Notes: generated by a model not told the origin, from the sequence alone. DNA of 64,000 nucleotides from a virus (IMGVR_UViG_2639763152_000002), one strand, 5' to 3'; positions 1 to 64,000 are shown, counted from the first letter of the stretch. Program-made: numbers and translations.

Positions 1-887
1 GTGGCATTGGAGTTCGTGAACGTATACGTCATTGCATCAGCAACACGGTTTGTGTCCTCTGCCTTAATATGAAATTCAGTTAAGATGTCAGAAACGATAT
101 CAGCCGTAACGCCGAGGTCGGTTTGGCCGGCGGCAGCCGTCGCAAGCAAGCCGGGCATAGCACCGATAATTTGGTTCGTCTTATAGCCGGCCATCGCTAA
201 ATACTGCATGCCTTCGGCTACTTGCCCATCCGTATATTGCGTAACAGCGCCGAGATGTCTAGCTGTTTCTGTTAATGATGCCAATTGATCGTCCGTTGCG
301 TTCGCCAATGCGGCGACACGGCTCATATCTTTCTCGAAGCTTGCTGCGGCCTTAACGGTTGCACCGATCCCAAGCGCTCCGGCTGCACCAATCCCCGCTA
401 ACGCCTTTCCTGTGGCTGTTGCGGATTTATAAACAGCGGTCAGCTCTTCTGATACATCCTTTGAATCCTTTTTAAAAACAGAAAAAACACCTGCAGCCCG
501 ACTGCTGCTGTCTGACATGCTTTGAAACTCTTTGCTGACTTTATTCAGCTCTTTGCCGAGGTTCTCATGAACCGCAATAGCATCATTCAAACGCCGCGCC
601 TGAATCTGTGTCTCCCGGTTGTCTTTTCCTTTCTGTCTGACCAGTTCTTCATACCGTTGACGGTGTTCTTGGACTAATCTGCCTTGAATCTTATACTTAT
701 TGCTTAAGCCCTCCATCTGTGATTGCAAGAGCTTTGATTGGTTGCCGACATTTTTATAAATGCTTCCGGCTGCCTTCATTTCTGAATTTGCCAGGCGCAT
801 CTGCCTTTTTAAGCCCTCAATTCCTCGGTTAAATCCTGTATCATCAAGGCCGACCTTAACGACCATATTTCCTATAGGTTGAGCCAT
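1..887 (-). CDS. Tail tape measure protein, N-terminal part (runs off the left edge)
   Basis: ATG at 887 (MAQPIGNMVVKVGLDDTGFNRG...). Ala-rich TP901-type TMP sequence, identical to the 5' part of the TMP at 43806. Confidence 0.9.
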   Translation of the reverse strand, partial: MAQPIGNMVVKVGLDDTGFNRGIEGLKRQMRLANSEMKAAGSIYKNVGNQSKLLQSQMEGLSNKYKIQGRLVQEHRQRYEELVRQKGKDNRETQIQARRLNDAIAVHENLGKELNKVSKEFQSMSDSSSRAAGVFSVFKKDSKDVSEELTAVYKSATATGKALAGIGAAGALGIGATVKAAASFEKDMSRVAALANATDDQLASLTETARHLGAVTQYTDGQVAEGMQYLAMAGYKTNQIIGAMPGLLATAAAGQTDLGVTADIVSDILTEFHIKAEDTNRVADAMTYTFTNSNA

Positions 888-922
888 ATGTATCCACCCC
901 GCTTTCCTGGCAAAGATTCAAC

Positions 923-948
923 AAAAAAGACAGGCTATAAGCCCGTCT
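923..948 (-). terminator. Intrinsic terminator between tail assembly chaperone and TMP
   Basis: Minus strand AGACGGGCT-TAT-AGCCTGTCT followed by TTTTT. Confidence 0.6.
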
Positions 949-1141
949 AAAAGAAGACATCTTCAAATTTCACTTCTTCTGGTTTATTGGTTTCGGTCAA
1001 TATCTCTAAATAGTGATATATGTCCATCTCGTCAATTGCGTTCATACTCCACCCTTGTTGCAGGAGAGTAGCGTAAATTTCATTTATTTGCTCGATTCCG
1101 CGCTCGTAGGTGTATTCTTCTCCGTCTGTTCCGGCAAAAAA
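947..1141 (-). CDS. Frameshift extension of tail assembly chaperone (lambda gpGT-like), reached by -1 slip
   Basis: The -1 frame after T TTT TTG (1141-1135) is open to TAG at 947: FAGTDGEEYTYERGIEQINEIYATLLQQGWSMNAIDEMDIYHYLEIL... Confidence 0.75.
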   Translation of the reverse strand, partial: FFAGTDGEEYTYERGIEQINEIYATLLQQGWSMNAIDEMDIYHYLEILTETNKPEEVKFEDVFF

Positions 1142-1461
1142 TCCTGATCAGCAGCCTCAATTTCTTTATAGCCGGCAACTTCCGAGAGAATGCGGCTCAC
1201 TTCTTTCGCAACTTCAAAAGATTCCAGCCCCTCAAATAATTGATCATAAGTAAATTGATTGCGGAATATCCCAACAATAAATTGCAGCTGTTTTTCGAGG
1301 ATTTTGATGCTTTTCTCCAAATTATCCGCTGTTTTTTCCGCTTCTGCATTTAATCGTAATGCTTCAAGAAGTGTTTTTGTATTGGTCCGGGGTGCAATAA
1401 ATGTTTTGAATTTCTTTTCATCTTCGAACCATAGTTTAATAGAGATATGTTTTTGAGCCAT
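1084..1461 (-). CDS. Tail assembly chaperone (gpG-like)
   Basis: 125 aa, located between major tail protein and TMP, with a slippery heptamer near its 3' end. Confidence 0.8.
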   Translation of the reverse strand: MAQKHISIKLWFEDEKKFKTFIAPRTNTKTLLEALRLNAEAEKTADNLEKSIKILEKQLQFIVGIFRNQFTYDQLFEGLESFEVAKEVSRILSEVAGYKEIEAADQDFLPEQTEKNTPTSAESSK

Positions 1462-1526
1462 GTTGACTCCTCCTTTTTATACGAATACAAAGGGAAGGAA
1501 GCTCTTAAGCTTCCCTAATCCCTAAG

Positions 1527-2134
1527 TTAAGCACCTAGATCTGTACTTGTTTTTTGATCGGAAGTGGATGATGTATAGGCACTGCCATACACTTTTTCAT
1601 AAAACTTATCTAAATCGAAATTAGGAGCATCTTCATCCGCGATCACTTTATATACATCATCTTGGTCTCTTTCAAGAAATTCAGCTGACAACTTAGAAGT
1701 TTGAAAGTCCACTTTTTCTTTTTTTGTATTCCAGTCGTCATCAGGCAGCGTAAACCGACCTTGGACTAAGCCGACATATCGTCTTTTTCCATTAGCTTTC
1801 ACACCAAAGAAAGTCATAGCAATCCAAGGCGGAGTAACATTCTTCTTAAATAAATACAGTCCATCTGTGGTTTCCTCTATCCCAAACAAATTGACAAGGT
1901 GTTCTGGCGGAACATCTCTCATCTCTAAGTCTATTTCGTTGAACCAGTTGAAACAGCAAGGTCAACTACCTTGTTATCAGCATATTGCTTTTCTGTAGAT
2001 GAATCAGTTGCCATCTTTGCATTTATTGCATGTGGATAGTCGACAATCTTGCTGGCAACCCACAAGCCGTTTTCTTTTTTTAATGGTGCGTATTGAACGC
2101 CTTCTAATCCCACCATTGAGCTGTATTCAGGCAT
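1527..2134 (-). CDS. Major tail protein (phi13-like), split by a 1-nt deletion at ~1933
   Basis: Two ORFs (1931-2137, 1527-1922). Copy 2 has ctaagtctaatttcg where copy 1 has ctaagtctatttcg, which restores the frame. Confidence 0.85.
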
Positions 2135-2148
2135 CATAAAACCTCCGA

Positions 2149-2532
2149 TTATAATAAAATGTTTGCCTCAAACCGATAACCTTTTCGAATGAGGCGCTCT
2201 GATTGTAAAAATTCATTGATAAGAACTGTCGTTTGAAAATCCAGTTTCCCCATAACATCCAAGATAGCTGCCATAATTGGATCACACGACTGGTTGTGAT
2301 ACACATCAATTTGATACAAAGTGCTATCTTTAATTGGATACCCGTCTGCCCATTCAGTCGTTCTGTACTCTAATTCTTGAACCACAATGTAAGGAGGTTG
2401 GCTTTCCAAACCTTCTGGCACAGCCAGTTCATAGATGTTTTCAGGGCCAGTCAGCATCAAAAGCGCCGGATCTTTTTCCAACGCTTCAAATACTTTATTT
2501 TTTAGTTGTGATGATCTTTCTACTAGATTCAC
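2149..2532 (-). CDS. Tail terminator / completion protein (DUF3168-like)
   Basis: 127 aa with PPYIV...YQIDVY motif; position upstream of MTP. Confidence 0.7.
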   Translation of the reverse strand: MNLVERSSQLKNKVFEALEKDPALLMLTGPENIYELAVPEGLESQPPYIVVQELEYRTTEWADGYPIKDSTLYQIDVYHNQSCDPIMAAILDVMGKLDFQTTVLINEFLQSERLIRKGYRFEANILL

Positions 2533-2927
2533 AGTTTAAAGCCTGCCTTTATGACTTTTTCCATTGCATCAAGCATCTTGCCATTCGCCTTTACCATACT
2601 CCGGTGAATAAATGGATTGGCAGCTTGATGGAGCGTGCCGAATTCGGGCAAGTGAACACGGAATTTTGTATCTTTTGTAGGGCCTACAACTGCGTATATC
2701 TCTCCGTCTTCGTCCCGCCTGATACGGCTGCCGACTATAATATCATCGTCAATGTGCGGATGACTTCCGCCAATGGAAGAGCGTGGCGCTTCATCGTTGA
2801 TCTCTGCCGCTAAAATTGTTCCTCCTGCTTTCACAGCTGCTTTATGGATTTTTTCATCCTTACGGGCCAGTTCTGCGAAAGTGGACTCCAATTCTCTAAA
2901 ACCTTTCAATTCCAGTTCGAAATTCAT
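2529..2927 (-). CDS. HK97 gp10-like tail component
   Basis: 132 aa with EFGT..Q.ANPFI motif; position in the head-tail region. Confidence 0.85.
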   Translation of the reverse strand: MNFELELKGFRELESTFAELARKDEKIHKAAVKAGGTILAAEINDEAPRSSIGGSHPHIDDDIIVGSRIRRDEDGEIYAVVGPTKDTKFRVHLPEFGTLHQAANPFIHRSMVKANGKMLDAMEKVIKAGFKL

Positions 2928-3242
2928 TTAACTCACCACATTTGCCTTGATCGTAATAAAATGGCGGCGCGAATAGTTCGGCAAGATAGCATCAATTTCG
3001 TATGTTTTTCCCTGAAAGACGATTCGCATGTGTTCATTGATATCTTCTCGGTGCCGAATTGTAAATTGAACTGTTTTTTCTTTTTGTATGGCCGCTGCAG
3101 CATAATATTCCCGGCCCTTTAAGCCCTCCGCCTTTGCCCAGCATTCAATAACTGTTTCCCAGCTATCATTTCCCTCCACAGGCAGACGGCCGCCGAGCTT
3201 CTTTTTTTGTAATTGAATGCGGTAACGCATATCATTCAGCAT
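2928..3242 (-). CDS. Head closure / head-tail adaptor (SPP1 gp16-like)
   Basis: 104 aa with WAK.EGLKGREYYAA and FTIRHREDI motifs. Confidence 0.85.
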   Translation of the reverse strand: MLNDMRYRIQLQKKKLGGRLPVEGNDSWETVIECWAKAEGLKGREYYAAAAIQKEKTVQFTIRHREDINEHMRIVFQGKTYEIDAILPNYSRRHFITIKANVVS

Positions 3243-3534
3243 CTGACGCCCTCCCTGGCAATGTATATTTCAGCTGATTGATTAACGAGGTCAGCACACC
3301 GTCTAAATTAGATGTTGTGCCGGCTATTTCCCTGTTCTCATACCAATGTGCCACAAAAGCATTTACGCACATGGCGGCCCGTGCTGATTGATTGGGAAAA
3401 GCAAGGCCAGTTGCCGAAGTGATGTATTCTTTTGCGGAGGCAATGAACGCGAGAATTAAATCGTCCTCCAGGTCACCATCAACCCGGAGGAATTTTTTCG
3501 CTTTTTCTAATTCTATTTTTTCAGCTTCTGTCAT
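3232..3534 (-). CDS. Head-tail connector (HK97 gp6 / SPP1 gp15-like)
   Basis: AKKFLRVDGDLEDDLI...HWYENRE motif. Confidence 0.9.
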   Translation of the reverse strand: MTEAEKIELEKAKKFLRVDGDLEDDLILAFIASAKEYITSATGLAFPNQSARAAMCVNAFVAHWYENREIAGTTSNLDGVLTSLINQLKYTLPGRASDAE

Positions 3535-3551
3535 CTGGCATCACTTGCCTT

Positions 3552-3968
3552 TCATTCTGCAGGAGTAGTTGATTTCAGTTCATCAATTTGTTTTTGCATA
3601 CCATCAAGTACAGCCTTCACTTCACTGTTCAGATGATCCATCATGACGCTGCTTGTTCCAATGTTATTGCTGCGAACTGATTTGTCAGCAAGCATTTCAT
3701 GTACAATGCTGCCCTCATCAATAACTGCTGGATCACCTTTTTCGCCTTTAGGACCTTGCTCGCCTGTTTCACCTTTCGGACCAGCAGGACCAGGTTCCCC
3801 CTGCGGTCCTTGTTCACCCGGATCCCCTTTAAGCCCCTTTACAAAGAGTGGGTTTTCTTCACTATTGTCAGCAACAGAAATATCCGTAATAGGCGCTCCT
3901 TCCCCGTTGTCTCTTGCTGACGTTAGCACACCGTTACTTTCGTTTAGAATGTTGTTTAGTTTTGTCAT
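3552..3968 (-). CDS. Collagen-like protein (putative head fibre or decoration)
   Basis: About 12 Gly-X-Y triplets (GLKGDPGEQGPQGEPGPAGPKGETGEQGPKGEKGDP) and a C-terminal coiled coil; directly after the capsid gene. Confidence 0.75.
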   Translation of the reverse strand: MTKLNNILNESNGVLTSARDNGEGAPITDISVADNSEENPLFVKGLKGDPGEQGPQGEPGPAGPKGETGEQGPKGEKGDPAVIDEGSIVHEMLADKSVRSNNIGTSSVMMDHLNSEVKAVLDGMQKQIDELKSTTPAE

Positions 3969-3990
3969 CTTTTAATCAATCCTTTCAGTA

Positions 3991-5283
3991 TTAGTTTCCA
4001 AGATCAGCAGATTGTTCAGGTGTTTCCACTTTTGCATCCTCACCAACAACAAGATCAGTTACAATGATTGCAGCTTCTGGATCCACTACTTTTCCGTCGA
4101 ACCGCTCAATACCGCGGAAATATGTCTGATCCGTAAGAAAGGCATCTCCGCCAACATCTGTAGATTTGATTTCAAATTTTTGACGATCAAACATGAAGTA
4201 GCCGCGTTTAAAGTCGCCGAAAAGAATGTGTGTTTTCTGTGTTTTATCATCCGTAAGGACTTCATCATAGATTTCAACCGGACGCCCAAATAGCAAGAAA
4301 TTATCCTCATTTCTTGGATCCTCCGCTAAAATGCCGCGGCCGTTTTTGTCTTCGATATTTGCTAGCGTTTCAAATGCTTCAGTATTCATCACCCAAACAG
4401 CGTTACGTCGATAACCGCGCTTAATTTGGTTTTTCACTTTTCTTAAAAACTTAATCGTAATGAGTGACGGCGCTTTAATAGACTTGAATTTGCCGCTGCT
4501 AATGATACCTTCAACGTTTTTCTCTCCGCCGTCTCCATAAAAAATTTCATCATTCTCTGTTACAACGGCTGATTCAGACAGCCAGTCCACGATCTCTTGA
4601 ACAAAATTCACAAATGAATCATTTAACAACTCACTGGAAACAGGCATGATTCCGGCGAATTTCTTGACGTTATACCAAATTTGATCAAATTCCATATTCT
4701 TCAGTTCTTTAATCTGTTCTTTCTCCGCTGTGTTATAAAGTTTTCCGGCAACGCCTTTACGAACCGTATAATTTCCGGATGGCGCAGTTTTCGGAACAAC
4801 ACGGATCAGATTACGAACAGAGTTTAGTTCCTGGATAGATTTCAAAATTTCTTTTGAAATATCATCCGGCACTGTATAGCCGCCATCTTTATCGCTGCCT
4901 GCAGATAATGAACGGTTTTCTTTCAAAACGCGTTCCATCATGTTTCGTTCTTCTGTTTCAAGATCATGGCTGTGGCCGGTTAGCACCTTCAACCACGCTT
5001 CCCGGTATTCTTTCGTCGCTGTTAAGATATTACGATCTTCCGTCTCTTTCTTCGGTTCACTTTTGATTTCTGCAGAAAAGTTTCGTTCCTCGCCAATCTC
5101 CGGAAGTTCTAAACTGCGGCCCTCTGTCATTAATTCAATTTGACTCTGCAGCTCTTTTGCTTCTTCCAGCATGCTGCGAGCTTCTTCAGGCTTTCCATCC
5201 TCCAAAAGGTTTGAAGCCTCTTGTTTCTTTTGTGTGAATTTTTGTCTTAATTCACGTTCCTTTTTTGTCATTGCTACTGGCAT
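3991..5283 (-). CDS. Major capsid protein, HK97 fold
   Basis: N-terminal coiled-coil delta domain, DGGYTVP motif, C-terminal R.DGKVV. RBS aaggagg before ATG at 5283. Confidence 0.95.
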   Translation of the reverse strand: MPVAMTKKERELRQKFTQKKQEASNLLEDGKPEEARSMLEEAKELQSQIELMTEGRSLELPEIGEERNFSAEIKSEPKKETEDRNILTATKEYREAWLKVLTGHSHDLETEERNMMERVLKENRSLSAGSDKDGGYTVPDDISKEILKSIQELNSVRNLIRVVPKTAPSGNYTVRKGVAGKLYNTAEKEQIKELKNMEFDQIWYNVKKFAGIMPVSSELLNDSFVNFVQEIVDWLSESAVVTENDEIFYGDGGEKNVEGIISSGKFKSIKAPSLITIKFLRKVKNQIKRGYRRNAVWVMNTEAFETLANIEDKNGRGILAEDPRNEDNFLLFGRPVEIYDEVLTDDKTQKTHILFGDFKRGYFMFDRQKFEIKSTDVGGDAFLTDQTYFRGIERFDGKVVDPEAAIIVTDLVVGEDAKVETPEQSADLGN

Positions 5284-5321
5284 TCGGGTATCCTCCTTAG
5301 ATTTGAACATAAAAAATAGAC

Positions 5322-5948
5322 CTATAACGTTAGGTCTAAAAGTTCCAATTCGATTTTTAGTTTTTCTATTGGCGCATCGCGCATTTCTTTAATCTGTTCA
5401 ACTTTTTCTAAACTGCGTTCACCGATCACAGCCTCCGTATCGTTATAAGCAGGCGTTGTAACAAGTGATATGTCAAAAATACGCTCGATGTTATTGATTC
5501 GACGTTCATATACATCTTCTTCATCATTATGACGCCATTCATCCGGCTCATTCTTGTTATAATTCAGTGAAAAGGCGAAGGAACACTGATTAATGACTCC
5601 GCTTCTGATATTCTCCATTAAATCTTTAGCATACGTCGTATCTGTGGGGGTAAAACGGAATTTTAGACCAATAGCATCTGTCTCTAATTCAAGCCGCCCA
5701 GCATCGCCAGAAACGGTGTTTCTCGCTAACGGATAATCCTGGCGGTGATTAAAAAGCGCTACTACGTTTGAAAGGTCCGTGGAAGCTAATGCATCCCGGC
5801 TGATGATTTCTTTAAACCATCCACCTAAACGCTCAGACCATTTTTCAAATTTTAAGGCGTAACCCTCAATAAAATCTCTTTTCTCTTCTCCTTCACCAGC
5901 AGAACGCAACTCAATCTTCGTTGTTAGGTGGCGAACTTCCTTGCTCAT
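5322..5948 (-). CDS. Prohead maturation protease (HK97 family)
   Basis: IEGYA..F, ALFNH, SFAF and DISLVT.PAY motifs. Confidence 0.95.
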   Translation of the reverse strand: MSKEVRHLTTKIELRSAGEGEEKRDFIEGYALKFEKWSERLGGWFKEIISRDALASTDLSNVVALFNHRQDYPLARNTVSGDAGRLELETDAIGLKFRFTPTDTTYAKDLMENIRSGVINQCSFAFSLNYNKNEPDEWRHNDEEDVYERRINNIERIFDISLVTTPAYNDTEAVIGERSLEKVEQIKEMRDAPIEKLKIELELLDLTL

Positions 5949-7191
5949 GTATGTCCTCACCTCCCTTAACGGAACCTGATTTGTTCATTTGATACTCCTC
6001 CAATGAATCAAGGAATGTATAGTTAAGCGATACAAGGTGCCTATCACCGTGTTCAATTGCGTTTTTCTCTTCAAAAGCACGAATTTCATTTATATTTAAT
6101 GCACTGATCCGTTCCATAATTTCATAATACTCCGCCCTAGATTTCGCATCACCGCGCAGCTCGCTGTTTACGTTGAATTTGATATAGAACCCATCTTTAA
6201 TCTCTTCATCAGTAAAGAGTTTCGTAATAATTTCCTGTTCAAAAGAAACCAGCCACGGCTGCAGCGTGTTTTTTACGTATTCAATCGATTGGTGTTCAAT
6301 ATTATTGAATGTTGCCCGGTCCAGCTCATTGATTTTATGCAATGGAACTTTAAAAATAGATGCGATTTGTGCCTTATTAAATTTCATAGACTCCACAAAC
6401 TGAGCTTCTTGCAACGGCATAGATATTGATTCATAAGAAAGACCGGCATCTATAATTGCAATGTTCCGCCCGGCATTTACCTTTTCCCATTCATCTCTCG
6501 CCCGCTGTTTTGCATCTTCGTCTATTAAAGTCGGAACTTTTAAGATTCCCCGTGGTGTCGCATCATTTTTATATAATTTCGCATTAAATTTTGTGGCAGC
6601 CGATTGCGCGCCAATATGCTCCCTTATAACTCCGATAGGACTCTTACCGTTGATCCCGTCTTCTGTCATACCCTTGAAATGCAGGATCTCATCTGCATAC
6701 AATTCAACACTTTTTGAATTAATGACAGTTTCATACCACAGCATACCTGTGTTTGGGTTTACATAGGCTTGCGTATTGGCGGGGTTTAATGGCAATAGAG
6801 CTGTTATAAAGCCATTCCGATCTGTTTTTATATAAGAATAGGCATTCCCCCACGTACAAGCATGAGTCATCATGAGCTTTTTCCAAGTAAAAGCCGTCAT
6901 GTATTGATTCGGCTTTAGATAAAGCAATTGGGCAACAGGATGATCCATACTGCTTATAATATTTCCTTGCTTTTTTTTGAATGTATGGACGGCAAGCTTC
7001 GCAATGTCATCAGACAAAACATTTATACACGAAAAAACATCCGGATGGATGAGTGCCGTTGATTCACTGACACGTTCACCGCTAGCTGTTTTTGAGCCGC
7101 CGAACATATCTATAATCCAATCAGGAGGATTTGCGAGGCCCCAAGGCTCTTCATCATTTGATCTCTTAGAAAACAGCCCTTCCAAAAACAA
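5911..7191 (-). CDS. Portal protein, HK97 family
   Basis: 426 aa with WGNAY, ILHFKG...G.SPI and IASIFKVP motifs. Confidence 0.95.
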   Translation of the reverse strand: MFLEGLFSKRSNDEEPWGLANPPDWIIDMFGGSKTASGERVSESTALIHPDVFSCINVLSDDIAKLAVHTFKKKQGNIISSMDHPVAQLLYLKPNQYMTAFTWKKLMMTHACTWGNAYSYIKTDRNGFITALLPLNPANTQAYVNPNTGMLWYETVINSKSVELYADEILHFKGMTEDGINGKSPIGVIREHIGAQSAATKFNAKLYKNDATPRGILKVPTLIDEDAKQRARDEWEKVNAGRNIAIIDAGLSYESISMPLQEAQFVESMKFNKAQIASIFKVPLHKINELDRATFNNIEHQSIEYVKNTLQPWLVSFEQEIITKLFTDEEIKDGFYIKFNVNSELRGDAKSRAEYYEIMERISALNINEIRAFEEKNAIEHGDRHLVSLNYTFLDSLEEYQMNKSGSVKGGEDIHEQGSSPPNNED

Positions 7192-7195
7192 TTAA

Positions 7196-7366
7196 TCACC
7201 TCCTTTTCTTACTGAGCAGCAGTGCATAAAATATAAAAAAGACACCTGTCAAAACAAGACCGATGTCTGTGTGCAAACGATATGCAGCTGCCAATATAAA
7301 AGCAGCACCTATGATAAAAAGAAAATCATTTAAAAAAAGCATCATGGCTGTCAGTATTTTCTTCAC
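7196..7366 (-). CDS. Small membrane protein between TerL and portal (not in the ORF track)
   Basis: GTG start; 56 aa, MKKILTAMMLFLNDFLFIIGAAFILAAAYRLHTDIGLVLTGVFFIFYALLLSKKRR; two hydrophobic segments. Confidence 0.7.
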   Translation of the reverse strand: MKKILTAMMLFLNDFLFIIGAAFILAAAYRLHTDIGLVLTGVFFIFYALLLSKKRR

Positions 7367-7379
7367 TTCTACACCACCT

Positions 7380-9089
7380 TTAGAAAGAAAATGAAGCTGA
7401 CTTGATATATGCGTTTAAATCAACCTCATTATTGATTTGAGAAGCCCGTACATACGCATTCACAAGCGCGGCTGCCGGGTCAATCCGTTGGGTTGATTTT
7501 GATTTATCCAGCATGATGTTCTCTTGAGCATCCACTTTTGTTACAGCGTTCCCCATTGCCCAAGTTAGAAGATCATTTTTCGGGTGTATGATTTTTTTGG
7601 ACTTGACCTTTGCTCTGAAATCTTTTGTCGGCTCTGAGAGAGTTGCCACCCCTTGGCGGATTTCAACCATTACATATCCGTCTGCCTCCATTTGCTGAGC
7701 GAACTGAGTAGCGTTATATGGATCGTATCCAATTTCCTTGATACGCCAGCCATGTTCCTTCTCCATTTTCTTAATATACGCTCTGATATAATCGTAATCG
7801 ACGACAGCACCATCTGTTGTTGTTAACCAGTTCTTTTTCTCCCATACATCGTAAGGGACCTTATCCGTGTTCATCCGCTCATGGAATGTATCCTCTGGCA
7901 TAAAGCCGTGACTATCAACCGCAAAACTGCCGTCATCTAACGGGAAGATGAAAGATGCGGCGGTTAAATCAATCGTTTTTGACAAGTCAATGCCGACATA
8001 ACATTCTCGGTTCTTAAGCTCAGGAAATTCATCCGAACCGCAATCAGCCCAAGCTTGCATATCCATATAACCATTCTCGCGCATATTAACCCAAATGTTC
8101 ATATTCTTTGTCATGAAATTTCTCATTTTCTCCGGCACAGCAAGCGCTACTTCCAATTCTCCACGTAAATAATTCAGCCCATGTTCGTTAGCTGCCACAA
8201 TAGGGTTTGCTTTTATCCAATTGCGCTCATCTTTAATGTCATCGTCTTTATCTAATTCATTAATCATCACAAAATACTTTTCATTTTGCTCAACTTTATT
8301 GGGATCCAGTATACGTGAAACGTAATCGTATTCCACACGATAGGCGGGATTATTTAGCTCAAACCCTGCTGTCGTAATAATCATCATTAACGGTTGAGCA
8401 CGAGCAGCCATACCAGAAGCGAGTACATCGTAAATCTCTGAAGTTTTATGGGCGTGATATTCATCGATGATGCCGCATTGCGGGTTGAACCCGTCCCCCG
8501 TTTTACCTGCATCTTTCGAAAGCGCCTCTATTTTTGACTGTGTTTTGGGATGTTCAATCTTACCGTAAGCAATTCGGTATTTCTTCTCCGGCTTATTCAA
8601 AAGGTCACTTTGCATAATCTGCGCTTTAATTTCGTTCCAACAGATTTTCGCCTGTTCCGTTTTTGTTGCACCTATGTAAACCTCGGACATGTATTCGTCG
8701 TTAGCCATTGCCTCATAGGATCCAACACATGCCAGGCTTTGTGTTTTTGTGTTTTTACGGCCAACCTGCCAATACACTTTTTTAAATCGTCGATAACCGT
8801 TATCCTTATGCACCCACCCGTACACATTGCCGAAAATAAATATTTGAATAGGCTCCGGCACAATATTTTCACCTTGCAACGGCCCTTTCGTATGCTTGAA
8901 TTGTGTCATCCAGTAAAGAAATCGACGCGCTTTCTCATCATCAAAGACGTACGGAAATTCTCTGGTACCTTCCCGGCTGATATCATTTAAAAAGCGCTGA
9001 CAAGCCCATACGTGTTTTTCACATGCGACAATCTCACCCGATATAACGTCACGTGAGTAATCAATAAGAAATTGTTTTATTGTCTTCAT
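7380..9089 (-). CDS. terL: Terminase large subunit
   Basis: 569 aa; VGRKNTKT Walker A, GIIDEYH Walker B, nuclease GIDLS...D and RIDPAAA motifs. Confidence 0.97.
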   Translation of the reverse strand: MKTIKQFLIDYSRDVISGEIVACEKHVWACQRFLNDISREGTREFPYVFDDEKARRFLYWMTQFKHTKGPLQGENIVPEPIQIFIFGNVYGWVHKDNGYRRFKKVYWQVGRKNTKTQSLACVGSYEAMANDEYMSEVYIGATKTEQAKICWNEIKAQIMQSDLLNKPEKKYRIAYGKIEHPKTQSKIEALSKDAGKTGDGFNPQCGIIDEYHAHKTSEIYDVLASGMAARAQPLMMIITTAGFELNNPAYRVEYDYVSRILDPNKVEQNEKYFVMINELDKDDDIKDERNWIKANPIVAANEHGLNYLRGELEVALAVPEKMRNFMTKNMNIWVNMRENGYMDMQAWADCGSDEFPELKNRECYVGIDLSKTIDLTAASFIFPLDDGSFAVDSHGFMPEDTFHERMNTDKVPYDVWEKKNWLTTTDGAVVDYDYIRAYIKKMEKEHGWRIKEIGYDPYNATQFAQQMEADGYVMVEIRQGVATLSEPTKDFRAKVKSKKIIHPKNDLLTWAMGNAVTKVDAQENIMLDKSKSTQRIDPAAALVNAYVRASQINNEVDLNAYIKSASFSF

Positions 9090-9601
9090 ACATTACCAAA
9101 CTCCTTTTCCGCAGCGGTCTTTTCTCGTTCCTCCTGGGTGCGGGTAATAGCGAGTTTTGCTCGAGCAGATGGCGTAAGGCCGAAATCATTCGCAGCTGAT
9201 TTCATTTGATCATAGTAATTCTTTTGCCGCTTCAATAACGGATGCTCTTCACCAATCAACTGAATAGGATTTCCATCCTCATCCTGTCCCTCGGTATGAA
9301 CCATGATCCCATCTTTTTCAATGATTTCTGAAATCGAAATATACTGAGAGTATGCATTACAATAGGCGGCCAACATGCTGATATCTGCTTCAGTGATAAT
9401 CTCCACCTCAGATAACAAAGCAGCAACCCTTTTAAATTCTTTTTTCGCAATTTTATTTAACCAAGGTGGCGCTTTAATATTGTCGGAGCGCATTTTTATC
9501 TTTTTTTCATGCTCAGCACGCGCAGCCAGCTCATCCGTATTCTTTTTGTTGGGATTACCTTGAATTAGTTGAAGTGTTGCAGATTTAGCAGGTCTCGGCA
9601 T
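9086..9601 (-). CDS. terS: Terminase small subunit, P27 family
   Basis: MPRPAKSA...APPWL...HPLL...FGLTPSAR motifs. Confidence 0.93.
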   Translation of the reverse strand: MPRPAKSATLQLIQGNPNKKNTDELAARAEHEKKIKMRSDNIKAPPWLNKIAKKEFKRVAALLSEVEIITEADISMLAAYCNAYSQYISISEIIEKDGIMVHTEGQDEDGNPIQLIGEEHPLLKRQKNYYDQMKSAANDFGLTPSARAKLAITRTQEEREKTAAEKEFGNV

Positions 9602-9828
9602 GTTTTCACCTCATTCCTTTCAAAAAAGTACGTTTTTTTGCTTGTTTTTTTCATCAATCGTGATACGATGGAATCAATCATAAAACCAGTCATATCAAGC
9701 CCTCTCGGCAAATTCGCCGAGGGGGCTTTCTGCTGTTTCCGGAACTTTGAAAAGCGGTGTTTGTTTACAGAAGGGGGATCGCCGTTCTCCGTTCGTTTCC
9801 CTTCCAGAGATTTGTTAGGGGGGGAGGG
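9602..9828 (-). other. Probable cos region
   Basis: Non-coding gap between HNH and terS with CCCCCC tract and GC-rich GAACGGCGATCCCCC. This is the position of cos in HK97/phi105-like phages. The exact cut site is not determinable. Confidence 0.5.
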
Positions 9829-10194
9829 TCACTTGCCCTTACTGCCATGAGTCTTGTTATGACAGGCATTACACAAGCTTTCAAGGTTCTTTATGTCCAA
9901 TCGTTTTGACCAATCTTGCTTTACTTCCACTATATGATGCACCATGTCAGCCGGAGTGAAGCAATGCGCTTTCAAACAATGCTGACAGAGATAATTGTCT
10001 CGCATCAAAGCAAGTTGTCTTGTTCGTTTCCATTCAGTTGATTTATAAAAACTTGTTATTGTTTTGTTTCTTGAATGTTTGTTGTAATGTTTTGTTTCTT
10101 CTTGTTGTTGTGTCTTGTGTGCATCACAGTACCTATCCCGAGTAAGGGCACGGCAACCACGGGCGGCACATTCCTTTAGGGGCTTGGGCGGCAT
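9829..10194 (-). CDS. HNH endonuclease (HK97 gp74-like packaging cofactor)
   Basis: CQHC...VHHI...NL.SLC..CHNK.H motif, immediately upstream of terS. Confidence 0.93.
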   Translation of the reverse strand: MPPKPLKECAARGCRALTRDRYCDAHKTQQQEETKHYNKHSRNKTITSFYKSTEWKRTRQLALMRDNYLCQHCLKAHCFTPADMVHHIVEVKQDWSKRLDIKNLESLCNACHNKTHGSKGK

Positions 10195-10482
10195 GAACTT
10201 ACATCCTTATTCCTTTGTTTCGGTGTGAATGCCAAAAAGAATTGAAGTTCATATACATTGAATCCCCAATACCCCTTCATTCTCTCCCGCCATATCTATG
10301 CCCTTACATGTCTGTATCTCTTTTTCTATGCTCTCTCCATACTGTGCTATGAATCCCATCATGCAACCTCCTTACATTCCCTCTAAACCGACACCGTACT
10401 CAAGCCGTTAGCCGCCAATTGTCTCCTTGAGATTTACCGGAATCAGTTTACAGGGAATATAAAAAGCACCCAAGCAGGGTGC

Positions 10483-11070
10483 CTATTGTTTTACCTTATT
10501 TTCAAAATCATTTATACGAGTCATGAAGTAATCCAGATTCCTATCAAAATAGTGATAGTTAATCAACATTATCATTATTAACAATCCATTAATTGCCGAG
10601 AGAATTAAAGTCTTATCGTTAATATAACTAGTGTCAATGTATAACACCATTACTATGATGGTTATGAAAGAAAGAATTAGACTTGCAAGCAATCCCCTTC
10701 TTGCATGGAGTTGCCCTAATCTATAACTATATATATCTTTAATTTTTGCCCCTATTTCTCCTTCTTCGATAATTCTTTTGTCTATCTTGAATTCTTTTCT
10801 AAAGTAACGGCGCCATCTTTTATTTTTTTTAGTATACTGGAGAAGTACAAACCCAAAAAACAAACTCACTTGATGGATAAGATGACCTAAGATTATTCCA
10901 AAAGCAGCAGCGAATGCCACAAAACCAACAAGCGGAAAATCTTCCGAGTTCAATTTCTGAAAGAACTGATCTGGATGATTAATTGCATAGAATGCTGTTA
11001 CAAAAATCATATATACCCATCCCGGCATACCCCATCTAACTAAATATTTCGATTCGAAATTCATGTCCAT
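10483..11070 (-). CDS. Moron: multi-pass membrane protein of unknown function
   Basis: About 195 aa with ~4 hydrophobic segments; AT-rich; own upstream cassette and downstream hairpin (aaaaagcacccaagcagggtgcc). Confidence 0.75.
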   Translation of the reverse strand: MDMNFESKYLVRWGMPGWVYMIFVTAFYAINHPDQFFQKLNSEDFPLVGFVAFAAAFGIILGHLIHQVSLFFGFVLLQYTKKNKRWRRYFRKEFKIDKRIIEEGEIGAKIKDIYSYRLGQLHARRGLLASLILSFITIIVMVLYIDTSYINDKTLILSAINGLLIMIMLINYHYFDRNLDYFMTRINDFENKVKQ

Positions 11071-11081
11071 CGCTCCTCCCA

Positions 11082-11140
11082 CTTTATTATCGGTTAAGGA
11101 GCATTAGAAAGGAACCATTCGCAAAATTTGTCGAACGAAA
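11082..11140 (-). promoter_or_regulatory. Upstream cassette with Spo0A box (copy A)
   Basis: TTTGTCGAACGAAA, with the 0A box TGTCGAA at 11129-11135. Near-identical to 12154-12210. Confidence 0.55.
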
Positions 11141-11200
11141 GTCCTTTATAAATAGGTGGCAACCGTAAGACGAAAAAGCATCATTTTATTATAGTTGCAA

Positions 11201-11413
11201 TTAACGTTTCTTTTTATAAGCCGTAATATCTTTTCTTAAGAAAAGACGATCTCTATTCGTTGTTTTGATTGGTTTCAATGTCCCATGATCAACTAGCTGT
11301 TTAAGGTTTTGACGAGTGCACCCGATGATTTCAATCGCTTCCGAGGTGGTTATGACTTCTTTATCAAAGAACTCTCTCAATTCTTCGACATCACTAAATA
11401 CAAACTTATCCAT
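11201..11413 (-). CDS. Helix-turn-helix DNA-binding protein (HTH_17 / excisionase-like), cassette A gene 3
   Basis: ITTSEAIEIIGCTRQNLKQLVDHGTLKP...RLFLRKDI pattern. Confidence 0.8.
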   Translation of the reverse strand: MDKFVFSDVEELREFFDKEVITTSEAIEIIGCTRQNLKQLVDHGTLKPIKTTNRDRLFLRKDITAYKKKR

Positions 11414-11588
11414 CCTTTGAATTCCTCCATTTCATAATTACGTTTATAATCGTCAGCGTGAGCCAGATAACTGCTAGCACTATTGATATTATGTCCAGTA
11501 CAGTCAGGTTGTTATAGTCCATACGAGCGAATTGTAAGCAGAACAAGACGAAAAATAACAGTGTTGTTGAGTCTAATATTTTTTTCAT
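11406..11588 (-). CDS. Small two-TM membrane peptide, cassette A gene 2
   Basis: 60 aa, hydrophobic; its stop overlaps the HTH start. Confidence 0.75.
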   Translation of the reverse strand: MKKILDSTTLLFFVLFCLQFARMDYNNLTVLDIISIVLAVIWLTLTIINVIMKWRNSKDG

Positions 11589-11636
11589 TATCTCCGAGCA
11601 TGGAATTTTAACGGTTTTGTTTAAGACCCATTAAGA

Positions 11637-11717
11637 TGTTATAATACAAGGAGGGGAAGTAATTCCCCTCATGGGTTATTTGCGACGTTTCTTCTTGGCG
11701 GGAGAACGTCGTTTTTT
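11637..11717 (+). ncRNA. Predicted type I antitoxin antisense RNA with promoter (cassette A)
   Basis: TG-n-TATAAT at 11637-11645; 5' hairpin GAGGGGAA-GTAA-TTCCCCTC; terminator CGACGTT...AACGTCG plus T6 ending at ~11717; overlaps the toxin 3' end. Confidence 0.65.
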
Positions 11718-11825
11718 GTTTTTATCACCCTTTAGGTCTTTGATGTTCTTGATCAGTGTCGTAATCCCAACGAGAATTCCGACTAACCAAGCTGTATCCC
11801 TAAGGATGAATTCAACGATTTCCAT
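11676..11825 (-). CDS. YonT-like small basic membrane toxin (type I TA), cassette A gene 1 (not in the ORF track)
   Basis: 49 aa, MEIVEFILRDTAWLVGILVGITTLIKNIKDLKGDKNKKRRSPAKKKRRK; RBS aaggaggtg; single TM plus polybasic tail. Confidence 0.75.
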   Translation of the reverse strand: MEIVEFILRDTAWLVGILVGITTLIKNIKDLKGDKNKKRRSPAKKKRRK

Positions 11826-11854
11826 GCTCGTTAACACCTCCTTTCGATACTTTA

Positions 11855-11888
11855 ATTATAACACTTATATTTACCACCGTCAATATAA
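11855..11888 (-). promoter_or_regulatory. SigA promoter with overlapping inverted repeat (cassette A)
   Basis: TTGACG-17-TATAAT (11883-11878, 11860-11855); inverted repeat TTATATT-N10-AATATAA at 11865-11888. Confidence 0.8.
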
Positions 11889-11956
11889 AATGATAAATAA
11901 TTAAAATTTTTTCACAGTTAAAACAAAAAACACCCCGAAGGGTGTCGTGGTTTAAA

Positions 11957-12136
11957 TTATTTAAATATATCGAAACTTGTTACACTTTTTAAGTTGATCA
12001 AAACAACTTTATGTTCAAGATTGATTATTAGTTGGTCTTTTTTTAGTTTATCAAGCAAATCTTCTTCTTCTTGGGCTTTGATTGAATACTCAGATGATGT
12101 ACCATCTATAAAATTAAAGCGAACATCAAATTTCAT
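11957..12136 (-). CDS. Small hypothetical moron protein (not in the ORF track)
   Basis: 59 aa, MKFDVRFNFIDGTSSEYSIKAQEEEDLLDKLKKDQLIINLEHKVVLINLKSVTSFDIFK; RBS gaaggtgg; downstream hairpin acaccccgaagggtgt. Confidence 0.7.
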   Translation of the reverse strand: MKFDVRFNFIDGTSSEYSIKAQEEEDLLDKLKKDQLIINLEHKVVLINLKSVTSFDIFK

Positions 12137-12153
12137 CTTGTACCACCTTCCAT

Positions 12154-12210
12154 CTTATTTTCGGTTAAGGAGTATTACAAAGAAACAATTGTAAAAATTG
12201 TCGAACGAAA
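12154..12210 (-). promoter_or_regulatory. Upstream cassette with Spo0A box (copy B)
   Basis: ATTGTCGAACGAAA, with TGTCGAA at 12199-12205. Aligns with 11082-11140. Confidence 0.55.
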
Positions 12211-12212
12211 CA

Positions 12213-13085
12213 TTAAAGGTCAGATGAAGCAACGAAATCTCGTAGTTCAGTTCTTCTATTTCTAATCGCTAAAGAAGTATGCTGAATAGCAGTAATAACT
12301 AAAGTTCTATGATCAATTCCTTTTACGTTGAATCTTTTAAGTGAGCTACTTGATATCTTATGAAACTTACCTTCTTCATCCCAGAAATCTAGTTGCTTCA
12401 CCTCAACACCAAACATATTCATAACACTTTTTGCAACAGGAGAATTTCTCAAGTCTCCATCTCCGCCTTTTCCTGGAGCTTTAAGTAAAATTTCATGCAT
12501 TCCGCTCTCATCTGCATTCCAAGCCTCTATCCAAGGTCTATTTAGGCGATCTTCTGAAAAAATTGTTGCATAATCATACAGGAATCTTCTAGTACCGGGA
12601 ATTTTCACCCATAAAGTACTCACTCTATATCTTTCAAATGCTTGTCTAAACGTATCCTCATTAATTTCCCTATCCGTATCTAAATAGTTAAATTCTGAAT
12701 TATAGACTTCTTGAAAGGCAGCCTCCATAATTAACCCAATTCTTGTCATTGTTGTTTCTTTCTTTAGGTTGTCAGCGGGATAATCACGATTTTGCACTAG
12801 AAATCTTTTTTCACGTAAATCAAATGCCATAATCGTATTAATACATGGCTCTATATCTGGTGCATATGAGTTATTTTCTTCATCTAATGCATTAACAATT
12901 GGATCATGTTCTTCACTGAAACAAAGAGTAATAACATGGTTTTCTTCATCAATTTCATTGGTTATAGTATAATAATAATCTCTTTCCCCATACTTCCTTC
13001 CGTAATTCTTTAAAAACTCATACAACTCAGCTGTTTTTTCCGTCAAATCATTAGCGTAAGTCAATTGATAGACCCTAAACTCCAT
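12213..13085 (-). CDS. Moron: 290-aa soluble protein of unknown function
   Basis: Long acidic ORF, AT-rich; own TATAAT-containing upstream region; no recognised motif. Confidence 0.8.
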   Translation of the reverse strand: MEFRVYQLTYANDLTEKTAELYEFLKNYGRKYGERDYYYTITNEIDEENHVITLCFSEEHDPIVNALDEENNSYAPDIEPCINTIMAFDLREKRFLVQNRDYPADNLKKETTMTRIGLIMEAAFQEVYNSEFNYLDTDREINEDTFRQAFERYRVSTLWVKIPGTRRFLYDYATIFSEDRLNRPWIEAWNADESGMHEILLKAPGKGGDGDLRNSPVAKSVMNMFGVEVKQLDFWDEEGKFHKISSSSLKRFNVKGIDHRTLVITAIQHTSLAIRNRRTELRDFVASSDL

Positions 13086-13164
13086 AAAAAAACCACCTTT
13101 TTCTAAAGATGGTTAAATTATATTATATTTTTTTACTTTTTACGACATTTTCCACTTATTTTTT

Positions 13165-13380
13165 TTAGAATGTTATAACTTCTTCTGCGTCGATCCATGT
13201 TTCAATTCCACTTTCTAATAACACTTGAACTTCTGTCCCGTGCCTTCCTGACACAATTCCTTTAATAACTCCAACTTGTCCATTTAAATGATCGCTGCTT
13301 GTAGAAGAAATTTCAACATTATCATTAACCGCCATTTTATCTCCCCCATTTGTAACTATTTCAAATTTATTCATACTCAT
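13165..13380 (-). CDS. Small hypothetical protein (KOW/SH3-like beta barrel?)
   Basis: RBS ggaaggtgagg before ATG at 13380; GQVGVI...VQVLLESGIETWI pattern. Confidence 0.6.
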   Translation of the reverse strand: MSMNKFEIVTNGGDKMAVNDNVEISSTSSDHLNGQVGVIKGIVSGRHGTEVQVLLESGIETWIDAEEVITF

Positions 13381-13461
13381 TTTAACCTCACCTTCCAATT
13401 TATTCAATGGCTTATACTGTAGTATTGTGTCAATTTTTTCTTTATATTATGTTGTAAAAAC

Positions 13462-13977
13462 TCATACTAAACAGAATAGGCTGTATTCTGCTCTATTTTT
13501 CATTTTTAAACGAGATCGCTCAATATTTTTCTGCACAGTTCCTTTTTTGATCTCCAATAACTGTGCGATCTCTTCGAATGACATGTGTTTAACAGCATGC
13601 ATCATGAATATGTCTTTTTCTCTTTCTGTGAGGACGGATAGGGCATCAGCGATTCTTTCCTTATCCCAATCACTTACCTCTCCCTCAGCTTCTTGAACGA
13701 TTGCGTATTCTTCCGATAGCGCATCAATTAAGCGCGGATCAGCAAGAATCGTCCTTTGATATGCGTCTCTTCTGTCAGCACCTCGGCGGGCGCCGGGCTG
13801 TCTTCCGTTCTGAAGCCATTCAAGAGTGAATTCAATATCACTGATCATACTGCCAATTATCTTCTTATCGTTCTTTTGTTCAGCTGTCATTTCAACTCCC
13901 GGTGTTTCCGAGAATGACCGGTACATCTTTCTTGCTTCTTTTAACGCTCTTTTATATTCAATGATTAAATCTTGCAC
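13462..13977 (-). CDS. Xpf/YqaQ-like positive regulator (sigma-70 region 4 HTH), probable late-gene activator
   Basis: MQDLIIEYKRALK...WLQNGRQPGARRGADRR...LTEREK...SFEEIAQLLEIKKGTVQ closely resembles PBSX Xpf and skin YqaQ. Confidence 0.85.
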   Translation of the reverse strand: MQDLIIEYKRALKEARKMYRSFSETPGVEMTAEQKNDKKIIGSMISDIEFTLEWLQNGRQPGARRGADRRDAYQRTILADPRLIDALSEEYAIVQEAEGEVSDWDKERIADALSVLTEREKDIFMMHAVKHMSFEEIAQLLEIKKGTVQKNIERSRLKMKNRAEYSLFCLV

Positions 13978-13996
13978 TTTTCATCATTCCTTTAAG

Positions 13997-14182
13997 TCAA
14001 AATGAATATGTATCGTTCCAATTATTACTTTTTTGTTCAGCAATATATTGGCGTCTAGATACCTCTGAAACTTTTAAGTTGAAAGTTTTGACCAAGAAGG
14101 ATTTCAACTCATTATAGAGTTCTTCTCTGCCGCAAAAGATATTTACAAGCTTTCCGTGTTTATAAGCGAATCCGTATTTCAT
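13997..14182 (-). CDS. Hypothetical phage protein
   Basis: 61 aa with good RBS (aaggggag), in the early operon. Confidence 0.65.
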   Translation of the reverse strand: MKYGFAYKHGKLVNIFCGREELYNELKSFLVKTFNLKVSEVSRRQYIAEQKSNNWNDTYSF

Positions 14183-14340
14183 CCTAAACTCCCCTTCTTC
14201 TTTCTGTGTTTAAATGGTCCGCTCTTGCCTCGTCTGAGTATTTGCTTGTTTAGGCCTTCATCGTCGCTAAAAACCTTACAGAACACTCCTAAGCGTTTTT
14301 ATTAGGCTTTTTCATTACTATTTCATGCCGTCCTTTGTTC

Positions 14341-14417
14341 AAATAAAAAACGGACACCAATCAGAGCACAGTAATTTGTGCAATGATCAGTGTCCGCAGG
14401 CTTTCCGTCTTGGACTA
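14341..14417 (-). terminator. Long hairpin / intrinsic terminator with a 5' auxiliary hairpin
   Basis: Minus strand GTCCAAGACGGAAAGCCTGC-GGACACTGATCA...TGATTGGTGTCC-GTTTTTTATTT. Confidence 0.6.
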
Positions 14418-14429
14418 TAAATTTTTTTT

Positions 14430-15104
14430 TTACTTTTTTAAAGTCTTACTATAACCAAATTTAATCATAAAGCTTATTAGGACTATAACTACTATGGCAA
14501 TCGAAATATCTTTAATCATTGACAGGTTATTCTGAAAAAAACCAGATAACTTTGGATATTTCATTATTGTCATATAACTAATTAGACAAGCTATATAAAT
14601 CAATGAAGTAGTAGTCATGTTTCTTTTTATTTTATCCATTTCTTTAATTTGCTTTATTCCTTTATCAAATGTAATTATGCCTTTGTCAGTTATAATTGGC
14701 TTAAACTCCAATTCTTCATCTTGTTTTGTTTTAATATCCCTCTTAAGATCTAATAAGTTGTTAGATATTTCGATTTTCTGATCTATAGAAAGAAAATTAG
14801 TTTCGGAAATATCTTTAATAAGAAGATCTAAAATATCATCAATGCTATACAAACTATGTTGTTTAACTTTATTTGATTTAGCATTGGCAGCGGATAGTGA
14901 CTCCAAAAGAGGTAAAGAAGGATTTTCTCCCTCTGATATAAAATCTTTCAAAGTATTAATTATTTGATTATTAGCTCTGTTAACTCTTTTAATATAATCT
15001 TTTCTTCCAAAAAACTTTGTTAGGGAATTTACAATAAAAGTACTTACTATTGCAGTTATTAAACTAACAATCCAGGGATTCGTTATCCAATCCATTTTCA
15101 ACAA
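14430..15104 (-). CDS. Moron: membrane protein (N-terminal TM, two C-terminal TMs)
   Basis: 224 aa, very AT-rich, with a central coiled-coil-like soluble region. Confidence 0.75.
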   Translation of the reverse strand: MLKMDWITNPWIVSLITAIVSTFIVNSLTKFFGRKDYIKRVNRANNQIINTLKDFISEGENPSLPLLESLSAANAKSNKVKQHSLYSIDDILDLLIKDISETNFLSIDQKIEISNNLLDLKRDIKTKQDEELEFKPIITDKGIITFDKGIKQIKEMDKIKRNMTTTSLIYIACLISYMTIMKYPKLSGFFQNNLSMIKDISIAIVVIVLISFMIKFGYSKTLKK

Positions 15105-15257
15105 CCTTTTTAAAATAAATCATACTATATTATGAAAAAATTTCATAATATTTTCGTTTGTTCATTCAGAAAAGAAACCATCCATCCCCTTTACTTTTGG
15201 GTCACTTTGACGGATGTTATTTTTACAAATCACTGATATATTTTGCTTTTCATCCTT

Positions 15258-15515
15258 TCATCCCTCTATCCCAGGCAGGACAGAGATTATAAAGAACACA
15301 ACCACAACTACCGTGCATATCAACCAACTATTCATTTTATCCCGTTTTGCGATGATTGTTTCATCACCAATCATCTTTAAATCATCTGAACGCGCTACAA
15401 GGATCGGTATATATTGTTTGGGAACTTTCAAATAATCTGCTGCCTGTTCAACGGTCATCGCTTCATCTTTCGTTGCTTTGACGACACGTTGTAATTTGAC
15501 TTGTAATGGCATCAA
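15258..15515 (-). CDS. Hypothetical protein with C-terminal TM
   Basis: 85 aa; N-terminal HTH-like MTVEQAADYL and a hydrophobic C-terminus. Confidence 0.65.
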   Translation of the reverse strand: MMPLQVKLQRVVKATKDEAMTVEQAADYLKVPKQYIPILVARSDDLKMIGDETIIAKRDKMNSWLICTVVVVVFFIISVLPGIEG

Positions 15516-15550
15516 TTCAAAAACCCCTTTGCTGAATAATTACATTCGTT

Positions 15551-15754
15551 TTATTTCACCTTGAACCCTATTTCGTGATCGACTCGTGCAAAGCTGCCTT
15601 TTGAGGTTTGGATGATGGTCTTTCCGTGCTCTGGGACATCCAATACATGCGCTGTTCCTTCAGTACCATCTAAAACGATGATACGGATTTTCCCAGGCTC
15701 CATACTTTGCTGAATACTTCCTTCATGATTTTTAATTTCTTTGGGGTTGTACAC
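15551..15754 (-). CDS. XtrA/YqaO family protein
   Basis: EPGKIRIIVLDG.EGTA...PEHGKT motif; RBS ggaggag, GTG start. Confidence 0.75.
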   Translation of the reverse strand: MYNPKEIKNHEGSIQQSMEPGKIRIIVLDGTEGTAHVLDVPEHGKTIIQTSKGSFARVDHEIGFKVK

Positions 15755-15768
15755 CTAGACTCCTCCTG

Positions 15769-15830
15769 TGCTATGATAGAAGTACCAATTCGAATCATAA
15801 GCACTGAGGCATAAGCTTCGGTGTTTTTTT
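15769..15830 (+). ncRNA. Candidate ~47-nt antisense-strand sRNA with promoter
   Basis: TG-c-TATGAT at 15769-15777; terminator CACTGAGGC-ATAA-GCTTCGGTG-T7 at 15802-15830. Confidence 0.45.
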
Positions 15831-15836
15831 ATATCC

Positions 15837-16001
15837 TTAGTACGGATTTTCCCAGCCGCTCATTGTGAACGCCGGAGACGGCTTTAGTTCCTCTCGGTAT
15901 ATGATTGGATGTTTTTCGACATATGCTGCCAGTTCTTCCGGCGTCATCTTCCATTCCTTTACCGGTCCTGGTACGTAAGGATTGTTGTTGTTTTCTTGCA
16001 T
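15837..16001 (-). CDS. Hypothetical phage protein
   Basis: RBS caggagg before ATG at 16001; EWKMTPEELAAY motif. Confidence 0.65.
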   Translation of the reverse strand: MQENNNNPYVPGPVKEWKMTPEELAAYVEKHPIIYREELKPSPAFTMSGWENPY

Positions 16002-16051
16002 GTTGTTAACCTCCTGATTATTTGATTTACGATCCATAGAAAAGCTACCTG

Positions 16052-16480
16052 TCATGACTCAATCTCAGTTATAATGACTTCCACCCGCGGCTCTTCACTG
16101 TAAAACTTACTGACCTTCAAATCGACTACCTGACTATCATCCTTGTATATCAGATGATTTAAAGCGTCTTTGACACCTTTTACATAGTTATCGACGTCCG
16201 GCTTTGTTACAGGGCGTAAAAGTCCTTTTTCAGCGTTCTCCTTTTTCCTCTTGGATCCGGATACAGCTTTCGGCATCGGTCTGAATACTCTGACTTCCAT
16301 TGCGACAGGACCAACAATAACCTGCTTCGGTCGATGCTGAGACGCAACCAGTGCCACATACTGCTTAAAATTTTTTGACTTTACAGGATCGTACATTCTA
16401 ACCTTTCCGTTTTGAATGGATCCCCGCGGCCGTCCTTGTGCGATCGGCTCTCCATAAACAATAAACTGAATAGAACTCAA
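16052..16480 (-). CDS. rusA: RusA family Holliday junction resolvase
   Basis: PIAQGRPR, KPDVDNYVKGVKDAL and YKDDSQVV...K.Y motifs. Confidence 0.93.
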   Translation of the reverse strand: MSSIQFIVYGEPIAQGRPRGSIQNGKVRMYDPVKSKNFKQYVALVASQHRPKQVIVGPVAMEVRVFRPMPKAVSGSKRKKENAEKGLLRPVTKPDVDNYVKGVKDALNHLIYKDDSQVVDLKVSKFYSEEPRVEVIITEIES

Positions 16481-16487
16481 CAGCCTT

Positions 16488-16583
16488 TTACCTCCCGTCA
16501 ATCTGTTCCCAATGCTCGATCTGCTTTTCCTTGTAAGGTGCAGTCAGTAATATGACTGGCAGCGCAGCAACTGCTTTAAGCAC
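16488..16583 (-). CDS. Very small hypothetical peptide
   Basis: 31 aa, MLKAVAALPVILLTAPYKEKQIEHWEQIDGR; overlaps the upstream ORF and fills the operon gap. Confidence 0.35.
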   Translation of the reverse strand: MLKAVAALPVILLTAPYKEKQIEHWEQIDGR

Positions 16584-16719
16584 TTCTCACCAGCTCCATT
16601 TGCCTTATTTTCTCCTCCAGGACCCTAATCGCCGGTGTGAGATCCTGTCCGCCTGTCTGTTCAGCGGGGCCGAACATATAAATCCCTCCGGATCCTTGAA
16701 CGTTCGTTTTTAAGCTCAT
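16576..16719 (-). CDS. Small hypothetical protein
   Basis: 47 aa, [21 protein letters not shown]...; ATGA-coupled to the DnaC-like stop. Confidence 0.55.
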   Translation of the reverse strand: MSLKTNVQGSGGIYMFGPAEQTGGQDLTPAIRVLEEKIRQMELVRSA

Positions 16720-17663
16720 TCCCATTCTCCTAACCTATGATTTAATTGCATTCGGTCTCCCTTGATGATTACCGTATAGTTACGGCACATCTGATGTATC
16801 CGAGATCCGAGCGCTTCGTCTATATCTAATAATGCTGCTGTATCTAATTCTGATGAAATCAGCAGTGGCTTGTGGTTCAGGTAGCGATAATTAACGACCG
16901 ATTGGATCTGCTCAACCTGCCAATCCGTGGCCCGCGGTTCTCCCTTTACTGGTTTAAATAAATCGTCGATGAATAGAACGTCCGCTTTTCTCATTGCATC
17001 AAGCTTGGACTCTAGTTGATCAAAGTTGTCTCTTAAATTCCCCATCCCTTCGACGTAAGGGAAATACATGCAGTAAACAGACTTTTTCTTAATAAGGTTG
17101 TTCATGATTGCCGTTAATAGGTGCGTTTTTCCGCTGCCAGGCTGCCCAAGGAGGGCGATGCTGTTCGAACGTTCTCCTTTAACTTTTTGAAAATCCTTAA
17201 AGTATTCCATAGCGCACTCATATGCTTCTTTAATCATGTCAGGCTTGCCGTCTGTAATGAAATTACCGAATAAAAGCATTTCAAATTCCTCGGTAATACC
17301 GCTGGCTTCCATAAGCCGGGCGATCTTTTTCCGTTTCACACACTCACATTGCTTGGAATACGTGGTTTTCCACTCCCGGGCCTGATCCGGTAAGCACACT
17401 TTTCCTGCAAGGTAATCCTCTTCCCTCACCATTTGATCAGCGTTTAGACTCTCCATTGTTTTTTGTTCTTTTCTCAGCTGCCGTTCAGTATCTTGGTGAA
17501 CCCGATAAACAATGATTCCTTTGTCCTTGCAGTCAAGGCAATCATATTCAGCCTTTTTTTCTGAGACGGCCTGTTCCGCTGAAAATTGGGCTGACCTGTC
17601 CCGTAGTTTTTTGAGAATGCCCGCCATTGCCATGTCCGTACTTTGTGTTTTGTGAGCTATCAT
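16716..17663 (-). CDS. DnaC/IstB-like AAA+ helicase loader (YqaM/XkdC-like)
   Basis: Zn motifs CLDC...CEC, Walker A GQPGSGKT, Walker B VLFIDDL. Confidence 0.92.
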
Positions 17664-18258
17664 GTTGTTTTTTCTCCTTTCTCTTCTGCGTAAACGGATT
17701 TGATAGAACTGCTTCAATGTAATTTAAACCAACCTTGCTGCCTTTGTTCCTGAAAGCCTGTTTCATAGCCTCCATGACCTTCTCCTCGCCGTAATCTTCA
17801 ACCATATAGCCAATTCGCTGAGCTTCAATTGGTCCGATAGTACGGGCGACTTTGTTCTCGAATAATTCAAAGACATTTTTCACTTTTTCATCAACTTCCT
17901 TTCTTTCTTCCGACACTTGGACAAGGTCCTTCTTCTTGTTGTAATTGCCAAGCTGTATGTAATCCGCGTAATTCAAAACTGTGACAATAAAGCCGCGTTT
18001 TTGCGGCAGCCTGTCCAGTTTTAAATACTCCTGCTTGACCATTCTGTCTAACGAGTATTTGATCTGATCGGATGACCAATTAAAACGCTTTGCTAATTCC
18101 ACAAGCTTAATGATTGTCTGACCGGGCTCTAAATCCTGATCCGCTCTATACTCTGCCCGTTTGAATAAATGATCGTATATTGTCTCATCCCGTGAATCTT
18201 TAAATGGCAGGCGGGGTAAAATGACATATCCTAATCCTTGCGTATCCATATCGCTCAC
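17548..18258 (-). CDS. Phage replication initiator with DnaD domain (YqaL-like)
   Basis: N-terminal winged helix; VFELFENKV...EAMKQA...GLNYIEAVL DnaD motif. Confidence 0.85.
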
Positions 18259-18447
18259 CTACTTCCTTTTACACACTGCTGTTAGAGCCTTAAAATCAAT
18301 ATCTGTTAATTCTAAAGATGGTTCATTTGTCTTCAGATAGTCCGTTACATACCGTGTATATAAGCCCTTCCTCATATCACGCCTAACTGTCTTAACCAGC
18401 CAGTAATAACAATGCGGAATCGGAACCTTAATTAAATCCTTTTCCAT
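18259..18447 (-). CDS. Hypothetical protein
   Basis: 62 aa from MEKDLIKVP; TGATG-coupled to the nuclease stop. Confidence 0.65.
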   Translation of the reverse strand: MEKDLIKVPIPHCYYWLVKTVRRDMRKGLYTRYVTDYLKTNEPSLELTDIDFKALTAVCKRK

Positions 18448-19247
18448 CAGCTGATCAGCTCCGAGAAATGAATAATACTGTTTAACTGATTTGTTGCACG
18501 GCAATATTTGCATCTCTCACACCGCTCCGGCTTTTCACCGCCGTGTTTCACTTGCAGGATACGACCCATACGCTGCTCAATCTCTTCAAGCTCTACTTCC
18601 ATTCGGCCCTTATCGATATTAATGACTGCCTTATCCGGCGGATCCTCTTTAGACACACCCACGATAAGAGGCTCAAGCCACTCGTTACGCCCAGTCATAC
18701 GCCTTTCCATTTCTGCGTAAAGCGCCATCTGTCCGATGTATCCGTATGCTTCGACAAACGAGCAATAGCCTATTTCCGGATTCCACACCTTTTCTCGAAG
18801 TGAACGGGTTGTTTTCAGATCTGCAAAACGGCTGCCGGCCGGGTTGTATACGTCCAGCTTGCCTTTCCACGGAACACCGAAGAGTTCGGCCGTTACGATA
18901 ACTTCTTTTGCTCCTTGCAGAACGAACATACAGAGTTCGTCATGTTGAATCGCCTCAATCATCAGATCAGCTAACTGATATTGCTTGTACAGCTGGCCTT
19001 TTTGTGTAAAAAGTGATGGCGTGTTTCTCTTGAATTCATCAAATACCTGTTTCCCTTCAAGCCAGGCATGAACATATTGACCGAAGAGGAGAGCCTCTGA
19101 ACCCGGCGGCACCCATTCACCGTTAATCTTGGCCATTGTTGCCGCCTCGCATTGCAGAAAGCTCTTATATTGAGAATTTGACATGTAATATCTATCAATC
19201 TCGTTAGAATAGTAATTCTCCTTGTTTAGCGCCGGAATCGTCCTCAT
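18447..19247 (-). CDS. PD-(D/E)XK exonuclease (DUF3799 / RecE-like)
   Basis: MSNSQYK, FGQYVHAWLEG, WKGKLD...DLKTT and YGY..QMALY motifs. Confidence 0.85.
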   Translation of the reverse strand: MRTIPALNKENYYSNEIDRYYMSNSQYKSFLQCEAATMAKINGEWVPPGSEALLFGQYVHAWLEGKQVFDEFKRNTPSLFTQKGQLYKQYQLADLMIEAIQHDELCMFVLQGAKEVIVTAELFGVPWKGKLDVYNPAGSRFADLKTTRSLREKVWNPEIGYCSFVEAYGYIGQMALYAEMERRMTGRNEWLEPLIVGVSKEDPPDKAVINIDKGRMEVELEEIEQRMGRILQVKHGGEKPERCERCKYCRATNQLNSIIHFSELIS

Positions 19248-20124
19248 CAGCAGGATCACCAGCCTTTTTCTTTTTTTCATCTGCCTTCCCAACTTGCTCT
19301 TTTTGCTTTTTAAATTCTTCTTCAGCCTTTGACTTAGTCGCGCCTGTGGCCTTGATATTGAAGTAATCCTCTTTCTTTGCCATCCCATCACGAAGGGACG
19401 TGTAAATGCGTCCAATTTTCAAGAAATCTTGTTCAGTGAAAGCATCGATCGAATTGCCGATGTATTCCTGGATCATTTCTTTTGTAACGCCAAACTCTTT
19501 TTTGAAAAGAGATAAAGCGTTTCTGAGACGATCCTCCAAAGGTTCTTTATGACCGCTGATTAACGTTTGCTGACACATATCAACCGCAGCATCTACGATA
19601 TCGCCTGGAATTACTCCAAGTATGCAGGCACGCAACCGCCGCGCGCCTTGATTAGCAACCATTTCATAAATATCCCTTGGATCATCAAGCTTTGTAATAG
19701 CACCGCGCGCTTTCCGTTCATGCTTAACCGTGAAAATCTTGGTTTGACGGGTATTCGTTTCGAGGTCCCAGGCATAAGCCATGACAGACGATTCTCCTGC
19801 CTTCTGTTCCAATTCCATAATCCCGTAATCAATGTTCCCCCAGTTCTGCGCCAACGCTTCAGCAAGACGTATAGAAGGACCAGATACTTTTGAGCCGCCT
19901 CGGGGATATTCATACACCGCGTTCTCAGCCAACAGTCTCCGTTCACATGCTTTCTTAATCCGATCGAACGCCGCGTATACATCCCGCGGGAATTTCTTAG
20001 CAATGACCATAGCAGCCTGTACCTCTTGAGCTTGGCGACTGACCATAGCTTCGGTAGTCACGTTGGTTGCCTGTTGAGGTGCGGGCATATAATCTGAGTA
20101 ATCTACCTGAGACAATCCATTCAT
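19204..20124 (-). CDS. Putative single-strand annealing recombinase partnering the exonuclease
   Basis: 306 aa; AKKFPRD, YPRGG.KVSGPSIRLAE..AQNWGNI motifs; Red-like position next to an exonuclease. Family not firmly identified. Confidence 0.6.
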   Translation of the reverse strand: MNGLSQVDYSDYMPAPQQATNVTTEAMVSRQAQEVQAAMVIAKKFPRDVYAAFDRIKKACERRLLAENAVYEYPRGGSKVSGPSIRLAEALAQNWGNIDYGIMELEQKAGESSVMAYAWDLETNTRQTKIFTVKHERKARGAITKLDDPRDIYEMVANQGARRLRACILGVIPGDIVDAAVDMCQQTLISGHKEPLEDRLRNALSLFKKEFGVTKEMIQEYIGNSIDAFTEQDFLKIGRIYTSLRDGMAKKEDYFNIKATGATKSKAEEEFKKQKEQVGKADEKKKKAGDPADEDDSGAKQGELLF

Positions 20125-20309
20125 TTTGCTGCCACCTCTCTCAAATAAGCTTTTGTGCCGCGCCTCTGCCATTCTCGGTATGCGTCCATTGACGGAAAAC
20201 TGAAAACAGGACGGCCATACTTATCAAATGTAATTGAACCGCCAACCTGACTTAAACGTTCCTGGTCGTCCGCCCGGTCGCTGAATGACACTGTAATTGA
20301 TTTTGCCAT
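20121..20309 (-). CDS. Hypothetical protein
   Basis: 62 aa, RBS ggagg, coupled to the downstream gene. Confidence 0.65.
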   Translation of the reverse strand: MAKSITVSFSDRADDQERLSQVGGSITFDKYGRPVFSFPSMDAYREWQRRGTKAYLREVAAK

Positions 20310-20410
20310 TTATAAAACCTCCATTGTTTTCTATGAGGCGTTTTGATATAATTAGGTTCCAATCAATAATCAAAACGCCTGACGAAGTCCACTTTGCCGA
20401 GTGGGCTTTT

Positions 20411-20608
20411 TTATTGCGCTGTTTGAAATTCAAAACCAAACTGCTCCTTTAAGTACCGTTCAAGATTATCCCTCAAAATTACCTCGCCGCTGTCGATTAC
20501 ATAATCATCTGTTGGCATTATGATGTCCCCAAAAAAATCCTTTTTCATTTCAGGTTCTGACGTTTTATCGTGCCAGTTGTTCAAAACCATTGGATTTTCA
20601 ATGTTCAT
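20411..20608 (-). CDS. yqaI: YqaI-like protein
   Basis: IENPMV.NNWHDK...DDYVID.GE.IL..NLERYL.EQ.GFEF matches skin YqaI as recalled. Confidence 0.75.
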   Translation of the reverse strand: MNIENPMVLNNWHDKTSEPEMKKDFFGDIIMPTDDYVIDSGEVILRDNLERYLKEQFGFEFQTAQ

Positions 20609-20862
20609 TGCGAGCACCTGCTTATTACAGTTAAATTAATACCTCGCTGCTGCATTTTCATAGCTACATCGTACAAACGGCCTTTGTTTGCTAACCGGTT
20701 AATATCCTCCGTCAAAACTTTTATGCTTCCGGCTAAGCTAATGGCCTCCTCGTAATCACCATCACGCAAGGCCTCACATAGCATAATCGCCAATTCTTCT
20801 GCTGAATCCACTTTCCGTTTAGCAGCTTCTAAATCTGATTTAAGAAATTGATTGTTGTTCAT
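20605..20862 (-). CDS. yqaH: YqaH-like protein (DnaA/Spo0A-interacting)
   Basis: [41 protein letters not shown]...MQQ.GINLTV.SRC is near-identical to skin YqaH as recalled. Confidence 0.85.
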
Positions 20863-21431
20863 ATCGTAATTGCCTGCCTCTCCTCATGATTTGCCATTGC
20901 TACTTGATCAACTAGCGCTTTTCTTGTCCACCTATCCGCTAGTTCTTGTATCTTTAAACCGTGTCCGCGGGCTAGTGAATAGATGAGTGTCTTATTTGCC
21001 GGGATAAGATCGAAAATCTGTTTAATATCACCCATTGGCAGTTCCCCTGCCCTCCTACCCGGCCTGTCACTTGCCAGCCAACGGGCTAGGTGTTTTGTTG
21101 CTTCCAACGCCTCTTCCAGCTGATGGACCATATTGATTACCGCGGCACTTGCACTTTCATTTAATGCAGGATCAATGGGCGCAGCCGCTGTTGGGTGCAG
21201 ACGGAAAAGATAATGCACGAGATCAATATGTTCATAGGCTTCACATACTTCAAACCACTTAATGCATAGTTCAGGAGTGAGTTTGCTAAAGCCATTTTCC
21301 ACATCAGAAACATATCGTTGATCCTTTCCCCCAATTAAATTACCGATTTGATACTGTGCAAGGCCCGCCGATTTTCGGACACCACGCATAATCTGCGGTA
21401 AATTTCGCAAATTGTATGGGTTGTTCTCCAT
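20859..21431 (-). CDS. Xre-family HTH protein (YqaG-like)
   Basis: 190 aa; N-terminal HTH ([12 protein letters not shown]...YVSDVENG); synteny with yqaH and yqaI. Confidence 0.75.
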
Positions 21432-21488
21432 ATGTTTGCCTCCTGATATATTCAGTTTTTTACTGATAAAATTTAAGTAATGAAAATA

Positions 21489-22217
21489 CTAACTTGCCTG
21501 TTGCTTTTTCAACTTGTTAATGATGTAGGCTTGTCCCTTTGGTGTAATCTTCATTGTGAGCCACGTTTTTGACTTTCCGCTTACTTCTCGAACTCCCTGT
21601 GCTACTTCAAAGTAACCGCGGTTCACATATTCTTGATAAGGTTCATTTTTGTTGGAAAAGATCATCTTCCAATCTCGTAATTTCTGAAACAACTGCCTCT
21701 CACCAATAACAATGCCTTGTTTTGATGCAAGTTTTGCAACCTCTCTGACAAGCAGGGATTTTTCAGACGCCATACACGATTCAGCAAAACTGACCAACGG
21801 CTCCTGAATCCTCAATGTTTGTTCAAGCTGTTGCCGTTCTTCCTGTTCGGTGATCCATCGCTTTGCTCGGCTGACTGGATCATCAATCATATAAGACGGC
21901 TGCTTTAGTTTCTGAAGCTCATTTTCCATTCGGTTAAACTCCGAAATATACTTTTCCTTGAACAGCGCTGCCTTTGCACCTGTGTAACCAAAAACTAAGA
22001 ATGTAAGACCGTCACGCTTGATGAGATATTTTTTATAAGTGCGATTCCTATTGTCCTTATATTCAACCTCCCCAAAATTGTGGAGATTAAATTCTTTACT
22101 AGAATCAAGGTTTTTAATATCACGTAAAACATGATCATGACGCTTTCCGAATACCTCAGCAACAGTCAGGCTATCGGTTACAACTTGATCGCCTTCAATA
22201 AAAACAAGTTGATTCAT
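21489..22217 (-). CDS. Rha-family regulator with C-terminal antirepressor (KilAC/ANT) domain
   Basis: DSLTVAEVFGKRHDHVLRDI, FLVFGYTG.KA..FK..YI..FN.ME; C-terminal GERQLFQKLR...KITPKGQ.YI. Confidence 0.9.
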   Translation of the reverse strand: MNQLVFIEGDQVVTDSLTVAEVFGKRHDHVLRDIKNLDSSKEFNLHNFGEVEYKDNRNRTYKKYLIKRDGLTFLVFGYTGAKAALFKEKYISEFNRMENELQKLKQPSYMIDDPVSRAKRWITEQEERQQLEQTLRIQEPLVSFAESCMASEKSLLVREVAKLASKQGIVIGERQLFQKLRDWKMIFSNKNEPYQEYVNRGYFEVAQGVREVSGKSKTWLTMKITPKGQAYIINKLKKQQAS

Positions 22218-22528
22218 GCGGTTGCCCCCTTACGGAAATACTGGGTATTTTCCTCCACCCAACGGGTATTTCTTTCAATCCATTTAAAAAGCAGCTGGGT
22301 TGGAATTTTCTTGCCGAACTCATCATTTACCGGGAAATCAGGTCGCGACATGAGTTCAGACATTTTTGTTTGACCGCATCTGAGTACTTTCATCGCTTCT
22401 TCTCTGGTTAAGATGTGAGGAAGCTCATTCAACGCTCCCAGCCGCTCGACTAACATATCTGTTGCCCTATCAGCAATTTTTGCTGCAATTTGATCAATGA
22501 AGTTATCGTCGTATTGCATGGTAAACAT
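22214..22528 (-). CDS. Excisionase-like HTH protein
   Basis: ILTREEAMKVLRCGQTKMSELMSRPDFP...KIP winged HTH; follows Cro. Confidence 0.7.
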   Translation of the reverse strand: MFTMQYDDNFIDQIAAKIADRATDMLVERLGALNELPHILTREEAMKVLRCGQTKMSELMSRPDFPVNDEFGKKIPTQLLFKWIERNTRWVEENTQYFRKGATA

Positions 22529-22540
22529 ATTTGGTACCTC

Positions 22541-22759
22541 CTATGCTGTGTTTGATTTTTGTTTCGAAACGACGACATTTTCTTCAAAAAAAAGCGTCCA
22601 ATCGACATCAAAGTTGTTAGCAATTCTCTTTGCTAGTTTTACTGAAGGATTTCTCTTTCCTAATTCAATGTTCGCGTAAGCACCTCTAGAGATACCAATT
22701 TCCTCAGCTGTTTCCTGTTGGCTTTTGTCTCCACGGATGTCTATCAACCATTTCCTCAA
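22541..22759 (-). CDS. Cro-like Xre repressor
   Basis: TTG start after GGGGGGTG; SQQETAEEIGISRGAYANIELGKRNPS HTH; divergent from cI. Confidence 0.88.
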   Translation of the reverse strand: MRKWLIDIRGDKSQQETAEEIGISRGAYANIELGKRNPSVKLAKRIANNFDVDWTLFFEENVVVSKQKSNTA

Positions 22760-22780
22760 TAGATTCACCCCCCTATTTGC

Positions 22781-22890
22781 GTCGAAACGAATCATTTGTT
22801 TTTATGATATCGTCCATTAGAAACAATGTCAATAACTTTTTCGTCGTTTTGACACAAAACTTTATTTGTTTCATTTCGACACGTTATAAT
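22781..22890. promoter_or_regulatory. Divergent lysis/lysogeny promoters with repeated asymmetric operators TGTTTC-N5-GAC
   Basis: Leftward TTGACA(22832-22827)-17-TATCAT; rightward TATAAT at 22885-22890. Operators at 22781-22794, 22812-22825 and 22867-22880, plus 22560-22573. Confidence 0.7.
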
Positions 22891-22912
22891 GTTTAATGAA
22901 TGAGGTGAAATT

Positions 22913-23290
22913 ATGTTTAAAGACCGGTTAATTCAACTCCGTAAAGGCAAGAAGTTAACACAAGAACAAATGGCTGAAAAGGTTGGCGTTCACAGGGGCA
23001 CATATGCTAATTATGAAAGAGGCCATAGACAGCCAGACTATGAAACATTAGTTAAAATAGCTGATTTCTTTGAAGTCTCTACAGATTACTTGCTGAGAGG
23101 TCAAGAGTACTACCAAGATAAAGCTAAAGAACTCCGTAAGCAGAATGATGTTCGTTTTGATAATGTCGAAGGACAGGAACTGATGACGGAGGATGAAAAA
23201 GATAAATATCTTGCAGATGCTCTAAGGCGACTTGATGGAATTGAAAAAATGATTGCAGAGAATTTCAAAAACAAAAAAGAGGAAAAGTAA
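22913..23290 (+). CDS. Prophage repressor (ImmR/Xre-like, no S24 peptidase domain)
   Basis: RLIQLRKGKKLTQEQMAEKVGVHRGTYANYERGHRQPDYETLVKIADFFEVSTDYLLRG; only 125 aa. Confidence 0.92.
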   Translation: MFKDRLIQLRKGKKLTQEQMAEKVGVHRGTYANYERGHRQPDYETLVKIADFFEVSTDYLLRGQEYYQDKAKELRKQNDVRFDNVEGQELMTEDEKDKYLADALRRLDGIEKMIAENFKNKKEEK

Positions 23291-23524
23291 TTATTCTATA
23301 TTGTTTATTAAGTTATTTCTGTTATTTCTGTTTACTAATAAGATCGGAACTTGAACCGGAATACAAATGAACCCGATCCGAAAGGATAATTTCACCATGT
23401 TCCTAATCCCTTATGGTTCAAGGGTTTTCAATCTTATTCTCATCTGAAACTGATCCGGACTTGAACGGAATCTCATCAGTAAAAATCGAGTCGTTGAGAA
23501 AAGTCCTGTTTTTAAATTTTGATT

Positions 23525-23546
23525 AGCCCTTTTAGGGCTTTTCTTT
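23525..23546 (+). terminator. Probable terminator downstream of the repressor
   Basis: AGCCCT-TTT-AGGGCT followed by TTTCTTT. Confidence 0.5.
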
Positions 23547-23661
23547 AAACAAAACACCAGAACATAAGTTCTTTTCCAGAATACATTAACTCTCCTCCCC
23601 CTACTCATTAATTTCATTTGTATTTAAAACAACTCCTATACTTAATCTAAGAGGTGAAAGA

Positions 23662-24858
23662 ATGTATACCAAAGAATTAATCAAGGGTAAAAAATGGTTA
23701 GCAGTTGGAGAAGGCCCTCGTGACCCAGTCACCGGCAAACGAAAGCAAATTCCGCGGCGAGGCAAAACAAAAAAAGAAGCCGAGCAAAGAGTCCGTGATG
23801 CAATTGCAGCTTTAAATGAAGATGGCATCGATGAATCAAGAGTGAAAAAGATAACTTTTGATCAAGTCGCAGCCGAATGGTTGGAAGAGTATATGTTAAC
23901 AGGGAAGAAAAAGAACACTGTCCGAATCAGACGAGAAGAGATAAAAATATTAAATGCCTACATTGCCAAATCCATCATCAATAAAATAACCTTGAGACAG
24001 TATCAAAAAATACTTAACAAACTATCAGAACAAGGGTATTCACGAAGCACTATGAATGGAGTACATACGACAGCAGGCATGATATTTAAGTATGCTGTTA
24101 AAGTAAAGTTTCTTAAAAGCAATCCTATTGCAGATGCTATAGTGCCTAAAAAAAGAATAACCGTTGAAGAAATTGAAAATAACAACATAGCTGAAAAATA
24201 CCTCGAAAAATCGGAGATCGAGGAATTTCTTTTAGCAGTTAAAAATCACGGTCTACACATGGATCTGGAACGATTTTATTTACTTGCTTTTTCAGGTATG
24301 CGATCCGGGGAGTTATGTGCCCTCAAATGGTCTGACATCAATTTCGAAACAAAAGAACTCCGGATAACTAAAACCATTTATTCAGAAAGTAATAACATGA
24401 GAGAGTATGAATTAACTCCACCCAAAACACCTGGATCAATTCGAACAATTGCTATAGACGATCAAATTATAGCCATGCTGAAAGCATATAAAACGAAAGT
24501 GAAAAAGATGCATTTGCAATCACAAACAAAATTATCTGAGTACCATAATGAAAACTTTATTTTCGCAAGAGCAAACGGGTACCCTTACCTGCCAAAAAGC
24601 ATCATATATCGGATGGAAAGAATTCTAAAAAAAACATCCATAAAAAAACATGCGACTCCTCACATATTCAGACACTCACATATCAGTATGTTAGCTGAAG
24701 CAGGTGTCGATATTGCGACCGTGATGAAAAGAGTCGGCCACGATGATGTGAAAACAACAATGAAAATCTATACCCACGTTACAAATAAAATGAAAGAGGA
24801 TGCCTCACAAAAAGTTCAGCAAACTTTCGGAAGCATCCTCGATCTCGGAATTTCATAA
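23662..24858 (+). CDS. int: Tyrosine integrase
   Basis: 398 aa; SGMRSGE, HIFRHSH, VGH and IYTH catalytic motifs; N-terminal arm-binding and SAM-like domains. Confidence 0.97.
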   Translation: MYTKELIKGKKWLAVGEGPRDPVTGKRKQIPRRGKTKKEAEQRVRDAIAALNEDGIDESRVKKITFDQVAAEWLEEYMLTGKKKNTVRIRREEIKILNAYIAKSIINKITLRQYQKILNKLSEQGYSRSTMNGVHTTAGMIFKYAVKVKFLKSNPIADAIVPKKRITVEEIENNNIAEKYLEKSEIEEFLLAVKNHGLHMDLERFYLLAFSGMRSGELCALKWSDINFETKELRITKTIYSESNNMREYELTPPKTPGSIRTIAIDDQIIAMLKAYKTKVKKMHLQSQTKLSEYHNENFIFARANGYPYLPKSIIYRMERILKKTSIKKHATPHIFRHSHISMLAEAGVDIATVMKRVGHDDVKTTMKIYTHVTNKMKEDASQKVQQTFGSILDLGIS

Positions 24859-24863
24859 AGAAA

Positions 24864-25098
24864 TGTTATTAAAATGTGATTTTTTTAATAAAAACGGATA
24901 ACTAACCCTCTTGAACCCTTGTCACATCAAGGGTTTTTTTCGTTTTAGGAATCATATTATAAATAAGTTGTTCACTTACCGCACACTTTCATAACGTGTT
25001 ATTTCCCTTTAACTTCAAGCTTTTGAGCACTTTCTAAGCAGAAACACATTCACGCATTTTCATCCTTGAATGTGATTTTTGTTATTTTTGTGTTATTT
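24864..25098. other. attP-like region (arm-type repeats flanking a presumptive core)
   Basis: TGT(G/T)ATT repeats at 24864, 24875, 24997, 25071, 25080 and 25091, directly after int; phage genes continue on both sides. Confidence 0.65.
24914..24940 (+). terminator. Integrase terminator
   Basis: AACCCTTG-TCACAT-CAAGGGTT followed by a T tract. Confidence 0.7.
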
Positions 25099-25116
25099 TT
25101 TTCGAAATATAAATCA

Positions 25117-25347
25117 TTAATCATCATACGGCCGATACTTCTTCCGACCAGCTTCCAGTTCTTTTTTTTGTGCCTCAACATGGCTCAGAAGAAATAAACT
25201 CACTGTTCCTACTTTCTTAACCGGATTCAATTTCCCAGAGCTCACGAGAGCGCTTAAACGCTGCCTCGTGACACCGAGCAATTCTCCGGTTTCCGCTGCA
25301 GTCAGTACTTCTTTTTGAATGAACTGTATCTTTTCATTTTCTGTCAT
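25117..25347 (-). CDS. Helix-turn-helix DNA-binding protein (HTH_17-like), cassette B gene 3
   Basis: VLTAAETGELLGVTRQRLSALVSSGKLNP...SLFL; paralog of 11201-11413. Confidence 0.8.
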   Translation of the reverse strand: MTENEKIQFIQKEVLTAAETGELLGVTRQRLSALVSSGKLNPVKKVGTVSLFLLSHVEAQKKELEAGRKKYRPYDD

Positions 25348-25534
25348 GTCTGTTCTCTCTCCAAATCAGAATAAAACCTTTTAGTATGGTGACGATCGCA
25401 GCCATATATAAGATGACAACTGCAATCTTCCCCAATGTTCCAGCTGTTTCAAAATCAATTGCAACAATACCCACTAATATAATAAACAACGTCGTCATAT
25501 CTAATGTATTGTAGTGCTTTAAATATTTTTTCAT
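25334..25534 (-). CDS. Small two-TM membrane peptide, cassette B gene 2
   Basis: 66 aa; shares MKK.L...D.TTL.F and a C-terminal WR motif with 11406-11588. Confidence 0.75.
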   Translation of the reverse strand: MKKYLKHYNTLDMTTLFIILVGIVAIDFETAGTLGKIAVVILYMAAIVTILKGFILIWRENRHDRK

Positions 25535-25547
25535 ATCATCGTGGACG

Positions 25548-25632
25548 TGATATAATGTAGGAGCAAGGGGATTACTCCCCTTGTCTTACTATGTTTTAGC
25601 GCTTCTTGCTTGTCCGGCGGGAGCGCTTTTTT
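25548..25632 (+). ncRNA. Predicted type I antitoxin antisense RNA with promoter (cassette B)
   Basis: TG-a-TATAAT at 25548-25556; hairpin CAAGGGGA-TTAC-TCCCCTTG; terminator AGCGCT...AGCGCT plus T tract inside the toxin 3' end. Confidence 0.65.
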
Positions 25633-25739
25633 CTGTTCTTCTCTCGCTTCTCGCTTTCCTTCTGCCAAATATCATAAATATTTTTGACAATGGTTACGAT
25701 TCCAGCGATGATAAGAACTATGTTTCTGATCTCGTCCAC
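25596..25739 (-). CDS. YonT-like small basic membrane toxin, cassette B gene 1
   Basis: GTG start after aaggaggtg; 47 aa, MDEIRNIVLIIAGIVTIVKNIYDIWQKESEKREKNRKKRSRRTSKKR. Confidence 0.75.
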   Translation of the reverse strand: MDEIRNIVLIIAGIVTIVKNIYDIWQKESEKREKNRKKRSRRTSKKR

Positions 25740-25764
25740 TTTAGCACCTCCTTTCGATACTTTT

Positions 25765-25800
25765 ATTATACCAAACCTATTTACAACAGTCAATAGGTTT
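25765..25800 (-). promoter_or_regulatory. SigA promoter with overlapping inverted repeat (cassette B)
   Basis: TTGACT-17-TATAAT (25793-25788, 25770-25765); inverted repeat AAACCTATT-N10-AATAGGTTT. Confidence 0.8.
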
Positions 25801-25918
25801 ACGTGAATTAATCTCCTTTATTGAAAATTTTTTATTTATATTTCCGCAAAATAAAAATATGGATAAACATCCTTAATTCCTTTAAAATGGAATCATCGTC
25901 TAAATTCAGGGGGATATT

Positions 25919-26611
25919 ATGGGTATATTTCTAAGTTTTATAGGGTTTTTTTTGTTTATTGGGTTTATAGCAGGCTTGATTTTATTTTTCATCAAACGAA
26001 CAAGAAAACTTGGTAAGTTAACAGCCCCACTTTGTTTTGTGGCATCTATATTCTTTTTCTATTTGGGAGGACAGTTTTCAGACACAAGTTCTAGAAATAG
26101 AGACACAGGAACAGAATTAGGTGATAATACGAACATTACATCTTTAGATGAAGAAAAAAATGAAATTTCTTCTAAAGACAAGGAAGTATCTGTGTCAGAT
26201 GATGATTCTACTGTAGTTCATGAATTAAATTGGTCAGAAAAGCAAAATGATACAACGTTTAAAATCGATCGCATTGGAATCGTTAAAGACGAAATGGAAT
26301 CCGGTGCTGAAGGAGCTATAGCTGTTCACTTTGTCATTGACAATGGAAGCAAAAAAGATATCTCAACTTTCCCGAACCAAGGTACCCTTCTTACCAATAC
26401 TAAAGAACAGATAGATGCCAGTTTATCACTCAGTGAAGATATTGGTGGAGAAATTATGTCTGGAGCAAAAAAAGAAGGGTATGTGCTTTATCCAATAAAA
26501 AAATTGCAGGATCCCAATGAAATCAAATCAGTCAGAATAAAATGGGATTTTTGGCCGGATAAAGATGTGACTACAAATGTAAAGGATTTTGATATTAATT
26601 TAACTTGGTGA
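25919..26611 (+). CDS. Membrane-anchored extracytoplasmic protein (DUF4352/Ig-like), possible superinfection exclusion
   Basis: Two N-terminal TMs, an S/D/E-rich linker and a beta-rich C-domain (VHFVIDNGS...GEIMSGAKKEG.V.Y). Confidence 0.7.
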   Translation: MGIFLSFIGFFLFIGFIAGLILFFIKRTRKLGKLTAPLCFVASIFFFYLGGQFSDTSSRNRDTGTELGDNTNITSLDEEKNEISSKDKEVSVSDDDSTVVHELNWSEKQNDTTFKIDRIGIVKDEMESGAEGAIAVHFVIDNGSKKDISTFPNQGTLLTNTKEQIDASLSLSEDIGGEIMSGAKKEGYVLYPIKKLQDPNEIKSVRIKWDFWPDKDVTTNVKDFDINLTW

Positions 26612-26671
26612 GGAATCGTAATGTAATCAGTTATAATGGTCATCATACATAAGAATAAAGTTGAATTATTA

Positions 26672-26706
26672 AGAAGCCCCTTTCAAAATGAAAGAGGCTT
26701 CTTTTT
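26672..26706. terminator. Bidirectional terminator
   Basis: GAAGCC-CCTTTCA-AAA-TGAAAGA-GGCTTC between convergent genes. Confidence 0.65.
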
Positions 26707-28195
26707 ATTCGTTTAACAAAGCAAACCATGCTTTCTGATAAACTTTTTGGCCAAACCCTTTAAATATAGACTTCGTGCTCTTAGACAAACGTTTTCTTGT
26801 CTTTTCTTCAGACATGATTTTTATTACCCTGTCTGCCAATTCATTTTGGGTTTTAACAAGATAACCATTTTTCTCGTTCTGTATCATATCTTTAGGGCCG
26901 TATTTAATATCATATGACGTTACCGGTGTACCTGCGGCTAAGCTTTCAAGAATGGTTAGTCCAAATCCTTCAGATTTTGAAGTGAGTATTGAACAAGCTG
27001 CTTTTTGATAAACCTCAATTTTGTTGTCTGTAAACCCTTTTAATTCAATATTTTTCGTTAAGTTTAATTTTTCAATCAGTTCTTGAAAGTATGTTTCATG
27101 CTCACCCGCGCCATAAATTTCGTATTTCGCATCTGGAATAACATCAACTACTTTTTTGAATGCCTTTATAGCTTCCTCTAGACCCTTTTCTTTATGATAG
27201 CGGGACAAAGTTACCGCTAGGTGCGGATTAACCTTAGAATTATCCTTCTCAGTGTCAGGTTTACTTATTCCATGTGGAATAACGCGATAATTCAATCGCT
27301 CTCCAAACTCGTTTGAAAAGTCATTTTTTTGTTCCTCAGTCAAAAACACAATCTGATCAAATTTATCAGGGTTCTTGAATAAAGCGTTATATTGTTGACT
27401 TAATTCAAATTCACCCTTCTCATTTAAATCGTAATGATTAGTGTGCAACACAACAACTTTTCTCACATCAGATAATCTTTTATCCAATAATAAACTAAAA
27501 TTTTTAGGGTTGTCAGACATGATGATTGGTGATTCAATCTCTTTTGTTCGATTAGCTATCCAATATGCCGCCAGGTCTTCTAGGTTCTTAAATTCTAAAG
27601 GCTCGGGATAGAAAAGATTGCAGCGGAATATCTCTTCATCTTTAGGCTTTAACCATGTTGTGAGATAACATTTCCCATCCTTTCCGAAATAACGATCTAA
27701 CTTTGGTTTGTTGCTGAACAAATCCATTTGGCGTTCACGTACTAAATAACCATCCTCGTTATATTCTTCTCTGCGAAGCCTGTGTCTAGCTTCATTCATG
27801 TAATCAATATATGCAAGCCGTCCATTGTTATCGAACTTTTTGTACTTTACATACAGACCATCTTTGAAGTAACGAAAAGCATTGTTTGCTTTAAAAACGA
27901 TGAAGCCTTCTTCTTCTTTATTCGGATTCCCTTTTATACGATGATCTTCTTTACTGTTCTTAGAAGGATCTAGATCATTGAATAAATTATAAACCTTCAC
28001 TCTTTCATCCAGTTCATTGGTATTATAAAGATTTTGAATGATACTTCTATGATTCTTTTGAAAAAGAATGGTTAGAAATTGAGTTTCTTTATACTCTGAA
28101 ACGAGTGTATTCGCTCTATGTATTGTTGCTTTGGTCATACCGCCTCTTTTTGTATTTAAGGAATTAAACAAAAAAACCGGACTAACGAGAGACAT
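26705..28195 (-). CDS. GT4 glycosyltransferase, TagE-like poly(glycerol-phosphate) alpha-glycosyltransferase
   Basis: GT-B motifs (SR...KGL..AIKAF, SKSEGFGL..LESLA.G.PV.SYD..YGP); N-terminal GGMTKA...R and a tyrosine-rich beta repeat as in TagE. Confidence 0.8.
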   Translation of the reverse strand: MSLVSPVFLFNSLNTKRGGMTKATIHRANTLVSEYKETQFLTILFQKNHRSIIQNLYNTNELDERVKVYNLFNDLDPSKNSKEDHRIKGNPNKEEEGFIVFKANNAFRYFKDGLYVKYKKFDNNGRLAYIDYMNEARHRLRREEYNEDGYLVRERQMDLFSNKPKLDRYFGKDGKCYLTTWLKPKDEEIFRCNLFYPEPLEFKNLEDLAAYWIANRTKEIESPIIMSDNPKNFSLLLDKRLSDVRKVVVLHTNHYDLNEKGEFELSQQYNALFKNPDKFDQIVFLTEEQKNDFSNEFGERLNYRVIPHGISKPDTEKDNSKVNPHLAVTLSRYHKEKGLEEAIKAFKKVVDVIPDAKYEIYGAGEHETYFQELIEKLNLTKNIELKGFTDNKIEVYQKAACSILTSKSEGFGLTILESLAAGTPVTSYDIKYGPKDMIQNEKNGYLVKTQNELADRVIKIMSEEKTRKRLSKSTKSIFKGFGQKVYQKAWFALLNE

Positions 28196-28579
28196 ATTTT
28201 ATCCCCTTTTCATATTTTTTCACTAGATTATATTACTATAAATGAAATTTTAATGAAATAGTCATATAAAAAGAGAATAATTACAGAAAAACCCTCCTTG
28301 TATTAAGAAGGGGTCTTTAATCGATCAAAACTTAAGTCTGGTTTATGACCTATAAATACCGTCAGAAATTAAGCCATTCCTCATCTAAAATTCTTACTGT
28401 ATGTTCTGTCTTTAGTAATGAAAGGCCATCAGCAAGGTACTGAGTTATTTTTTGTGTAACCAAACAAGACCTTCGAAAGTTCTTAACTTTCACTATATTT
28501 AGAGTTATGTTAGAATGGAATGAGAACGTATGTTCTGTATTTATTGAGATTAGTTACTGTATTGTGGAGGATTGATGGT

Positions 28580-29176
28580 TTGAAAACAATTTTACTATCT
28601 GATGGACGAGCCTTAAAATTAACGTTTGAAGAAACGAGAAAACATTTTCTGCCGATGATAAAAAAAACAATAAAACAAACTAATAATAAATTTGTTTTTA
28701 ACTTTATTGATGAGGAAGATTTTTCTCAAGAGTTAGAAATTGAACTTTGGAGAGCATATGAAGGTTATGATTTCAATTATGGAACGTGTTTCTCAACATA
28801 TCTACATTACAAATTGAAAAAGGGAGTACGTAATGTAACGTATTCTAGATACACTTTAAAAAATAAAAATAAAGGGATTTTATCTATAGATACCCTAGTA
28901 AATAACAAAGACCTTAAACTGATTGACATATTGCCAACAATTGATTATTCACTGAGCAATCTTGAATCCAATGAACTTGTTAGAATTCTTCTAGAGAATA
29001 CACCTCCACAAGATAGAGACGCACTTCAAGTAATACTTGACAGAGAGACTTTTTCTGTTTCAGAATATGCAGCAAAACATCAAATTTCTCGTCAAGCCGC
29101 TAACCAAAGAATTATTAAACTTCGAAAACACCTTCAAAATATAATTTCTGAAAAATATCTCCTTACAAACGATTGA
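28580..29176 (+). CDS. Alternative sigma-70-like factor
   Basis: TTG start after ggagga; region 2 motif DFSQELEIELWRAYEGYD...GTCFSTYL; region 4 HTH SVSEYAAKHQISRQAANQR. Confidence 0.75.
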   Translation: MKTILLSDGRALKLTFEETRKHFLPMIKKTIKQTNNKFVFNFIDEEDFSQELEIELWRAYEGYDFNYGTCFSTYLHYKLKKGVRNVTYSRYTLKNKNKGILSIDTLVNNKDLKLIDILPTIDYSLSNLESNELVRILLENTPPQDRDALQVILDRETFSVSEYAAKHQISRQAANQRIIKLRKHLQNIISEKYLLTND

Positions 29177-29195
29177 GCTAACTATTTGCAATCCA

Positions 29196-29226
29196 AAGAT
29201 CATTAATTATTTAATGATCTTTTATT
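29196..29226 (+). terminator. Terminator after the sigma gene
   Basis: AAAGATCATTAA-TTAT-TTAATGATCTTT followed by T-rich sequence. Confidence 0.6.
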
Positions 29227-29385
29227 TTTCTCTTTCTTTTCATCGTTTTCCTTAGTCTATTCCAAATTCTCTAAGCTATAAGATACATAATCAATACACG
29301 GAATTTTAATTTTACATTTACATTTTTAAATTGCGGGATAGAATAGTAGCACTCAAGAAACTAAATAAGGAGAGGAGCTTTTTTT

Positions 29386-29913
29386 ATGACTATTTGTATT
29401 AACAAAAAAGGGTCAAGCGTTCCGGTCTACTCAAATTACGGATTAACTACATGGGGATCTAAAGTCGGAACAGTTAATTCTAATGAATTATTTGTTTTTT
29501 ATGGGACGTTTACAGAAGCAAATGGTGCAGTTTCAATCGGTTTTTATTCACCTTCAGGATGGCGACAAGGATACGTCAAACCAAGTGCTGCCACTAGTTC
29601 ATTTTTGACAAACGCTTATAAAGCGAAATACGGAACATCTGCCCATGGAGGAATTGCATTTAAAGTCCTTCATCGCCAATCTCGTATTTTTTCTGGCACA
29701 AACGTTATTACTACAGTAAAACCAGGTGGTAAGATTATCACTGATGGTTATTCATCTTCTGGATCATCTTATCCATACCGATTAAGTATTAAAGGATATA
29801 TTCATGCTGGAAGCACCAAATACCATAAAGTAACGAATGGCTGGTGTGACACTGATTTAGAAATCGGGAAATCAATGTACAATACAGTTACAATCGACGG
29901 TAAGTGGGTATGA
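29386..29913 (+). CDS. Leaderless Gly/Ser/Thr/Tyr-rich protein with two SH3b-like halves
   Basis: 175 aa; GW.QGYV motif; no signal peptide; strong RBS and own terminator (AAAAAGAGGCATAA...TTATGCCTCTTTTT). Confidence 0.7.
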   Translation: MTICINKKGSSVPVYSNYGLTTWGSKVGTVNSNELFVFYGTFTEANGAVSIGFYSPSGWRQGYVKPSAATSSFLTNAYKAKYGTSAHGGIAFKVLHRQSRIFSGTNVITTVKPGGKIITDGYSSSGSSYPYRLSIKGYIHAGSTKYHKVTNGWCDTDLEIGKSMYNTVTIDGKWV

Positions 29914-30107
29914 AAAAGAAAAAGCTAATGCACTAATCAATATAAAAAGAGGCATAAAAATTCTAACTTATGCCTCTTTTTTATATCTTAATCTAATTTA
30001 GATCCTCTGCTAATCTCGTTATCCCCTCGTTTTATATTTATATTGGCCTCTAAACAGTTGGATGTTCATAATAATCACTACATATAACCTCCCAAAAATT
30101 CTTTCTG

Positions 30108-31268
30108 CTACTTCAATAATGCTTCAAGTTTCGCCTTTGTATCTGGTCCGTAAATGCCGTCTTGACGAAGCCCATACATTGACTGTAAACGTTTCACTGC
30201 ATTCGCCGTCTTCGGTCCATACGCACCATCAATACCAAAATTTTTTGCGTTTTTATCCGGATAATAATGAAGAGCCGCTAACGCAGTCTGGATCTGTTTT
30301 ACAGATTCCCCTCGGGTTAACGGGTTTGTGACTTTAAAAATACCCGCAGGCAGGCTGAATTTTGATTTTTGAGTGGTTTTAGGCTTTGAGGCTTTTACCT
30401 TCTTTTTGCCGCCGCTTTTCAGCTCGTTATCGCTTTTGATATAGGAGACATTCACATATCCGTGGAATGTCTGGCCTTTTGAATTGGTGTATTCGACATA
30501 TCCCCATCCGTTAACAGTTGATCCAAGCTGATATTTTACAAACGTGCCATTCGGCAGGTTAAGCACCATGGAAGAAGAGGCGCTCCGTTGTGTACGCAGA
30601 ACAAGGCCATCACTTGAAACCACCGTGTTTTTGATGAATCTTCCTGTATCTGTATGGGTAACATCTGGATTCGATTCCACAGGCACCGTTACAACCACGC
30701 CGGCCATTCGCTTTTTAACACGGGTCTTAAAATCGGTAAACCCTTGAGAGTTGCTTACCCACGGCGCCGGGCAGATTTTATGTGTGATATCGTAATGTCG
30801 AACAATGTCATTGATTGGATCGAGTTTATACATTTTGCACAGCTCGGCACAAACTTGTTCTGCGCGGGCAATGGTATCCGGATGGAAAGTGCCGTTCTTT
30901 TCAATGCAAAGCTCCACGCCAATAGATAAGAAATTTGCATTCGGTTTCAGCGCCGCGACACCCCGGTAAGGCTGCCCGTTAACGAATTGCTGAACGTCAT
31001 TCGCATGATAGGCCACCTCATTCAACGGAATGATACAAATAGCCTCTGTACGATCGACAAAGATATGTGCCGATGCAAACGTCTGTTTTTTCACAGACAG
31101 ATTTCTGTTCTGTGCGGGGAGCGTTTGACCAAAGTACCTGTAATGATTGGCAGCAGGCGCGCCGGGGTTTGCCGTGTAATGCACCACCAGTTTCTTCACG
31201 CCGTTGTTTTTGATTCCCGGCCGCGTCCATTTGTTAATATCAATATATTGATTTCTGTATGCTGACAT
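30108..31268 (-). CDS. Endolysin: Amidase_2 (XlyA/CwlA-like) + SH3 + PG-binding domain
   Basis: VVHYTAN, SAH.FVD, AYHA, IGVELC and RHYD...K.CP motifs; C-terminal DG.YGP.T...V..LQ repeats. Confidence 0.95.
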   Translation of the reverse strand: MSAYRNQYIDINKWTRPGIKNNGVKKLVVHYTANPGAPAANHYRYFGQTLPAQNRNLSVKKQTFASAHIFVDRTEAICIIPLNEVAYHANDVQQFVNGQPYRGVAALKPNANFLSIGVELCIEKNGTFHPDTIARAEQVCAELCKMYKLDPINDIVRHYDITHKICPAPWVSNSQGFTDFKTRVKKRMAGVVVTVPVESNPDVTHTDTGRFIKNTVVSSDGLVLRTQRSASSSMVLNLPNGTFVKYQLGSTVNGWGYVEYTNSKGQTFHGYVNVSYIKSDNELKSGGKKKVKASKPKTTQKSKFSLPAGIFKVTNPLTRGESVKQIQTALAALHYYPDKNAKNFGIDGAYGPKTANAVKRLQSMYGLRQDGIYGPDTKAKLEALLK

Positions 31269-31313
31269 AAAAATCTCTCCTATTCTGTTTTTGAATACAA
31301 AAAAGCAGCCGGA

Positions 31314-31736
31314 TTAACCAGCTGCTTGATCGTCTTTTTCTGTTTTCTGATCGTTGTCGTTTTCAATTACATGGAGCCGGTCAGTGATGACGGCCGGAAT
31401 TTTAACGCCGATCTGTGCCAAGTTTTCCGTGATGGACAGGCCCTCATTTGCGATATAAAAAAGAACGGTTCCAAAGGTCAGAACACCGTTCAAATTTGTT
31501 ATCGTGTCAATAATGTTGGCGACGATGACCACCATAAAACTGAGCATCTTCCGCACATATCCAAACCACGCGCTGCGGCTCCGGAGCTGCTTCATTTTCC
31601 ACGCTTTGATAATGCCGGTAATAACATCCAAGATGCTGAGGATCAGAAGCAAGTCAAGGTATTTCACCTCCCCGAAAAGATATGTTCTTGCGATCTGTAA
31701 GCTTTCAACATTCAACATCACTTGTATTCCCTCCAT
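31314..31736 (-). CDS. Holin (toxin secretion / phage lysis holin family)
   Basis: LD.ITG..KAW...G..RK and FYIANEGLSI.ENL..IGV.IP motifs. Confidence 0.92.
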   Translation of the reverse strand: MEGIQVMLNVESLQIARTYLFGEVKYLDLLLILSILDVITGIIKAWKMKQLRSRSAWFGYVRKMLSFMVVIVANIIDTITNLNGVLTFGTVLFYIANEGLSITENLAQIGVKIPAVITDRLHVIENDNDQKTEKDDQAAG

Positions 31737-31785
31737 TGTCAATCACCTCCTTCGAGGCAAAATAAAAACACCTCTAGGGTGTTTA

Positions 31786-31971
31786 TTAGCTCCCTGTCCC
31801 GCCCACATCCACACTGATTGGCTGTTCTGTAGCGGGATAGGTTAAACCAGTGATTTGTTTATATTGCTCTTCAGTAATTCTGTTCAATTCAACAAAACGG
31901 GCGACATTCGCGTTTGTATAATAATTCCGGCCCCAGCCATAAATGGTCTTGATATTTGTAAACCAATCCAT
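31786..31971 (-). CDS. XkdX-like protein
   Basis: WF..IK..Y.WG...V..FV....IT.EQYKQITG..Y motif. Confidence 0.85.
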   Translation of the reverse strand: MDWFTNIKTIYGWGRNYYTNANVARFVELNRITEEQYKQITGLTYPATEQPISVDVGGTGS

Positions 31972-32333
31972 TATGCTTTTCCTCCCTCTGCCAACATAAG
32001 AAGCAAGTCAGCCAATATTCTTGACTGTTCCTCGGCTGCGCTTTGAGCTTCTGCCAACTGCTCCATAATGACAGCATTCTGCTGTTTTAAAATATCAACA
32101 GCCGTTGGTCCTTGAACATTTTTTGCGTGCTCTAATATAGAATTCTTTTCCTCTCGTGTAGCCGATTCTATCCATATCTGTTTGCTAGGATCGAATTTCG
32201 CCTTAAAAAATGAAGGTGGTTGAATTAGCGTGCAATTTTCAGGAATAATATAATTTCCTTGCTCATCTACTTCGCTAATAATAGAAGGTCCGATAAAAAT
32301 AAAATCTTCTCCATACTTGTATGCTTGAATCAT
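31971..32333 (-). CDS. Tail fibre assembly / XkdW-like protein
   Basis: 120 aa with a C-terminal coiled coil; position before the xkdX-like gene. Confidence 0.6.
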   Translation of the reverse strand: MIQAYKYGEDFIFIGPSIISEVDEQGNYIIPENCTLIQPPSFFKAKFDPSKQIWIESATREEKNSILEHAKNVQGPTAVDILKQQNAVIMEQLAEAQSAAEEQSRILADLLLMLAEGGKA

Positions 32334-34153
32334 GTTGCAGTTCCTCCAGTTTGTAGCGGCACAGATACATCTATATAAAAACCATCTAATCTATTTGAAT
32401 CAAGTGGCGTTGGATATTTAATCTTTAAGTCACCATCATCGTATACAATCAAATTTGCCGTTCCCCCTGTTCCGCTTAGAGCAACCGAAACGACAGCCCC
32501 TCCTATCGGCGTGTACTCAACTGGTATTGACCCAAAAATAATTTCTGCATCTACCCTTACGTGACCTCGTAATAACAACAAAGAACCCGATTTTGCATAT
32601 ATTGGCGTGCGTGTCCCCACGGTAGCACCGTTTTTCAGCGTAATATTTTGCCACACAGGATTTTCAAAATCATTATTTGTAATGAGCCGTTTCCATCCTT
32701 TAAAAACACCGTTAGTATGAACCGTAGCATGCCATAAAGTGTTATCATAGCTACGCCAAGCTATGATAGACTTTCTTCCGGAATCGCCTTCGATAACATC
32801 ATAGTTAAACCATGAGCTATCATTCACAACAGGATTGTTTTTAACTGATGTGCCATTCGCATAATAATAACCTGAACTTAACGCTAGAACGTCTGTCTCA
32901 TTTACTAATTGTGTTCGTTTTCCGTCATCCTTTGTCAACTTCGTCATCTGGCCGCCATTCCACTTGTCTTTTTCAGTTTTTGTTACGTGAATGTCCGTTT
33001 TATCGGCATGAACATCGACTTTTGACTGCGCCCCTTCCACTGACTCAAACTCACGCCATGACGTCCAAGAATCCGAGCCTGAGATTTTATTACGCATAAA
33101 CTTTCGGCGGCCTGACGACGTTGAGTCGCTGCTGCTATAGGACGTATATTCCTGATATGCATACGTTCCGTAGTTGTGGACGAATAGATACCCGTTATTA
33201 TTCACGGGCGCATTTAATGCTGTCGTGACACTGCTCATATAGTATAAGCCTGTATCCGTTACAGTATTGAAATCAGCACCGCTTAGATACTTCGCCAGCC
33301 CATTATCTTCCGTTAATTTAAAGAGCTGTCCTGCATTCCATTTATCCTTTTCAACTTTTGATGTATGTCTTTCTCCGTTGTTATCGTGTTGTCGAAAAGC
33401 ATAGTAATCAGCCTGTTTGATATTATCGACTTTATCAAGTCCAACTTGTGCCGCAGTAACCTGGTGCGGATTTGAAGTGTCAGAGGTGTGTTTGTCAAAA
33501 TCCTCTTTCTTTGCTTGTACGTCATTTGTTACGGCAGATAGCCCTATCTGCGCTTTTGTTACTCCATGTGGGTTACTTTTATCCTTTGAATGCTTATCAA
33601 GATTCACCTGAACAGCGTCAGCCTTTTCTTGCGAGCCCTTTTTCGTTTCAACAGCTTCGAGATCGGCAAATTTCTCCCGTAATTCCTCAACGGTTTGACT
33701 GATTTCTTCAACAGTTTGGTTTACCCCGTCTCTCAGCGTTTCAAAGTCGTCAATGTAGTAGTCAGCTGTCGGAACGATGTTCTGATCTTCTAACGTTTTA
33801 GCGATAGAAAAGGTGAAAAATGAAGTTACCAGGGATTGTCCGTTTGTATAATATAGTTTGATTTCGGCCTTAACGGTTCCGTAATGCGTCAGTTCCTCAT
33901 CAGACAAAATGTATTCAGCTGTACCATTAACTTTGTCTATAAGCGTAAGACTCTTTTTATAAAATGATCCGTCAGCATATAGCAGAACGATTTTTGCATC
34001 CAATGCTGACAAAGGCAACGGTACGCCATCCTTCACAAAAGAAAAGGACAGCTTGGCGCTGCCCGTATCTTGCGTCATAAATTGTATGTTAGTGGTTCGG
34101 CCGTTTGACCGTCCGGCATTAATATCGAATGACACGCTCCCCGTTTTATACAT
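32330..34153 (-). CDS. BppU-family upper baseplate / fibre protein
   Basis: N-terminal BppU pattern (F.TQD.GSA.L.F); repeats H..D.SNPH.VT.AQ.GL..V.N and H.....EKDKWN; C-terminal knob-like domains. Confidence 0.85.
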   Translation of the reverse strand: MYKTGSVSFDINAGRSNGRTTNIQFMTQDTGSAKLSFSFVKDGVPLPLSALDAKIVLLYADGSFYKKSLTLIDKVNGTAEYILSDEELTHYGTVKAEIKLYYTNGQSLVTSFFTFSIAKTLEDQNIVPTADYYIDDFETLRDGVNQTVEEISQTVEELREKFADLEAVETKKGSQEKADAVQVNLDKHSKDKSNPHGVTKAQIGLSAVTNDVQAKKEDFDKHTSDTSNPHQVTAAQVGLDKVDNIKQADYYAFRQHDNNGERHTSKVEKDKWNAGQLFKLTEDNGLAKYLSGADFNTVTDTGLYYMSSVTTALNAPVNNNGYLFVHNYGTYAYQEYTSYSSSDSTSSGRRKFMRNKISGSDSWTSWREFESVEGAQSKVDVHADKTDIHVTKTEKDKWNGGQMTKLTKDDGKRTQLVNETDVLALSSGYYYANGTSVKNNPVVNDSSWFNYDVIEGDSGRKSIIAWRSYDNTLWHATVHTNGVFKGWKRLITNNDFENPVWQNITLKNGATVGTRTPIYAKSGSLLLLRGHVRVDAEIIFGSIPVEYTPIGGAVVSVALSGTGGTANLIVYDDGDLKIKYPTPLDSNRLDGFYIDVSVPLQTGGTAT

Positions 34154-34167
34154 CTTTGATTCCTCCC

Positions 34168-36731
34168 TTAATGCTGCGGCGTAACTAGCATCTGCGCTAC
34201 CCCGTAACCTTTTTTCACATCGAACGGAATTTTGATTTTCATAACAGTTCCGTATCCGGCGCTTTCCGCCTTTGTTGCAACACCATTGATGGCAGAAACA
34301 CTATCGCCGACTGTTACTGTTTCGTCGATCCTAACGAAGACTTGACCGATCAAACCGATTACATGCCACTCGTCCCTTTCCTCTCTTGGTTTGTATTCCG
34401 CTTCAGGCTTATAATTCGGATTTACAACAGGGATCTGAAGAATCTCATTTCCATCATTCACCTCACGATAAACCAGTCCGCCAAATTCATCGCGAAGATA
34501 ACGATCATTCCAATAAAACGATGCTCCACCGAGCACAACGCCGGCTGTTTTTGAAACAACGCCAAGAATCTTGTCCCCTACATGAGCTTTACGAATCTTA
34601 TCGCCTTCTAACGCAACAAGATAAGATGCCTCAATCTTTGAGCCGTCGGCAGATTCAAAATACTCCGCTAAGTCCTTTAAATTAGACACACTTCAATAGC
34701 GCCTGTAGCTCGAACAGTCCCATTTTTAGCATTAAGTTCAATCTTTTTATTCGCTTCTGATGCGCTGCCATCACCGTGCCCCATCGCAAGGGAATAAGAT
34801 TTACTATTCTTTGTAGCCTTTGAAAACATAACGCCGGAAGAAGCTCCGTCTCCGGTCGTATGCGAATCGTACGAAAACATTACACCATTTCGTGATCCTT
34901 CTGTAGATGCTCCACCTGCGTTACCAGCAATCAGATTTCGTTCACCCTTTGCAATTGTTGATCCGGTATTTGCAATGATAGCACTGTACTTCGTAAGTGG
35001 ATGCCCGGAAGATGTTGCTGCGCGGAAACCGCCTTTGACGTTATTAGGAACGACAGAGTGCTTTTGGTCACCTAATACTGCCGCGTTTCTATAGCCATAA
35101 GCCCTTACTGCAAGGATGTTCGTTTGAGTATTCGGCGATGTAATGCCAGCTATACCATTCGAGCCATGCAGTAAACCATTAACTAAATTTACATTGTATA
35201 CGCCGCCTCCTATTCCGATCCCGTTAGGTGCTGATTCATGGCTTACAAAATCGGAAATGAAGACATCATCTGTTCGTTGATCGCCGCCAACAATCCGAAT
35301 GTCATATTCAGCAGTATTAAATCCAGTTACTTGAAGATTGGTAACGTTTATCTTTCGACTTTTATATTGAAATGCAATAACTGAATCTCCTTTATAGTTG
35401 TATGTCGGATCCCCAATCGCTGTAAAACCAATGATTTTCACTCTCTGATATGCCGAAACAACTAGCGCCTTTGGAGCTAGTCCTTCATAAAGCGAATTGA
35501 ACCTTGGTTCTCTTGACGTGCAGTCTACTAACGTCACATCACGTGCAGTCTCACTCCACGGATCCGTCGCTAAATGGTGCCCAATGTGTCGCAAATCAAA
35601 TGATCGGACGTCCCGAAAGGATTCATGACCTCGAATATGGACGTTACAAGGTGCCGGCCATTCTGCATGAGCCTTAACTTCTACCCCGCGGACGTTACCT
35701 TCAGTATAGTTATCAATCACCCATATATGCTTAGAACCATCATCTACTTCAATACCGTTTGAATTGGCCCCGCCTTTACGATGTGCCTTCCCGGTAGGGT
35801 TTGTCATAACATTATGTGTAATGAAAACGTATTCGCTGTAGTGTGTGGTAATGCCATCGTCACCATAACCAGAGCCAACACAGCGGTCAATCCAAATATA
35901 CTTACTGCCAGTTGCGGTATAATTTTCAGCAGTTATATCATATGTCGGTGCAGTTATATCGAAGCAATGCAACCCCGGATTAATACCCTCAACTTCACGG
36001 ATGATACCGAACTTGACTTGCGCAAATGTCAAGCAGCTTGAATGTATCCCGCCAGTCGCTCCTACACCGCCTTGACGTTCCGGATTCCAATCAAGAGACA
36101 TACCTTCAACAACGATATTCCGGTTCCCTAACGTATGATCAGCATTTGTAACAACCCACTCGCTGGCGGGTGTATCTTCATGGAGCTTAAGTGTAGTGAC
36201 ACCCATACCTTGACCAATCATATATGTCCAAGATGGAAGTTTGACTCCTTTAACAACATATGTGCCGGCTGATAGCATGAGGCGAACCTTACCAGTACCA
36301 ATTGCCCTTTTAAACGCTTCTGAACTATCGGTTTCTCCGGTTGGATCAGCACCGAAGTCATCTACATTGACGGTTCGTTTAATCTTTTGGAGAAGCTTGT
36401 TATACTCTTTATCTAGCCGCTCCTTGAGCAATGGAGTTATATTTCCTTCAGCATCAACCCGTGCATCCACAACTTCTTTTACATTTGTTCCATCAGCATT
36501 TAAAATCAGGTTGCGCATCCGGTTATATAGACCATCGATATATGAGCGTAAAGAAAAGCCGCCATGGTCAATTTGCTCCGACGAGTGGGCTTTATTGCTC
36601 TTTTTATGGCTGTTTATCTCGTTTTCAAGACTATTCAATCCGTTTTCAACGGTCTCAGCATCTGCTTTTTGTTCAGCAATATACCTTGCGTTTCTAGTGG
36701 TGTCATAATCCTTGATTAACTTGAATCCCAA
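34168..36731 (-). CDS. Pectate-lyase-like tail spike with C-terminal peptidase G2 chaperone (phi29 gp12/YobO-like); frameshift at ~34692
   Basis: VNVDDFGADPTG..DSS.AF beta-helix start; D.AEYFES and EW..IGLIGQ peptidase G2 motifs. Restoring one A (GAA AGT GTG) joins the two ORFs into ~850 aa. Confidence 0.85.
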
Positions 36732-36783
36732 TGTGTCACTCTCCTTTCAAGACAAAATAAAAACACTCTTAAAAAGAGCGCTT

Positions 36784-38486
36784 CTAAATCATCATTCTCA
36801 GTTTTTGTACATAACGCTTTTGATCTTTTAATCGCTTTTCTTGCTCCATCCGGATATCCTGAATATCTTTACGGAAATTAGCAAAGTTCAATGTTGGCTT
36901 TGCATATGGATTTAAGGGCTTATATTGAATGGAAAGCAGCCGGACATCGTCTTCATAGGTTACGCCATAAACTGTATCAGCCAACACATGAAGTGTGTCT
37001 CCTTTCCAAAAATCATCTTGTATGTCAAGAAGCTTTGGCTCATAGATGTATTCATAATCCACTTCGATCTCCATTTTCGGGTAAGGATTCACGTATTTTT
37101 TAAGCGCCTCCATCATGCTGGACTCTTTTTTATAGCGCTCGTCGCGCAGTGGCTCAGCCCACCGCGGCATGCCATCAAGCAGGAACTTATTTTCGTCAGG
37201 GTGCTTGTAAAGGACCGGCTCAAAGACGTACTCCGTTTTTTTGCTGTCGGTGCTGCTGTTTTCCTTTATTGCTCCGTATCCCCGTGCTCGGGTAGAGCAG
37301 CCGTCTGTCGATGTTTTAATTTTAATGCCGGGCATATTATAACGAGAGTCGAGAGTGTGATTGATACGCTTTCCCATCTTTTTATAAACGTATATCTTGT
37401 AATTATCCACATCAAGCTCTAAGCCGTAGTCTTCCACAATTTCGCTTATCAGCTCATTCGCGAACTTATCACCAAAATTCTCCTGCTCCACACTTTTAAA
37501 TTCACTTTCCTTGTCTTTGAAAATGTAAGAGAATTTCGTCCCCTTCAAAGTGAAATCAAGCATTTTCGTACAGTCAGTGTGCCGCTGATCGTCGCTTCTA
37601 CATAATGGTTATTCAAAACGGCAACGAAAACATGGCTTGCAGAAACTTTCTTGCTGAGTGTCTTTTCCTGATCGATTTCGATCATCGTAATAAAGTATTT
37701 TTGATGGTTAAATTTCTTTTCATCCAGGTAAAGAATATTGTCATTTATGAGCAAGTCAAATTCAATGCCATTATCAGCAGTTCGAGTGATCGTAAACTCA
37801 ATATCTTTTTTTCCGGTGGTGTCATCTAGCAGATCCGGATCGGCACCTATGACTTCGACCACTTGATTTCCGTCTTGACTGGAAACATGCAGCTGAGGGA
37901 AATAAACGTCTTTTGGCAAGTTTTGATTCAACGTAATGTCTTTACCGTCATATTCTTTACTTGGTATGTCCGGCTCAGGATCTGGTGTGCTCGGATTACT
38001 CGGTTCGTCTGGTACTCCCTCGGTTGTATCATATTTCGTTAATTTATAGGTGAAAATGAGGCTGTTCAATTTTGTTGCGTAATTTGGGTCGGTAGCATAC
38101 CCGGCTTTGACGAGAGCCGCGGTTGCTTTCTGATAATCTGTTTCCCCGACGACAGCTTTATAATGGTTTTTATCCCAGCTTAGGCCATTTAAGTACAGGC
38201 TCGCCAGGTCTTGTATAGATTCTTTCCATGAAGGATACTTCCTGAATTTAGCGGGAACTTGTACGTTTTCTCCGTTGATGACTTCCCATGTTTGCATAAT
38301 GACATATTGACCGTTGTATTCGCCCTTCATACCGAAAAGGTTATGCCCTTTTGTCGCCAATTCACTTGTGCCCCAAGCGCTTTCTAAGCACCCTTGCGCA
38401 ATGATCAATGATGCGAGAATACGGTGCTTTTTATATATTTGCTGGGCGTCTCCGGCAATCTCTTTAATAAAATCTGTATTCGCCAT
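36784..38486 (-). CDS. Tail-associated lysin: GH73 glucosaminidase fused to a prophage tail (Tal) domain; frameshift at ~37565
   Basis: AQG.LES.WG...NLFG.KG and YATDP.YA.KL GH73 motifs. One missing A (CGA AAA ATG) joins the two ORFs. Confidence 0.82.
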
Positions 38487-38500
38487 ATAAATCGCCTGCC

Positions 38501-39340
38501 TTACAAGTAGTAGAACCGTGTGTCAAATTCTATGACAAAATCATCGGCATTTTGAATTTCAAACTCATTCCAGCCAATTTCGAGATTCGGCAGACGTCCA
38601 GATGTTTTTATTGGTTTATTATTGAGCAGCGCGTACTGCTTTAAAAATGATACCTGCTGTGACTTCTTCAACTCCTGTTCAATCGTTAATTTCTCGCCAT
38701 TGGTATGATTGATTAGCGTTACATTCTTCCCCTTGGCGTTCAATAGGACGTTATACGCGTGATCTAGTGGATTGATTTGGACATCTCCGGAATTAAAGAC
38801 AGAGAAACGTTTCTGATTCTTAAAATAATAGGCCAGGTTGTCATCTGATTGCAGGTTCATACCAATGTTCCAGTTCTCTCCTGACTGATTCTGCGCTGTT
38901 TTGGTTGAATGCTTAGATTCTGCCATTCCGGTAATATTGGTAAACTCAACAGAAAAAACAGCATGTGTTTTCTCCTTTTCTTTGGAAATGCTGAAATTCC
39001 CATCACACATAACAAGGAAACGGCGATTCGGCCATAAGTCAGTAGAAATATAATAGGCAAATGGCTTCACCAATAAAGCATAGAGCTGATGTCTAAGTAT
39101 ATAGAAATTGTTGTGAATTTTTGAATTCATATATACTTCTACAGTGACTTTTCTTGACGAATAGGTCACATCACGTGGATGCTGTGCTGAGATAACACCA
39201 TGACGCCGCGGGATCGTAATTGTTTCCCGATTGATAGCCGGCGCTTCCGCCAAAAAACTCAATACTTCAAATTGAGGGAGCAAGCCGTCAAGGCTCTGCT
39301 CCCCCAATCCGTTATCAAAATCCAAAAATAGTTTTACCAA
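38501..39340 (-). CDS. Distal tail protein (Dit)
   Basis: 279 aa between TMP and Tal; C-terminal L..G.N.F.I...F...FYYL. Confidence 0.85.
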   Translation of the reverse strand: MVKLFLDFDNGLGEQSLDGLLPQFEVLSFLAEAPAINRETITIPRRHGVISAQHPRDVTYSSRKVTVEVYMNSKIHNNFYILRHQLYALLVKPFAYYISTDLWPNRRFLVMCDGNFSISKEKEKTHAVFSVEFTNITGMAESKHSTKTAQNQSGENWNIGMNLQSDDNLAYYFKNQKRFSVFNSGDVQINPLDHAYNVLLNAKGKNVTLINHTNGEKLTIEQELKKSQQVSFLKQYALLNNKPIKTSGRLPNLEIGWNEFEIQNADDFVIEFDTRFYYL

Positions 39341-42300
39341 GCAGGCTTACCCCCATTTCTATATTGTTTTCTTCTATATCGGTCAGCGCTCGTTTGGTCT
39401 ACTCGGGCACCGTCAATATAGGTGTTGTTATCTTTTAAGACCAGTTGTTGCAGTAGCTGAATGTTCTGCTGGAGAGCGTCGATCTGCTGCCCCATCATAC
39501 TGATTTGCCTTTCTTGATTCTCCACGACCCGAGTCATATCGATATTGACACTTCTATCATTTTCAGGCTGTGCTGCGGATGCTTTTTGGAGTAATAGCAA
39601 AGCCTTTGAGATCATCCCTTTTTGCAGTGAAGGCAGTACGCCAAGCTCACGCCCAACCCGCGCCCACAATCCGATATTCCTTTCGCGGTATGCCGGATCT
39701 TTCGTAATGGTGGTTTCATCGTACCCTCGTTCGTTTAGGACGGCGAGCTTGGAGCCGCCGCGCCCCGGAGAAGTACCGCCCTTTGCATACCCTACGTACG
39801 GGCCGCCGCGCGCCATTGATTTCAAGCCGGGATGATTTGATATATCTCCATATCGCCCTTTGATGTAATTAATGGCCGCCAGAATGTTGTCCACCGGATT
39901 AAGTATGTTGTTATGACCCGGAAATGCGTTAGAAGAAAACGTACTCGGAATGGTCTGCATTAACCCCCTTGACGGGTTTCCTGCTCTTGCATTGGAATCT
40001 GTAAGGTTAATGGCATTCGGATTTCCTCCTGACTCTTTCATGGCAATCGTGATTAAGCCGGGAACCCATGAAAACGGGACACCAGCAATGCCGACCGCTT
40101 CCGATACCCATTTTTGGACCTGGACAGATCCGGTTGCTCCTTTATAGGCATCTGCAGTAAAAAATCCCACATCCGGCAAGACCCCTTTTAAGAATTGAAG
40201 GGCACCGCTTTTTAGCGTTTTGAGAATACCAGTCCCTAACCCGTCTATTCCGGTTCCTGTTTTAAACGGGATCATGCCTTTGAAAATGCTGCTGATTATC
40301 TTTTTCGGCCCTTTCATAATCATTTCCATAGCGTTAGTAGCGACATCCTTCGTTTTGCCAATGACATTCTTCCCGACAGAGACAGCGCCTTTCACCAGAT
40401 TTTTTGATCCCTCAAACGCATTTTTGAAGAAGTTTCCGACCCCATTTGCATAACCGGGAAGCCCTGTGGCAGCTGCTTCTTTCGACTGAGCGTGCGGAAG
40501 AACAGACGTGCCGCGCGGAAGATCCACACTTGCGGGCCGCCCATTCCGACAATGTAAGTGCCTATGCCTGGCGTGTGAGCAAGCTCCCATCCTTCTTCTC
40601 CGACTAATGCCCGTCCGCCTGGGTGGAAGTCTGTTCCTTTGGCATAGGCTAATCCTGGTGCAATTTGCATTGTGGAAGACTGGCGACTATCGTACCCTGC
40701 TGGTTTCCACTCTGGAATAGTAGGCGCGTGAACAAATTCCAAAACTGTATTTATGCCATCAGTAATAGCGTTTACTTTGGTTGCCAAATCTACTTTTAAC
40801 TGATCCCATACACCAAGCACTTCACCTTTTTCCCATCAACTTGACTAATATGCCCTTCAGCTTGCTTTTTTGCTTCCTTTACGACACCTTTATGAGTTTC
40901 CTCTGCTTCACTAATTGTCTTTTTCGCCTGACTCTTTGCATTTTTAACGGTTTTATCGTGTTCTTTCTTAGATATTGAACCTTTCACATAATACTGTTCA
41001 TCAGCGGCATCAATAACGGCATCACGTTGCTTCTCAGCTGCTTTTATTGTTTTATCTTTTGCCTTGTTACTGTCTTTTACTACGGCCGCCGCTTGCTTAG
41101 CAGAAAGATTAGACGTTTCTTCTTTTAATTTTTGGAGATTTTGGTTTGCTCGTCTTTGCTGCGTGAGAGTGCAGTCTCCATTTCAGCAAGCATTTTGCCT
41201 TGAATTTTAGCTATTTCTTATTTTCTTTTTCCGTGGTTTTTCGATTTTCACGGGCGGCAGTCCTATAAATTTCATCTACTCGATCAACATACTTTTGGAT
41301 CTTCTTTTGTTTTTTCTCGTTATAAGCATCAATTTTGCCAATGATTTTATTTTCTTCTTTATCAGACATCCCTTTATTAGAAGCATAAAATTCTTTTAGC
41401 ACTTTAGTTGCATTGGTCGCGCTGGTTTGTATCCGTTTTTCAAAGAATCTCCCATATCTTTAAAGCGCTTTGACATGTCATCTGCGATATCGTTCGTGAT
41501 GGTAGCATTGGTCGCTTTCAGGGTGTTCAGCTTGGCTGTAACCTCAATGTTCATGTCTTCATAGGCGTTGACGGCTTTTGCTGTGGATTTTGATACACCG
41601 TCTCCAAAATCAATTGTTGCCGGGAGCACTCGTTTCTTTAAATTGTCGTAATACTTAAATCCGGCATCAGCTAAAAGAGTCACACCCGTAATGAGCGCGC
41701 CGACTGGTCCGCCTAACAATCCAAGTCCACCACGTAAAAGACCGACAACAGCAGTGCCTTTTTTAAGTATGTTAAACAGGCCGAAACCGCTTTTTGCAAG
41801 CTTCATAATCCGCCTGCCCCTTTTACGGCATTTAATCCGGTTTTGATAATTCCGGCACCGAACTTTAACAGCTCAGGAGCAAAGGTAAGAACGAGTCCGG
41901 CAATTGTCCCGATTGGACCGCCGAAAAGAGTTAGACCAGTACCGGCCACCCGGGATGCGCCGCCAAGCCCGCGCATCGCTTTCGAGCTTCTATTTGTCGA
42001 TTGCTCTAGTCGGCCCACTCGTGTTGCTGCCACGGCGTTTGTTTGGTTGAGCCTTTCCATTCGGGTGGCTGCTACCGTTGCCGCAGTGGAAGTTGTCGCA
42101 ATGCCAGCTGCCGCTGTTCGGGATGCAGCGCCTGCCGCAACGGCTTCAGTCGTATAAACGCCGAGACTTGCCGATGCCCGATTGACGTTACCAGTTAAAT
42201 ATCCCCCGCCGTGCGGAGCATGTTCCATCCTGCTGCGAGCCTCGGTAATGCCCCGATTAACAGCAAGGCAGCCCCGCCAAAAGAGAAAATACTGTTACAG

Positions 42301-43806
42301 CTCCGGCCGTAATAGCAATAGTGCTTGCGACGGAGTGCGGTAAGGCATCGAACCACGTCACTAATGAAGTCAGACCGTCAGTAGTAGCTCTGATGATCGG
42401 TATAAACTGGTTTCCCATGGTGATGACGGCATTGTTTGCTGCAGATTTCAGATATTCTACAGATCCGGCCAGGTTGTCCATCTGCGTGTCAGCCACTTTT
42501 TCAGCAATACCGCCGCTGTTTTCTATTTCCTTTGTGAATTCTTCAAGCTTATCTTTACCTGCATGCATGAGCGTGATAATCCAGATATAGCATGTTGTCC
42601 GGCAAGCTGTTTAGCGATCCGGATCTGTTCTGTTTCAGTATAATTTTTGTTTTCTCTGTGATCTGCCCCATGATGTCGGCCAACGGGCGCATCTTTCCGG
42701 TAGAGTCTGTCACTTTTAAACCTAATTCTTCAATAGCCGAAGCCGCAGGTTTAGGCGGAGCCGCTAAACGGGTAAGCGTCGATCGAAGTGCTGTACCTGC
42801 CATGTCTGCCTTTATTCCGCTGTTTGCCAGAATGCCGGTTGCCGCGGCCAACTCTTCCATACTGAGACCTGCTGTTTTAGCAGCCGGAGCCGCATATTCA
42901 TCGTTTGACCAATCTCCTGCAAAGTGGCATTGGAGTTCGTGAACGTATACGTCATTGCATCAGCAACACGGTTTGTGTCCTCTGCCTTAATATGAATTCA
43001 GTTAAGATGTCAGAAACGATATCAGCCGTAACGCCGAGGTCGGTTTGGCCGGCGGCAGCCGTCGCAAGCAAGCCGGGCATAGCACCGATATTTGGTTCGT
43101 CTTATAGCCGGCCATCGCTAAATACTGCATGCCTTCGGCTACTTGCCCATCCGTATATTGCGTAACAGCGCCGAGATGTCTAGCTGTTTCTGTTAATGAT
43201 GCCAATTGATCGTCCGTTGCGTTCGCCATGCGGCGACACGGCTCATATCTTTCTCGAAGCTTGCTGCGGCCTTAACGGTTGCACCGATCCCAAGCGCTCC
43301 GGCTGCACCAATCCCCGCTAACGCCTTTCCTGTGGCTGTTGCGGATTTATAAACAGCGGTCAGCTCTTCTGATACATCCTTTGAATCCTTTTTAAAAACA
43401 GAAAAAACACCTGCAGCCCGACTGCTGCTGTCTGACATGCTTTGAAACTCTTTGCTGACTTTATTCAGCTCTTTGCCGAGGTTCTCATGAACCGCAATAG
43501 CATCATTCAAACGCCGCGCCTGAATCTGTGTCTCCCGGTTGTCTTTTCCTTTCTGTCTGACCAGTTCTTCATACCGTTGACGGTGTTCTTGGACTAATCT
43601 GCCTTGAATCTTATACTTATTGCTTAAGCCCTCCATCTGTGATTGCAAGAGCTTTGATTGGTTGCCGACATTTTTATAAATGCTTCCGGCTGCCTTCATT
43701 TCTGAATTTGCCAGGCGCATCTGCCTTTTTAAGCCTCAATTCCTCGGTTAAATCCTGTATCATCAAGGCCGACCTTAACGACCATATTTCCTATAGGTTG
43801 AGCCAT
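39334..43806 (-). CDS. Tape measure protein (TP901-type) with C-terminal lytic transglycosylase domain; fragmented by multiple indels
   Basis: Fragments with TMP motifs (GIKADMAGTALRS, MDNL.G.) and SLT motif IAMKESGGNP.AIN..DSNA..G.PS.GLMQ. Confidence 0.88.
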
Positions 43807-43864
43807 ATGTATCCACCCCGCTTTCCTGGCAAAGATTCAACAAAAAAGACAGGCTATAAGCCCG

Positions 43865-46800
43865 TCTAAAAGAAGACATCTTCAAATTTCACTTCTTCTG
43901 GTTTATTGGTTTCGGTCAATATCTCTAAATAGTGATATATGTCCATCTCGTCAATTGCGTTCATACTCCACCTTGTTGCAGGAGAGTAGCGTAAATTTCA
44001 TTTATTTGCTCGATTCCGCGCTCGTAGGTGTATTCTTCTCCGTCTGTTCCGGCAAAAAATCCTGATCAGCAGCCTCAATTTCTTTATAGCCGGCAACTTC
44101 CGAGAGAATGCGGCTCACTTCTTTCGCACTTCAAAAGATTCCAGCCCTCAAATAATTGATCATAAGTAAATTGATTGCGGAATATCCCAACAATAAATTG
44201 CAGCTGTTTTTCGAGGATTTTGATGCTTTTCTCCAAATTATCCGCTGTTTTTTCCGCTTCTGCATTTAATCGTAATGCTTCAAGAAGTGTTTTTGTATTG
44301 GTCCGGGGTGCAATAAATGTTTTGAATTTCTTTTCATCTTCGAACCATAGTTTAATAGAGATATGTTTTTGAGCCATGTTGACTCCTCCTTTTTATACGA
44401 ATACAAAGGGAAGGAAGCTCTTAAGCTTCCCTAATCCCTAAGTTAAGCACCTAGATCTGTACTTGTTTTTTGATCGGAAGTGGATGATGTATAGGCACTG
44501 CCATACACTTTTTCATAAAACTTATCTAAATCGAAATTAGGAGCATCTTCATCCGCGATCACTTTATATACATCATCTTGGTCTCTTTCAAGAAATTCAG
44601 CTGACAACTTAGAAGTTTGAAAGTCCACTTTTTCTTTTTTTGTATTCCAGTCGTCATCAGGCAGCGTAAACCGACCTGGACTAAGCCGACATATCGTCTT
44701 TTTCCATTAGCTTTCACACCAAAGAAAGTCATAGCAATCCAAGGCGGAGTAACATTCTTCTTAAATAAATACAGTCCATCTGTGGTTTCCTCTATCCCAA
44801 ACAAATTGACAAGGTGTTCTGGCGGAACATCTCTCATCTCTAAGTCTAATTTCGTTGAACCAGTTGAAACAGCAAGGTCAACTACCTTGTTATCAGCATA
44901 TTGCTTTTCTGTAGATGAATCATTGCCATCTTTGCATTTATTGCATGTGGATAGTCGACAATCTTGCTGGCAACCCACAAGCCGTTTTCTTTTTTTAATG
45001 GTGCGTATTGAACGCCTTCTAATCCCACCATTGAGCTGTATTCAGGCATCATAAAACCTCCGATTATAATAAAATGTTTGCCTCAAACCGATAACCTTTT
45101 CGAATGAGGCGCTCTGATTGTAAAAATTCATTGATAAGAACTGTCGTTTGAAAATCCAGTTTCCCCATAACATCCAAGATAGCTGCCATAATTGGATCAC
45201 ACGACTGGTTGTGATACACATCAATTTGATACAAAGTGCTATCTTTAATTGGATACCCGTCTGCCCATTCAGTCGTTCTGTACTCTAATTCTTGAACCAC
45301 AATGTAAGGAGGTTGGCTTTCCAAACTTCTGGCACAGCCAGTTCATAGATGTTTCAGGGCCAGTCAGCATCAAAAGCGCCGGATCTTTTTCCAACGCTTC
45401 AAATACTTTATTTTTTAGTTGTGATGATCTTTCTACTAGATTCACAGTTTAAAGCCTGCCTTTATGACTTTTTCCATTGCATCAAGCATCTTGCCATTCG
45501 CCTTTACCATACTCCGGTGAATAAATGGATTGGCAGCTTGATGGAGCGTGCCGAATTCGGGCAAGTGAACACGGAATTTTGTATCTTTTGTAGGGCCTAC
45601 AACTGCGTATATCTCTCCGTCTTCGTCCCGCCTGATACGGCTGCCGACTATAATATCATCGTCAATGTGCGGATGACTTCCGCCAATGGAAGAGCGTGGC
45701 GCTTCATCGTTGATCTCTGCCGCTAAAATTGTTCCTCCTGCTTTCACAGCTGCTTTATGGATTTTTTCATCCTTACGGGCCAGTTCTGCGAAAGTGGACT
45801 CCAATTCTCTAAAACCTTTCAATTCCAGTTCGAAATTCATTTAACTCACCACATTTGCCTTGATCGTAATAAAATGGCGGCGCGAATAGTTCGGCAAGAT
45901 AGCATCAATTTCGTATGTTTTTCCCTGAAAGACGATTCGCATGTGTTCATTGATATCTTCTCGGTGCCGAATTGTAAATTGAACTGTTTTTTCTTTTTGT
46001 ATGGCCGCTGCAGCATAATATTCCCGGCCCTTTAAGCCCTCCGCCTTTGCCCAGCATTCAATAACTGTTTCCCAGCTATCATTTCCCTCCACAGGCAGAC
46101 GGCCGCCGAGCTTCTTTTTTGTAATTGAATGCGGTAACGCATATCATTCAGCATCTGACGCCCTCCCTGGCAATGTATATTTCAGCTGATTGATTAACGA
46201 GGTCAGCACACCGTCTAAATTAGATGTTGTGCCGGCTATTTCCCTGTTCTCATACCAATGTGCCACAAAAGCATTTACGCACATGGCGGCCCGTGCTGAT
46301 TGATTGGGAAAAGCAAGGCCAGTTGCCGAAGTGATGTATTCTTTTGCGGAGGCAATGAACGCGAGAATTAAATCGTCCTCCAGGTCACCATCAACCCGGA
46401 GGAATTTTTTCGCTTTTCTAATTCTATTTTTTCAGCTTCTGTCATCTGGCATCACTTGCCTTTCATTCTGCAGAGTAGTTGATTTCAGTTCATCAATTGT
46501 TTTTGCATACCATCAAGTACAGCCTTCACTTCACTGTTCAGATGATCCATCATGACGCTGCTTGTTCCAATGTTATTGCTGCGAACTGATTTGTCAGCAA
46601 GCATTTCATGTACAATGCTGCCCTCATCAATAACTGCTGGATCACCTTTTTCGCCTTTAGGACCTTGCTCGCCTGTTTCACCTTTCGGACCAGCAGGACC
46701 AGGTTCCCCCTGCGGTCCTTGTTCACCCGGATCCCCTTTAAGCCCCTTTACAAAGAGTGGGTTTTCTTCACTATTGTCAGCAACAGAAATATCCGTAATA

Positions 46801-46877
46801 GGCGCTCCTTCCCCGTTGTCTCTTGCTGACGTTAGCACACCGTTACTTTCGTTTAGAATGTTGTTTAGTTTTGTCAT
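43865..46877 (-). pseudogene. Copy 2 of chaperone, MTP, tail terminator, gp10-like, adaptor, connector and collagen-like genes (several frameshifted, probably sequencing error)
   Basis: Same sequence as 947-3968 with scattered 1-nt indels; 45442-45840 remains intact. Confidence 0.8.
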
Positions 46878-46898
46878 CTTTAATCAATCCTTTCAGTA

Positions 46899-49800
46899 TT
46901 AGTTTCCAAGATCAGCAGATTGTTCAGGTGTTTCCACTTTTGCATCCTCACCAACAACAAGATCAGTTACAATGATTGCAGCTTCTGGATCCACTACTTT
47001 TCCGTCGAACCGCTCAATACCGCGGAAATATGTCTGATCCGTAAGAAAGGCATCTCCGCCAACATCTGTAGATTTGATTTCAAATTTTGACGATCAAACA
47101 TGAAGTAGCCGCGTTTAAAGTCGCCGAAAAGAATGTGTGTTTTCTGTGTTTTATCATCCGTAAGGACTTCATCATAGATTTCAACCGGACGCCCAAATAG
47201 CAAGAAATTATCCTCATTTCTTGGATCCTCCGCTAAAATGCCGCGGCCGTTTTTGTCTTCGATATTGCTAGCGTTTCAAATGCTTCAGTATTCATCACCC
47301 AAACAGCGTTACGTCGATAACCGCGCTTAATTTGGTTTTTCACTTTTCTTAAAAACTTAATCGTAATGAGTGACGGCGCTTTAATAGACTTGAATTTGCC
47401 GCTGCTAATGATACTTCAACGTTTTTCTCTCCGCCGTCTCCATAAAAAATTCATCATTCTCTGTTACAACGGCTGATTCAGACAGCCAGTCCACGATCTC
47501 TTGAACAAAATTCACAAATGAATCATTAACAACTCACTGGAAACAGGCATGATTCCGGCGAATTTCTTGACGTTATACCAAATTTGATCAAATTCCATAT
47601 TCTTCAGTTCTTTAATCTGTTCTTTCTCCGCTGTGTTATAAAGTTTCCGGCAACGCCTTTACGACCGTATAATTTCCGGATGGCGCAGTTTTCGGAACAA
47701 CACGGATCAGATTACGAACAGAGTTTAGTTCCTGGATAGATTTCAAAATTTCTTTTGAAATATCATCCGGCACTGTATAGCCGCCATCTTTATCGCTGCC
47801 TGCAATAATGAACGGTTTTCTTTCAAAACGCGTTCCATCATGTTTCGTTCTTCTGTTTCAAGATCATGGCTGTGGCCGGTTAGCACCTTCAACCACGCTT
47901 CCCGGTATTCTTTCGTCGCTGTTAAGATATTACGATCTTCCGTCTCTTCTTCGGTTCACTTTGATTTCTGCAGAAAAGTTTCGTTCCTCGCCAATCTCCG
48001 GAAGTTCTAAACTGCGGCCCTCTGTCATTAATTCAATTTGACTCTGCAGCTCTTTGCTTCTCCAGCATGCTGCGAGCTTCTTCAGGCTCATCCTCCAAAA
48101 GGTTTGAAGCTCTTGTTTCTTTGTGTGAATTTTTGTCTAATTCACGTTCCTTTTTGTCATTGCTACTGGCATTCGGGTATCCTCCTTAGATTTGAACATA
48201 AAAAATAGACCTATAACGTAGGTCTAAAAGTTCCAATTCGATTTTTGTTTTCTATTGGCGCATCGCGCATTTCTTTAATCTGTTCACTTTTTCTAAACTG
48301 GCGTTCACCGATCACAGCCTCCGTATCGTTATAAGCAGGCGTTGTAACAAGTGATATGTCAAAAATACGCTCGATGTTATTGATTCGACGTTCATATACA
48401 TCTTCTTCATCATTATGACGCCATTCATCCGGCTCATTCTTGTTATAATTCAGTGAAAAGGCGAAGGAACACTGATTAATGACTCCGCTTCTGATATTCT
48501 CCATTAAATCTTTAGCATACGTCGTATCTGTGGGGGTAAAACGGAATTTTAGACCAATAGCATCTGTCTCTAATTCAAGCCGCCCAGCATCGCCAGAAAA
48601 CGGTGTTTCTCGCTAACGGATAATCCTGGCGGTGATTAAAAAGCGCTACTACGTTTGAAAGGTCCGTGGAAGCTAATGCATCCCGGCTGATGATTTCTTT
48701 AAACCATCCACCTAAACGCTCAGACCATTTTTCAAATTTTAAGGCGTAACCCTCAATAAAATCTCTTTTCTCTTCTCCTTCACCACAGAACGCAACTCAA
48801 TCTTCGTTGTTAGGTGGCGAACTTCCTTGCTCATGTATGTCCTCACCTCCCTTAACGGAACCTGATTTGTTCATTTGATACTCCTCCAATGAATCAAGAA
48901 TGTATAGTTAAGCGATACAAGGTGCCTATCACCGTGTTCAATTGCGTTTTTCTCTTCAAAAGCACGAATTTCATTTATATTTAATGCACTGATCCGTTCC
49001 ATAATTTCATAATACTCCGCCCTAGATTTCGCATCCACCGCGCAGCTCCGCTGTTTACGTTGATTTGATATAGAACCCATCTTTAATCTCTTCATCAGTA
49101 AAGAGTTTCGTAATAATTTCCTGTTCAAAAGAAACCAGCCACGGCTGCAGCGTGTTTTTTACGTATTCAATCGATTGGTGTTCAATATTATTGAATGTTG
49201 CCCGGTCCAGCTCATTGATTTTATGCAATGGAACTTTAAAAATAGATGCGATTTGTCCTTATTAAATTTCATAGACTCCACAAACTGAGCTTCTTGCAAC
49301 GGCATAGATATGATCATAAGAAAGACCGGCATCATAATTGCAATGTTCCGCCGGCATTTACCTTTCCCATTCATCTCTCGCCCGCTGTTTGCATCTTCGT
49401 CTATTAAATCGAACTTTTAAGATTCCCCGTGGTGTCGCATCATTTTATATAATTCGCATTAAATTTTGTGGCAGCCGATTGCGCGCCAATATGCTCCCTT
49501 ATAACTCCGATAGGACTCTTACCGTTGATCCCGTCTTCTGTCATACCCTTGAAATGCAGGATCTCATCTGCATACAATTCAACACTTTTGAATTAATGAC
49601 AGTTTCATACCACAGCATACCTGTGTTGGGTTTACATAGCTGCGTATTGGCGGGGTTTAATGGCAATAGAGCTGTTATAAAGCCATTCCGATCTGTTTTT
49701 ATATAAGAATAGGCATTCCCCCACGTACAAGCATGAGTCATCATGAGCTTTTCCAAGTAAAAGCCGTCATGTATTGATTCGGCTTAGATAAAGCAATTGG

Positions 49801-50050
49801 GCAACAGATATCCATACTGCTTATAATATTTCCTTGCTTTTTTTGAATTATGGACGGCAAGCTTCGCAATGTCATCAGACAAACATTTATACACGAAAAA
49901 ACATCCGGATGGATGAGTGCCGTTGATTCACTGACACGTTCACCGCTAGCTGTTTTTGAGCCGCCGAACATATCTAATCCAATCAGGAGGATTTGCGAGG
50001 CCCCAAGGCTCTTCATCATTTGATCTCTTAGAAAACAGCCCTTCCAAAAA
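46899..50050 (-). pseudogene. Copy 2 of capsid, protease and portal genes, heavily frameshifted (probably sequencing error)
   Basis: About 50 nt net lost relative to copy 1 across 46.9-50.2 kb, mainly homopolymer shortening. Confidence 0.8.
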
Positions 50051-50237
50051 CAATTAATCACCTCCTTCTTACTGAGCAGCAGTGCATAAAAATAAAAAAG
50101 ACACCTGTCAAAACAAGACCGATGTCTGTGTGCAAACGATATGCAGCTGCCAATATAAAAGCAGCACCTATGATAAAAAGAAAATCATTAAAAAAAGCAT
50201 CATGGCTGTCAGTATTTTCTTCACTTCTACACCACCT

Positions 50238-52453
50238 TTAGAAAGAAAATGAAGCTGACTTGATATATGCGTTTAAATCAACCTCATTATTGATTTTGAG
50301 AAGCCCGTAACATACGCATTCACAAGCGCGGCTGCCGGGTCAATCCGTTGGGTTGATTTTGATTTATCCAGCATGATGTTCTCTTGAGCATCCACTTTTG
50401 TTACAAGCGTTCCCCATTGCCCAAGTTAGAAGATCATTTTTCGGGGTGTATGATTTTTTGGACTTGACCCTTTGCTCTGAAATCTTTTGTCGGCTCTGAG
50501 AGAGTTGCCACCCCTTGGCGGATTTCAACCATTACATATCCGTCTGCCTCCATTTGCTGAGCGAACTGAGTAGCGTTATATGGATCGTATCCAATTTCCT
50601 TGATACGCCAGCCATGTTCCTTCTCCATTTTCTTAATATACGCTCTGATTATAATCGTAATCGACGACAGCACCATCTGTTGTGTTAACCAGTTCTTTTC
50701 TCCCATACATCGTAAGGGACCTTATCCGTGTTCATCCGCTCATGGAATGTATCCTCTGGCATAAAGCCGTGACTATCAACCGCAAAACTGCCGTCATCTA
50801 ACGGGAAGATGAAAGATGCGGCGGTTAAATCAATCGTTTTTGACAAGTCAATGCCGACATAACATTCTCGGTTCTTAAGCTCAGGAAATTCATCCGAACC
50901 GCAATCAGCCCAAGCTTGCATATCCATATAACCATTCTCGCGCATATTAACCCAAATGTTCATATTCTTTGTCATGAAATTTCTCATTTTCTCCGGCACA
51001 GCAAGCGCTACTTCCAATTCTCCACGTAAATAATTCAGCCCATGTTCGTTAGCTGCCACAATAGGGTTTGCTTTATCCAATTGCGCTCATCTTTAATGTC
51101 ATCGTCTTTATCTAATTCATTAATCATCACAAAATACTTTCATTTTGCTCACTTTATTGGGATCCAGTATACGTGAAACGTAATCGTATTCCACACGATA
51201 GGCGGGATTATTTAGCTCAAACCCTGCTGTCGTAATAATCATCATTAACGGTTGAGCACGAGCAGCCATACCAGAAGCGAGTACATCGTAAATCTCTGAA
51301 GTTTTATGGCGTGATATTCATCGATGATGGCCGCATTGCGGGTTGAACCCGTCCCCCGTTTTACCTGCATCTTTCGAAAGCGGCCTCTATTTTTGACTGT
51401 GTTTTGGGATGTTCAATCTTACCGTAAGCAATTCGGTATTTCTTCTCCGCTTATTCAAAAGGTCACTTTGCATAATCTGCGCTTTAATTTCGTTCCAACA
51501 GATTTTCGCCTGTTCCGTTTTTGTTGCACCTATGTAAACCTCGGACATGTATTCGTCGTTAGCCATTGCCTCATAGGATCCAACACATCCAGGCTTTGTG
51601 TTTTGTGTTTTTACGGCCAACCTGCCAATACACTTTTTAAAATCGTCGATAACCGTTATCCTTATGCACCCACCCGTACACATTGCCGAAATAAATATTT
51701 GAATAGGCTCCGCACAATATTTCACCTTGCAACGGCCCTTTCGTATGCTTGAATTGTGTCATCCAGTAAAGAAATCGACGCGCTTTCTCATCATCAAAGA
51801 CGTACGGAAATTCTCTGGTACCTTCCCGGCTGATATCATTTAAAAAGCGCTGACAAGCCCATACGTGTTTTTCACATGCGACAATCTCACCCGATATAAC
51901 GTCACGTGAGTAATCAATAAGAAATTGTTTTTATTGTCTTCATACATTACCAAACTCCTTTCCGCAGCGGTCTTTTCTCGTTCCTCCTGGGTGCGGGGTA
52001 ATAGCGAGTTTTGCTCGAGCAGATGGCGTAAGGCCGAAATCATTCGCAGCTGATTTCATTTGATCATAGTAATTCTTTTGCCGCTTCAATAACGGATGCT
52101 CTTCACCAATCAACTGAATAGGATTTCCATCCTCATCCTGTCCTCGGTATGAACCATGATCCCATCTTTTTCAATGATTTCTGAAATCGAAATATACTGA
52201 GAGTATGCATTACAATAGGCGGCCAACATGCTGATATCTGCTTCAGTGATAATCTCCACCTCAGATAACAAAGCAGCAACCCTTTTAAATTCTTTTTTCG
52301 CAATTTTATTTAACCAAGGTGGCGCTTTAATATTGTCGGAGCGCATTTTTATCTTTTTTTCATGCTCAGCACGCGCAGCCAGCTCATCCGTATTCTTTTG
52401 TTGGGATTACCTTGAATTAGTTGAAGTGTTGCAGATTTAGCAGGTCTCGGCAT
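50238..52453 (-). pseudogene. Copy 2 of terL and terS, frameshifted (probably sequencing error)
   Basis: Fragment ORFs 50434-51725 and 52110-52346 carry TerL and TerS peptides. Confidence 0.8.
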
Positions 52454-52678
52454 GTTTTCACCTCATTCCTTTCAAAAAGTACGTTTTTTTGCTTGTTTTT
52501 TTCATCAATCGTGATACGATGGAATCAATCATAAAACCAGTCATATCAAGCCCTCTCGGCAAATTCGCCGAGGGGGCTTTCTGCTGTTTCCGGAACTTTG
52601 AAAAGCGGTGTTTGTTTACAGAAGGGGGATCGCCGTTCTCCGTTCGTTTCCCTTCCAGAGATTGTTAGGGGGGGAGGG

Positions 52679-53044
52679 TCACTTGCCCTTACTGCCATGA
52701 GTCTTGTTATGACAGGCATTACACAAGCTTTCAAGGTTCTTTATGTCCAATCGTTTTGACCAATCTTGCTTTACTTCCACTATATGATGCACCATGTCAG
52801 CCGGAGTGAAGCAATGCGCTTTCAAACAATGCTGACAGAGATAATTGTCTCGCATCAAAGCAAGTTGTCTTGTTCGTTTCCATTCAGTTGATTTATAAAA
52901 ACTTGTTATTGTTTTGTTTCTTGAATGTTTGTTGTAATGTTTTGTTTCTTCTTGTTGTTGTGTCTTGTGTGCATCACAGTACCTATCCCGAGTAAGGGCA
53001 CGGCAACCACGGGCGGCACATTCCTTTAGGGGCTTGGGCGGCAT
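52679..53044 (-). CDS. HNH endonuclease, copy 2
   Basis: Protein identical to 9829-10194. Confidence 0.9.
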   Translation of the reverse strand: MPPKPLKECAARGCRALTRDRYCDAHKTQQQEETKHYNKHSRNKTITSFYKSTEWKRTRQLALMRDNYLCQHCLKAHCFTPADMVHHIVEVKQDWSKRLDIKNLESLCNACHNKTHGSKGK

Positions 53045-53332
53045 GAACTTACATCCTTATTCCTTTGTTTCGGTGTGAATGCCAAAAAGAATTGAAGTTC
53101 ATATACATTGAATCCCCAATACCCCTTCATTCTCTCCCGCCATATCTATGCCCTTACATGTCTGTATCTCTTTTCTATGCTCTCTCCATACTGTGCTATG
53201 AATCCCATCATGCAACCTCCTTACATTCCCTCTAAACCGACACCGTACTCAAGCCGTTAGCCGCCAATTGTCTCCTTGAGATTTACCGGAATCAGTTTAC
53301 AGGGAATATAAAAAGCACCCAAGCAGGGTGCC

Positions 53333-54732
53333 TATTGTTTTACCTTATTTTCAAATCATTTATACGAGTCATGAAGTAATCCAGATTCCTATCAAAATAG
53401 TGATAGTTAATCAACATTATCATTATTAACAATCCATTAATTGCCGAGAGAATTAAAGTCTTATCGTTAATATAACTAGTGTCAATGTATAACACCATTA
53501 CTATGATGGTTATGAAAGAAAGAATTAGACTTGCAAGCAATCCCCTTCTTGCATGGAGTTGCCCTAATCTATAACTATATATATCTTTAATTTTTGCCCC
53601 TATTTCTCCTTCTTCGATAATTCTTTTGTCTATCTTGAATTCTTTTCTAAAGTAACGGCGCCATCTTTTATTTTTTTTAGTATACTGGAGAAGTACAAAC
53701 CCAAAAACAAACTCACTTGATGGATAAGATGACCTAAGATTATTCCAAAAGCAGCAGCGAATGCCACAAAACCAACAAGCGGAAAATCTTCCGAGTTCAA
53801 TTTCTGAAAGAACTGATCTGGATGATTAATTGCATAGAATGCTGTTACAAAATCATATATACCCATCCCGGCATACCCCATCTAACTAAATATTTCGATT
53901 CGAAATTCATGTCCATCGCTCCTCCCACTTTATTATCGGTTAAGGAGCATTAGAAAGGAACCATTCGCAAAATTTGTCGAACGAAAGTCCTTTATAAATA
54001 GGTGGCAACCGTAAGACGAAAAAGCATCATTTTATTATAGTTGCAATTACGTTTCTTTTATAAGCCGTAATATCTTTTCTTAAGAAAAGACGATCTCTAT
54101 TCGTTGTTTTGATTGGTTTCAATGTCCCATGATCAACTAGCTGTTTAGGTTTTGACGAGTGCACCCGATGATTTCAATCGCTTCCGAGGTGGTTATGACT
54201 TCTTTATCAAAGAACTCTCTCAATTCTTCGACATCACTAAATACAAACTTATCCATCCTTTGAATTCCTCCATTTCATAATTACGTTTATAATCGTCAGC
54301 GTGAGCCAGATAACTGCTAGCACTATTGATATTATGTCCAGTACAGTCAGGTTGTTATAGTCCATACGAGCGAATTGTAAGCAGAACAAGACGAAAAATA
54401 ACAGTGTTGTTGAGTCTAATATTTTTTTCATTATCTCCGAGCATGGAATTTTAACGGTTTTGTTTAAGACCCATTAAGATGTTATAATACAAGGAGGGGA
54501 AGTAATTCCCCTCATGGGTTATTTGCGACGTTTCTTCTTGGCGGGAGAACGTCGTTTTTTTGTTTTTATCACCCTTTAGGTCTTTGATGTTCTTGATCAG
54601 TGTCGTAATCCCAACGAGAATTCCGACTAACCAAGCTGTATCCCTAAGGATGAATTCAACGATTTCCATGCTCGTTAACACCTCCTTTCGATACTTTAAT
54701 TATAACACTTATATTTACCACCGTCAATATAA
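53333..54732 (-). pseudogene. Copy 2 of the membrane moron and toxin cassette A (indels in the moron, HTH and toxin; peptide 54249-54431 intact)
   Basis: For example T7 versus T6 at ~54555 shifts the toxin tail. Confidence 0.75.
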
Positions 54733-54800
54733 AATGATAAATAATTAAAATTTTTTCACAGTTAAAACAAAAAACACCCCGAAGGGTGTCGTGGTTTAAA

Positions 54801-54980
54801 TTATTTAAATATATCGAAACTTGTTACACTTTTTAAGTTGATCAAAACAACTTTATGTTCAAGATTGATTATTAGTTGGTCTTTTTTTAGTTTATCAAGC
54901 AAATCTTCTTCTTCTTGGGCTTTGATTGAATACTCAGATGATGTACCATCTATAAAATTAAAGCGAACATCAAATTTCAT
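54801..54980 (-). CDS. 59-aa moron, copy 2
   Basis: Identical to 11957-12136 (offset 42844). Confidence 0.65.
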   Translation of the reverse strand: MKFDVRFNFIDGTSSEYSIKAQEEEDLLDKLKKDQLIINLEHKVVLINLKSVTSFDIFK

Positions 54981-55056
54981 CTTGTACCACCTTCCATCTT
55001 ATTTTCGGTTAAGGAGTATTACAAAGAAACAATTGTAAAAATTGTCGAACGAAACA

Positions 55057-55929
55057 TTAAAGGTCAGATGAAGCAACGAAATCTCGTAGTTCAGTTCTTC
55101 TATTTCTAATCGCTAAAGAAGTATGCTGAATAGCAGTAATAACTAAAGTTCTATGATCAATTCCTTTTACGTTGAATCTTTTAAGTGAGCTACTTGATAT
55201 CTTATGAAACTTACCTTCTTCATCCCAGAAATCTAGTTGCTTCACCTCAACACCAAACATATTCATAACACTTTTTGCAACAGGAGAATTTCTCAAGTCT
55301 CCATCTCCGCCTTTTCCTGGAGCTTTAAGTAAAATTTCATGCATTCCGCTCTCATCTGCATTCCAAGCCTCTATCCAAGGTCTATTTAGGCGATCTTCTG
55401 AAAAAATTGTTGCATAATCATACAGGAATCTTCTAGTACCGGGAATTTTCACCCATAAAGTACTCACTCTATATCTTTCAAATGCTTGTCTAAACGTATC
55501 CTCATTAATTTCCCTATCCGTATCTAAATAGTTAAATTCTGAATTATAGACTTCTTGAAAGGCAGCCTCCATAATTAACCCAATTCTTGTCATTGTTGTT
55601 TCTTTCTTTAGGTTGTCAGCGGGATAATCACGATTTTGCACTAGAAATCTTTTTTCACGTAAATCAAATGCCATAATCGTATTAATACATGGCTCTATAT
55701 CTGGTGCATATGAGTTATTTTCTTCATCTAATGCATTAACAATTGGATCATGTTCTTCACTGAAACAAAGAGTAATAACATGGTTTTCTTCATCAATTTC
55801 ATTGGTTATAGTATAATAATAATCTCTTTCCCCATACTTCCTTCCGTAATTCTTTAAAAACTCATACAACTCAGCTGTTTTTTCCGTCAAATCATTAGCG
55901 TAAGTCAATTGATAGACCCTAAACTCCAT
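55057..55929 (-). CDS. 290-aa moron protein, copy 2
   Basis: Identical to 12213-13085. Confidence 0.8.
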   Translation of the reverse strand: MEFRVYQLTYANDLTEKTAELYEFLKNYGRKYGERDYYYTITNEIDEENHVITLCFSEEHDPIVNALDEENNSYAPDIEPCINTIMAFDLREKRFLVQNRDYPADNLKKETTMTRIGLIMEAAFQEVYNSEFNYLDTDREINEDTFRQAFERYRVSTLWVKIPGTRRFLYDYATIFSEDRLNRPWIEAWNADESGMHEILLKAPGKGGDGDLRNSPVAKSVMNMFGVEVKQLDFWDEEGKFHKISSSSLKRFNVKGIDHRTLVITAIQHTSLAIRNRRTELRDFVASSDL

Positions 55930-56305
55930 AAAAAAACCACCTTTTTCTAAAGATGGTTAAATTATATTATATTTTTTTACTTTTTACGACATTTTCCACT
56001 TATTTTTTTTAGAATGTTATAACTTCTTCTGCGTCGATCCATGTTTCAATTCCACTTTCTAATAACACTTGAACTTCTGTCCCGTGCCTTCCTGACACAA
56101 TTCCTTTAATAACTCCAACTTGTCCATTTAAATGATCGCTGCTTGTAGAAGAAATTTCAACATTATCATTAACCGCCATTTTATCTCCCCCATTTGTAAC
56201 TATTTCAAATTTATTCATACTCATTTTAACCTCACCTTCCAATTTATTCAATGGCTTATACTGTAGTATTGTGTCAATTTTTTCTTTATATTATGTTGTA
56301 AAAAC

Positions 56306-56821
56306 TCATACTAAACAGAATAGGCTGTATTCTGCTCTATTTTTCATTTTTAAACGAGATCGCTCAATATTTTTCTGCACAGTTCCTTTTTTGATCTCCA
56401 ATAACTGTGCGATCTCTTCGAATGACATGTGTTTAACAGCATGCATCATGAATATGTCTTTTTCTCTTTCTGTGAGGACGGATAGGGCATCAGCGATTCT
56501 TTCCTTATCCCAATCACTTACCTCTCCCTCAGCTTCTTGAACGATTGCGTATTCTTCCGATAGCGCATCAATTAAGCGCGGATCAGCAAGAATCGTCCTT
56601 TGATATGCGTCTCTTCTGTCAGCACCTCGGCGGGCGCCGGGCTGTCTTCCGTTCTGAAGCCATTCAAGAGTGAATTCAATATCACTGATCATACTGCCAA
56701 TTATCTTCTTATCGTTCTTTTGTTCAGCTGTCATTTCAACTCCCGGTGTTTCCGAGAATGACCGGTACATCTTTCTTGCTTCTTTTAACGCTCTTTTATA
56801 TTCAATGATTAAATCTTGCAC
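56306..56821 (-). CDS. Xpf/YqaQ-like regulator, copy 2
   Basis: Identical to 13462-13977. Confidence 0.85.
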   Translation of the reverse strand: MQDLIIEYKRALKEARKMYRSFSETPGVEMTAEQKNDKKIIGSMISDIEFTLEWLQNGRQPGARRGADRRDAYQRTILADPRLIDALSEEYAIVQEAEGEVSDWDKERIADALSVLTEREKDIFMMHAVKHMSFEEIAQLLEIKKGTVQKNIERSRLKMKNRAEYSLFCLV

Positions 56822-57273
56822 TTTTCATCATTCCTTTAAGTCAAAATGAATATGTATCGTTCCAATTATTACTTTTTTGTTCAGCAATATATTGGCGTCT
56901 AGATACCTCTGAAACTTTTAAGTTGAAAGTTTTGACCAAGAAGGATTTCAACTCATTATAGAGTTCTTCTCTGCCGCAAAAGATATTTACAAGCTTTCCG
57001 TGTTTATAAGCGAATCCGTATTTCATCCTAAACTCCCCTTCTTCTTTCTGTGTTTAAATGGTCCGCTCTTGCCTCGTCTGAGTATTTGCTTGTTTAGGCC
57101 TTCATCGTCGCTAAAAACCTTACAGAACACTCCTAAGCGTTTTTATTAGGCTTTTTCATTACTATTTCATGCCGTCCTTTGTTCAAATAAAAAACGGACA
57201 CCAATCAGAGCACAGTAATTTGTGCAATGATCAGTGTCCGCAGGCTTTCCGTCTTGGACTATAAATTTTTTTT

Positions 57274-57948
57274 TTACTTTTTTAAAGTCTTACTATAACC
57301 AAATTTAATCATAAAGCTTATTAGGACTATAACTACTATGGCAATCGAAATATCTTTAATCATTGACAGGTTATTCTGAAAAAAACCAGATAACTTTGGA
57401 TATTTCATTATTGTCATATAACTAATTAGACAAGCTATATAAATCAATGAAGTAGTAGTCATGTTTCTTTTTATTTTATCCATTTCTTTAATTTGCTTTA
57501 TTCCTTTATCAAATGTAATTATGCCTTTGTCAGTTATAATTGGCTTAAACTCCAATTCTTCATCTTGTTTTGTTTTAATATCCCTCTTAAGATCTAATAA
57601 GTTGTTAGATATTTCGATTTTCTGATCTATAGAAAGAAAATTAGTTTCGGAAATATCTTTAATAAGAAGATCTAAAATATCATCAATGCTATACAAACTA
57701 TGTTGTTTAACTTTATTTGATTTAGCATTGGCAGCGGATAGTGACTCCAAAAGAGGTAAAGAAGGATTTTCTCCCTCTGATATAAAATCTTTCAAAGTAT
57801 TAATTATTTGATTATTAGCTCTGTTAACTCTTTTAATATAATCTTTTCTTCCAAAAAACTTTGTTAGGGAATTTACAATAAAAGTACTTACTATTGCAGT
57901 TATTAAACTAACAATCCAGGGATTCGTTATCCAATCCATTTTCAACAA
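57274..57948 (-). CDS. Membrane moron, copy 2
   Basis: Identical to 14430-15104. Confidence 0.75.
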   Translation of the reverse strand: MLKMDWITNPWIVSLITAIVSTFIVNSLTKFFGRKDYIKRVNRANNQIINTLKDFISEGENPSLPLLESLSAANAKSNKVKQHSLYSIDDILDLLIKDISETNFLSIDQKIEISNNLLDLKRDIKTKQDEELEFKPIITDKGIITFDKGIKQIKEMDKIKRNMTTTSLIYIACLISYMTIMKYPKLSGFFQNNLSMIKDISIAIVVIVLISFMIKFGYSKTLKK

Positions 57949-58394
57949 CCTTTTTAAAATAAATCATACTATATTATGAAAAAATTTCATAATATTTTCG
58001 TTTGTTCATTCAGAAAAGAAACCATCCATCCCCTTTACTTTTGGGTCACTTTGACGGATGTTATTTTTACAAATCACTGATATATTTTGCTTTTCATCCT
58101 TTCATCCCTCTATCCCAGGCAGGACAGAGATTATAAAGAACACAACCACAACTACCGTGCATATCAACCAACTATTCATTTTATCCCGTTTTGCGATGAT
58201 TGTTTCATCACCAATCATCTTTAAATCATCTGAACGCGCTACAAGGATCGGTATATATTGTTTGGGAACTTTCAAATAATCTGCTGCCTGTTCAACGGTC
58301 ATCGCTTCATCTTTCGTTGCTTTGACGACACGTTGTAATTTGACTTGTAATGGCATCAATTCAAAAACCCCTTTGCTGAATAATTACATTCGTT

Positions 58395-58598
58395 TTATTT
58401 CACCTTGAACCCTATTTCGTGATCGACTCGTGCAAAGCTGCCTTTTGAGGTTTGGATGATGGTCTTTCCGTGCTCTGGGACATCCAATACATGCGCTGTT
58501 CCTTCAGTACCATCTAAAACGATGATACGGATTTTCCCAGGCTCCATACTTTGCTGAATACTTCCTTCATGATTTTTAATTTCTTTGGGGTTGTACAC
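58395..58598 (-). CDS. XtrA/YqaO family protein, copy 2
   Basis: Identical to 15551-15754. Confidence 0.75.
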   Translation of the reverse strand: MYNPKEIKNHEGSIQQSMEPGKIRIIVLDGTEGTAHVLDVPEHGKTIIQTSKGSFARVDHEIGFKVK

Positions 58599-58895
58599 CT
58601 AGACTCCTCCTGTGCTATGATAGAAGTACCAATTCGAATCATAAGCACTGAGGCATAAGCTTCGGTGTTTTTTTATATCCTTAGTACGGATTTTCCCAGC
58701 CGCTCATTGTGAACGCCGGAGACGGCTTTAGTTCCTCTCGGTATATGATTGGATGTTTTTCGACATATGCTGCCAGTTCTTCCGGCGTCATCTTCCATTC
58801 CTTTACCGGTCCTGGTACGTAAGGATTGTTGTTGTTTTCTTGCATGTTGTTAACCTCCTGATTATTTGATTTACGATCCATAGAAAAGCTACCTG

Positions 58896-59324
58896 TCATG
58901 ACTCAATCTCAGTTATAATGACTTCCACCCGCGGCTCTTCACTGTAAAACTTACTGACCTTCAAATCGACTACCTGACTATCATCCTTGTATATCAGATG
59001 ATTTAAAGCGTCTTTGACACCTTTTACATAGTTATCGACGTCCGGCTTTGTTACAGGGCGTAAAAGTCCTTTTTCAGCGTTCTCCTTTTTCCTCTTGGAT
59101 CCGGATACAGCTTTCGGCATCGGTCTGAATACTCTGACTTCCATTGCGACAGGACCAACAATAACCTGCTTCGGTCGATGCTGAGACGCAACCAGTGCCA
59201 CATACTGCTTAAAATTTTTTGACTTTACAGGATCGTACATTCTAACCTTTCCGTTTTGAATGGATCCCCGCGGCCGTCCTTGTGCGATCGGCTCTCCATA
59301 AACAATAAACTGAATAGAACTCAA
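58896..59324 (-). CDS. rusA: RusA resolvase, copy 2
   Basis: Identical to 16052-16480. Confidence 0.92.
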   Translation of the reverse strand: MSSIQFIVYGEPIAQGRPRGSIQNGKVRMYDPVKSKNFKQYVALVASQHRPKQVIVGPVAMEVRVFRPMPKAVSGSKRKKENAEKGLLRPVTKPDVDNYVKGVKDALNHLIYKDDSQVVDLKVSKFYSEEPRVEVIITEIES

Positions 59325-59559
59325 CAGCCTTTTACCTCCCGTCAATCTGTTCCCAATGCTCGATCTGCTTTTCCTTGTAAGGTGCAGTCAGTAATATGAC
59401 TGGCAGCGCAGCAACTGCTTTAAGCACTTCTCACCAGCTCCATTTGCCTTATTTTCTCCTCCAGGACCCTAATCGCCGGTGTGAGATCCTGTCCGCCTGT
59501 CTGTTCAGCGGGGCCGAACATATAAATCCCTCCGGATCCTTGAACGTTCGTTTTTAAGC

Positions 59560-60507
59560 TCATTCCCATTCTCCTAACCTATGATTTAATTGCATTCGGT
59601 CTCCCTTGATGATTACCGTATAGTTACGGCACATCTGATGTATCCGAGATCCGAGCGCTTCGTCTATATCTAATAATGCTGCTGTATCTAATTCTGATGA
59701 AATCAGCAGTGGCTTGTGGTTCAGGTAGCGATAATTAACGACCGATTGGATCTGCTCAACCTGCCAATCCGTGGCCCGCGGTTCTCCCTTTACTGGTTTA
59801 AATAAATCGTCGATGAATAGAACGTCCGCTTTTCTCATTGCATCAAGCTTGGACTCTAGTTGATCAAAGTTGTCTCTTAAATTCCCCATCCCTTCGACGT
59901 AAGGGAAATACATGCAGTAAACAGACTTTTTCTTAATAAGGTTGTTCATGATTGCCGTTAATAGGTGCGTTTTTCCGCTGCCAGGCTGCCCAAGGAGGGC
60001 GATGCTGTTCGAACGTTCTCCTTTAACTTTTTGAAAATCCTTAAAGTATTCCATAGCGCACTCATATGCTTCTTTAATCATGTCAGGCTTGCCGTCTGTA
60101 ATGAAATTACCGAATAAAAGCATTTCAAATTCCTCGGTAATACCGCTGGCTTCCATAAGCCGGGCGATCTTTTTCCGTTTCACACACTCACATTGCTTGG
60201 AATACGTGGTTTTCCACTCCCGGGCCTGATCCGGTAAGCACACTTTTCCTGCAAGGTAATCCTCTTCCCTCACCATTTGATCAGCGTTTAGACTCTCCAT
60301 TGTTTTTTGTTCTTTTCTCAGCTGCCGTTCAGTATCTTGGTGAACCCGATAAACAATGATTCCTTTGTCCTTGCAGTCAAGGCAATCATATTCAGCCTTT
60401 TTTTCTGAGACGGCCTGTTCCGCTGAAAATTGGGCTGACCTGTCCCGTAGTTTTTTGAGAATGCCCGCCATTGCCATGTCCGTACTTTGTGTTTTGTGAG
60501 CTATCAT
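59560..60507 (-). CDS. DnaC-like helicase loader, copy 2
   Basis: Identical to 16716-17663. Confidence 0.9.
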
Positions 60508-61102
60508 GTTGTTTTTTCTCCTTTCTCTTCTGCGTAAACGGATTTGATAGAACTGCTTCAATGTAATTTAAACCAACCTTGCTGCCTTTGTTCCTGAAAG
60601 CCTGTTTCATAGCCTCCATGACCTTCTCCTCGCCGTAATCTTCAACCATATAGCCAATTCGCTGAGCTTCAATTGGTCCGATAGTACGGGCGACTTTGTT
60701 CTCGAATAATTCAAAGACATTTTTCACTTTTTCATCAACTTCCTTTCTTTCTTCCGACACTTGGACAAGGTCCTTCTTCTTGTTGTAATTGCCAAGCTGT
60801 ATGTAATCCGCGTAATTCAAAACTGTGACAATAAAGCCGCGTTTTTGCGGCAGCCTGTCCAGTTTTAAATACTCCTGCTTGACCATTCTGTCTAACGAGT
60901 ATTTGATCTGATCGGATGACCAATTAAAACGCTTTGCTAATTCCACAAGCTTAATGATTGTCTGACCGGGCTCTAAATCCTGATCCGCTCTATACTCTGC
61001 CCGTTTGAATAAATGATCGTATATTGTCTCATCCCGTGAATCTTTAAATGGCAGGCGGGGTAAAATGACATATCCTAATCCTTGCGTATCCATATCGCTC
61101 AC
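60392..61102 (-). CDS. DnaD-domain replication initiator, copy 2
   Basis: Identical to 17548-18258. Confidence 0.85.
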
Positions 61103-61290
61103 CTACTTCCTTTTACACACTGCTGTTAGAGCCTTAAAATCAATATCTGTTAATTCTAAAGATGGTTCATTTGTCTTCAGATAGTCCGTTACATACCGTG
61201 TATATAAGCCCTTCCTCATATCACGCCTAACTGTCTTAACCAGCCAGTAATAACAATGCGGAATCGGAACCTTAATTAAATCCTTTTCCA

Positions 61291-62091
61291 TCAGCTGATC
61301 AGCTCCGAGAAATGAATAATACTGTTTAACTGATTTGTTGCACGGCAATATTTGCATCTCTCACACCGCTCCGGCTTTTCACCGCCGTGTTTCACTTGCA
61401 GGATACGACCCATACGCTGCTCAATCTCTTCAAGCTCTACTTCCATTCGGCCCTTATCGATATTAATGACTGCCTTATCCGGCGGATCCTCTTTAGACAC
61501 ACCCACGATAAGAGGCTCAAGCCACTCGTTACGCCCAGTCATACGCCTTTCCATTTCTGCGTAAAGCGCCATCTGTCCGATGTATCCGTATGCTTCGACA
61601 AACGAGCAATAGCCTATTTCCGGATTCCACACCTTTTCTCGAAGTGAACGGGTTGTTTTCAGATCTGCAAAACGGCTGCCGGCCGGGTTGTATACGTCCA
61701 GCTTGCCTTTCCACGGAACACCGAAGAGTTCGGCCGTTACGATAACTTCTTTTGCTCCTTGCAGAACGAACATACAGAGTTCGTCATGTTGAATCGCCTC
61801 AATCATCAGATCAGCTAACTGATATTGCTTGTACAGCTGGCCTTTTTGTGTAAAAAGTGATGGCGTGTTTCTCTTGAATTCATCAAATACCTGTTTCCCT
61901 TCAAGCCAGGCATGAACATATTGACCGAAGAGGAGAGCCTCTGAACCCGGCGGCACCCATTCACCGTTAATCTTGGCCATTGTTGCCGCCTCGCATTGCA
62001 GAAAGCTCTTATATTGAGAATTTGACATGTAATATCTATCAATCTCGTTAGAATAGTAATTCTCCTTGTTTAGCGCCGGAATCGTCCTCAT
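61291..62091 (-). CDS. PD-(D/E)XK exonuclease, copy 2
   Basis: Identical to 18447-19247. Confidence 0.85.
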   Translation of the reverse strand: MRTIPALNKENYYSNEIDRYYMSNSQYKSFLQCEAATMAKINGEWVPPGSEALLFGQYVHAWLEGKQVFDEFKRNTPSLFTQKGQLYKQYQLADLMIEAIQHDELCMFVLQGAKEVIVTAELFGVPWKGKLDVYNPAGSRFADLKTTRSLREKVWNPEIGYCSFVEAYGYIGQMALYAEMERRMTGRNEWLEPLIVGVSKEDPPDKAVINIDKGRMEVELEEIEQRMGRILQVKHGGEKPERCERCKYCRATNQLNSIIHFSELIS

Positions 62092-62968
62092 CAGCAGGAT
62101 CACCAGCCTTTTTCTTTTTTTCATCTGCCTTCCCAACTTGCTCTTTTTGCTTTTTAAATTCTTCTTCAGCCTTTGACTTAGTCGCGCCTGTGGCCTTGAT
62201 ATTGAAGTAATCCTCTTTCTTTGCCATCCCATCACGAAGGGACGTGTAAATGCGTCCAATTTTCAAGAAATCTTGTTCAGTGAAAGCATCGATCGAATTG
62301 CCGATGTATTCCTGGATCATTTCTTTTGTAACGCCAAACTCTTTTTTGAAAAGAGATAAAGCGTTTCTGAGACGATCCTCCAAAGGTTCTTTATGACCGC
62401 TGATTAACGTTTGCTGACACATATCAACCGCAGCATCTACGATATCGCCTGGAATTACTCCAAGTATGCAGGCACGCAACCGCCGCGCGCCTTGATTAGC
62501 AACCATTTCATAAATATCCCTTGGATCATCAAGCTTTGTAATAGCACCGCGCGCTTTCCGTTCATGCTTAACCGTGAAAATCTTGGTTTGACGGGTATTC
62601 GTTTCGAGGTCCCAGGCATAAGCCATGACAGACGATTCTCCTGCCTTCTGTTCCAATTCCATAATCCCGTAATCAATGTTCCCCCAGTTCTGCGCCAACG
62701 CTTCAGCAAGACGTATAGAAGGACCAGATACTTTTGAGCCGCCTCGGGGATATTCATACACCGCGTTCTCAGCCAACAGTCTCCGTTCACATGCTTTCTT
62801 AATCCGATCGAACGCCGCGTATACATCCCGCGGGAATTTCTTAGCAATGACCATAGCAGCCTGTACCTCTTGAGCTTGGCGACTGACCATAGCTTCGGTA
62901 GTCACGTTGGTTGCCTGTTGAGGTGCGGGCATATAATCTGAGTAATCTACCTGAGACAATCCATTCAT
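62048..62968 (-). CDS. Putative annealing recombinase, copy 2
   Basis: Identical to 19204-20124. Confidence 0.6.
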   Translation of the reverse strand: MNGLSQVDYSDYMPAPQQATNVTTEAMVSRQAQEVQAAMVIAKKFPRDVYAAFDRIKKACERRLLAENAVYEYPRGGSKVSGPSIRLAEALAQNWGNIDYGIMELEQKAGESSVMAYAWDLETNTRQTKIFTVKHERKARGAITKLDDPRDIYEMVANQGARRLRACILGVIPGDIVDAAVDMCQQTLISGHKEPLEDRLRNALSLFKKEFGVTKEMIQEYIGNSIDAFTEQDFLKIGRIYTSLRDGMAKKEDYFNIKATGATKSKAEEEFKKQKEQVGKADEKKKKAGDPADEDDSGAKQGELLF

Positions 62969-63254
62969 TTTGCTGCCACCTCTCTCAAATAAGCTTTTGT
63001 GCCGCGCCTCTGCCATTCTCGGTATGCGTCCATTGACGGAAAACTGAAAACAGGACGGCCATACTTATCAAATGTAATTGAACCGCCAACCTGACTTAAA
63101 CGTTCCTGGTCGTCCGCCCGGTCGCTGAATGACACTGTAATTGATTTTGCCATTTATAAAACCTCCATTGTTTTCTATGAGGCGTTTTGATATAATTAGG
63201 TTCCAATCAATAATCAAAACGCCTGACGAAGTCCACTTTGCCGAGTGGGCTTTT

Positions 63255-63452
63255 TTATTGCGCTGTTTGAAATTCAAAACCAAACTGCTCCTTTAAGTAC
63301 CGTTCAAGATTATCCCTCAAAATTACCTCGCCGCTGTCGATTACATAATCATCTGTTGGCATTATGATGTCCCCAAAAAAATCCTTTTTCATTTCAGGTT
63401 CTGACGTTTTATCGTGCCAGTTGTTCAAAACCATTGGATTTTCAATGTTCAT
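63255..63452 (-). CDS. yqaI: YqaI-like protein, copy 2
   Basis: Identical to 20411-20608. Confidence 0.75.
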   Translation of the reverse strand: MNIENPMVLNNWHDKTSEPEMKKDFFGDIIMPTDDYVIDSGEVILRDNLERYLKEQFGFEFQTAQ

Positions 63453-63706
63453 TGCGAGCACCTGCTTATTACAGTTAAATTAATACCTCGCTGCTGCATT
63501 TTCATAGCTACATCGTACAAACGGCCTTTGTTTGCTAACCGGTTAATATCCTCCGTCAAAACTTTTATGCTTCCGGCTAAGCTAATGGCCTCCTCGTAAT
63601 CACCATCACGCAAGGCCTCACATAGCATAATCGCCAATTCTTCTGCTGAATCCACTTTCCGTTTAGCAGCTTCTAAATCTGATTTAAGAAATTGATTGTT
63701 GTTCAT
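63449..63706 (-). CDS. yqaH: YqaH-like protein, copy 2
   Basis: Identical to 20605-20862. Confidence 0.85.
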
Positions 63707-64000
63707 ATCGTAATTGCCTGCCTCTCCTCATGATTTGCCATTGCTACTTGATCAACTAGCGCTTTTCTTGTCCACCTATCCGCTAGTTCTTGTATCTTTA
63801 AACCGTGTCCGCGGGCTAGTGAATAGATGAGTGTCTTATTTGCCGGGATAAGATCGAAAATCTGTTTAATATCACCCATTGGCAGTTCCCCTGCCCTCCT
63901 ACCCGGCCTGTCACTTGCCAGCCAACGGGCTAGGTGTTTTGTTGCTTCCAACGCCTCTTCCAGCTGATGGACCATATTGATTACCGCGGCACTTGCACTT
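63703..64000 (-). CDS. YqaG-like HTH protein, copy 2 (3' part; truncated by the window edge)
   Basis: Matches 20859-21156. Confidence 0.75.

Follow-up and report, generated by a model that had tools for sequence, protein, structure and literature searches.

Two paralogous cassettes in a Bacillus-type temperate phage: candidate YonT-like type I toxin-antitoxin loci with a putative winged-helix autorepressor

A temperate phage of Bacillus type carries two paralogous cassettes, each with a single-pass (one-TM) membrane peptide, a two-TM membrane peptide and a small winged-helix (HTH) protein encoded behind a SigA-type promoter that lies in a palindrome. With moderate confidence, each cassette is read as a type I toxin-antitoxin locus resembling yonT/SR6/yoyJ, with a dedicated autorepressor in place of yonU. 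Every element that the initial annotation had listed for 11201-11888 and 25117-25800 was found at its place. The annotation had allowed that the cassette might already be described; a literature search returned no description of a three-gene module with this HTH protein and palindrome, and the module appears to be undescribed.

The window (the whole stretch of DNA analysed, 64,000 nt) holds about 1.5 copies of a phage genome of ~42.9 kb, and in a self-comparison positions 1-21156 were the same as 42924-64000 (99.5%). Both cassettes, A (11201-11888) and B (25117-25800), are on the minus strand. Cassette A occurs again near 54047-54732 because of the repeated sequence; the single-base indels in this repeat look like assembly errors, and it does not look like an independent third copy. 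The features are listed below.

11855-11883, minus: A SigA-type promoter, TTGACG-17-TGtTATAAT, 11/12 matches, extended -10
11865-11888, minus: A operator-like palindrome, 24 bp (10+10 nt, 4-nt centre), spanning the -35 box and promoter spacer
11679-11825, minus: A1, 49-aa one-TM peptide with polybasic tail, putative type I toxin (YonT-like)
11617-11645, plus: A antisense promoter, TTGTTT-17-TGtTATAAT, extended -10, as read from the sequence
11652-11720, plus: A predicted antisense RNA of ~70 nt, with a 5' hairpin (11651-11670) and a terminator hairpin and U-run within the basic-tail codons of the toxin gene
11409-11588, minus: A2, two-TM peptide of 60 aa occupying the YoyJ position, weak ribosome-binding site
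11204-11413, minus: A3, 70-aa winged-helix protein of MerR/Xis type, putative autorepressor; start overlaps the A2 end by 8 nt
25765-25793, minus: B SigA-type promoter, TTGACT-17-TGgTATAAT, 11/12 matches, extended -10
25773-25800, minus: B operator-like palindrome, 28 bp (12+12 nt, 4-nt centre), spanning the -35 box and promoter spacer
25599-25739, minus: B1, 47-aa one-TM peptide with GTG start and polybasic tail, putative type I toxin
25528-25556, plus: B antisense promoter, TTTTCA-17-TGaTATAAT, 10/12 matches, extended -10
25563-25632, plus: B predicted antisense RNA of ~70 nt, with a 5' hairpin and a terminator within the basic-tail codons of the toxin gene
25337-25534, minus: B2, 66-aa two-TM peptide without a recognisable Shine-Dalgarno sequence
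25120-25347, minus: B3, 76-aa winged-helix protein with a conserved C-terminal motif, RKKYRPY; overlaps B2 by 14 nt
54047-54732 (about), minus: repeat of cassette A arising from the ~1.5 genome units, A1 and A3 frameshifted by single-base indels

The order common to both cassettes is SigA promoter, 19-nt leader, one-TM peptide, convergent antisense unit, two-TM peptide and overlapping winged-helix gene. The shared leader claimed in the annotation is real and is the sole DNA similarity between A and B (55 nt at 84% identity). A1 and B1 (41% identity, E 2e-7) have one hydrophobic stretch apiece and 11 Lys/Arg among the last 16 residues, in agreement with the small one-TM peptide with a charged C-terminal tail that characterises YonT/as-YonT loci, and the ribosome-binding site of A1 is GGAGG. 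A3 and B3 were 44% identical (E 4e-15), and comparison of A2 with B2 gave no significant similarity (E 0.1).

In cassette A, the predicted antisense RNA is complementary to the A1 mRNA over its final ~14 codons and its 3' hairpin. The folds had energies of -25.6 kcal/mol (z -3.5) for A and -30.1 kcal/mol (z -4.9) for B, and a scan for terminators supported both units. In relatives, TGnTATAAT was found on the opposite strand in 69/82 distinct spacers, and all 53 distinct antisense units had a 5' hairpin (median -15 kcal/mol vs -7.2 for shuffles), built from 41 different hairpin sequences, with a U-run in 51/53. The Rfam model rli48 (RF01479) matched the antisense strand at six cassettes with 22-38 bits, far below its gathering score of 100; cassette A and cassette B (the latter at E 0.05) were both among these sub-threshold matches, and two of the six came from an RNA-only genome scan. 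As predicted from sequence, the layout agrees with the T1TAdb definition of YonT/as-YonT, where a convergent asRNA is encoded at the 3' side of the toxin message and overlaps the ORF end.

Co-conservation of the three ORFs, which the annotation had named as a check, was borne out: among 152 distinct HTH-gene relatives, 117 have all three, and in 140 a TM ORF adjoins the start of the HTH gene. The module is present in >100 other prophages from several genera, with cassettes across prophages of the Bacillus subtilis and cereus groups. Two cassettes were found in the window phage and in at least 13 other proviral contigs, and co-resident cassettes are often of different subtype, differing in the outer palindrome positions. 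In twelve cases an HTH relative occurs by itself and lacks the palindrome, so the HTH family is not restricted to the role of cassette regulator.

The cassette A region is present in lysogen RNA libraries from four studies, where one contig bridges 10.49-13.35 kb, all of cassette A, at a depth of 94-649 without resolving strand or transcript ends; RNA contigs on neighbouring phage genes had depths of 0.4-60, in runs chosen for holding this stretch. This weakly suggests that the region is expressed in lysogens. Good representation in lysogen RNA would also fit cassettes that are not toxin-antitoxin loci and instead encode a regulated pair of small membrane proteins that serve the lysogen (superinfection exclusion, holin-like activity or membrane remodelling), the level of which is tuned by the HTH protein and antisense RNA. 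The cassettes have lysogenic-conversion genes as neighbours (glycosyltransferase, sigma-like factor, membrane proteins), several subtypes of relatives have an acidic instead of a basic tail on the first peptide, and B2 has a weak match to Pfam Phage_holin_2 (E 0.004, under the cut-off). However, a one-TM charged-tail peptide with a convergent 3' antisense RNA terminating in the ORF is the defining Gram-positive type I layout in T1TAdb, the same layout was shown to be toxic and SR6-controlled for SPbeta yonT (PMC5848175), and no exclusion or holin family was matched above threshold in searches of Pfam, PHROGs and PADLOC. A lysogen-function pair is accordingly considered rather unlikely. With the PADLOC defence-system models, no match was obtained for the cassette peptides and the cassettes did not fall within a known system; the HTH protein alone matched mad1, a small HTH component (E 4.5e-7 and 8e-4). 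The roles in stabilising the prophage or in abortive infection suggested in the annotation are hypothetical.

Inverted repeats over the -35 box with differing arms, giving two orthogonal copies, had been proposed in the initial annotation. The repeats do lie over the -35 box but are longer than described (24- and 28-bp palindromes with one mismatch each, in A at the -35 G), and the arms differ only in the outer 3-5 nt, the inner 7 nt per arm being identical in A and B. The core TATTKAC-N4-GTMAATA occurs exactly three times in the 64 kb, always at cassette promoters, and a motif search did not find it in the phage cI/cro (immunity) region. Among 119 distinct promoters of relatives, the dyad centre is 16 nt upstream of the -10 box, with typically 9-10 of 12 positions symmetric vs 3-4 at control centres. 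Position 10 is symmetric in 15/15 HTH clusters, where it is occupied by three different bases; for position 9 the figure is 12/15. The type of half-site follows that of the HTH protein, and the operator/HTH covariation check suggested earlier gave halves changing together in step with the linked protein; a dyad site that overlaps the core promoter and varies along with its putative regulator is the pattern of an autoregulated operon. As promoter and HTH gene are linked within 700 bp, co-inheritance could account for part of the covariation between subtypes. The description of A and B as orthogonal is only half true, because the outer positions differ with HTH subtype and the inner core does not; judged by these sequences, some cross-binding between the cassettes could occur.

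An inner core common to all subtypes is what a single common factor would predict, and the stand-alone HTH relatives are in line with this: the palindrome might be bound by some other factor, from the host or from the phage, or act as an RNA or DNA hairpin, while the cassette HTH protein regulates other targets. This is improbable given that the outer positions change symmetrically in step with the linked HTH subtype and differ between co-resident cassettes, that no DNA-binding gene other than the HTH gene is inherited along with the promoter in subtilis-group and cereus-group prophages, and that the motif was not found at the immunity region.

Membership of the HTH_17/MerR winged-helix group was examined using Pfam HTH_17 (PF12728, cut-off 27), with A3 above the gathering score at 29.6 bits and B3 just below it at 25.5 bits, the fold being present in the B3 AlphaFold2 model (pLDDT 87.7; order helix-strand-HTH-wing-helix). 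Using Foldseek, the B3 model was matched to CbpM, RacA, BldC, Pukovnik Xis, MtaN, GlnR and RdfS, the best matches being of MerR and Xis type. For the small MerR-like winged-helix proteins GlnR/TnrA, BldC, RacA, Pukovnik Xis and RdfS, the probability was 0.99-1.0, the TM-score 0.5-0.63 and the sequence identity 12-26%. Going by the model, the cassette HTH protein is of the MerR/GlnR/BldC/Xis fold type; it shares the strand-HTH-wing and C-terminal helix with these small proteins but is without an effector domain, and only the B-type proteins have the extra N-terminal helix and the C-terminal RKKYRPY. GlnR and TnrA bind palindromes as dimers.

The same fold, together with matches to PHROG 4691 (A3 E 1e-24, B3 E 1e-28), which PHROGs labels 'excisionase', and a weak match to TIGR01764, would suit excisionases (recombination directionality factors) with the peptides and palindrome as unrelated neighbours, and the att core (24793-24966) lies between B3 and the integrase, about 150-320 bp from the B3 end, while a homologue in phage yong1 adjoins the recombinase. 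That reading is very improbable, since cassette A is ~12 kb from the integrase, many prophages have two such genes, homologous cassettes occupy the head module of phage Deep-Purple and the region ahead of the phage B13 terminase, the gene is coupled translationally to a membrane peptide in 140/152 relatives, the yong1 and window HTH proteins are 80% identical despite serine and tyrosine recombinases, respectively, and the conserved site is a palindrome in the gene's own promoter, not direct repeats in the att arms. A one-per-element excisionase tied to integrase and att was likewise rejected on the two copies, the distance of cassette A from the integrase, the head and terminase locations and the occurrence with both recombinase types; for B3 taken alone, which adjoins attP, such a role is conceivable. 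In Deep-Purple the cassette is on the opposite strand to the head module, and in B13 it precedes the HNH/terminase genes, where cassette A is also placed in the window phage; because of these placements, each cassette is proposed to be an autonomous phage 'moron'.

For the toxin-antitoxin locus with its own repressor, the following sequence of events is proposed. A single mRNA from the strong SigA promoter would first encode the single-pass membrane peptide with its charged tail, acting as toxin, and, downstream of a hairpin, the poorly translated two-pass membrane peptide and the translationally coupled winged-helix protein (70-76 aa). The ~70-nt antisense RNA would start in the spacer that separates the peptide genes, at its extended -10 promoter, and pair with the final 11-14 codons and with the 3' hairpin of the toxin mRNA, which, by analogy with SR6, may then be degraded or silenced. 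A dimer of the winged-helix protein would bind the 24-28-bp palindrome holding the -35 box and repress its own operon, capping the supply of toxin mRNA. A and B differ in their HTH proteins and in the outer part of the operator (positions 8-12 nt from the centre of the dyad), and each may therefore be mainly self-regulated. A further and doubtful extension is that the cassettes belong to a large, hitherto unrecognised family of portable modules with three layers, used for addiction or defence by Bacillales prophages and joining an RNA antitoxin to a protein repressor of diversified specificity that serves as the trigger. If so, several copies with diversified operator/repressor specificities could coexist in one phage without cross-talk, and loss or dilution of the repressor, through prophage loss or a superinfecting phage that shuts off host transcription, would result in a burst of membrane toxin.

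The closest known layout is SPbeta yonT/SR6/yoyJ, and the parallel drawn in the annotation was confirmed in its layout. Gene order and strands are the same, both loci are prophage-borne, and both have a SigA promoter with an extended -10 and a one-TM polybasic peptide first, a hairpin directly downstream of the toxin stop codon, an extended -10 promoter for a convergent antisense RNA (predicted in the cassettes), and a two-TM peptide whose ribosome-binding site is poor, followed within the operon by a small third gene. In SPbeta, a single transcript that starts at the yonT promoter extends through yonU, and decay of the yonT mRNA is promoted by SR6 (PMC5848175). The third gene differs: YonU is a coiled-coil protein of 62 aa with its own promoter and is not an HTH protein (PMC5848175), whereas in the cassettes a winged-helix protein is coupled translationally to the two-TM ORF. 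The cassette promoter is inside a 24-28-bp palindrome, and none of that kind was seen at the yonT promoter; the antisense RNA is predicted at ~70 nt, ending short of the start of the two-TM gene, compared with 100 nt in SPbeta. Sequence similarity is marginal, YonT giving BLASTP E values of 0.02 to B1 and 0.004 to a cereus-type peptide; YoyJ has no similarity to the cassette peptides, and YonT matches no PHROG, whereas A1 matches PHROG 23844 (E 5.7e-7). YonT is listed in the literature for only five Bacillus species, compared with the >100 prophages of several genera for the cassette module. The Rfam rli48 model matches at the same relative place in its six loci; in Listeria, rli48 forms an antisense pair with rli98 and has a patchy, mobile-element-like distribution (PMC5689173, PMC4179725). 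Phage A118 is without rli48.

Three-component toxin-antitoxin operons with a separate repressor are represented by omega-epsilon-zeta and paaR-paaA-parE, which are type II systems with protein antitoxins and cytosolic toxins. As in these operons, repression of the cassettes would fall to a small dedicated DNA-binding protein, distinct from both toxin and antitoxin, that acts through promoter repeats; unlike in these operons, the putative antitoxin is an RNA and the putative toxins are membrane peptides.

All elements that the initial annotation had listed were found in both cassettes, including a common leader, which is 19 nt long. Each promoter matches the SigA consensus at 11 of 12 positions and has a TG-extended -10 box, and each one-TM peptide gene is preceded by GGAGGTG.

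Elements of the two cassettes.
11201-11888, minus strand: cassette A, with one-TM peptide A1 (49 aa), two-TM ORF A2 (60 aa) and HTH ORF A3 (70 aa), the start of A3 overlapping A2 by 8 nt
25117-25800, minus strand: cassette B, with one-TM peptide B1 (47 aa), two-TM ORF B2 (66 aa) and HTH ORF B3 (76 aa), the start of B3 overlapping B2 by 14 nt
11865-11888: palindrome A, 24 bp, including the -35 hexamer
25773-25800: palindrome B, 28 bp, including the -35 hexamer
11652-11720, plus strand: predicted antisense RNA of cassette A
25563-25632, plus strand: predicted antisense RNA of cassette B

On the plus strand between the peptide genes of both cassettes, an extended -10 promoter leads straight into a strong hairpin, and a terminator (hairpin and U-run) lies ~45 nt further on, within the codons for the basic tail of the putative toxin. 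Folding of the predicted ~70-nt RNAs gave -25.6 (A) and -30.1 kcal/mol (B), with z of -3.5 and -4.9. The cassettes are paralogous as proposed, but the duplication is old: A1 and B1 share 41% of their residues and A3 and B3 44%, only 55 nt (promoter and leader) align at the DNA level, and A2 and B2 are alike in shape only. The four peptides A1, A2, B1, and B2 had no above-threshold match in Pfam or NCBIfam, and ESM Atlas look-ups of B2 and A1 returned unnamed or chance-level clusters only. PADLOC recognized the generic HTH alone in the cassettes.

Related loci were collected from 105 genomes of the family around the closest genome match and from IMG/VR viral contigs using two HTH alignments, giving 177 loci with 152 distinct gene combinations. 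Co-occurrence of the three ORFs, a check suggested in the initial annotation, was confirmed: 117 of the 152 combinations hold the one-TM, two-TM, and HTH ORFs in that order, 23 have the two-TM ORF adjoining the HTH with the first peptide undetected by the filter used, and 12 have the HTH alone. The tail of the first peptide is polybasic in most subtypes and acidic or mixed charged in several; the antisense extended -10 box is present in 69 of 82 distinct spacers, acidic-tail subtypes included. All 53 distinct antisense units have a stable 5' hairpin (median -15 vs -7.2 kcal/mol in shuffles), followed by a U-run in 51. The 41 distinct sequences of these hairpins belong to eight or more unrelated stem families; structure is thus retained while sequence changes. 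RNAalifold on 16 diverged antisense units, whose alignment was too divergent, gave no consensus structure, and units were folded one sequence at a time instead. Bacillus phage Deep-Purple carries a homologous cassette, gp19-gp18-gp17 (record 13652-14318, gp17 annotated as excisionase), inserted between the scaffold and major head genes on the opposite strand; such an insertion clearly indicates that the module is mobile as a whole.

The inverted repeats described over the -35 boxes are present and longer than described, reaching 24 bp in A and 28 bp in B, each with one mismatch at the G required by the -35 box. The operator arms, said to differ between the cassettes, do so in the outer 3-5 bases, while the inner 7 of each arm are identical. 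The 64-kb window has exactly three occurrences of the core pattern, each at a cassette promoter; the pattern is absent from the cI/cro intergenic region of the window, where other repeats are present. When 119 distinct promoters were anchored on the -10 box, the dyad centre lay 16 nt upstream of it, and typically 9-10 of 12 positions were symmetric, compared with 3-4 at control centres in the same sequences. Positions 3, 4, 6, and 7 from the dyad centre are nearly invariant (TT.AC / GT.AA), position 5 is mostly asymmetric because the left arm also serves as the -35 box, and positions 8-12 are variable yet change symmetrically. Across 15 HTH clusters (75% identity), symmetry holds at position 10 in every cluster (C in nine, T in four, A in two), at position 9 in 12 clusters, and at position 8 in 10 clusters, where four bases occur. 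Symmetric change of both arms would be predicted for a dimeric DNA-binding protein with evolving specificity and is strong circumstantial evidence for one; the only DNA-binding gene co-inherited with the promoter is the cassette HTH.

The anticipated covariation of operator and HTH was also seen among the relatives, where half-site type tracks HTH subtype (A-type and B-type, after A3 and B3). B-type proteins (G-V/I-T/S-R/K-x-R) go with half-site CTATTKAC, the A-type of the window (GC-T/S-RQNLKQL) with ATATTKAC, further A-type groups with TTATTTGAC or TTAGTTGAC, and the remaining subtypes with variants of their own. Two cassettes share a contig in at least 13 proviral contigs, and the subtypes differ in every coexisting pair with both operators readable. 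Part of the subtype correlation could be due to linkage alone, and the covariation is therefore strong circumstantial evidence rather than proof. Upstream of HTH-only relatives the cassette-type palindrome was not found, which is neutral on autoregulation.

The anatomy, its conservation, the operator symmetry and covariation, the fold, and the presence in RNA libraries come from this analysis. Going by SPbeta and general knowledge of type I systems, the first peptide would be a membrane toxin, and the antisense RNA would pair with the 3' region of the toxin mRNA and lead to its decay; going by the palindrome, an HTH dimer would cover the -35 box and spacer and repress the operon. Taken separately, the toxin/antisense pair is highly probable and binding of the HTH to the palindrome is likely. 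The whole chain, in which a type I toxin-antitoxin locus of the yonT/SR6/yoyJ kind has acquired a dedicated autorepressor, is narrowly favoured. If true, a dedicated repressor co-inherited with its cognate operator would give type I systems an additional, transcriptional layer and connect them with the logic of type II operons that have three components. The module also provides natural series of short operator-repressor pairs that seem specific and are readily tested. Neither a type I system with a cassette-encoded repressor nor this module was found in the T1TAdb paper or in the literature, for which coverage of journals was partial.

An unlikely alternative is that the HTH is an excisionase, as labelled in PHROG 4691, the family matched by A3 and B3. 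In the AlphaFold2 model of B3 (38 family members, pLDDT 87.7), the helix-turn-helix is preceded by an N-terminal helix and a short strand and followed by a beta-hairpin wing and a long C-terminal helix. The Foldseek neighbours of the model are winged helices of both MerR and Xis type (CbpM, RacA, BldC, Pukovnik Xis, MtaN, GlnR, and RdfS), with modest E-values and probabilities of 0.99-1.0; the family profile had no meaningful match among PDB sequences. Repressor and excisionase are inseparable by fold but can be separated by context. The phage carries two copies, and the integrase lies 12 kb from cassette A. Homologous cassettes sit in the head module of Deep-Purple, on the opposite strand, and before the HNH/terminase genes in phage B13, as cassette A does here, and 80%-identical HTHs adjoin a serine recombinase in yong1 but a tyrosine one in the window phage. 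The label is therefore regarded as a generic domain label, which suggests that many phage genes called excisionase through PHROG 4691 are mislabelled. B3, whose end adjoins attP, could still have a dual role. B-type HTHs (e.g., 25120-25347) have a strongly conserved C-terminal motif after the last helix, L-R-x-K-Y-R-P-Y-D/E, which is missing in A-type proteins and has low model confidence. The same domain forms the C-terminal end of much longer proteins, namely a ~270-aa ORF in an IMG/VR contig (L142) and a protein of Geobacillus phage phiOH2 annotated as DprA/SMF (record 23202-23414).

Self-comparison of the window showed that 1-21156 is repeated at 42924-64000 with 99.5% identity. The window is thus ~1.5 units of a ~42.9-kb phage genome in attP form, and cassette A is seen twice. 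The second appearance, near 54047-54732, has A1 and A3 frameshifted by what look like homopolymer errors and is not an independent third cassette. The repeat looks like an untrimmed circular or concatemeric long-read assembly; a tandem prophage is less likely, since 107 of the 138 differences between the copies are single-base indels and all fall within one part, the first 12 kb. Gene content is that of a temperate siphovirus, with terminase, portal, head, tail, and endolysin genes, a moron island, a tyrosine integrase, a cI/cro-like pair, an anti-repressor, replication genes, and a sigma-like late regulator. The closest named phage is Bacillus phage yong1 (Spizizenvirus), with 72% nucleotide identity across cassette B, and near relatives occur in Bacillus atrophaeus, B. 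mojavensis, and one Gottfriedia acidiceleris assembly. The latter (RNC-1 contig 20, 44247 bp) is essentially the same phage and the closest genome match; the other close relatives are all from the Bacillus subtilis group, and the contig may stem from contamination or hint at a broad host range. A 66-bp direct repeat (83% identity; 11075-11140 and 12146-12210) lies immediately upstream of two unrelated genes and flanks cassette A and the 59-aa ORF; it may be a common promoter or a cassette-insertion scar.

The cassette A stretch was complete in 14 RNA-seq runs from four studies, the runs having been selected via this stretch. The data are assembled contigs, which carry no information on strand, transcript ends, or per-gene levels. 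In one run per study, a single contig spans ~10.49-13.35 kb (depth 94, 166, 649, and 210), covering all of cassette A and the flanking moron genes.

10490-13350: island with a 199-aa membrane protein, cassette A, the 59-aa ORF, and a 290-aa PHROG 19551 protein

Contigs on the adjacent terminase, late-regulator, and replication genes had depths of 0.4-60. The cI-integrase region was also covered, as was the cassette B stretch (24937-26644, depth 104 in run X9); parts of the 20-kb stretch that had little or no contig cover were not counted as silent. The uneven depth argues against simple DNA carry-over. These data lend weak support to transcription of the moron island in lysogens, and expression within the prophage may be highest there. 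Lysogen contigs from the four studies pass into unrelated sequence at 24793 and 24966. The att core thus lies in the interval from the integrase (23662-24858) to cassette B, and in lysogens cassette B is at the opposite prophage end from the integrase. ARAGORN found no tRNA gene in 24600-25200.

Sub-threshold matches to the Rfam model for rli48, an sRNA of Listeria (22-38 bits against a gathering score of 100), fall on the antisense strand of both window cassettes and of the related loci L012 and L001, always at the same relative position.

Sub-threshold rli48 matches.
11633-11747, plus strand: cassette A
25544-25655, plus strand: cassette B
L012, 1918-2089: related locus
L001, 4424-4536: related locus
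L182 and L183: related loci

An RNA-only scan of 151 sampled Bacilli genomes gave no match at the Rfam cut-off and two below it, both within cassettes of this module; Listeria phage A118 had no rli48. rli48 is one member of a known antisense pair with patchy distribution (PMC4179725, PMC5689173). Short of proof, the matches are a lead, and Listeria rli48/rli98 may be the antisense/toxin pair of a related cassette.

The SPbeta yonT region has the same order of elements as the window cassettes: after the yonT promoter come a polybasic-tailed peptide of 58 aa, a hairpin immediately downstream of its stop codon, the -10 box of SR6 on the opposite strand, two-TM yoyJ, and yonU. Reif et al. (PMC5848175) showed that a single transcript extends from the yonT promoter across yonU and yonV, that SR6, which shares an overlap of ~65 nt with the 3' end of yonT, promotes yonT mRNA decay, and that yoyJ is poorly translated and weakly toxic. 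The third gene differs, YonU being a 62-aa coiled-coil protein and the window product an HTH. In direct sequence comparison A1/B1 resemble YonT only marginally, and A2/B2 show no similarity to YoyJ. What links the loci is a shared architecture and, probably, distant homology, rather than demonstrated membership of one family. On this reading, YonT-like loci, with homologues reported in five Bacillus species only (PMC5848175), would reach well over 100 prophages, from both the B. subtilis and the B. cereus group and from related genera.
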